IMG/VR virus record: IMGVR_UViG_3300045988_075523
Location: 1-13,163 of that record
Length of the DNA stretch: 13,163 bases
Reading direction: 5' to 3' (one strand)
DNA from: a virus
Part shown: positions 1 through 13,163 of the stretch, in pieces
Position numbering within the stretch: position 1 is the first letter of the stretch
Layout of the letters: every line of letters starts with the position of its first letter
Made by a program: the position numbers and the translations under genes
The notes under the pieces: model-generated
The model's input: only the letters and a program-made list of their open reading frames with translations
Told to the model about the DNA's origin: nothing
Databases searched by the model: none

Positions 1-11
1 GCGATACTCCC

Positions 12-113
12 GTCCGCCGTACACGGACACTTTTCCCCAAATGTCCGCCGTACACGGACACTCTGGCTGATTGTGCGTCCGTCACGGACAGATTGTACGC
101 CGTATACGGACAC
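12..113. repeat. Reiterated GTCCG..CGGAC units inside the ITR (4 copies); candidate origin or terminal-protein-complex binding sites
   Basis: The 20-mer gtccgccgtacacggacact is identical at 12-31 and 43-62 (31-bp period). Diverged copies are gtccgtcacggacag (77-91) and gtacgccgtatacggacac (95-113). Each carries short inverted arms. The set is mirrored in the right ITR. Confidence 0.8.
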
Positions 114-121
114 GGGATTGC

Positions 122-136
122 GTTCAATTATTGAAC
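122..136. promoter_or_regulatory. 15-bp palindrome copy 1 (GTTCAATTATTGAAC)
   Basis: Exact 15-mer at the inner edge of the left ITR, 13 nt upstream of the -35 of the left early promoter. Confidence 0.8.
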
Positions 137-149
137 GATAAAAGAAATA

Positions 150-178
150 TGGACACTTGCGCGCTATGGGTGTATAAT
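150..178 (+). promoter_or_regulatory. Left early sigma-A-type promoter
   Basis: TGGACA (150-155), 17-nt spacer, TATAAT (173-178). TG abuts the -10 (ggTGTATAAT). An SD and ATG at 211 follow. Confidence 0.7.
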
Positions 179-210
179 AGAGAATATAAATTAGAAAGTG
201 AGGTTTTACC

Positions 211-513
211 ATGAACAATGCTAAGTTTTTAGTCACTAATTTTACAGAGCGCTTACGCGGTCGATTAGATAGCGCTTTCATCAAGGACAATGTTATAGTT
301 AAATATAACGACTTCATGCAGTCTATTGATATAATGCTTTATCGCGTTGAGGGCAAAGTCGTTTTTAGGTATGATTGCCCCGTTAAAGATATTGTGTATA
401 ATGATAGCGGAAGAGTTAGTGATTTATTAGAGCGCTTAACCTGCTACTGTATTAATGACTATAAAGAATTATTAGCTTGTGAAGCAATTAGGGGGAGGGT
501 GAAAGAATGTTAA
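211..513 (+). CDS. Hypothetical early protein (100 aa)
   Basis: ATG preceded by GTGAGG SD at 7-nt spacing. First gene after the left early promoter. Its stop overlaps the next start (507). No motif recognised. Confidence 0.7.
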   Translation: MNNAKFLVTNFTERLRGRLDSAFIKDNVIVKYNDFMQSIDIMLYRVEGKVVFRYDCPVKDIVYNDSGRVSDLLERLTCYCINDYKELLACEAIRGRVKEC

Positions 514-1112
514 GCATAAATGAAATCACGGCCTTGCGCCGCGCCGCTTCCAAGGGTGACGCGGAAGCTTATAAAACCTTACTGGCAGAAAATGCGCGCC
601 TTGCCAAGCGCGCTAATACCCGTATGGTTGCGCTTGAAAAGGCGGGGCTTGCTTACTATGCCTACGAGCGCGCGGCGGGTTATCTTGCTTCCGAATACGG
701 CGCTAACCGCTTTACCACAAGCAAAAAGAAGCTCGCAGACCCTTACGACCTTGCACAAAACATATTGGAAGAACGGACTTTTTTGCGCGCGGAAACGTCA
801 ACAATATCGGGACAAAAGCGCGTTCGTGCGGCACGTATGCAGGCTTTTGCAAATATTGGCGTTTCTCTTCCGCAGGGCAGAGAGGACGATTTTTTAAGGT
901 TTCTCGGCTCTGACACCGTGCAAGCGGCATTAAGTGCCGTTGGGCGTAAAACTGCTATATCGGGGGAATTGGTGGAGAAACTGGCGGGCGCGTATGACAG
1001 CGCCGCGGAAAAAGCAGGCGTTAAACGCTATATAGTCAATCTATTAAATAAGTTTGCGAGTGGTGATATAGCGTATAATGAAGTAACCGACTATTTGGAA
1101 AGGAAATCATAA
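507..1112 (+). CDS. Putative terminal (priming) protein (201 aa)
   Basis: Strong GGGGGAGGG SD. Lies directly upstream of the protein-primed DNA polymerase and is translationally coupled to it (TAATG overlap at 1110-1114), as in phi29 and Cp-1. The segment KRANTRMVALEKAG loosely recalls phi29 p3 NRANMRYQFEKNAYG (from memory). The CDS is confident; the function is inferred from position. Confidence 0.5.
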   Translation: MLSINEITALRRAASKGDAEAYKTLLAENARLAKRANTRMVALEKAGLAYYAYERAAGYLASEYGANRFTTSKKKLADPYDLAQNILEERTFLRAETSTISGQKRVRAARMQAFANIGVSLPQGREDDFLRFLGSDTVQAALSAVGRKTAISGELVEKLAGAYDSAAEKAGVKRYIVNLLNKFASGDIAYNEVTDYLERKS

Positions 1113-3196
1113 TGGAACAGATTTACATAAACACGCAAGCGGGAAAGCGCTTAGAAACTGTATACAATATCAACGATTTTCCATACAGTTTTACAAACTA
1201 TGATTTTGAGATTGTCCGCAAAGCGCGGAAAGGGTCTTACTACAACATTGACGCGGCTTTCGATATTGAAGCAACTACTATTCAAGGGAAAGAAAAGCCA
1301 GTTGCATTTATGTATCAGTGGCAGTTTTGCTTACATGATAACGTGTGCTTTGGGCGCACTTGGGACGAGTTCAAAACATTTATCGAACGATTACGCAAGG
1401 GCTTTCAGTTATCTGACGGCGTGCGCTTAGTCGTTTATGTACATAACCTTGCTTATGAGTTCCAGTTTTTCCGCAACTTTTTTGAGATACAGAATATCTT
1501 TGCAACAGACCCGCGAAAAGTTATTTCCGTGCAGATAAGCGGCATAGAGTTCAGATGTTCTTACAAGCTCTCTAATATGTCTTTAGAAAAATTTTGCTCG
1601 TCCTCGAAAGGGTGTATCTATTGGAAAAAGGACGGCGGCTCGTTCAACTACGAGAAGCTGCGAACGCCCTCAACGCCGCTTACGGACATGGAAAAGGAAT
1701 ATTGCTATTGTGACGTGCGCGGATTGTGCGAGTGCATACGCGCTCTCATGGTGGAAGATACTCTTGCAACTATCCCTTTAACGTCTACTGGCTATGTTCG
1801 CAGAGAAGCACGCCACGCCGTGAAAGAAAATCCCGCTAACCATGAAAAGCTGAAGAGTTTATGTATTGATGAGAATAAATATATATTATTGCGTACCGCC
1901 CGACGCGGCGGCAATACGCACGCTTTGGCGCTATATTCCAACGAGGTGATAGAGGGCGTAAAAAGCAAAGATAAGAAGTCAAGTTATCCCGCTTCTATGC
2001 TTCTTTATGACTACCCCATGTCGCCCTTTTTGCAGATAAAGGGGCAGAAAGAGTTCTACAAAAGACTTGTCGCGGCTAATATGGCTATGTTAATAGACGT
2101 TACTTTTCGCGGCTTAGCAATTAAAAATATGCGAACAATTCCATATATCGCGCGCGCAAAATGCACCCAGTTAGAGTGCCGCGGTGCGCTGTTTGACAAT
2201 GGACGAATTATACGTGCAAGCTCCTGCCGTATGGTATGCACTGACGTGGATTTCCGTATCATAGTCGAGCAGTACACGGCGGACGATATAGAAATAAATG
2301 AGTGCTATATATCAGAATATGCCCCGTTGCCGAAAGAGTTTCGCGAGTGCGTCCGTGCTATGTTCATAGAAAAAGAGAAGCTACGGGACGGCGACCCGTA
2401 TTTATATGCAAAATTCAAAAATAAAATAAATGCTCTTTTTGGCATGATGCTGACGGATATATGCCACCCGCGTATTGAATACAATCCAAACGGACAGACA
2501 GAGGACATAGACGGGGAGAACGGTCTTTTTGAATGTGAAGTAGGAGATATAGAGGAAGAATTGCGACAGTACTATAAATCGCGCAATAGCTTTCTCGCTT
2601 ATCAGTGGGGCGTATGGGTAACAGCACACAGCCGAGCCGCATTGCAGGACGGCTTGAACGCCGTCGAGCGCGACGGCCTTTACACGGACACTGATAGCGT
2701 TAAGTATATAGGCGACCACGACGCGGACTTTGAGCGCCTTAATCATTCAATAATTAAACTTGCAGAAAAGCGCGACGTTCCCGCCTATATCGACACGCCA
2801 AAAGGACGCGTATATCTTGGAACGTGGGAGAACGACGGCGAGTATGCGCGTTTCAAAACTTGCGGTGCAAAGAAATACGCCTACGAGGACAAAAAGGGCT
2901 TGCATATCACGGTGGCAGGACTTAATAAGGAAAGCGGCGCGGAATACATCAAGCAGCAGGGCGGCATTGACGCGTTTAACATTGGCACTGTATTTCCCGA
3001 AAAGTGGGCGAAAAGAACCGTATCATATTTCAACGACGAGAAAAAGCCCTATATTTTGACCGTAACCAACGAGCGCGGGGAACGGGAAAAGATATTGACG
3101 GGAAGCAATATAGCGATTGTACCCACGACCTATACTCTTGGTATCACAGAAGAATATGCAGACTTGATAGATTACGCGCGGGCATTTCGTGACTGA
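1112..3196 (+). CDS. Protein-primed family-B DNA polymerase (694 aa)
   Basis: Exo I FDIEAT. Exo II HNLAYEFQF. Exo III YCYCDVRGL. Motif A DKKSSYPASM (DxxSLYPS-like). Motif B KNKINALFGMM (Kx3NSxYG-like). Motif C YTDTDS. KxY motif GAKKYAY. Size and ITR context fit phi29 gp2-type enzymes. Confidence 0.93.
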   Translation: MEQIYINTQAGKRLETVYNINDFPYSFTNYDFEIVRKARKGSYYNIDAAFDIEATTIQGKEKPVAFMYQWQFCLHDNVCFGRTWDEFKTFIERLRKGFQLSDGVRLVVYVHNLAYEFQFFRNFFEIQNIFATDPRKVISVQISGIEFRCSYKLSNMSLEKFCSSSKGCIYWKKDGGSFNYEKLRTPSTPLTDMEKEYCYCDVRGLCECIRALMVEDTLATIPLTSTGYVRREARHAVKENPANHEKLKSLCIDENKYILLRTARRGGNTHALALYSNEVIEGVKSKDKKSSYPASMLLYDYPMSPFLQIKGQKEFYKRLVAANMAMLIDVTFRGLAIKNMRTIPYIARAKCTQLECRGALFDNGRIIRASSCRMVCTDVDFRIIVEQYTADDIEINECYISEYAPLPKEFRECVRAMFIEKEKLRDGDPYLYAKFKNKINALFGMMLTDICHPRIEYNPNGQTEDIDGENGLFECEVGDIEEELRQYYKSRNSFLAYQWGVWVTAHSRAALQDGLNAVERDGLYTDTDSVKYIGDHDADFERLNHSIIKLAEKRDVPAYIDTPKGRVYLGTWENDGEYARFKTCGAKKYAYEDKKGLHITVAGLNKESGAEYIKQQGGIDAFNIGTVFPEKWAKRTVSYFNDEKKPYILTVTNERGEREKILTGSNIAIVPTTYTLGITEEYADLIDYARAFRD

Positions 3197-3227
3197 AAAA
3201 TTTTTTGAAAAAATTCAAAAAAATGTG
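3197..3227 (+). promoter_or_regulatory. A/T-tract (UP-element-like) region with TTTTGAA-AAAA-TTCAAAA inverted arms
   Basis: aaaaattttttgaaaaaattcaaaaaaa lies immediately upstream of the -35 at 3228. The role is inferred. Confidence 0.35.
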
Positions 3228-3256
3228 TTGACTTTTACCATTAAAAGGTGTATTCT
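3228..3256 (+). promoter_or_regulatory. Second early sigma-A-type promoter
   Basis: TTGACT (3228-3233), 17-nt spacer, TATTCT (3251-3256), with the same ggTGTAT context as the two end promoters. Confidence 0.65.
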
Positions 3257-3318
3257 ATAAGAGAAGTAAGGAACAGCACTTCATACAATGCAACTTTAAG
3301 AAAGAGAGGACTAAGACA

Positions 3319-3948
3319 ATGAGTAAAGAAATCACAACTACTAAGTTAACCTTAACGACCGAACAGCGCGAAAGCGCTATTAAGAGAATACAGAAAGGAC
3401 TTGCAGGCGTTGAGCGCGGCTATATCAATATAGCCGCTGACGTGGCAAAACTGGCAGACGCCGCCGCTTATACCGAAGTAGGTTATAAAAACATTTATGA
3501 CATGTGCGACGTTCTTTTCGGCATGAGCCGCGGCACTGTTTCCAATTTGCGCTCGATTGTAAAACGCTTCTTTGACAGCAACTATAAGATGCTTCCCGAA
3601 TATAAGGACTTCTCTGTTACCGCCTTGCTTGCTATGAAAGACCTTACAGACGAAGAAATACAGTTACTCGAGCTCACACCCGAAATGAGCAATAAAGAGT
3701 TGCGCGAGATTATCGCAAGTTTGAACGCCGAGAGCGCACCTGCTATTGAGGACAGCGAAGCAGAGAGCGGAACAGACAGCGAAGCAGAGAGCGAAGCAGA
3801 CAGCGAAGAAGCCGCACCCGACAGAGAGCCGAAGCGCTTGCAGTTATTTTGGAACTCCGAAACTGATGCCGACGGAAATAAGCTGATTAAGGCAATGCAG
3901 GAAGCAAAAGCAATGAACTATGACTTTGTAGAGGTCACGGTATTATAA
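3319..3948 (+). CDS. Putative DNA-binding protein: ParB/KorB-like HTH core with acidic low-complexity C-terminal region (209 aa)
   Basis: GAGAGGA SD 8 nt upstream and its own promoter. GMSRGTVSNLRSIVKRF ... FSVTALLAMKDL ... ELREII resembles the ParB/Spo0J HTH region (GKSRPHIANHLRLL ... LSMGHGRTLLGL ... from memory). No GERRxRA N-terminal CTPase motif. DSEAES repeats at aa 145-165. Confidence 0.45.
   Translation: MSKEITTTKLTLTTEQRESAIKRIQKGLAGVERGYINIAADVAKLADAAAYTEVGYKNIYDMCDVLFGMSRGTVSNLRSIVKRFFDSNYKMLPEYKDFSVTALLAMKDLTDEEIQLLELTPEMSNKELREIIASLNAESAPAIEDSEAESGTDSEAESEADSEEAAPDREPKRLQLFWNSETDADGNKLIKAMQEAKAMNYDFVEVTVL
3751..3813 (+). repeat. 24-bp tandem repeat (about 2.6 units) encoding DSEAESGT/DSEAESEA/DSEEAAPD
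   Basis: gacagcgaagcagagagcg is identical at 3751-3769 and 3775-3793. A partial third unit starts at 3799. Confidence 0.85.
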
Positions 3949-3953
3949 AAAAT

Positions 3954-4014
3954 AAGCGGCGCGCGGGCGTTCAATAATTGAACGCGCCGCAAGCGTCAAG
4001 CAAGCGCCGCTTGC
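3954..4014 (+). other. GC-clamped nested or alternative hairpin cluster between the early and late modules
   Basis: aagcggcgc (3954-3962) can pair either with cgcgccgc (3983-3990), enclosing palindrome copy 2, or with gcgccgctt (4004-4012). A separate 6-bp hairpin is gcaagc-gcc-gcttgc (4000-4014). No U-tract follows. Confidence 0.5.
3969..3983. promoter_or_regulatory. 15-bp palindrome copy 2 (GTTCAATAATTGAAC)
   Basis: Exact 15-mer at the apex of the GC-clamped hairpin, 81 nt upstream of the ATG at 4065. Confidence 0.8.
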
Positions 4015-4017
4015 CAG

Positions 4018-4033
4018 TGTTTCACGTGAAACA
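4018..4033. promoter_or_regulatory. parS: Perfect chromosomal-type parS (ParB/Spo0J site)
   Basis: TGTTTCACGTGAAACA is the fully palindromic form of the consensus TGTTNCACGTGAAACA. It lies 31 nt upstream of the ATG at 4065. Confidence 0.6.
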
Positions 4034-4064
4034 TTGAGTAAACAAAACAAAGAGAGGTAGTAAC

Positions 4065-4391
4065 ATGAAAAACATTAACAACGCAATCAACTTCACAAAA
4101 AAGGACGTTTTCAACGCAAACAACGGCAAGGCAATTAAAGACCTTGTAGGCGAAAAGCTAACCGTTACTGGTATTGCTTTTGGCACTGACGTGATGCAGG
4201 AAACGGGCGAAGAACGGGAAATGGTCGCAATCAAGACCGACAAGGGTATTGTCACAAGTGTGTCAGATACCGTAAAGAAATCACTTCTTGACCTTGCACC
4301 TATCATTGAAGAAGACGGTAAAGCAACCGTCACACCCGAAGTGCGCACAAGTGCAAAAGGGCGTGATTTTATCGTTCTTATCCTCGAATAA
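4065..4391 (+). CDS. phi29 p5-like single-stranded DNA-binding protein (108 aa)
   Basis: AGAGAGG SD. FNANNG...EEREMVAIKTDKGIVTSVSDTVKKSLLDL...SAKGRDFIVLIL parallels phi29 p5 FNAQTG...[30 protein letters not shown]...SSKGNVFFSLQL (recalled sequence; needs HHpred). Confidence 0.55.
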   Translation: MKNINNAINFTKKDVFNANNGKAIKDLVGEKLTVTGIAFGTDVMQETGEEREMVAIKTDKGIVTSVSDTVKKSLLDLAPIIEEDGKATVTPEVRTSAKGRDFIVLILE

Positions 4392-5431
4392 TGGCGGGGG
4401 AGAAAAAACCTTTTTTCTTTGATGTCCGCGGGCGTAGCGTTCAACCGTTCCAATTTTTTATCGGCGGGCGCGGGATAGGTAAAACCTATTCAGCGCTTGA
4501 CGCCGTGCGAGAGGGCAGTTTTAAGGACGCGGACGGGTCAACTTTCAAGATAGATAAAGTTATGTTTTTGCGCCGTTCCGAAACCGACATAACAAAAGCG
4601 GCAGAAAGCAACCCGTTCAAGAAGCTAAACAGCGACAAGGGCGACGCGATACAATGTGACTTTGTAAAGCGCTTGGGCTTTGGGCATATATGGCGCGACA
4701 ACGGAGAAGAACGGCAGGAGATAGGTTACACGGCGGCGCTTTCCACTTTTGCAGGCGTCCGCGGTACGGACTTTTCAGACGTCAATCTGATAATCTTTGA
4801 TGAGTTTATTCCCGAAAAGACTGCACGTCCTATCAAGGCAGAGGGGGAAGCAATGCTTCACTTGATAGAGACTATTAACCGCAACCGAGAACTTGTAGGA
4901 GTGCCGCCCGTGCGGGTGCTTTTTCTCGCAAACAGTATTACGCTTAAAAGTCCGATACTGTTTACATTAAACCTTGTGCAGGTAGTTGCTAATATGATAG
5001 GCAAGGGGCAACACAAATACACGGACAAGAGGCGTTGTCTTTATATCGAAGTAGTGGATAAAGACAGCATAGGCGTAAGCGGTGCAAAGTCGGAAACAGC
5101 GCTCTACAAACTGGCACGTAATACAGACTTTGAAAGGCAGGCGCTTGGAAATGAGTTTACAGGCGACAGCTTGCACCTTGTCCGAAAGGTAAACCTTTCA
5201 GAATATAAACCCTTTCTTGTTTTTGGCGGGTGTACGATTTATACACACAAAAGCAATGGTTTATGGTATGCCGCTATGCGGTTAGACACCGCGCCGTTAC
5301 ATTTCCAAGAATATGAAAACGAAAAGTTTCGGATGTTTTTCGGTGCGCGTTTTCGCTTAATTCTTAGCGGCGGCATACTGATTTTTGACAATATCAATAC
5401 AAAAATGTATTTAGAAACGGCCTTATTATAA
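4391..5431 (+). CDS. DNA encapsidation ATPase, phi29 gp16-like (346 aa)
   Basis: Walker A FIGGRGIGKTYS (phi29 VIGARGIGKSYA). Walker B LIIFDEFIPEK (TIVFDEFIREK). INRNRE (FRNRER). LANSITLKSPILFTLNLV (LSNAVSVVNPYFLFFNLV). GNEFTGDS (DNQFIGDS). TAATG coupling to the upstream SSB gene. Confidence 0.9.
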   Translation: MAGEKKPFFFDVRGRSVQPFQFFIGGRGIGKTYSALDAVREGSFKDADGSTFKIDKVMFLRRSETDITKAAESNPFKKLNSDKGDAIQCDFVKRLGFGHIWRDNGEERQEIGYTAALSTFAGVRGTDFSDVNLIIFDEFIPEKTARPIKAEGEAMLHLIETINRNRELVGVPPVRVLFLANSITLKSPILFTLNLVQVVANMIGKGQHKYTDKRRCLYIEVVDKDSIGVSGAKSETALYKLARNTDFERQALGNEFTGDSLHLVRKVNLSEYKPFLVFGGCTIYTHKSNGLWYAAMRLDTAPLHFQEYENEKFRMFFGARFRLILSGGILIFDNINTKMYLETALL

Positions 5432-5514
5432 GGGCGGTGACTACTGCAAAAAGTAGGCGCGCAGGGCTGACCGCGGAAGCGGGGCGCGTGACTTAGCCAG
5501 TCTAACCGCTCACC
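5432..5514 (+). ncRNA. Candidate structured RNA (pRNA-like or 3'-UTR element)
   Basis: Hand fold. Closing stem 5432-5438/5505-5511 (7 bp, one G-U that works only on the + strand). Hairpins: CTACT-gcaaaa-AGTAG (5441-5456), CGCGC..CCGC-GGAA-GCGG..GCGCG (5458-5488) and GACT-uagcc-AGUC (5490-5502). Internal-loop GGCUG (5465-5469) is complementary to loop UAGCC (5494-5498). GC-rich relative to its flanks. Confidence 0.3.
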
Positions 5515-5530
5515 TTTTAGCAATGTAATT

Positions 5531-5553
5531 ATGTTTCACGTGAAACATTTTTT
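5531..5553 (+). terminator. Possible intrinsic terminator formed by the parS palindrome plus a T6 tract
   Basis: ATGTTTC-ACGT-GAAACAT stem-loop followed by tttttt (5548-5553). The stem is AT-rich, so termination is probably partial. Confidence 0.4.
5532..5547. promoter_or_regulatory. parS: Perfect chromosomal-type parS (ParB/Spo0J site), second copy
   Basis: TGTTTCACGTGAAACA, extended to the 18-bp palindrome ATGTTTCACGTGAAACAT (5531-5548). It lies 8 nt from palindrome copy 3. Confidence 0.6.
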
Positions 5554-5555
5554 GG

Positions 5556-5570
5556 GTTCAATAATTGAAC
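5556..5570. promoter_or_regulatory. 15-bp palindrome copy 3 (GTTCAATAATTGAAC)
   Basis: Exact 15-mer, 18 nt upstream of the ATG at 5589 and immediately 5' of the SD. Confidence 0.8.
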
Positions 5571-5588
5571 AGAAAGCGAGGTTGTAAC

Positions 5589-5846
5589 ATGGCAGACGAA
5601 CAGAACACAGAGAATCAGGAAGAACAGAACAGCGGCCAGGAGCAGAACGACACCGCCGCAGAAATGGCGGCACTGAAAGAGCTGTTAGAAGACACAAACA
5701 AAAGCATAGCGTCACTTAAAAAAGACAACGAAGAATTAAAGAAGCTAAATTTTAAGTTAGCAATGCAGGCAGAGCGCTCGGAAGTACAGCAAAAGAGCGT
5801 AGAGGACTGCTTGCATGAGTGCTTTATGCCTACTATGAAAAAGTAG
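5589..5846 (+). CDS. Putative scaffolding protein (85 aa, acidic N-terminus, coiled coil)
   Basis: ATG with GCGAGG SD, preferred over the TTG at 5565 that lies inside the palindrome. Small, helical and Glu/Lys-rich. It directly precedes the capsid gene, like phi29 gp7. Confidence 0.6.
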   Translation: MADEQNTENQEEQNSGQEQNDTAAEMAALKELLEDTNKSIASLKKDNEELKKLNFKLAMQAERSEVQQKSVEDCLHECFMPTMKK

Positions 5847-5863
5847 GGGAAAGGAAGAAAAAA

Positions 5864-6997
5864 ATGCAAACTAATCAGATTTACGGGCTTATTAACAGCC
5901 TTGCACAGCAGAGTATGGGAGAAAGCGCTATCACTGTTACAGATACAGCGTCGCTTGTATCTCTCGGCAATGCAGTCTTATCCAGTAACACAAACACAGA
6001 CGCGTTTACGAATGTCCTTGTGCAGAGAATTGCGCGGACTATCGTATCATATCGTGCCTATAGCAATCAGTTAGGCAACCTAGCAAAAAGCAATATTGAG
6101 TGGGGAGCTATCGTGCAGAAGTTGAAAGTGGCAATGCCGAAAGCGACAGAGGACGAAACCTACAACCTTGTAGACGGTCAAAGCGTTGATATGTTTAAGG
6201 TATCGAAGCCGACGACAAAGCAGAAATTCTTTGTAAAGCGTACGCCTTACAACTTCTTTGTAACTTTTCAGCGCGTAGCAATTCGCGAAGCATTTACAAG
6301 CGTTGACGCTTTCGGGGCATGGGTTTCCGCGGTATATGGAGAAGTGCAGAATAAGTTGGAGCTTTCAAGCGAGAACGAGGGGCGCGCCGCAATGGCTAAC
6401 ATGGCGGGGCAGGTTTACAATGCCGCAAAGCCCGCGCAGGTGGTGAAGTTAATTACACTTTATAAAGCAGAAACGGGAAAGACCGTTACCCGTGCCAACT
6501 ACAAAAGCGACTCCGATTTTATGCGCTTTTGCATGCGCAGGTGGAAAGAGGACAGCAAAAACATGCGTTCTATGTCAACTTCCTACAACGCAGAGGGCGA
6601 AGAAAGACACACGCCCGAAGAATTGCAGAAGTTTGCTTGTCTTAACTCTTTCATGGTCGCAATGGAAACTAATGTTTACTATTCGGCGTTCCATGACGAA
6701 TACTTAAAGAAAGTGGTTAACTTAGAGATACCATATTGGCAGGCAGAGCAGACAAGGGACGCTATCTCTGTTAAGATTGAGGACGGAACAGAAGAAAGCG
6801 GCACAAAAGAAGTGCAGATTAACGGGCTTGTTGCTATGATGTTTGATACTGACGCGCTCGGCACGTTCAAAGAAGAAGTGGAAACATTGAACACGCCTAT
6901 TAACGCGGCGGCAAGGTATTGGAATACATATTGGCATGCCGAAAAGTTATGGTTTAACGACTTGTCTGAGAACTGTATTATTTACACCCTTGAATAA
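5864..6997 (+). CDS. Major capsid protein, phi29 gp8-like (377 aa)
   Basis: ATG at 5864 after GGGGAAAGGAAG. FTNVLVQRIA and RYWNTYWHAE parallel phi29 gp8 FITSLVDRIG and LYWNYYYHVW (recalled). The position after the scaffold gene fits. Confidence 0.8.
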   Translation: MQTNQIYGLINSLAQQSMGESAITVTDTASLVSLGNAVLSSNTNTDAFTNVLVQRIARTIVSYRAYSNQLGNLAKSNIEWGAIVQKLKVAMPKATEDETYNLVDGQSVDMFKVSKPTTKQKFFVKRTPYNFFVTFQRVAIREAFTSVDAFGAWVSAVYGEVQNKLELSSENEGRAAMANMAGQVYNAAKPAQVVKLITLYKAETGKTVTRANYKSDSDFMRFCMRRWKEDSKNMRSMSTSYNAEGEERHTPEELQKFACLNSFMVAMETNVYYSAFHDEYLKKVVNLEIPYWQAEQTRDAISVKIEDGTEESGTKEVQINGLVAMMFDTDALGTFKEEVETLNTPINAAARYWNTYWHAEKLWFNDLSENCIIYTLE

Positions 6998-7013
6998 TGC
7001 TTTCCCAAAGCGC

Positions 7014-7021
7014 TTGAAACA
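7014..7021. promoter_or_regulatory. parS half-site-like TTGAAACA
   Basis: Matches 7 of 8 bases of the right parS half GTGAAACA. It lies 6 nt upstream of palindrome copy 4, the same order as at 5532/5556. Weak on its own. Confidence 0.25.
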
Positions 7022-7027
7022 TTAACA

Positions 7028-7042
7028 GTTCAATAATTGAAC
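7028..7042. promoter_or_regulatory. 15-bp palindrome copy 4 (GTTCAATAATTGAAC)
   Basis: Exact 15-mer, 15 nt upstream of the ATG at 7058. Confidence 0.8.
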
Positions 7043-7057
7043 GGAAAGGCGGTTGCA

Positions 7058-8449
7058 ATGGTTGATATAACCTTTTACACGTTTGAAAAAAGAAGAAACA
7101 GTACAAAGCAACCGCCCGCAGATGCGGGAACGGTTGTGAAGTGCGACTTCAAAAGCCAAGTGCAGGTAGATGCGCCAATTTTTATGATTGAATGGGAGAG
7201 TGTGCCACAGTGGAATTATTGCAAAATGTTCAATAATTTTTACTACATCACCGATATTACAATAGTACGCGATAAGTTGTACTTGGTGCGGTGTGTTTTG
7301 GACGAACTGGCGACTGCTAAAACTGACATTGGAAACACGGAAGCGTTTATTCTGTATTCAGCGAGTAAATACACAAAACTCGCGCAGGACAACCGTTTAT
7401 GTATTCTTCCATATGGGGACTGGAGCGAGCGAAAAATCACTTTTTATCCGCCGTTATCTTTGATTGGTACTTTCGTATTGTCGGCAGTGGGTAAGGGAGA
7501 GAAAGCATATAACTTTACCACTGGCATGTGCCGCTCTTACTTCATGGACTATACGCAGATGCAGGCATTTGTAAACAACTTTACTTCTACCGAAGTATGG
7601 ACAACGTTAAAGCAGTATTTTACCAATCCCGTAGACGCAATAGCTGATATGTACTGGCTACCCGTTCCAGTCGATACGCTTACAGACACAATCGTTACAA
7701 CGGTTAAGTTAGGAGAGTATGACACGGGAGTAAATGCTAAGTGCTTAAAAAATCCGTTAATGACGTCAAGAGCAATAGGAAAAAATTTGACTATTCCTTG
7801 GAAGTATGACGATTTTCGCAGATGTTCCGAATGGTCGCGACTGCTTATGTTTCACCCGCTTATAGGGTTGACAGAGTTAAACGCAACGGAGTGGATTTTA
7901 GAGGATAGCATAAATTGCGACACGTATATTGATTTTATCAGCGGCGCAGTAACAGTGGAGTTAAAAAGCGACATAGGAAGCGACGCGGGGCGCGTGAAAC
8001 ATCAAATTTTAAGCGGAAATTGTCGTGTTAATCTCCCTTACGGCAGAACAGACAGCCGTATAGGACAACTTATAGGCTCTCTCGGAAATATTGGCAATGC
8101 GCAACTATCCATTGCGACGGGCAACGCGACGGGAGCTGTTGGCAACCTTGCAGGCGCTCTTACACAGTTTGCAAAGCCGATTGGAAGCAGTGTAAACGGG
8201 TCTTTTAGTGGCTCATATATACCCGTCATAGCTGATACAAATATCCATATGTATGTATACAGCTATGAGGGCACGACAGAGCCCGAAGCAATAGCGACTA
8301 TCATGGGACGCCCATTTTTTCAAGTCGATAAGATAGGCAATCATAGCGGATTTATACAGACGCAAGACGCAAGTGTGAGCGCTTCCTTTGACGCGCCAAT
8401 TATTGACCGTATTAACGCGGCACTGAATGGGGGTATATTCTATGAGTAA
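7058..8449 (+). CDS. Tail knob / distal tube protein, phi29 gp9-like (463 aa)
   Basis: ATG at 7058 with GGAAAGG SD. N-terminal FYYITDITIVRDKLYLVRCVLDELATAKTDI parallels gp9 WFYAFVTELEF..VHFEIDVLQTW. A Gly/Ala-rich loop (GSLGNIGNAQLSIATGNATGAVGNLAGAL) resembles the gp9 membrane-active loop. C-terminal GFIQTQDASVSASFDAPIIDRINAALNGGIFYE parallels [33 protein letters not shown] (recalled). Confidence 0.75.
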   Translation: MVDITFYTFEKRRNSTKQPPADAGTVVKCDFKSQVQVDAPIFMIEWESVPQWNYCKMFNNFYYITDITIVRDKLYLVRCVLDELATAKTDIGNTEAFILYSASKYTKLAQDNRLCILPYGDWSERKITFYPPLSLIGTFVLSAVGKGEKAYNFTTGMCRSYFMDYTQMQAFVNNFTSTEVWTTLKQYFTNPVDAIADMYWLPVPVDTLTDTIVTTVKLGEYDTGVNAKCLKNPLMTSRAIGKNLTIPWKYDDFRRCSEWSRLLMFHPLIGLTELNATEWILEDSINCDTYIDFISGAVTVELKSDIGSDAGRVKHQILSGNCRVNLPYGRTDSRIGQLIGSLGNIGNAQLSIATGNATGAVGNLAGALTQFAKPIGSSVNGSFSGSYIPVIADTNIHMYVYSYEGTTEPEAIATIMGRPFFQVDKIGNHSGFIQTQDASVSASFDAPIIDRINAALNGGIFYE

Positions 8450-9404
8450 AAAAGACAAAAGCCGCTCTTGGTGGCAGGCAATCAAAGAAGCGTGCGGCGT
8501 AAGGCCTACTGATGTGAACGGGCAGGACACCTTGCGGACACAGTTCTATTTTTCAGAGCTGTTGGAGCTTGTGAAAGGGCGCTTCAAGATTGACTGCCCC
8601 GACGAATGGGACAAAGATTTCATTCTTAACCAATTAATTTTAGCAGGCTTCTTTGGTGTGACTGATACACCGCTTGGCGTCGTTCCCTGCATATGCGCGC
8701 CGAAAGGTCTTAATATTTTTCAGCGCCCAAATAGTTTTACAATCAGCGGTGCGGAACTTGTAAGCGCTATCGCGGGAAGTGACTTAGAGAGAACGCTCGG
8801 CGTTGACGGGGCACTTGTATATCTACGGAGTAGCGGATATTCTTTTCAAACACTCGTGCCGCTCTTGCAAGTATACGCGGAGAAGTTGGCAACGTGTGAC
8901 GCGTCCATAGATGTTTCCTTAATAAACAGCCGTGTTGCTTATGTATTCGAGGTGGCAGACGGGAAGCAGGCAGAGGACGCCAAAAAGTTATATGGGAAGA
9001 TTTCAAGCGGTGAGCCCGCGGTATTTATGCGCTCTAACACTAATCCTGCCGTTGCACTCTCCACAGATAGTGGCTTCAACTTCCACATAAACAATGTGAA
9101 AAATGCCTTTATTGCGGGAGAAGTGCAGGACGTAAAGCGGACGATTTACAACGAATTTTTGACACGCATAGGACTTAATAACGCCAACACAGACAAGAGA
9201 GAACGATTGAATAGCGACGAAGTGAACGCGAATAATGACGAGATAAAAGCGGCGGTAAGCTATTGGAAGAAAAATCTTGAGAAATGCTGTAAGGAAGTAA
9301 ATAGGCTTTTTCCCGATATTACTTTTAATATCACCATTGAGGAGAGTGAAAGCGGTTCAATTATTGAACGCGGAGAGGAGAGGAGAGAAAGTGAAGTTAA
9401 TTGA
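8442..9404 (+). CDS. Portal / upper collar connector, phi29 gp10-like (320 aa)
   Basis: ATG at 8442 overlaps the upstream stop. IYNEFLTRIGLNNANTDKRERLNSDEVNANNDEI parallels gp10 [34 protein letters not shown] (recalled). Acidic C-terminal tail. Confidence 0.85.
   Translation: MSKKDKSRSWWQAIKEACGVRPTDVNGQDTLRTQFYFSELLELVKGRFKIDCPDEWDKDFILNQLILAGFFGVTDTPLGVVPCICAPKGLNIFQRPNSFTISGAELVSAIAGSDLERTLGVDGALVYLRSSGYSFQTLVPLLQVYAEKLATCDASIDVSLINSRVAYVFEVADGKQAEDAKKLYGKISSGEPAVFMRSNTNPAVALSTDSGFNFHINNVKNAFIAGEVQDVKRTIYNEFLTRIGLNNANTDKRERLNSDEVNANNDEIKAAVSYWKKNLEKCCKEVNRLFPDITFNITIEESESGSIIERGEERRESEVN
9355..9369. promoter_or_regulatory. 15-bp palindrome copy 5 (GTTCAATTATTGAAC), inside the portal 3' end
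   Basis: Exact 15-mer encoding SIIE in the portal tail, 21 nt upstream of the GTG at 9391. Confidence 0.8.
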
Positions 9405-9969
9405 CCTTTGCGAGATTTACGCGATAAACAGCGGCGCAGGAAGTAACTATAACGCAATCTTTGCGGATATAGAACTGGACAGCCGCTTGCAGATTAGCGA
9501 CTTTTGCAACCTGCTGTTTCAGCGCTACGGCAACGCTGAGCCCGCTTACAACACTACCAACGTGTTTAAGCTCTTTTCAGATGCTTGGTTTAAGAGAAAC
9601 GCCGACACGATACAACGTATACTTGACGCGTTGGAACTGGATTACAATCCTATTGAAAACTACGACAGACATGAAAAAATCACAAGAGCGCAGGACACGG
9701 GCGGGACGGTTACTGGAACGGGACACGCAACTGACGACTTAAGCGCGTTCAATAGCGGCGCTTATGTGAAAAACACACAAGCGGAGAACAGCAACGAAAC
9801 GAAAAGTATAGGAACGGAGAACGAAACAACAACGAATGAAACACACGGAAACATAGGTGTCACGACGTCCCAACAGATGCTAACAAGTGAGATTGAATTG
9901 CGGCGCTACAATCTGCTCGAGTGGATAGTGGATAAGTACAGCGGAGAGCTTTTGAGCTCGGTTTATTAG
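9391..9969 (+). CDS. Putative lower collar / head-tail adaptor protein (192 aa)
   Basis: GTG start 5 nt after GGAGAGGAGAGGAG, preferred over the SD-less TTG at 9337. The gene follows the portal as gp11 does in phi29. LDYNPIENYDR motif. Function is by synteny only. Confidence 0.45.
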   Translation: MKLIDLCEIYAINSGAGSNYNAIFADIELDSRLQISDFCNLLFQRYGNAEPAYNTTNVFKLFSDAWFKRNADTIQRILDALELDYNPIENYDRHEKITRAQDTGGTVTGTGHATDDLSAFNSGAYVKNTQAENSNETKSIGTENETTTNETHGNIGVTTSQQMLTSEIELRRYNLLEWIVDKYSGELLSSVY

Positions 9970-9984
9970 AGAGGAGTTGAGAAC

Positions 9985-10815
9985 ATGGCATACGGGGCTT
10001 TTGAGTTTCCAAACGCGTCTTTTTATGACAGCGACTTACGGGAACTATTGGCAATGTATAAAAAGTTAGTATCCGAATATGACAGCATTTTATCAACAGT
10101 CGAAGCATTAAACAAAAAAGTTAATGATTTATACAACTATGTTGATGCGGAGATTGCGGAAGCGGTAAAAGCCGCACTCGCGGAAGTCAATGCTAAGATT
10201 GTAGCTATCAATGAAAAGATAGCAACGATTAACGGTATTCTTACCGCACATGAAGAAAAGATAAACAACTTAAAGCAGTACACCGACACGCGCTTTACCG
10301 AGGAAAGAAACATCACAGATAGCACGATTGAGCAGACACGGAAAGAGATTGAAGCGGATATACGAAAGTTAACCGTTGAATTTTCCGCGGACTTGTTGAA
10401 GTTGTGGGAGTATGTGCAGGACTTATCTTTTACTCTCCCGCCTATTTATAATCCCGTAACGGGGAGATATGAAGCGATACCAAAAGCGGTAGATGACATA
10501 TGGAACGCCGTGCGCGTTCATGCTTTGACGGTTGCGCGGTATAGCGCGGACGCGTTGACGGTAGACGAATATAAGGCGCTCATGCTTACGGCAACAGAGT
10601 ACGCAGTAAAGGGACGTTCAATTATTGAACTGCCCGAAGCGCTCAACCGTTTGGCAGGTAACTGGACAACGGTAAATAATGCAATAGCGAGCGCGGGCCA
10701 AGTGGGTGCAGTAAACAGTTTGAGCGCCGCGGAGTATGCCGCCTTGAACTTAACCGCAGACGCGTACAGCGCGGAAAAGTTATCAGTTTCACAATATGAT
10801 TTTAACGGCGTATAA
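9985..10815 (+). CDS. Putative tail fibre / appendage protein with coiled coil and LTxxEY decapeptide repeats (276 aa)
   Basis: GAGAGGAG SD. Heptad-like helical region at aa 25-135. Six 10-aa units L(T/S)xx(E/A/Q)Yxxxx at aa 181-210 and 246-275. Sits in the phi29 gp12 position. Confidence 0.45.
   Translation: MAYGAFEFPNASFYDSDLRELLAMYKKLVSEYDSILSTVEALNKKVNDLYNYVDAEIAEAVKAALAEVNAKIVAINEKIATINGILTAHEEKINNLKQYTDTRFTEERNITDSTIEQTRKEIEADIRKLTVEFSADLLKLWEYVQDLSFTLPPIYNPVTGRYEAIPKAVDDIWNAVRVHALTVARYSADALTVDEYKALMLTATEYAVKGRSIIELPEALNRLAGNWTTVNNAIASAGQVGAVNSLSAAEYAALNLTADAYSAEKLSVSQYDFNGV
10616..10630. promoter_or_regulatory. 15-bp palindrome copy 6 (GTTCAATTATTGAAC), internal to a CDS
   Basis: Exact 15-mer encoding SIIE in the same frame as copy 5. 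No start codon or SD lies downstream. Confidence 0.75.
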
Positions 10816-10842
10816 GCCGTAAAAGAAAGGAGATAAACATAT

Positions 10843-11256
10843 ATGTTTACTAACAAAACTAAAAACTACAACTTGCCGCAGTATCTCGGCACGGATAAGG
10901 CAGAATGGCTTGACAACAACGCCGCTTTTGCTACGATTGATACAGCACTGAAAGAAGCGGCACTTAACGCAGAAAGTGCGGGAAGCAATGCCACCAACGC
11001 CGCGACAGTGGCGGCGCAGGCACAGAGCGCCGCAGACAACGCGCAGGCTACTGCTACAAGAGCGCAGTCTACCGCAGACACAAACGCAAGCAATATAGCG
11101 GGTCTTAATACACGCGTGGCGCAGGTGGAAACGGGAGTTGCAAACAATAGTAGAGCGCTCGGCGGTTTTTCCTTTGTGGCATTAACACAGACACAATATG
11201 ATGCGCTTGAAACAAAAGACCCGAATACGGTCTACTTAGTAAAGGCAGGTGTATAA
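10843..11256 (+). CDS. Putative fibre protein (137 aa; Ala/Gln-rich helical shaft)
   Basis: AAAGGAG SD. N-terminal YNLPQYLGTDKAEWLDNNAAFATID and C-terminal LTQTQYDALETKDPNTVYLV are typical of Gram-positive phage fibre proteins. It shares the LTxxQYDAL motif with the upstream gene. Confidence 0.45.
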   Translation: MFTNKTKNYNLPQYLGTDKAEWLDNNAAFATIDTALKEAALNAESAGSNATNAATVAAQAQSAADNAQATATRAQSTADTNASNIAGLNTRVAQVETGVANNSRALGGFSFVALTQTQYDALETKDPNTVYLVKAGV

Positions 11257-11257
11257 C

Positions 11258-11677
11258 ATGGGAGTTAAAGTTGGAGCAAGTGAAGTGGGCGTATACTTAG
11301 GCGCGGAGAAGTTAGCAGGACTTGACGGCGTAGTGACATTAGCACCGTTTCAGCATAACAAGAGAACTAACACTTACAGTTATTTATACTTTGATTGCGG
11401 AGAGGGTGCTACTTTGCATATATCGGGCGTTACTCTTGGTAGCGGCTCAGAGTTACATGTAAGAGTAGGTGACGACTTGACCTTTGACGACGCTAATGAA
11501 AACACTTTAACGGGCTTAGCTCTTGGAAATATCGCAAGCGGTGAAGAAAAAGATTTCGCTGTGTCGGGGCATAGATATGCTTCCATTCAGTATATCAACA
11601 CAAGCGGAACGGCACAGAGATATGGTGCAAGCGGAAGTTGCACTATTAGCGGAGCGCAGGCAGTAAAGGCGCAGTAA
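11258..11677 (+). CDS. Hypothetical beta-rich protein, possible receptor-binding or fibre-tip module (139 aa)
   Basis: ATG 1 nt after the upstream stop. Gly/Ser/Thr/Val-rich composition. Lies between the fibre genes and the lysis cassette. Function is a guess. Confidence 0.3.
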   Translation: MGVKVGASEVGVYLGAEKLAGLDGVVTLAPFQHNKRTNTYSYLYFDCGEGATLHISGVTLGSGSELHVRVGDDLTFDDANENTLTGLALGNIASGEEKDFAVSGHRYASIQYINTSGTAQRYGASGSCTISGAQAVKAQ

Positions 11678-11686
11678 GGAGTAGTC

Positions 11687-11917
11687 ATGAATGATATTTT
11701 AACTATGGTATCTACCGTGGGTTTCCCCACGGTAGCATGTATCGGTATTGCGTGGTTTTGCAAGTATACAAACGACAACTACCGCGAGGACTTAAAGGAA
11801 GCAAACATCGAACACAAAGCGGAAATGAATAAAATAACGGAAGCCTTAAACAATAACACGATAGCACTTACAAAGTTGTGCGAGCGTATGGAGAAAGGAG
11901 AAGACAAAGATGCTTGA
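11687..11917 (+). CDS. Holin, BhlA/UviB-like (76 aa)
   Basis: TAAGGAG SD. One N-terminal TM segment (VSTVGFPTVACIGIAWF) followed by a charged helical tail (YREDLKEANIEHKAEMNKITEAL), like BhlA. Overlaps the endolysin start. Confidence 0.7.
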   Translation: MNDILTMVSTVGFPTVACIGIAWFCKYTNDNYREDLKEANIEHKAEMNKITEALNNNTIALTKLCERMEKGEDKDA

Positions 11918-12614
11918 GGGGTACGACATTTCACACCATCAACGAAACTCGACAGTTGCAGAATTGCACGAAGATGCGGATTTCTTTATATGCAAGGCGA
12001 CAGAAGGCGCGACTTACAAAGACCCTAAGTTTTTAACACATATCAACGAAGCGCTTTCCTATGGAAAGTTAATAGGAGCTTATCACTTTGCACGCCCCGA
12101 AAAACGACCGACAACAGAGGGCGCGAAAGTTGAAGCCGCTAATTTTGTTAGAACGGTAAGCCCTTTTATTGGTAAATGCTTGTTCGCGCTTGACTGGGAA
12201 ATGACTGCATGGAACTATGACTTGTCATGGGCGCGTGCGTGGCTCGATGAGGTTTACCGACTTACGGGAGTAAGACCCGTGATGTATTGTCACATCAATA
12301 AAACAAACAGATGCGAGGAGATTGTAAGCGGCAACTATGGCTTGTGGGTAGTGTATTGGGGCAAGAATAGCGGCGCGGAGATTGAGCTTCCTAAAGAAAA
12401 AATTGCGACTTGGCGGACTTGGGCGCTTTGGCAGTGGACGAGTAAACCGCTTGACCGTGATAAATTTAACGGAAATGTTGAGCAGTGGAAGAAGTATTGC
12501 GCGAGCGACTTGAAAGAGAATGACGAGGGAGCAGAAGAACACTTTTGCGGATGCGAGTTTTGCAAGGACTTTGAGAAGTTCGCAGAGGAACACGGGTACA
12601 AGAAAACAGAATAA
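11910..12614 (+). CDS. Endolysin, GH25 muramidase (234 aa) with a short Cys-containing C-terminal tail
   Basis: GYDISHHQ, FFICKATEGATYKDPKF, GAYHFARP, LFALDWE and LDRDKFNG match GH25 (Cpl-1 / LysA-type) signatures. No SH3, LysM or choline-binding repeat recognised. The tail contains CGCEFC. Confidence 0.88.
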   Translation: MLEGYDISHHQRNSTVAELHEDADFFICKATEGATYKDPKFLTHINEALSYGKLIGAYHFARPEKRPTTEGAKVEAANFVRTVSPFIGKCLFALDWEMTAWNYDLSWARAWLDEVYRLTGVRPVMYCHINKTNRCEEIVSGNYGLWVVYWGKNSGAEIELPKEKIATWRTWALWQWTSKPLDRDKFNGNVEQWKKYCASDLKENDEGAEEHFCGCEFCKDFEKFAEEHGYKKTE

Positions 12615-12629
12615 TGTTTCACTTGAACA
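12615..12629. promoter_or_regulatory. Degenerate parS-like site (TGTTTCAC-TTGAACA)
   Basis: The left half is perfect. The right half has one substitution and one deleted A. It also forms a small hairpin (aatgtt/aacatt) just after the lysin stop. Confidence 0.3.
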
Positions 12630-12641
12630 TTAAGACAAAAT

Positions 12642-12676
12642 AAAGACCTACACGGTAAAGTGTAGGTCTTTCTTTT
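12642..12676. terminator. Bidirectional rho-independent terminator
   Basis: 12-bp stem aaagacctacac / gtgtaggtcttt with loop ggtaaa. cTTTT lies on the + side and an A-run upstream (T-run on the - strand). It sits between the convergent lysin gene and the right-end gene. Confidence 0.85.
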
Positions 12677-12685
12677 AGGTTATAA

Positions 12686-12931
12686 TTAAATTCTAAACAT
12701 ATCAACGTGGCTATTGCAGAAAGTTGCTGTTTCTCCGTTCTCTAATGTTATAATTAAATACTCATTGTATTCGTCCCTGCTATTCTCGTCTGTATCAAGT
12801 CCTATCTCTGTTGCTATGTCTCCCGTTACTACCTCATAACCTCTTATTCTGTTATACTTAACCTCTGCTACTTCCTCGCTACTTACTTCATACTTAACTC
12901 CGTTGTAAATCTTAACTTTAACATTTATCAT
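12686..12931 (-). CDS. Hypothetical acidic right-end early protein (81 aa)
   Basis: The only convincing minus-strand gene. AAAGGAAAGG SD, its own promoter and a terminator. 16 Asp/Glu versus 8 Lys/Arg. Confidence 0.7.
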   Translation of the reverse strand: MINVKVKIYNGVKYEVSSEEVAEVKYNRIRGYEVVTGDIATEIGLDTDENSRDEYNEYLIITLENGETATFCNSHVDMFRI

Positions 12932-12966
12932 ATTATTTACCTTTCCTTTCTTTATCTGATATAGTA

Positions 12967-12995
12967 AGTATACACCTTGACGAAGAATAATGCAA
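12967..12995 (-). promoter_or_regulatory. Right early sigma-A-type promoter (leftward)
   Basis: On the minus strand: TTGCAT (12995-12990), 17-nt spacer, TATACT (12972-12967), in the aggTGTATACT context. Confidence 0.65.
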
Positions 12996-13001
12996 GCAAA
13001 A

Positions 13002-13016
13002 GTTCAATAATTGAAC
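13002..13016. promoter_or_regulatory. 15-bp palindrome copy 7 (GTTCAATAATTGAAC)
   Basis: Exact 15-mer just outside the right ITR, 6 nt upstream of the -35 of the right promoter. Centre-to-centre distance to copy 8 is 26 bp. Confidence 0.8.
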
Positions 13017-13025
13017 TACGAATAT

Positions 13026-13163
13026 TCGTTCAATAATTGAACGCAATCCCGTGTCCGTATACGGCGTACAATCTGTCCGTGACGGACGCACAATCAGCCA
13101 GAGTGTCCGTGTACGGCGGACATTTGGGGAAAAGTGTCCGTGTACGGCGGACGGGAGTATCGC
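13026..13163. repeat. Right inverted terminal repeat (138 bp)
   Basis: Exact reverse complement of 1-138. Confidence 0.97.
13028..13042. promoter_or_regulatory. 15-bp palindrome copy 8 (ITR mirror of copy 1)
   Basis: Exact 15-mer at the inner edge of the right ITR. Confidence 0.8.

Follow-up and report, generated by a model that had tools for sequence, protein, structure and literature searches.

The window, by which we mean the whole 13,163-nt stretch of DNA analyzed here, is a complete genome of a small phi29-like gut phage from human gut samples. The genome is transcribed almost wholly from one strand and carries an exact 138-bp inverted terminal repeat, positions 1 to 138 being the reverse complement of positions 13026 to 13163. 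No phage RNA polymerase was evident in the genome, as originally predicted, and the phage shows neither lysogeny genes nor a recombinase. The palindrome GTTCAAT-W-ATTGAAC was found in eight exact copies in the window (at 122, 3969, 5556, 7028, 9355, 10616, 13002, and 13028), where 0 were expected and 0 occurred in 200 dinucleotide-preserving shuffles. Allowing up to 3 mismatches added a single ninth, decayed copy. The relevant features are as follows, with the strand given where one applies.

1 to 138: left inverted terminal repeat, the exact reverse complement of the right repeat
122 to 136: palindrome copy in the left terminal repeat, at its inner edge; 13 nt separate it from the downstream -35 of the left early promoter
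150 to 178, plus strand: left early promoter TGGACA-17-TATAAT from the promoter scan (-35 at 150 to 155, -10 at 173 to 178)
2745 to 2759: decayed copy ATTCAATAATTAAAC within the DNA polymerase gene
3228 to 3256, plus strand: conserved sigma-70-type promoter TTGACT-17-TATTCT in front of the helix-turn-helix gene
3319 to 3948, plus strand: candidate binder, a 209-aa protein with helix-turn-helix, linker, and C-terminal domain
3969 to 3983: palindrome copy at the tip of a GC-clamped hairpin, starting 20 nt past the stop of the helix-turn-helix gene
5556 to 5570: palindrome copy 8 nt 3' of a parS-like hairpin with T-run, 18 nt upstream of the scaffold start at 5589
7028 to 7042: palindrome copy 15 nt upstream of the start of the 463-aa tail gene at 7058, preceded by a hairpin variant
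9355 to 9369: palindrome copy in the last part of the upper-collar ORF, with the lower-collar start at 9391 following after 21 nt
10616 to 10630: palindrome copy inside the 276-aa gene, read in the frame of copy 9355
12967 to 12995, minus strand: right-end leftward promoter TTGCAT-17-TATACT, found by eye and below the scan threshold
13002 to 13016: palindrome copy separated by 6 nt from the -35 of the leftward right-end promoter, on its upstream side
13028 to 13042: palindrome copy in the right terminal repeat, at its inner edge; mirror of copy 122
13026 to 13163: right inverted terminal repeat, exact match to the left repeat

The positions and the number of eight agree with the original prediction; because copies 122 and 13028 lie in the exact inverted terminal repeat, however, they are one element, which leaves seven independent exact copies. 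The predicted distance of 13 nt to the left early promoter holds if its -35 is taken as TGGACA with TATAAT as -10, the best promoter of the window in the scan (11/12). The distances of 6 and 32 nt from copies 13002 and 13028 to the right-end promoter were confirmed as well, with -35 TTGCAT at plus-strand positions 12990 to 12995 and -10 TATACT at 12967 to 12972, a promoter recognized by eye and too weak for the scan. The same applies to the distances of 18, 15, and 21 nt to the three late-gene starts and of 81 nt from the end of copy 3969 to the SSB start at 4065. The division into placement classes needed correction, as copy 9355 falls in the upper-collar ORF and at the same time precedes the lower-collar start. 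The location of sites at the two early promoters and at junctions between genes is supported.

Three copies are located between a terminator-like T-run hairpin and a Shine-Dalgarno sequence with no sigma-70 promoter intervening, and the leaders are of similar length (15-21 nt; about 17 nt in lineage L175). Because the end copies precede the early promoters, they are absent from the adjacent transcripts. Copy 9355 is read as xGT TCA ATN ATT GAA C, and a promoter-like TTGGCA-18-AATAAT is found 20 nt downstream of copy 10616. The structure around copy 3969 is strong (-47 kcal/mol, z = -6), and its arrangement is also present in L149 and L174.

The window was compared with five relatives of 82-87% nucleotide identity to it, all six genomes being 82-92% identical to one another. 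Palindrome sites were found at equal positions in the five relatives; their lack there had been named as the outcome that would speak against the prediction. Over the six genomes, 0 of 98 arm columns were variable, as compared to 5 of 7 centre columns and 147 of 420 flanking columns (35%), an arm invariance with P ~4e-16 at the genome-wide rate. Third-codon positions within the arms of the two intragenic copies were invariant, whereas 55-62% of third positions in those genes varied. Clearly, the sites are selected at the nucleotide level, and the selection is strong, as had been proposed. Copy 122 is kept in every close relative, copy 13028 is degenerate in L155, L157, and L158, and the site at 2745 is perfect (GTTCAATCATTGAAC) in L148, L155, L157, and L158. 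Insertions, deletions, and hairpin swaps adjoin palindrome copies in relatives, and at some positions parS is replaced by a long hairpin in close relatives. The centre base had been thought to flip with orientation; instead, it is A, T, or C at one given position depending on the relative, and an oriented signal was therefore rejected. Arms that stay invariant while the centre drifts suggest sequence-specific recognition of double-stranded DNA, putatively by a dimer.

More distant lineages carry the sister palindromes GTTCAAC-GTTGAAC, GTTCAAC-N-GTTGAAC, and GTACAAT-ATTGTAC. Homologues of the 3319-3948 protein occur only in the window clade, L149/L150, L174, L175, and L176, and each of these five lineages carries dispersed palindromes that form an array of a single sequence family, while none of 28 related genomes without the helix-turn-helix gene has such an array. 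Repeats in L002 and L016 were rejected as arrays; they are tandem coding repeats. Thus, the palindromes co-occur with the helix-turn-helix gene, although this co-occurrence is confounded by phylogeny, as the gene-bearing lineages are perhaps one clade with related hosts. In most lineages a palindrome flanks the gene: the window clade and L149 have it just downstream of the gene, L175 upstream of the gene's promoter, and L174 in both places. Half-site spacing is 7-0-7 or 7-1-7, and L175 contains both 7-0-7 and 7-2-7. Such variable spacing would fit two DNA-binding domains joined by a flexible linker.

In the 209-aa protein, residues about 14-137 form a helical helix-turn-helix domain; a disordered acidic linker follows at 138-167, and residues 173-208 make up a small alpha/beta C-terminal domain. 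In Foldseek searches with the domain model, the DNA-binding domains of Spo0J, Noc, ParB, and VirB dominated at TM 0.5-0.64 with E-values of at least 0.8, which are not significant; the full model matched 4umk with a probability of 0.91 and a likewise non-significant E of 0.45, and a BFVD structure match to DUF3102 had an E of 8e-3. The residues G68-M69-S70-R71-x4-N76 are spaced like the ParB DNA-contact residues G170, K171, S172, (R173), and N178 (PMC7383237), a motif match made by eye and without statistics. Nine diverse homologues all retain G68, R71, and N76 and have S or A at position 70. The protein gave no ParBc or other Pfam or NCBIfam match, a profile search of PDB sequences gave none at E up to 10, and ten remote homologues contained no Pfam domain. 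The N-terminal ParB/Srx CTP-binding (CTPase) domain is absent, and there is no room for it because the DNA-binding domain begins at about residue 14. According to these models, the protein may resemble ParB and Noc in its DNA-binding domain; it lacks the CTPase domain. Clades with the common outer hexamer GTTCAA have the same recognition helix, (S/A)RGTVSNLR; in L175 the helix is altered (RATVGNLE) and GTTCAAC is retained, so there is no simple covariation.

From these comparisons we infer who binds the palindromes and what binding achieves. A genome-wide set of protein-binding operators, as predicted originally, remains the best reading, and the comparative evidence points to the same candidate protein. 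We give a probability of about 0.5 to a dispersed operator array bound by the phage's own global 209-aa helix-turn-helix protein as a dimer, with GTTCAATAATTGAAC as candidate site sequence. Judged by their letters, the palindromes look like diverged parS, the half-site being cGTTCAA(C/T) as compared to tGTTTCAC.

The motif had been described as no known host regulator box. This has to be qualified, since the identical 15-mer occurs in tandem pairs before TIGR04176 (MarR_EPS) genes in many cellular genomes. In cellular DNA, GTTCAATNATTGAAC is found in tandem pairs of exact copies; these directly adjoin a TIGR04176-like gene at 12 of 15 loci in genomes and 103 of 120 in metagenomes, and often precede its start codon by 1-6 nt, as an apparent auto-operator. 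As the main alternative, a host winged-helix regulator of this type, or another host factor, might then bind the palindromes and tie the phage promoters and transcription units to the regulatory state of the host, e.g., to capsule or exopolysaccharide expression. The phage also bears canonical parS, and use of a host DNA-binding protein has precedent in the parS sites of phi29, which are binding sites of the host protein Spo0J (PMC2731898). We nevertheless regard a host binder as unlikely: none of the 15 genome loci with the tandem 15-mer belongs to a Firmicute or gut organism, the names of the metagenome contigs are mostly marine, whereas the phage is from human gut, and no MarR_EPS homologue is found among the phage proteins. 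Moreover, sister phages use GTTCAAC with 0, 1, or 2 bp spacing, so that the exact 15-mer match would be lineage-specific drift from a parS-like ancestor, and rigid MarR dimers are not expected to tolerate spacing changes inside one genome as seen in L175.

Alternatively, the 209-aa protein might bind the canonical parS-like sites and leave the palindromes to another phage protein, e.g., a small early protein encoded at 211-513 or 12931-12686. The parS-like motif TGTTTCACGTGAAACA is restricted to lineages with the helix-turn-helix gene (5/5 vs 1/28) and invariant across them, as is the recognition helix; the protein retains the parS-contact signature of ParB, including the arginine equivalent to R173, and the palindromes differ by lineage, as do the small early proteins. 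This division of labour appears improbable to us because these early proteins have no DNA-binding signature and no homology between lineages, yet the palindromes are one family. Furthermore, the palindrome is the more consistent neighbour of the helix-turn-helix gene, and parS is the element swapped for a hairpin in close relatives.

The location of three copies between hairpin and Shine-Dalgarno sequence and the similar leaders could also be explained by a late promoter element, with host RNA polymerase redirected by a phage factor, AATAAT in the centre serving as a -10-like box, and transcripts starting just ahead of each ribosome-binding site. This is rather harder to credit, as the centre base varies, the CG centre of the sister lineages destroys the -10 resemblance, a perfect palindrome has no direction, no sigma-like protein was detected in the phage, and copies inside genes or upstream of strong sigma-70 promoters do not fit.

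The original prediction had itself offered an RNA 5' stem-loop controlling processing or translation; control of RNA stability was considered along with these. The internal copies are indeed transcribed and lie directly 5' of ribosome-binding sites, the centre, i.e., the would-be loop, is free to vary, and a copy with a 4-nt insertion in L155 retains the stem. Against this, the end copies lie upstream of promoters, the arms are invariant without compensatory variation, the hairpin is weak, its stem has just 6 bp, and its folding energy is like that of shuffled sequence at four of five internal sites, 3969 being the exception; over the entire window, no Rfam match was obtained at E up to 1. A role in RNA is therefore very improbable. 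Short boundary sequences that help related phages to exchange modules during co-infection, or what is left of a spreading mini-palindrome, in either case without binding function, are hardly plausible: the copies do lie at module junctions with insertions, deletions, and hairpin swaps adjacent, but arms under purifying selection in six genomes, synonymous positions included, and positions kept in distant lineages argue for function, and 15 bp are short for homologous recombination in a phage that encodes no recombinase.

Known systems were compared with an array bound by the 209-aa protein. The 16-bp perfect palindrome of parS (TGTTTCAC-GTGAAACA) was rejected as an identification of the motif, which is 7-1-7 with the half-site GTTCAAT; genuine copies of parS occur apart from it, at 4018 and 5532. 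The likeness to ParB-parS and Noc-NBS nevertheless includes a palindromic site of 14-16 bp, a similar predicted fold, and the contact signature G-x-S-R-x4-N. NBS differs from parS at two positions (PMC7383237), as does the phage half-site GTTCAAC from GTTTCAC, and the sister cGTTCAAC-GTTGAACg matches parS at 5 of 7 core half-site positions. In contrast to ParB and Noc, homology to the phage protein is not detectable at the sequence level, the centre spacing varies by 0-2 bp, and, without a CTPase domain, spreading or sliding by the known mechanism is not expected. The MarR_EPS operator shares the identical 15-mer but stands in tandem pairs directly before the regulator's own gene and in marine or other non-gut taxa. 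A Fur-family box, 7-1-7 with an AATNATT core, shares architecture and core; it was rejected because the outer GTTC differs from TGAT, TTAT, and TCGT of Fur, PerR, and Zur, and sister lineages lose the AAT-N-ATT core entirely.

Among phages, we know of no dispersed identical palindrome in phi29. The phage type is the same, and in both phages sites occur close to the two early promoter regions and to the genome ends; in phi29 they control the transcription switch and replication. Five host parS sites of phi29 are bound by Spo0J (PMC2731898). Sites for the host protein Spo0A belong to this comparison as well. The phi29 proteins p4 and p6, to whose sites the array had been likened in role as a putative switch, are unrelated, however, p6 not being sequence-specific and p4 sites being few and clustered. 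Stoperators, which lie mostly within short intergenic gaps, are likewise many identical short sites spread over a phage genome. In cluster A mycobacteriophages (L5 gp71, TipsytheTRex repressor) these many identical sites come on top of an early-promoter operator and stop transcription elongation (PMC9283540). They lack symmetry, point in the direction of transcription, and bind an immunity repressor that is monomeric and belongs to temperate phages, whereas the phage sites are palindromic with no conserved centre orientation and lysogeny genes are missing; this class was rejected.

By analogy, KorB-OB would be closest in logic. Some OB copies adjoin promoters and others are far from any promoter. 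The operator TTTAGC-S-GCTAAA is a repeated palindrome on the IncP plasmid RK2 and serves global gene control (PMC11790492). Both systems combine one palindrome, a free centre base, many copies over a small replicon, and a ParB-type DNA-binding domain, predicted in the case of the phage. KorB differs in being a CTP-dependent sliding clamp with the ParB N-terminal domain and the partners KorA, TrbA, and IncC, which the phage protein lacks, and RK2 is a plasmid, whereas the phage replicon is lytic, protein-primed, and linear.

To our knowledge, such a phage system of a ParB-like protein and its palindromes has been described by nobody. The 209-aa protein would be made from its own conserved promoter at 3228-3256, which has an A/T-rich tract upstream, and would then occupy all palindrome copies. 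Its place at both genome ends would be the inner edge of each terminal repeat, immediately upstream of the early promoter; elsewhere it would sit at internal junctions, between the T-run hairpin and the next ribosome-binding site, or within genes. Binding may result in repression, a roadblock, tethering, or origin activation, none of which is favoured by the results. The bound protein would modulate promoter use and may act as a roadblock or insulator against read-through transcription, a logic shared with KorB-OB of plasmid RK2 and with the mycobacteriophage stoperators.

A pattern search with GTTCAATWATTGAAC revealed eight exact matches in the 13,163-bp window, each of the form GTTCAATAATTGAAC with two 7-nt arms around a single central base, and not one copy occurred in any of 200 dinucleotide-preserving shuffles of the window. 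The original prediction of eight copies, far above chance, was thus borne out, and its distances from the palindromes to promoters and start codons proved correct on recount. Raising the tolerance to three mismatches added a single site at 2745 (ATTCAATAATTAAAC). The outermost 138 bases at either end form an exact inverted terminal repeat; therefore, the window represents a complete linear genome, and the copies at 122 and 13028 form one terminal-repeat element, leaving seven independent copies. The centres of the sites lie 1.2-2.6 kb apart and are spaced more evenly than by random placement (P ~0.001 with the polymerase-gene site and 0.01 without it, for a statistic picked after the data had been seen), an evenness equally compatible with a structural or tethering role of the array. 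Gene identities were determined by profile searches.

Features of the window (palindromes by start position; genes by profile search)
122, 3969, 5556, 7028, 9355, 10616, 13002, 13028: exact palindrome copies
1112-3196, + strand: protein-primed family B DNA polymerase
4065-4391, + strand: phi29-type SSB
4391-5431, + strand: gp16 packaging ATPase
5864-6997, + strand: major head protein
8427-9404, + strand: upper collar
9391-9969, + strand: lower collar
11687-12614, + strand: holin and GH25 endolysin

A small right-end gene (12931-12686) is the sole one on the minus strand. The window contains only one near-consensus sigma-70 promoter (150-178) and only one strong terminator, which is bidirectional (12642-12671); as had been claimed, no gene for a phage RNA polymerase was evident. 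No match to the window as a whole was obtained by megablast in the phage collection, nor did exact-protein look-up retrieve an entry for either of two proteins of the window. The terminal repeat (10-113, mirrored at 13051-13154) contains the inverted repeat GTCCG...CGGAC four times, e.g. as GTCCGCCGTACACGGAC; this motif is also present at the ends of the distant relatives L149 and L176 and is possibly an origin-recognition element of protein-primed replication. Both endolysins inspected (GH25 at 11910-12614 of the window; Amidase_3 at L149:11411-12016) are lone catalytic domains with no recognisable cell-wall-binding domain, which leaves a diderm host, e.g. Negativicutes, open; promoters and ribosome-binding sites look Firmicute-like despite this possibility.

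Conservation was analyzed in the window and five near-complete relatives (L148, L152, L155, L157, and L158) from human gut metagenomes, Hadza samples among them. Nucleotide identity was 82-87% between the window and these relatives and 82-92% for all six genomes pairwise. Palindromes were found at equivalent positions in all five, the comparison by which the original prediction had proposed to judge the motif. At the seven shared positions none of the 98 arm columns varied among the six genomes, as compared to 5 of 7 centre columns and 147 of 420 flanking columns; such arm invariance has a P of ~4e-16 at the genome-wide rate. Invariant arms together with a variable centre therefore indicate that both arms are selected for their DNA sequence. 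The central base did not flip with orientation as had been supposed; it is A, T or C, and its orientation carries no information. The intragenic copies at 2745, 9355, and 10616 all read in frame xGT TCA ATN ATT GAA C, and third-codon positions in the arms of the latter two never varied, as against 55-62% of third positions in those genes. Four relatives have a perfect copy in the polymerase gene (2745); this copy has decayed in the window and in L152, hence it is dispensable. A natural spacing variant occurs in L155, where the copy equivalent to 5556 has a 4-bp central insertion with both arms intact (GTTCAATAAATAATTGAAC). A single-copy motif scan of IMG/VR returned chance single matches only.

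Four of these relatives carry an extra ORF of 59-61 aa between the polymerase and helix-turn-helix genes (L152:3428-3607, L155:3395-3574, L157:3324-3503, L158:3209-3394), which is absent from the window (3197-3318) and L148; a promoter TTGAC-17-TATNNT with an A/T tract upstream of this region is kept in the window and all relatives compared. Furthermore, a GC-rich non-coding tract of ~90 nt just 3' of the packaging ATPase gene (5432-5530) hardly varies among the six genomes, and its conservation, including some covarying pairs, can still be recognised in L149, L150, and L175. This tract ends at a parS-like hairpin with a T-run and is a candidate packaging-RNA-like non-coding RNA; an Rfam search of the whole window returned no family, including no pRNA.

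Related motifs were found in distant lineages as well.

Sister motifs in distant lineages
L149/L150 (GC 0.34-0.36): GTTCAACGTTGAAC; close to the left -35, immediately 3' of the helix-turn-helix gene, ahead of the lower collar, beyond the last gene and at the right end
L174: GTTCAAC-G-GTTGAAC; 3' of the helix-turn-helix gene
L174: ATTCAAC-C-GTTGAAT; upstream of the promoter of the helix-turn-helix gene
L175 (complete genome with terminal repeats): eight copies of GTTCAACGTTGAAC and two of GTTCAACGCGTTGAAC; terminal repeats, upstream of a promoter, 5' leaders by ribosome-binding sites and inside genes
L176 (GC 0.28): five GTACAATATTGTAC-like copies; one adjoining each early promoter, among others

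The outer GTTCAA hexamer is constant in four of the five lineages and reads GTACAA in L176; the inner base and the half-site spacing (0, 1 or 2 bp) vary. A search for related loci with narrower alignments yielded two. Repeats in L002 and L016 were rejected as analogous arrays, being tandem coding repeats.

Homologues of the 209-aa helix-turn-helix protein encoded at 3319-3948 were detected by HMM only in the five palindrome-bearing lineages, and 28 other related phi29-like genomes contained neither an HMM-detectable homologue nor a dispersed palindrome. Gene and array thus co-occur in 5/5 lineages vs 0/28, a comparison confounded by shared ancestry. In most lineages a copy of the palindrome adjoins the gene, the gene has a conserved promoter at 3228-3256, and the recognition helix GM(S/A)RGTVSNLR is identical between clades sharing GTTCAA. 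Searches with the protein against Pfam, NCBIfam, and PDB sequences gave no named family and no match; PHROGs returned only phrog_15077 of unknown function, and BFVD returned uncharacterised gut podovirus proteins and one DUF3102 protein. The family comprises 1402 clusters at E up to 1e-3. AlphaFold models (pLDDT 75 for the full-length protein and 82 for the isolated domain) combine a helix-turn-helix domain of helical fold with a small alpha/beta domain at the C-terminus, the two being joined by a linker of 30 disordered, acidic residues; a linker of such flexibility would account for why different half-site spacings are tolerated.

Judged from these comparisons, the palindrome is a dimer-type DNA site under strong selection, located at both early promoters, at junctions and inside genes and accompanied by one co-occurring helix-turn-helix protein. 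The finding is real, conserved and undescribed; the motif itself was not found in the literature. We consider it about an even chance (probability roughly 0.5) that the palindromes constitute a dispersed operator array bound by the 209-aa protein, a candidate global DNA-binding protein encoded by the phage. This protein would be made from the promoter at 3228-3256 and bind all copies. At the genome ends it would modulate the early promoters and possibly serve origin function; at junctions it would act as roadblock or insulator. At junctions the distance from a hairpin and its T-run to the start of the site is 2-8 nt, and protein bound there would therefore halt RNA polymerase on the T-run. Closest in logic to such an array are KorB with its operator OB on plasmid RK2 (PMC11790492) and the stoperators (PMC9283540).

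The array is accompanied by canonical chromosomal parS sites, TGTTTCACGTGAAACA.

Canonical parS sites
Window 4018-4033 and 5532-5547: perfect copies
Window 12615-12632: degenerate copy
Other lineages: perfect copies at L149:5189; L174:1534; L175:5696 and 8475; L176:5151 and 8787

They were present in 5/5 lineages with the helix-turn-helix gene vs 1/28 others, mostly just 3' of a stop codon and at most 35 nt from a GTTCAA palindrome. This arrangement recalls phi29, whose five host parS (Spo0J) sites help to trap the phage genome in spores (PMC2731898). The candidate targets of the 209-aa protein are the palindrome, parS, or both. At equivalent positions, some close relatives have in place of parS a longer hairpin (TGTTTCCCAAAGCGCTAAAGCGCTTGAAACA) with a T-run behind it; this hairpin, with the same outer arms as parS, was seen at window ~7000-7022, L148:4008, L157:7229, and L158:7098. 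Since it replaces parS at some spots, hairpin or terminator function may matter at least as much as ParB binding.

Foldseek placed the DNA-binding domains of Spo0J, ParB, Noc, and VirB on top (TM 0.5-0.64), with E-values that were not significant. Caulobacter ParB contacts parS through G170, K171, S172, R173, and N178 (PMC7383237), and G68-M-S70-R71-x4-N76 of the 209-aa protein has the same spacing. The half-site GTTCAAC agrees with parS GTTTCAC at positions 1, 2, 3, 6, and 7; the Noc site NBS, which offers a parallel for a protein evolving its own parS-derived site, differs from parS at two positions (PMC7383237). A ParB N-terminal domain was not found in the 209-aa protein. It is conceivable, and in our estimate unlikely, that these lytic phi29-like gut phages encode a CTPase-less 'mini-ParB' with its own parS-derived site, which would assemble on 8-10 roughly evenly spaced copies, close to canonical host parS, and so cover the protein-primed linear chromosome with a nucleoprotein scaffold along its whole length. 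Transcription units would thereby be insulated and both replication origins marked, and the scaffold would interact with host ParB loaded at neighbouring parS, or block it.

The original prediction had recognised no known host regulator box. Tandem pairs of the exact 15-mer (GTTCAATNATTGAAC) do occur in cellular DNA (SAR11, Methylophilaceae, Desulfobacterales, Auribacterota, and others), adjoining a TIGR04176 'MarR family EPS-associated' (MarR_EPS) gene in 12/15 genome loci and 103/120 metagenome loci. In the contigs L159-L173 and L177-L296 they lie directly upstream of regulator genes, mostly with a gap of 8-9 bp; in the two loci inspected in detail, L167 and L162, a UpxY/RfaH-like antiterminator gene follows the TIGR04176 gene. 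The 15-mer therefore appears to be, and the pairs are likely to be, the auto-operator of this family. No operator of TIGR04176 regulators was found in the searchable literature; the original statement on host boxes is qualified by this match. Binding of the phage sites by a host factor of MarR_EPS type, which this identity would favour, is nevertheless quite unlikely: no phage protein resembles this regulator, four of them having been compared with MarR_EPS by profile, no Firmicute or gut organism was among the genome matches for tandem pairs, and the sister lineages show that the 15-mer of the window drifted from a parS-like form. A scan of IMG/VR found no such pairs. The identity is probably convergent.

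Action of the palindromes as RNA 5' stem-loops, proposed as an alternative, is weak. A strong structure (-47 kcal/mol, z = -6) surrounds copy 3969 alone; elsewhere the copies form a stem of 6 bp whose folding does not exceed that of shuffled sequence. The end copies precede the early promoters, no compensatory change was seen anywhere, and the whole-window Rfam search matched no family. A Fur/PerR/Zur 7-1-7 box was rejected because outer bases differ and sister lineages lack the AAT-N-ATT core, as were, by their sequence, resemblances to LexA, CcpA cre, and Spo0A boxes and to promoters of ECF or sigma-H type.

To our knowledge, gene control of phi29-like phages outside Bacillus is essentially unknown. 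The palindrome and the 209-aa protein provide a concrete pair of site and protein in abundant human-gut and rumen phages, and a site for this family, which is uncharacterised and comprises at least 1402 sequence clusters, would allow many phage genomes to be annotated. As a by-product, the TIGR04176 MarR_EPS regulators gained a likely auto-operator. If the ParB-like reading were true, the phages would provide natural ParB-type DNA recognition without a CTP switch and the second case, after Noc, of parS specificity diversifying.

Follow-up and report, generated by a model that had tools for sequence, protein, structure and literature searches.

A candidate palindrome reader with a ParB-like DNA-binding domain in phi29-like phages of gut Firmicutes

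The gene of protein X and its genomic setting

The window, that is, the whole stretch of DNA analyzed here (13.2 kb), is a complete phi29-like phage genome with terminal inverted repeats (ITRs) of 138 bp. The phage is small and derived from the gut. The gene under study encodes a protein of 209 aa, designated X in the following, and is accompanied by these features:

3228..3256, + strand: candidate sigma-70-type promoter upstream of X, TTGACT-17-TATTCT, scoring 9/12
3304..3309, + strand: ribosome-binding site (RBS) GAGAGG, read from the sequence, 9 nt upstream of the ATG of X
3319..3948, + strand: coding sequence of protein X (209 aa), from the list of open reading frames; the stop codon ends at 3948

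The open reading frame and all three peptide motifs quoted in an earlier note on this DNA (GMSRGTVSNLRSIVKRF, residues 68–84; FSVTALLAMKDL, residues 98–109; MSNKELREII, residues 123–132) are present as claimed, and the gene indeed adjoins the second copy of a palindrome (3969–3983) and the first of two parS sites (4018–4033). The same note had credited X alone with a strong promoter of its own, which could not be upheld: a score of 9/12 is at chance level (21 matches of that grade genome-wide, 20.3 expected by chance), and TGGACA-17-TATAAT at 150–178, upstream of the first gene, is the better match (11/12). The −35 and −10 blocks of the X promoter are invariant in five relatives, and the spacer and the downstream sequence differ. 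Naming X an early protein had been an inference of that note and corresponds to no observation.

In relatives, X occupies the slot DNA polymerase–X–SSB–packaging ATPase, an order kept down to 41–47% identity, and the 108-aa ORF adjoining X matches Phi29_Phage_SSB. Homologues detected at E ≤ 1e-30 (n = 53) lie on contigs of ∼13 kb. A conserved 201-aa ORF overlaps the start of the polymerase gene; it is the better candidate for the terminal protein, and assignment of this role to X, whose conserved core is a helix-turn-helix (HTH), was rejected. A scan of the window against Rfam revealed no RNA family, hence no pRNA was detected. Neither megablast with the whole genome nor tblastn with X returned any match among 50,697 GenBank phage records; a pattern search of IMG/VR for relatives of X gave 207 matches, without confirmation by tblastn.

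Domain architecture of X and its remote likeness to ParB

The predicted domains of X, and the linker between them, are encoded as follows:

3358..3729, + strand: N-terminal, all-helical predicted DNA-binding domain, residues ∼14–137, with a ParB-DBD-like/DUF3102-like fold (AF2, Foldseek, hhalign)
3493..3570, + strand: HTH, residues 59–84 (helices 59–67 and 71–84 in the full-length model)
3730..3822, + strand: disordered acidic linker, residues 138–168 (pLDDT <50)
3751..3808, + strand: tandem repeat GACAGCGAAGCA encoding (D/E)SEA (Tandem Repeats Finder)
3826..3945, + strand: small C-terminal beta-alpha-beta domain, residues 170–209, a candidate dimerization module (predicted model)

The recognition helix, SRGTVSNLRSIVKRF, lies within the N-terminal domain, the AF2 model of which has a pLDDT of 96.5 and a pTM of 0.85, and it is the top-conserved block across the X family, which comprises 1,455 representatives at 50% identity and is unannotated. 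The C-terminal domain (strand 173–178, helix 187–198, and strand 203–208; pLDDT ∼90) was found in every aligned family member and may serve to dimerize the protein. As had been claimed, a CTPase domain is absent from X: only 13 residues precede the first helix, the sequence contains no GERRxRA motif, and ParBc (PF02195) does not match it at E ≤ 10.

The earlier note had also likened the HTH to that of ParB proteins; fold matches and motif order bear this out, but the likeness is remote and without a Pfam match. Nine of the best 16 matches of the domain in a Foldseek search against the PDB were ParB/Spo0J chains (TMq 0.40–0.54, E 0.7–5 for the ParB chains listed), headed by 4umk_C from a Spo0J–parS complex (TMq 0.54, probability 0.89, E 0.7), and E-values in this search, 0.35–5 overall, are not significant. 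Aligned with hhalign to a profile of the Spo0J DNA-binding domain, the X family reached a score of 25.0 over 97 collinear columns (P = 0.001), at a probability of only 8–21%; this score was attained by none of 300 column shuffles and by six of 500 block shuffles. The alignment to one single Spo0J sequence (probability 0.4%) was uninformative. The motifs of X align collinearly with the HTH, the GHxRxLL helix, and the SVRxLE helix of Spo0J: the recognition-helix block corresponds to GKSRPHIANHLRLL of Spo0J, X has kept the S-R...V.N motif found in the recognition helix of ParB, and the family consensus MSVR(D/E)IKK resembles the SVRxLE motif. The ParB/Spo0J DNA-binding domain (4umk, 1vz0, 6sdk; PF17762) provides the best solved folds and a collinear profile alignment, at a distance (P = 0.001, TM about 0.5) and without the ParB/Srx N-terminal domain.

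Comparison with the ParB, KorB, and DUF3102 families, which the earlier note had suggested, gave a mixed outcome: DUF3102-annotated proteins are among the structural matches, but no Pfam model (HTH_ParB, PF17762; KorB, PF08535; DUF3102, PF11300) matched X. Neither HTH_ParB nor KorB is among the Pfam families listed for 103 relatives of X; weak matches to DUF3102 occur in two of these (best E = 0.0013) and to HTH_28 in 10. Searches of Pfam, NCBIfam, and PDB sequences with X alone returned matches at chance level only, and the family profile found no relevant match among PDB sequences. In BFVD, the domain was matched by uncharacterized phage proteins, DUF3102-annotated proteins, and proteins annotated as "chromosome partitioning"; the DUF3102-annotated models stood at ranks 9, 19, and 22 (probability 0.97–1.0, TMq 0.51–0.59) and 39 (probability 0.30, TMq 0.41), with E-values of 0.012–1.6 for the four. 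DUF3102 proteins, which are uncharacterized proteins of phages and plasmids, share with X a long N-terminal helix followed by the HTH, whereas X itself stays below the Pfam gathering threshold of this family; a literature search on DUF3102 found no functional data. The profile of PHROG 15077 (unannotated; 546 positions) matches X (E = 2.2e-12, 48 bits), with residues 19–150 aligned to positions 13–144, that is, in the N-terminal domain only. No match to families of phi29 early proteins was found in Pfam or PHROG. Taken from models and profile alignments, the N-terminal HTH of X would be a remote, DUF3102-like relative of the ParB/KorB DNA-binding domain.

The stretch DSEAESGT/DSEAESEA/DSEEAAPD corresponds to residues 145–168 in the acidic linker. 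The 24-bp tandem repeat reported for it is present, but Tandem Repeats Finder lets it end at 3808 instead of 3813, and describes 3751–3808 by a period of 24 (2.4 copies, 94% matches) or 12 (4.8 copies). Its copy number, which the earlier note had proposed to compare among relatives, varies: in 41 close homologues, the variable segment mostly measures 2, 6, 10, 14, or 18 aa, that is, it changes in steps of 12 nt. Every family member, prophage proteins included, has such an acidic linker, and its length varies.

It could be argued that X does not bind DNA at all; it might be the terminal protein or, by way of its acidic tail, recruit proteins or mimic DNA. Residues 138–168 are indeed acidic and disordered, and acidic DNA mimics are known from phi29-like phages, p56 being one. 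This is extremely improbable, as conservation in X is lowest in the acidic segment, which varies freely in length, whereas the best-conserved block of the family is the recognition helix of the HTH (with HTH_28 weakly matched in 10 of the 103 relatives), and the 201-aa ORF fits the terminal protein better.

Palindromes, parS sites, and recognition-helix classes

The 15-mer palindrome GTTCAATWATTGAAC is present in the genome in eight exact copies (0 expected), and the exact parS consensus TGTTTCACGTGAAACA in two (0.12 expected):

122..136, no strand: copy 1 of the palindrome, GTTCAATTATTGAAC, within the left ITR; the −35 of the left-end promoter follows 14 nt downstream
3953..4014, + strand: GC-rich composite hairpin that follows the stop codon of X directly and has palindrome copy 2 at its apex
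3969..3983, no strand: palindrome copy 2, 21 nt past the stop codon of X
4018..4033, no strand: exact parS consensus, copy 1, adjoining the X gene; probably not a target of X
5532..5547, no strand: second exact copy of the parS consensus, separated by 8 nt from palindrome copy 3 downstream
5556..5570, no strand: palindrome copy 3, between the genes of packaging ATPase and scaffold; parS lies 8 nt before it, and an RBS follows directly
7028..7042, no strand: palindrome copy 4, in the intergenic region after the capsid gene, with an RBS directly after
9355..9369, no strand: palindrome copy 5, where the upper and lower collar genes meet, with an RBS directly after
10616..10630, no strand: palindrome copy 6, within the gene 9985–10815
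13002..13016, no strand: palindrome copy 7, at the right end, just beyond the ITR
13028..13042, no strand: palindrome copy 8, within the right ITR, mirroring copy 1

The positions of the 15-mer sites, including that of copy 6, are conserved in four relatives (L002, L006, L007, and L008); presence and position of parS vary among relatives. The promoter of X itself has no 15-mer upstream of it in this phage. Folding of the RNA from 3940 to 4040 yields −47.2 kcal/mol (z = −6.2), and GC-clamped palindromes after the stop codon of X are found in relatives, too (CGCGCGTTCAACGTTGAACGCGCG in the case of L001, and one resembling it in L010). The 15-mer pairs at all seven positions, including a pair that is impossible inside an RNA triloop, and as RNA it forms weak hairpins of −4 to −10 kcal/mol, which together favors recognition as double-stranded DNA. 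A function of the 15-mers as RNA hairpins or terminators was rejected because of their weak stems, the lack of a U-tract after them, and a palindromy that runs into the loop. The 15-mer was likewise rejected as a Spo0A box, only five of the seven positions of TTCGACA being matched. A literature search on the palindrome sequences found nothing relevant.

Whether palindrome and recognition helix change together was assessed in ∼30 X-encoding elements, that is, phi29-like podophages and inovirus-like prophages of Lachnospiraceae, most of which carry a multi-copy perfect palindrome of their own. Three helix classes go with three palindrome classes; both sets of classes are also clades, so that the covariation rests on few independent events. 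The helix (S/A)RGT is found with GTTC(A/G)A...T(C/T)GAAC palindromes, whose centers and spacing are clade-specific, in four podophage clades and prophages L014–L017; (E/Q/R)K(S/T)(S/T)xY with TTTTCC(G/A)(A/G/N)ACGT..GGAAAA in L018–L023, L025, L027, and L030; and (S/D)RT(V/A)(V/A)S(R/K) with TGTGCGATATCGCACA in L032–L034. None of the ∼30 loci pairs a helix class with the palindrome of another class. The palindrome class tracks the class of the recognition helix and not the backbone of the element: prophages with a common Rep backbone (45–52% identity) differ in palindrome according to their X class, and X is the only protein common to the podophage and six prophage regions. A repeated palindrome was not found in five of the 19 bacterial loci (L024, L026, L028, L029, and L031), and L015 has a single copy.

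In most lineages (L011–L014, L016–L020, L023, and L030), X or its operon is closely preceded by one to three copies of the palindrome, which is the usual arrangement of an autoregulated operator. The four copies of L014 all fall between genes, and a + strand gene begins within ∼70 nt downstream of each.

The palindromes might also be read by something other than X, either by a host factor (Spo0A, for example) or, in the form of hairpins, at the level of RNA, with X being a replication accessory akin to p6 that binds DNA non-specifically or at other targets. The p6 protein of phi29 is encoded beside the SSB gene and has an acidic C-terminus, and X, too, always adjoins the SSB gene in the replication module. 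Moreover, the palindromes of L011–L013 contain the Spo0A 0A box TGTCGAA, making a host reader conceivable for them, several copies are located immediately upstream of an RBS, and copy 2 is part of a very stable hairpin. However, a host factor of fixed specificity cannot account for half-sites and spacings that are clade-specific. Nor does this explanation cover the fact that the palindrome tracks the X class among prophages of the same backbone, or that X is the only gene common to palindrome-bearing podophages and prophages. As the hairpins of the 15-mer are weak, with palindromy entering the would-be loop, and the 15-mer of the window is no 0A box, it appears unlikely.

Two targets had been proposed for X in the earlier note, the 15-mer and parS; comparison across podophages and prophages favors the former, the class of which tracks that of the helix, and disfavors the latter. 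If X bound parS, it would be a CTPase-less ParB that mimics or competes with host ParB/Spo0J at the parS sites of the phage and at those near the host origin. This is in keeping with its closest solved structural match being the Spo0J–parS complex, with the conserved S-R...V.N motif, with the exact parS 70 nt past the stop codon of X (directly after it in L010), and with the distance of 21.5–24.5 bp to an X palindrome at seven of 16 parS sites. Yet, of the X-encoding elements, L006 and L012 lack an exact parS, L004 misses it by one mismatch, and none of the prophage loci scanned (L014 and L015) has it. The parS position next to the 15-mer is taken by a different palindrome in L006 and, beside X, in L007 and L008. 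Furthermore, parS is identical across clades with differing helices (SRGTVSNLR vs SRGTTSDAIN), while the clade-specific palindromes change. A simpler precedent is phi29, the parS sites of which are read by the host's Spo0J (PMC2731898). Binding of parS by X is, thus, quite improbable; the two parS sites of this phage are probably read by host ParB, by analogy with phi29, and the putative target of X would differ from that of ParB/Spo0J, parS (TGTTNCACGTGAAACA).

A candidate operator-binding regulator

On balance, we lean toward X being a dimeric reader of the palindrome of its own phage, GTTCAATWATTGAAC, and a genome-wide, operator-binding regulator or organizer. The C-terminal domains would join two chains of X, the two HTHs of which would read the two half-sites of the 15-mer. 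The eight sites would place X at each terminal repeat near the left-end promoter, after its own gene, and, with the others, at the start of late-gene blocks, where it may act as KorB does at its OB sites on RK2, only without CTP-dependent sliding. DNA binding, dimerization, and the effect on regulation, be it repression, activation, or architecture, are what we infer; domain architecture, fold similarity, site statistics, and the covariation of palindrome and helix are what was observed. Three copies of the 15-mer are too near to start codons to leave room for a promoter downstream, and one is inside a gene; a simple operator model can therefore not explain every site.

In two podophage clades, parS is fixed 8 nt (21.5–24.5 bp center to center) upstream of an X palindrome, an arrangement at which X and host ParB might act jointly. 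In this view, X might serve as a roadblock or clamp-lock to the ParB-CTP clamps of the host that load at phage parS sites, much as KorA locks KorB on RK2. Such a composite site could silence late genes or hitch the genome to the segregation or spore-entrapment machinery of the host, but we regard joint action of this kind as very doubtful.

For X as a palindrome reader, the closest known system would be KorB, a global repressor of the ParB-CTPase family from the IncP plasmid RK2, which has 12 sites on RK2, scattered at promoters and away from them. KorB has a ParB-type HTH domain followed by a linker and a C-terminal dimerization domain, a layout matched in X by a remotely ParB-like HTH domain, a linker, and a putative dimerization domain; like X, it has a multi-copy perfect palindrome dispersed over its own replicon, X being the candidate reader of its palindrome by virtue of covariation. 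The core of the OB site, TTTAGCGGCTAAA, is short and perfectly palindromic around one central base (PMC11790492). KorB is autoregulated, as X may be. In contrast to KorB, X has no N-terminal CTPase domain, so that a CTP-dependent sliding clamp is not possible; it does not match the KorB family of Pfam, has an acidic repeat linker, and belongs to lytic phi29-like phages and inovirus-like prophages of Firmicutes.

Of the early DNA-binding proteins of phi29, p4 is the transcription switch and p6 a histone-like origin activator, both of which bind near the genome ends and promoters. They resemble X in being small and encoded in the replication module of a protein-primed podophage beside the SSB gene (map in PMC2731898), but they have no sequence or fold kinship with X and are not HTH proteins of its type; X, moreover, would recognize a discrete multi-copy palindrome.

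The regulators of phi29-like phages of gut Firmicutes and of Gram-positive inoviruses belong to elements that are almost unstudied, and X is nominated here as a master regulator of such elements. Should it be an ordinary operator-binding repressor, the main gain would be the annotation of a family across many gut phages. The use of a ParB-like DNA-binding domain without a CTPase bears on the evolution of ParB and KorB between partition and transcription control, and the length-polymorphic acidic linker would be a natural series on tether length in a dimeric DNA reader. Beyond this, a large unannotated family of 1,455 representatives becomes tied to a cognate DNA motif per element, and the correspondence of three helix classes to three palindrome classes, with finer variants within them, constitutes a candidate recognition code.

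Gene X and its genomic setting

The ORF at 3319-3948 (+), which encodes the 209-aa protein X, is genuine, with a good RBS and with 53 homologues found at E≤1e-30, and the peptides and acidic repeat that the earlier note had claimed for its product are present. The order polymerase-X-SSB-ATPase is retained even in relatives in which X is 41-47% identical. Beside the gene, a copy of the 15-mer GTTCAATWATTGAAC, the recurrent palindrome of this genome, was confirmed at 3969-3983, and an exact parS (the site read by chromosomal ParB/Spo0J) at 4018-4033. The promoter at 3228-3256, which had been considered a dedicated and strong one, is kept in five relatives but is neither unique nor outstanding; a stronger sigma-70 match is located at 150-178, and promoter-like sites are as numerous in the window as expected by chance. 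In some close relatives, an extra 59-aa ORF lies between the conserved promoter and X (L002, 3395-3574; L007, 3428-3607), which places X second in the transcription unit there. Within the X coding sequence, a perfect palindrome with 10-bp arms (GCGGCTATATCAATATAGCCGC, 3416-3437) overlies the conserved RGYINIAA motif; it is intact in L002, its core GGCTATATCAATATAGCC also occurs in L007 and L009, and it is disrupted in L006 and more distant clades.

With its 13,163 bp, the window comprises an entire linear phage genome. At its ends lie perfect inverted repeats of 138 bp (1-138 and 13026-13163), each containing the 20-nt repeat GTCCGCCGTACACGGACACT three times (at 12, 43, and 95); together with the B-family polymerase, these ends point to a linear genome that is protein-primed and complete. 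Besides the features listed below, it encodes a gp16-type packaging ATPase, a phi29-type capsid protein, an upper collar connector, and a GH25 lysin:

1112-3196, B-family DNA polymerase
4065-4391, phi29-type SSB (Pfam, E=5e-5)
12642-12671, hairpin with a 12-bp stem, separating the lysin gene from the minus-strand ORF near the right end
12686-12931 (minus), the sole minus-strand ORF, 81 aa, no family match

The hairpin looks like a bidirectional terminator. An ORF at 507-1112 (201 aa, no family match) overlaps the start codon of the polymerase gene (ATGA) and is a candidate for the terminal protein; all relatives have an ORF of similar length (201-204 aa) in this position. Across the whole window, no Rfam family was found at gathering thresholds and, thus, no phi29-type packaging RNA was detected. 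Among GenBank phages there is no near relative; collinear counterparts of the window are numerous among metagenomic contigs of about 13 kb.

Fold of X and its acidic linker

Sequence searches with X alone against Pfam, NCBIfam, and PDB sequences were negative, as was a profile of 103 family members against the PDB. Pfam scans of these 103 members yielded solely weak matches, to HTH_28 (10 members) and DUF3102 (two members), and the lone significant match of X by sequence methods was PHROG 15077, of unknown function. The family itself is large, comprising 1,455 representatives at E≤1e-3 in an exhaustive profile search.

In the full-length model, a helical N-terminal domain is followed by a disordered acidic segment (residues 138-168) and by a C-terminal beta-alpha-beta domain predicted with confidence; modeled from 41 diverse sequences, the N-terminal domain reached pLDDT 96.5 and pTM 0.85. 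For both the full-length and the domain model, the best PDB match was the Spo0J-parS complex of H. pylori (4umk_C; probability 0.89-0.91, TMq 0.54 for the domain), and 9 of the top 16 PDB matches were ParB chains, with VirB also listed, albeit at E-values (0.35-5) that are not significant. Significant matches (E down to 9e-6, TMq 0.7) were obtained to viral models, namely of uncharacterised phage proteins; DUF3102-annotated and "chromosome partitioning" proteins are also among the viral matches. When aligned by hhalign to a Spo0J DNA-binding-domain profile (seed Spo0J sequence checked against 6sdk, 407 bits), family positions 32-130 matched positions 18-120 (score 25.0, P=0.001, 97 columns), spanning the HTH, the GHxRxLL helix, and the SVRxLE helix, that is, the very motifs the earlier note had picked. 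This score was reached by none of 300 column shuffles and by 6 of 500 shuffles keeping 8-column blocks, none of the six with 90 or more columns aligned. The fold is remotely ParB-like and the CTPase domain is indeed missing, in partial agreement with the earlier note. We conclude that the N-terminal domain is a remote ParB-DBD-like (DUF3102-like) HTH domain and that X belongs to no curated ParB family.

The acidic linker is the least conserved part of X; it is retained, like the C-terminal domain, in all family members. The underlying tandem DNA repeat was confirmed at 3751-3808, with a period of 12 or 24. Among 41 close homologues, the variable segment mostly measures 2, 6, 10, 14, or 18 aa, corresponding to 0-4 extra (D/E)SEA units of 12 nt each, and these unit steps confirm the slippage-type length polymorphism predicted for the repeat. 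A putative role of the linker as DNA mimic or autoinhibitory element is possible.

Recognition helices and palindromes among X relatives

Recurrent palindromes were listed for genomes encoding X relatives. The loci comprise podophages and, from L014 on, bacterial genome or metagenome contigs; inovirus-like prophages of Lachnospiraceae, with Zot and a rolling-circle Rep, are a second kind of element encoding the family (confirmed for L014-L018 and L030). Integrated elements among L014-L034 carry Zot, a REP_ORF2-G2P rolling-circle Rep, and an IS30-type integrase; the hosts include Lachnospiraceae (Kineothrix alysoides, Dorea), Ruminococcus, and one Bacteroidales MAG. These prophage hosts suggest that Clostridia are likely hosts of the podophage, too.

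Recognition helix of the X relatives, loci, and recurrent palindrome
FGMSRGTVSNLRSIV; window clade (window, L002, L006-L008); GTTCAATWATTGAAC, 6-8 copies
FGMARGTVSNLRNI; L001, L004; GTTCAACGTTGAAC
FGMSRGTVSNLNTIV; L010; GTTCAACGGTTGAAC
HGISRGTTSDAIN; L011, L013; GTTCGAC-NN-GTCGAAC, 6-7 copies
HYISRGTTSDAIN; L012; GTTCGAC-N-GTCGAAC, 5 copies
FGIARGTTSNFIN; L014; GTTCAAACGTTTGAAC, 4 copies, all intergenic
GIARGT...; L016, L017 (Kineothrix alysoides); GTTCGAACGTTCGAAC, 3-4 copies
(E/Q/R)K(S/T)(S/T)xY; L018-L023, L025, L027, L030; TTTTCCGAACGTTCGGAAAA or close variants, 2-8 copies
(S/D)RT(V/A)(V/A)S(R/K); L032-L034; TGTGCGATATCGCACA, 2-4 copies

In the window, the 15-mer occurs in eight exact copies (0 expected). 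No locus combined a helix of one class with the palindrome of another, helix and palindrome classes coinciding with clades; a repeated palindrome was not found in 5 of 19 bacterial loci, and L015 has one copy only. X is the sole protein common to the podophage and six prophage regions, and in prophages sharing the same Rep backbone (45-52% identical) the palindromes differ, each tracking the class of X. Because classes are never mismatched, X is the only shared protein, and the palindrome follows X rather than the backbone, X is the likely reader. Copies are found immediately 5′ of X or of its operon in most lineages, as is typical of autoregulated genes. The palindromes of L011-L013 (L011 402-417, L012 308-322, L013 206-223, and other copies) include the Spo0A 0A-box consensus TGTCGAA on one strand and may thus also be bound by the host's Spo0A; such sites have been described in phi29.

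parS and the proposed mode of action

Both parS and the 15-mer had been proposed as targets of X; the covariation among relatives favors the 15-mer and speaks against parS. The window contains two exact parS sites (4018-4033 and 5532-5547; 0.12 expected). Among X-encoding elements, parS is confined to podophages, where the exact Firmicutes-type site (TGTTTCACGTGAAACA) occurs 0-3 times per genome, usually intergenic (present in the window, L001, L002, L007, L008, L010, L011, and L013; no exact copy in L004, L006, and L012). It is not fixed in position, and its sequence is constant where the recognition helix changes. As the five parS sites of phi29 serve its host's Spo0J (PMC2731898), reading by host Spo0J would, by analogy, be the simpler interpretation. 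Seven of 16 parS sites, from two different clades, precede an X palindrome by 21.5-24.5 bp (centre to centre), which suggests a composite module. The second palindrome position seems exchangeable; in L006 (4017-4032 and 5543-5558), the place of parS beside the 15-mer is taken by another palindrome, AAGCGCTAAAGCGCTT, and beside X in L007 (about 4270-4300) and L008 by its close variant AAGCGCTAAGGCGCTT, with ATGTT...AACAT as flanks. Upstream of palindrome copy 4, AAGCGCTTGAAACA (window 7006-7021) looks like a hybrid or decayed site.

Most likely, X would act as a dimer on the palindromes: putative dimerisation via the C-terminal domain would set the two HTHs on the half-sites, and from eight sites X could regulate or organise the whole genome in the manner of KorB, the ParB-type global repressor of plasmid RK2. 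Of the two 15-mers inside the terminal repeats, one precedes the left promoter by 14 nt; another is located 3′ of the X gene, at the tip of a -47 kcal/mol hairpin, and others at the starts of gene blocks. Copies 3-5 are too near to start codons to leave room for downstream promoters, and copy 6 lies within a gene, so that classical repression is no more plausible than an architectural or roadblock role. An RNA-level function of the 15-mers is unlikely, given the weak stems and a palindromy continuing into the would-be loop. The many sites dispersed over its own genome would be the KorB-like feature of X, and the covariation leads us to infer that X is an HTH regulator with dispersed palindromic operators, probably a new and unannotated variant of this kind.

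Follow-up and report, generated by a model that had tools for sequence, protein, structure and literature searches.

Centromere-like sites that serve the stable inheritance of phage genomes are known from plasmid-prophages, such as the ParAB-parS cassettes of P1 and N15 and the parABS elements of extrachromosomal actinophages, where the element itself supplies ParA and a full-length ParB and the parS sequences are element-specific. The protein-primed podoviruses phi29, Nf and B103 carry several host-type parS sites and, as far as the account of Meijer et al. 2005 relayed in PMC2731898 extends, no phage ParB; the same account reports the parS sites of phi29 and Spo0J to be involved in spore entrapment and gives phi29 six Spo0A boxes. 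The chromosomal ParABS systems of Firmicutes and other bacteria (Lin and Grossman 1998; Livny et al. 2007) use a 16-bp palindrome, TGTTTCACGTGAAACA, which serves as the chromosomal parS consensus in PMC10197239 and is tabulated in PMC7022226. Multiple, mostly intergenic copies of TGTTTCACGTGAAACA are also displayed by the C. perfringens Guelinviridae (phiCP7R, phiZP2, phiCPV4, CPQ1-10), which have small genomes with inverted terminal repeats (ITRs); parS and Spo0J are not mentioned in the C. perfringens phage genome paper, and a search of a literature collection found no phage paper containing the 16-mer.

Here we describe a 13,163-nt stretch of viral DNA (the window) that bears two exact copies of this palindrome. 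Judged by its sequence, the window is the complete linear genome of a protein-primed, phi29-like podovirus from the human gut, since it is bounded by a perfect 138-bp ITR. In line with the 13-kb lytic-type phage described in the first-pass annotation, it codes for a family B DNA polymerase (PolB), a phi29-type SSB, a gp16 packaging ATPase, a phi29-type major capsid protein (MCP), a connector and a GH25 lysin, several of which match phi29-type Pfam families only at or below the cut-offs of those families (e.g., PolB, 15.9 bits vs 25.8; SSB, 23.9 vs 25). Megablast of the window against GenBank phages gave no match, and an exact-protein look-up of its ATPase and P0001 retrieved no record. As for the host, neither the p209 alignment nor the lysin gave a match when scanned against genome contigs, and a cluster look-up indicated no host; the only hints of an endospore-forming host are the human-gut origin, the GH25 lysin and a distant p209-family homolog annotated in Anaerostipes sp. 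The earlier proposal that the parS sites point to a sporulating Firmicute does not hold, as the identical consensus is also used in Actinobacteria and Proteobacteria (PMC7022226). The features on which the analysis centers are:

1..138, no strand: left ITR of 138 nt; right copy at 13026-13163, 100% complementary
3319..3948, + strand: p209, with an N-terminal predicted ParB/Noc-like HTH domain (~residues 35-138)
3956..3990, + strand: GC-rich hairpin GCGGCGCG...CGCGCCGC at the 3' end of p209, upstream of parS A and enclosing pal15
3969..3983, no strand: pal15, GTTCAATWATTGAAC, one of eight copies; not a parS
4018..4033, no strand: parS site A, exact match, between p209 and the SSB gene
5432..5518, + strand: conserved, structured noncoding element 3' of the ATPase gene that ends in CCGCTCACC and UUUU, with parS B immediately 3'
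5532..5547, no strand: parS site B, exact match, 3' of the packaging ATPase gene and the structured noncoding element

Both perfect 16-mers claimed by the first-pass annotation are present as exact matches, and each agrees at 16/16 positions with the fully symmetric form of the parS consensus TGTTNCACGTGAAACA; their earlier equation with the perfect chromosomal consensus is borne out by PMC10197239 and by the table in PMC7022226. Given the base composition, 3.7e-6 chance copies of the 16-mer are expected per window, with a probability of ~7e-12 for two or more, and no further parS within three mismatches was found elsewhere in the window. Their adjacency to a 15-bp palindrome, likewise pointed out before, amounts to 34 bp for site A, which lies 3' of the pal15 copy embedded in the GC-rich hairpin (itself conserved in the clade alignment of this region), and to 8 bp for site B, which lies upstream of the pal15 copy at 5556-5570 and, beyond that, of a scaffold-like gene (ATG at 5589). 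Site B forms the core of an 18-nt perfect palindrome, ATGTTTCACGTGAAACAT (5531-5548), directly followed 3' by T6; no U-tract follows site A. Unlike the parS sites of chromosomal ParABS systems, those of the window are placed on a 13-kb linear viral genome, away from any oriC and with no adjacent parAB operon, and unlike the plasmid-prophage cassettes, the window uses the host chromosomal consensus and is devoid of ParA and of a CTPase-containing ParB. No ParA or ParBc match was obtained for any window ORF, and a phmmer search with a Spo0J sequence as query found no match in the window and a single resembling ORF among all loci; ParB is also absent from the annotations of phiCP7R and phi29. A canonical phage-encoded ParB is hence absent.

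The comparison with phi29 that had been drawn earlier stands: the window is phi29-like, and phi29 carries four copies of the one-mismatch form TGTTTCACGTGGAACA, which fits the consensus TGTTNCACGTGAAACA, one of them directly after the stop codon of gene 16 (packaging ATPase), a placement like that of site B. The two differ in that the phi29 sites have one asymmetric position whereas those of the window are fully symmetric, in that their proteins are distant from each other, and in that the window phage comes from the human gut and encodes an additional predicted ParB/Noc-fold protein. They also differ in the Spo0A boxes, which phi29 has according to the PMC2731898 account: in the window the box TGTCGAA occurs 0 times vs 1.46 expected, and the relaxed TGNCGAA 6 times vs 7.8 expected, with no enrichment and with none at the promoter-like site 3228-3256. 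The second arm of the phi29 strategy is therefore absent from the window. Beyond phi29, a perfect 18-mer is present in B103 and Goe1, and the C. perfringens phi29-like phages all match it. The seven sites of phiCP7R comprise four perfect and three one-mismatch copies; six of the seven are intergenic by the annotation, and the remaining one falls within the terminase gene, at its annotated 5' end. These C. perfringens phages are unlike the window in having their sites mostly as tandem pairs ~25 bp apart, in their gene order and in having no p209-family gene.

Of 120 IMG/VR contigs with the exact 16-mer, at least 26 are phi29-like, often with 2-5 copies and additional one-mismatch copies. Several copies lie inside PolB ORFs (693-728 aa) of other phi29-like lineages, and one lies within the p209-family gene of a distant relative (L236), where a terminator would be harmful. 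Because unrelated phi29-like lineages have the 16-mer in unaltered form, in some cases within a polymerase gene, we take selection to act on the parS sequence itself and not on hairpin potential alone, and the distribution suggests that the phi29 strategy is used beyond Bacillus phages, as it recurs among the podoviruses of C. perfringens and in many phi29-like lineages of the gut that are uncultured. In ~805 kb of relatives sampled regardless of parS the count of perfect sites is three vs 0.0002 expected, and as one contig was retrieved twice (L005 = L152), these amount to two distinct sites (L005 and L195). The idea that parS is common throughout the phage family was rejected, since most distant relatives lack it: only 2 of 77 non-redundant relatives chosen independently of parS carry one. 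Searches of IMG/VR and metagenomes based on the ATPase reached only distant relatives (<=44% identity), mostly without parS; the close relatives were reached solely via p209 homologs.

These close relatives, from human-gut samples including those of the Hadza, share the gene order of the window, with p209 proteins 71-92% identical, and display parS in four fixed intergenic slots, namely after p209 (slot A), after the ATPase gene and RNA element (slot B), after the MCP gene (slot C) and after the lysin gene (slot D). The flanks of the slots vary among them while the 16-18-mer stays exact. In the window, the last two slots are occupied by relics:

6997..7022, no strand: slot C, immediately 3' of the MCP stop codon; ATGCTTTCCCAAAGCGCTTGAAACAT, left over from the hairpin allele by slipped deletion
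12614..12630, no strand: slot D, immediately 3' of the lysin stop codon; parS in decayed form, ATGTTTCACTTG-AACAT

The hairpin allele, ATGTTTC-CCAAAGCGCTAAAGCGCTT-GAAACAT, retains the parS arms and has a GC-rich stem (-12 to -18 kcal/mol); in L227-L230 its arms have undergone a compensatory double deletion. A half-site and a degenerate copy in the window, both flagged in the first reading of the sequence, proved real: the half-site TTGAAACA at 7014-7021 is the right arm of the decayed hairpin allele in slot C, a remnant with a weak fold (-2.9 kcal/mol), and the degenerate copy TGTTTCACTTGAACA at 12615-12629 in slot D differs from parS by one substitution and one deletion. The homologous positions of both hold a perfect parS in L227, L228 and L231; in L226 slot C has the full hairpin allele and slot D a one-mismatch site, and L222 has a two-mismatch parS in slot C. 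Slot A holds a perfect parS in L233 and the hairpin allele instead in L222. A perfect parS fills slot B in L223, L227, L228, L231 and L232, a one-mismatch version in L224 and L226 and the hairpin allele in L222, and the site is absent there from L233. Even in distant relatives with p209 proteins ~44-47% identical, slot B (L223, L224) or slot C (L236) is kept. The check for conservation in related phages that had been proposed for these sites thus found the same positions kept in relatives.

Because the slots alternate between parS and the hairpin allele and the arm deletions are compensatory, a hairpin property of the slots is also under selection. The same alternation between parS and a GC-rich hairpin indicates that members of the clade can do without the parS sites: no intact one remains in L222, all three sites of L226 are mutated at the central CpG, and the window itself has already lost slots C and D. 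This frequent site loss suggests a modest, conditional benefit. parS appears to be gained, lost and exchanged for plain hairpins on short evolutionary timescales, and this quick turnover of site number and spacing between close relatives is a further difference from chromosomal ParABS.

The gene immediately upstream of site A, p209, is a conserved core gene of the 12-13 kb gut phi29-like group, in which the order is pol - p209 - SSB - ATPase. Its HTH domain is followed by an acidic linker of Ser, Glu and Asp and, at the C terminus, by a small alpha/beta domain; it has no ParB CTPase domain. It has no match in Pfam (including HTH_ParB) or NCBIfam but belongs to phrog_15077, a family of ~1400 representatives (1406 at E<=1e-3) to which neither Pfam nor NCBIfam nor PHROGs assigns a function and of which one of 81 members examined matches the PHROG 'ParB-like partition protein'. 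A Pfam search of ten longer family members found no domains, their N-terminal extensions not being recognizable as a ParB CTPase, and comparison with PDB sequences, with the single sequence or an 81-member profile, yielded low-complexity noise from the acidic linker and nothing else. AF2 models were compared by Foldseek: the full-length model gave weak matches, and the top five matches of the N-terminal domain model (pLDDT 78) were all Noc, Spo0J or ParB DNA-binding domains (prob 0.85-0.98, TM ~0.5, E 0.2-0.8; e.g., 7ng0, prob 0.98; 6y93_A, TM 0.50/0.65; 4umk_C, prob 0.92; 6sdk_A, prob 0.85). In hhalign, the p209 helix GMSRGTVSN falls in register with Spo0J GKSRPHIAN at a probability of 0.3%. 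The ParB-HTH-like protein recognized here in the first-pass annotation is in this sense supported by a predicted ParB/Noc-like DNA-binding fold. The predicted fold of residues ~35-138 resembles that of Noc bound to NBS (6y93, B. subtilis) and Spo0J bound to parS (4umk, H. pylori), with which p209 shares the recognition-helix motif G-x-S-R-x-x-[VI]-[SA]-N; unlike them, it lacks the N-terminal ParB/Srx CTPase domain and the GERR box, gives no significant profile match, and has the acidic linker, an unrelated small C-terminal domain and probably a different palindrome as its target.

The candidate target is pal15, whose other copies lie at 122-136, 5556-5570, 7028-7042, 9355-9369, 10616-10630, 13002-13016 and 13028-13042. 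The palindrome changes with the p209 variant, being GTTCAACGTTGAAC in L236 and L223 and GTACAATWATTGTAC in L238 and L239; parS, by contrast, is invariant in sequence and present in some lineages only. Because each lineage has its own repeated palindrome, which co-varies with p209 as a cognate operator should, and parS does not, pal15 is probably the operator of p209, which most likely binds the lineage-specific palindrome rather than parS. A p209-family HMM run over 236 loci matched the window's group only, which rules out that the family is common to parS-bearing phi29-like phages.

We hold with moderate confidence that the 16-mers are genuine chromosomal-type parS sites at which host ParB/Spo0J would nucleate for retention or segregation of the phage genome. 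Host ParB is favored because the sites match the consensus, are non-random and position-conserved, and recur in independent lineages, in a phage without a canonical ParB; from this we infer both that host ParB binds the sites and that the phage benefits. A small protein-primed phi29-like phage would have acquired parS and kept it in intergenic hubs at the ends of transcription units. After injection, host ParB dimers would bind the sites on the phage DNA, and ParB, possibly with recruited ParA or SMC machinery, would handle this DNA as if it were origin-proximal chromosome, such that upon stalled lytic growth the phage genome would be kept and passed on to daughter cells or forespores by segregation, as has been reported for phi29. 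The window is then most likely a further example of the known phi29 trick and not a new mechanism. If host ParB does load, 'lytic' gut phi29-type phages could be carried and segregated by their hosts, in carrier states or spores, with a bearing on their persistence, their person-to-person transmission and the virulent/temperate classification in virome surveys.

Binding of host ParB could also serve manipulation, the phage parS titrating ParB/Spo0J and perturbing Soj/ParA, segregation or the entry into sporulation. The evidence for ParB-type sites speaks equally for such titration, as do the 2-7 copies per genome in a high-copy replicon and the missing Spo0A boxes, which argue against a phi29-style dormancy program. 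In B. subtilis, a spo0J null mutation impairs sporulation by way of Soj. A sporulation defect is also the entry for spo0J in the table of PMC7022226. We nevertheless consider titration quite improbable given the frequent site loss within the clade and the role reported for phi29 in the PMC2731898 account, which is spore entrapment and not a block of sporulation. That the palindromes merely form hairpins in RNA or DNA, which terminate transcripts or stabilize their 3' ends, with a parS identity that has no ParB function, we deem very improbable. It would fit the placement of the window-clade sites just behind stop codons or where operons end, the T6 after site B, the stronger GC-rich hairpin with compensatory arm changes as the alternative allele, and the one-mismatch variants that mostly alter loop positions (CATGTG, CACATG). 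Yet a constraint on the hairpin alone would not keep 16/16 consensus bases in four slots, nor would it do so in phi29, in the phages of C. perfringens and in phi29-like lineages unrelated to the window, and this reading does not sit with the copies within PolB ORFs of other lineages. The parS hairpins are, moreover, weak (-5.5 to -10 kcal/mol, 2 GC pairs) and missed by the terminator scan, and U-tracts are wanting at sites A, C and D. As to site B, where a stem of 7 bp, two of them GC pairs (-5.5 kcal/mol), precedes U6 and was likewise not called, the terminator function once suggested would be at most redundant, as a stem with U4-U6 already precedes it and L233 has no parS there.

The first-pass annotation had also offered p209 itself as the binder of the parS sites, and here a pal15-type palindrome that co-varies with its family is the likelier target. 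On this alternative a ParB/Noc-type domain devoid of the CTPase would form a private partition or regulatory complex on parS, or would block or compete with host ParB on the DNA of both phage and host. The Foldseek matches, the register of the recognition helix with Spo0J, the location next to site A, the parS inside the homologous gene of L236 and the single PHROG partition-protein match all lend it some support. We regard it as unlikely: none of the similarity statistics reaches significance (Foldseek E 0.2-2, hhalign 0.3%, no Pfam/NCBIfam match), an intact p209 is found in L222 although every parS there is impaired or missing, and likewise in L238, L239 and L242, where nothing within two mismatches of parS occurs, the lineage palindrome and not parS follows the p209 variant, and the family is missing from phiCP7R, phi29 and parS-bearing phi29-like phages outside the group. 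Rather improbable, too, is a phage-run two-part system directed at the segregation machinery of the host and resting on the p209 model, in which the parS sites would be paired with p209 as a non-sliding cap or competitor, an 'anti-ParB' or private centromere protein; p209 would then bind parS or parS-like host DNA and block, redirect or replace ParB loading, and such a protein would be found in a virus regarded as strictly lytic. Irrespective of the host-ParB reading that we prefer, the phrog_15077 family, with its predicted ParB/Noc fold, now has a DNA-binding hypothesis.

The structured element immediately upstream of site B has no match in Rfam, nor does any other part of the window at E<=1 (pRNA included). 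Both MFE and consensus folds predict it, and of the seven lineages folded, six each keep complementarity in the closing stem.

We found two exact copies of the chromosomal ParB/Spo0J nucleation site parS, TGTTTCACGTGAAACA, at 4018-4033 (site A) and 5532-5547 (site B), as stated in the first-pass annotation, against 3.7e-6 copies expected per window from base composition; the window holds no further such site at up to three mismatches. The genome is, as that annotation had assumed, that of a small phi29-like, protein-primed podovirus, complete and linear at 13,163 bp, with inverted terminal repeats (ITRs), type-B DNA polymerase (PolB), SSB, a gp16-type ATPase, major capsid protein (MCP) and connector. 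All genes lie on the + strand, except for two small ORFs near the right end, and the GenBank phages yield no DNA match to the window.

Features of the window
1-138 and 13026-13163: ITR, 138 bp, perfect
1112-3196, + strand: type-B DNA polymerase (phrog_1907, E 8e-48)
3319-3948, + strand: p209, a protein of 209 aa
4065-4391, + strand: phi29-type SSB
4391-5431, + strand: gp16-type packaging ATPase
5432-5518: structured noncoding element, ~85 nt, directly after the packaging-ATPase gene
5589-5846, + strand: scaffold-like gene
+ strand: phi29-type MCP, connector and tail proteins
11910-12614, + strand: GH25 lysin
122-136, 3969-3983, 5556-5570, 7028-7042, 9355-9369, 10616-10630, 13002-13016 and 13028-13042: copies of the 15-bp palindrome pal15

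The perfect 138-bp ITRs are long for a phi29-like phage (6 bp in phi29, 25 bp in phiCP7R) and include a 20-bp direct repeat, GTCCGCCGTACACGGACACT, three times (12-31, 43-62 and 95-114) as well as one pal15. Site A is in the gap separating p209 from the SSB gene, and 34 bp before it comes a GC-rich hairpin enclosing a copy of pal15, GTTCAATAATTGAAC. Site B is found 3′ of the ATPase gene and the structured element; a T6 tract and a further pal15 copy come next.

With the ATPase as query, all relatives retrieved were distant (identity at most 44%). Homologues of p209 gave access, at 71-92% identity, to 13-kb contigs that are near-identical and come from assemblies of the human gut (a Hadza sample among them) and, at 42-47%, to two further syntenic 12-kb phages. 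Across the relatives' genomes TGTTTCACGTGAAACA occupies four recurrent intergenic slots, where the 16-18-mer stays exact while the flanks vary from genome to genome.

Slots occupied by parS (L numbers denote related phage contigs)
Slot A (3′ of p209): exact in the window and in L233, with single-mismatch copies in L226, L231 and L232
Slot B (3′ of the ATPase gene and RNA element): exact in the window and in L223, L227, L228, L231 and L232, with single-mismatch copies in L224 and L226
Slot C (immediately 3′ of the MCP stop codon): exact in L227, L228 and L231
Slot D (immediately 3′ of the lysin stop codon): exact in L227, L228 and L231

The degenerate copy noted earlier at 12615-12629 is explained by these relatives as a decayed slot-D site, in which 12614-12630 bears one substitution and one deletion. 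Nearly every one-mismatch variant is a transition at the central CpG that turns CACGTG into CATGTG or CACATG (L226 at 4171, 5759 and 12846; L231 at 4241; L232 at 4215); loss of ParB binding, deamination of methyl-C and evasion of a restriction enzyme specific for CACGTG or ACGT are each possible causes. Since L222 has no intact site and all three sites of L226 are altered at the central CpG, parS is not essential, and the fast turnover of sites in the clade points to a modest, conditional benefit.

In some genomes the identical slots hold a hairpin allele, ATGTTTC-CCAAAGCGCTAAAGCGCTT-GAAACAT, which keeps the outer arms of parS and replaces its central ACGT with a GC-rich stem-loop. It is found at slots A and B of L222 (4008-4038 and 5534-5563), slot C of L226 (7229-7259) and slot A of L227-L230 (4260-4289 in L227), and folds at -12 to -18 kcal/mol, whereas the parS alleles reach -5.5 to -10. 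In L227-L230 each arm is one base shorter (ATGTTC/GAACAT), a compensatory change that places the stem of this allele under selection. Slot C of the window (6997-7022) is a slipped-deletion remnant of the hairpin allele, which is why only a right half-site, the one recorded at 7014-7021, is visible there. The 19-nt insert recurs, identical, at different slots, which implies slot-to-slot copying by gene conversion or recombination.

From the parS/hairpin-allele polymorphism with its compensatory arm change it follows that part of what the slots do involves a hairpin, for instance at RNA 3′ ends or in termination. A model in which the palindromes are hairpins and nothing else cannot, however, explain convergence on the exact 16-mer, and comparison with other phages argues that the parS sequence itself is selected. 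The matches listed in an exact-match scan of IMG/VR (120 contigs) include at least 26 phi29-like contigs, recognised via PolB, ATPase, MCP or connector homology, many of which carry 2-5 perfect copies together with one-mismatch copies in quite different contexts. Perfect sites also lie within the 693-728-aa PolB ORF of five contigs (L034 at 9223 and 9574; L048 at 2627 and 2978; L134 at 3050; L065 at 2135; L099 at 4777) and, in L236, within the p209-family gene (4665, coding for VSRET), recalling the parS inside B. subtilis spo0J. These in-ORF sites argue against a terminator, which would be deleterious there. At site B, a stem and U4-U6 are already supplied by the end of the structured element upstream, which in L233 is present with no parS there. 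A sample of relatives drawn independently of parS (about 805 kb) gave three perfect sites against 0.0002 expected, two of the three being one contig retrieved twice (L005 = L152), hence two distinct sites; in this sample L221 has two copies of TGTTCCACGTGAAACA. The distribution is patchy, with parS in 2 of 77 non-redundant relatives so sampled.

Of the GenBank phages, all listed C. perfringens phi29-like podoviruses have the 18-mer, as do the Bacillus phages B103 and Goe1. In phiCP7R four sites are perfect and three have one mismatch; most are paired, six are between annotated genes and one is inside the annotated 5′ end of the terminase gene, whose annotated start may be wrong. In phi29 itself the form present is TGTTTCACGTGGAACA, in four copies; read on the other strand, it agrees with the published consensus TGTTNCACGTGAAACA. 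One of the four immediately follows the stop codon of gene 16 (ATPase).

The structured element keeps its position across the 12-13-kb phage group, and in each of six of the seven lineages folded the two strands of its closing stem are complementary to each other, despite differing sequence (window GGGCGGTGA.../...CCGCTCACC; L223 GGGCGCGCT.../...AGCGCGCCC). It ends in ...CCACCTT, has no Rfam match and is a candidate packaging RNA (pRNA analogue), regulatory 3′UTR or anti-SD element.

The p209 family is phrog_15077, with 1406 representatives at E<=1e-3; this group of gut phages has it as a core gene, in the order pol - p209 - SSB - ATPase throughout. The earlier description of p209 as ParB-HTH-like is plausible at the level of the modelled fold: the five best Foldseek matches of the AlphaFold model of residues 1-142 (pLDDT 78) are all DNA-binding domains of Noc, Spo0J or ParB (prob 0.85-0.98, TM about 0.5, E 0.2-0.8). 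It finds no backing from profiles, as p209 has no Pfam, NCBIfam or PDB-sequence match, and hhalign sets its GMSRGTVSN helix in register with GKSRPHIAN of Spo0J without statistical support. The protein lacks the ParB CTPase domain and carries a linker of acidic character and, at its C terminus, a small alpha/beta domain; p209 is thus plausibly ParB/Noc-like in its modelled fold and a candidate family member only. The linker (3745-3810, residues ~143-164; Ser/Glu/Ala/Asp) is encoded by imperfect 12-nt tandem repeats and varies in length among near-identical relatives (proteins of 197-216 aa). In several close relatives, L226-L232, an additional ORF of 59 aa separates the polymerase gene from p209 (L226 3324-3503; L227 3428-3607; L231 3395-3574); it is absent from the window (3197-3318), L222 and L233.

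Most lineages examined have their own repeated palindrome, with most copies intergenic; two of the eight in the window are in the ITRs, and most lie ~20 nt 5′ of ribosome-binding sites.

Lineage palindromes
Window clade: GTTCAATWATTGAAC, 8 copies
L236: GTTCAACGTTGAAC, 8 copies, plus GTTCAACGCGTTGAAC, 2 copies
L223: 14-mer GTTCAACGTTGAAC, 3 copies; core TTCAACGTTGAA, 5 copies
L238 and L239: GTACAATWATTGTAC, 4 copies
L242: no repeated palindrome by the same scan

The palindrome changes together with the p209 variant, while parS is invariant, which suggests that palindrome and p209-family protein may form an operator-regulator pair. Given its possibly ParB-like fold, p209 could itself bind parS; we consider this unlikely, as the presence (L236, L223) or absence (L238, L239, L242) of parS does not depend on p209, as L222 retains p209 together with seven copies of the palindrome but no intact parS, and as a p209-family HMM has no hit among the remaining parS-bearing phi29-like contigs or in phiCP7R or phi29. 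The simplest assignment, resting on covariation in four lineages, is that p209 would bind the lineage-specific palindrome and host ParB would bind parS.

The phage genomes examined encode no canonical ParB, a phmmer search of the ORFs of 236 loci with an approximate B. subtilis Spo0J query gave a single N-terminal-domain match (L141), and ParB is absent from the phi29 and phiCP7R annotations. We conclude that sites A and B are predicted host-ParB nucleation sites, functional or recently functional. As relayed in PMC2731898 (citing Meijer et al. 2005), phi29 has five parS sites and host Spo0J is involved in trapping its genome in the spore. We posit that parS was acquired as minimal 16-18-bp insertions in intergenic hubs and that, by analogy with phi29, it probably helps the phage genome to be retained or segregated in cells that divide, sporulate or do not lyse; that the sites instead titrate ParB as a sponge is a less likely reading. 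The analogy is weakened by the lack of Spo0A boxes in the window (no TGTCGAA against 1.46 expected; TGNCGAA unenriched) and by the fast site turnover within the clade. Nor does parS alone point to a sporulating Firmicute, as had been proposed, since the same consensus serves Actinobacteria and Proteobacteria (PMC7022226).

The parS of the window is a real feature and a further example of the phi29 type, the phi29 parS/Spo0J case being the closest known system; its sites are perfect and symmetric, its lineage is a distant one from the gut, and it is the more clear-cut example. Having neither ParA nor a full-length ParB, the window falls outside the plasmid-prophage ParABS class. Since our literature search found no paper reporting TGTTTCACGTGAAACA in a phage (the C. 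perfringens podovirus genome paper leaves parS unmentioned), the breadth of parS in phages and the swapping of parS and hairpin alleles may be new observations. Host-type parS use may extend well beyond phi29-like phages.

The contig L128 has one perfect parS near each end (132 and 11579). In all, 281 GenBank phage records contain the perfect 18-mer (e.g., PQ006135.1, MG945524.1, NC_003438.1, OP209175.1), among them many Microbacterium, Gordonia, Listeria and Clostridium sporogenes phages and small ssDNA Microviridae, including Spiroplasma phage 4, gut microviruses and 'bajarodino virus' records, the last with 10-14 reported places, each palindromic site being reported more than once.
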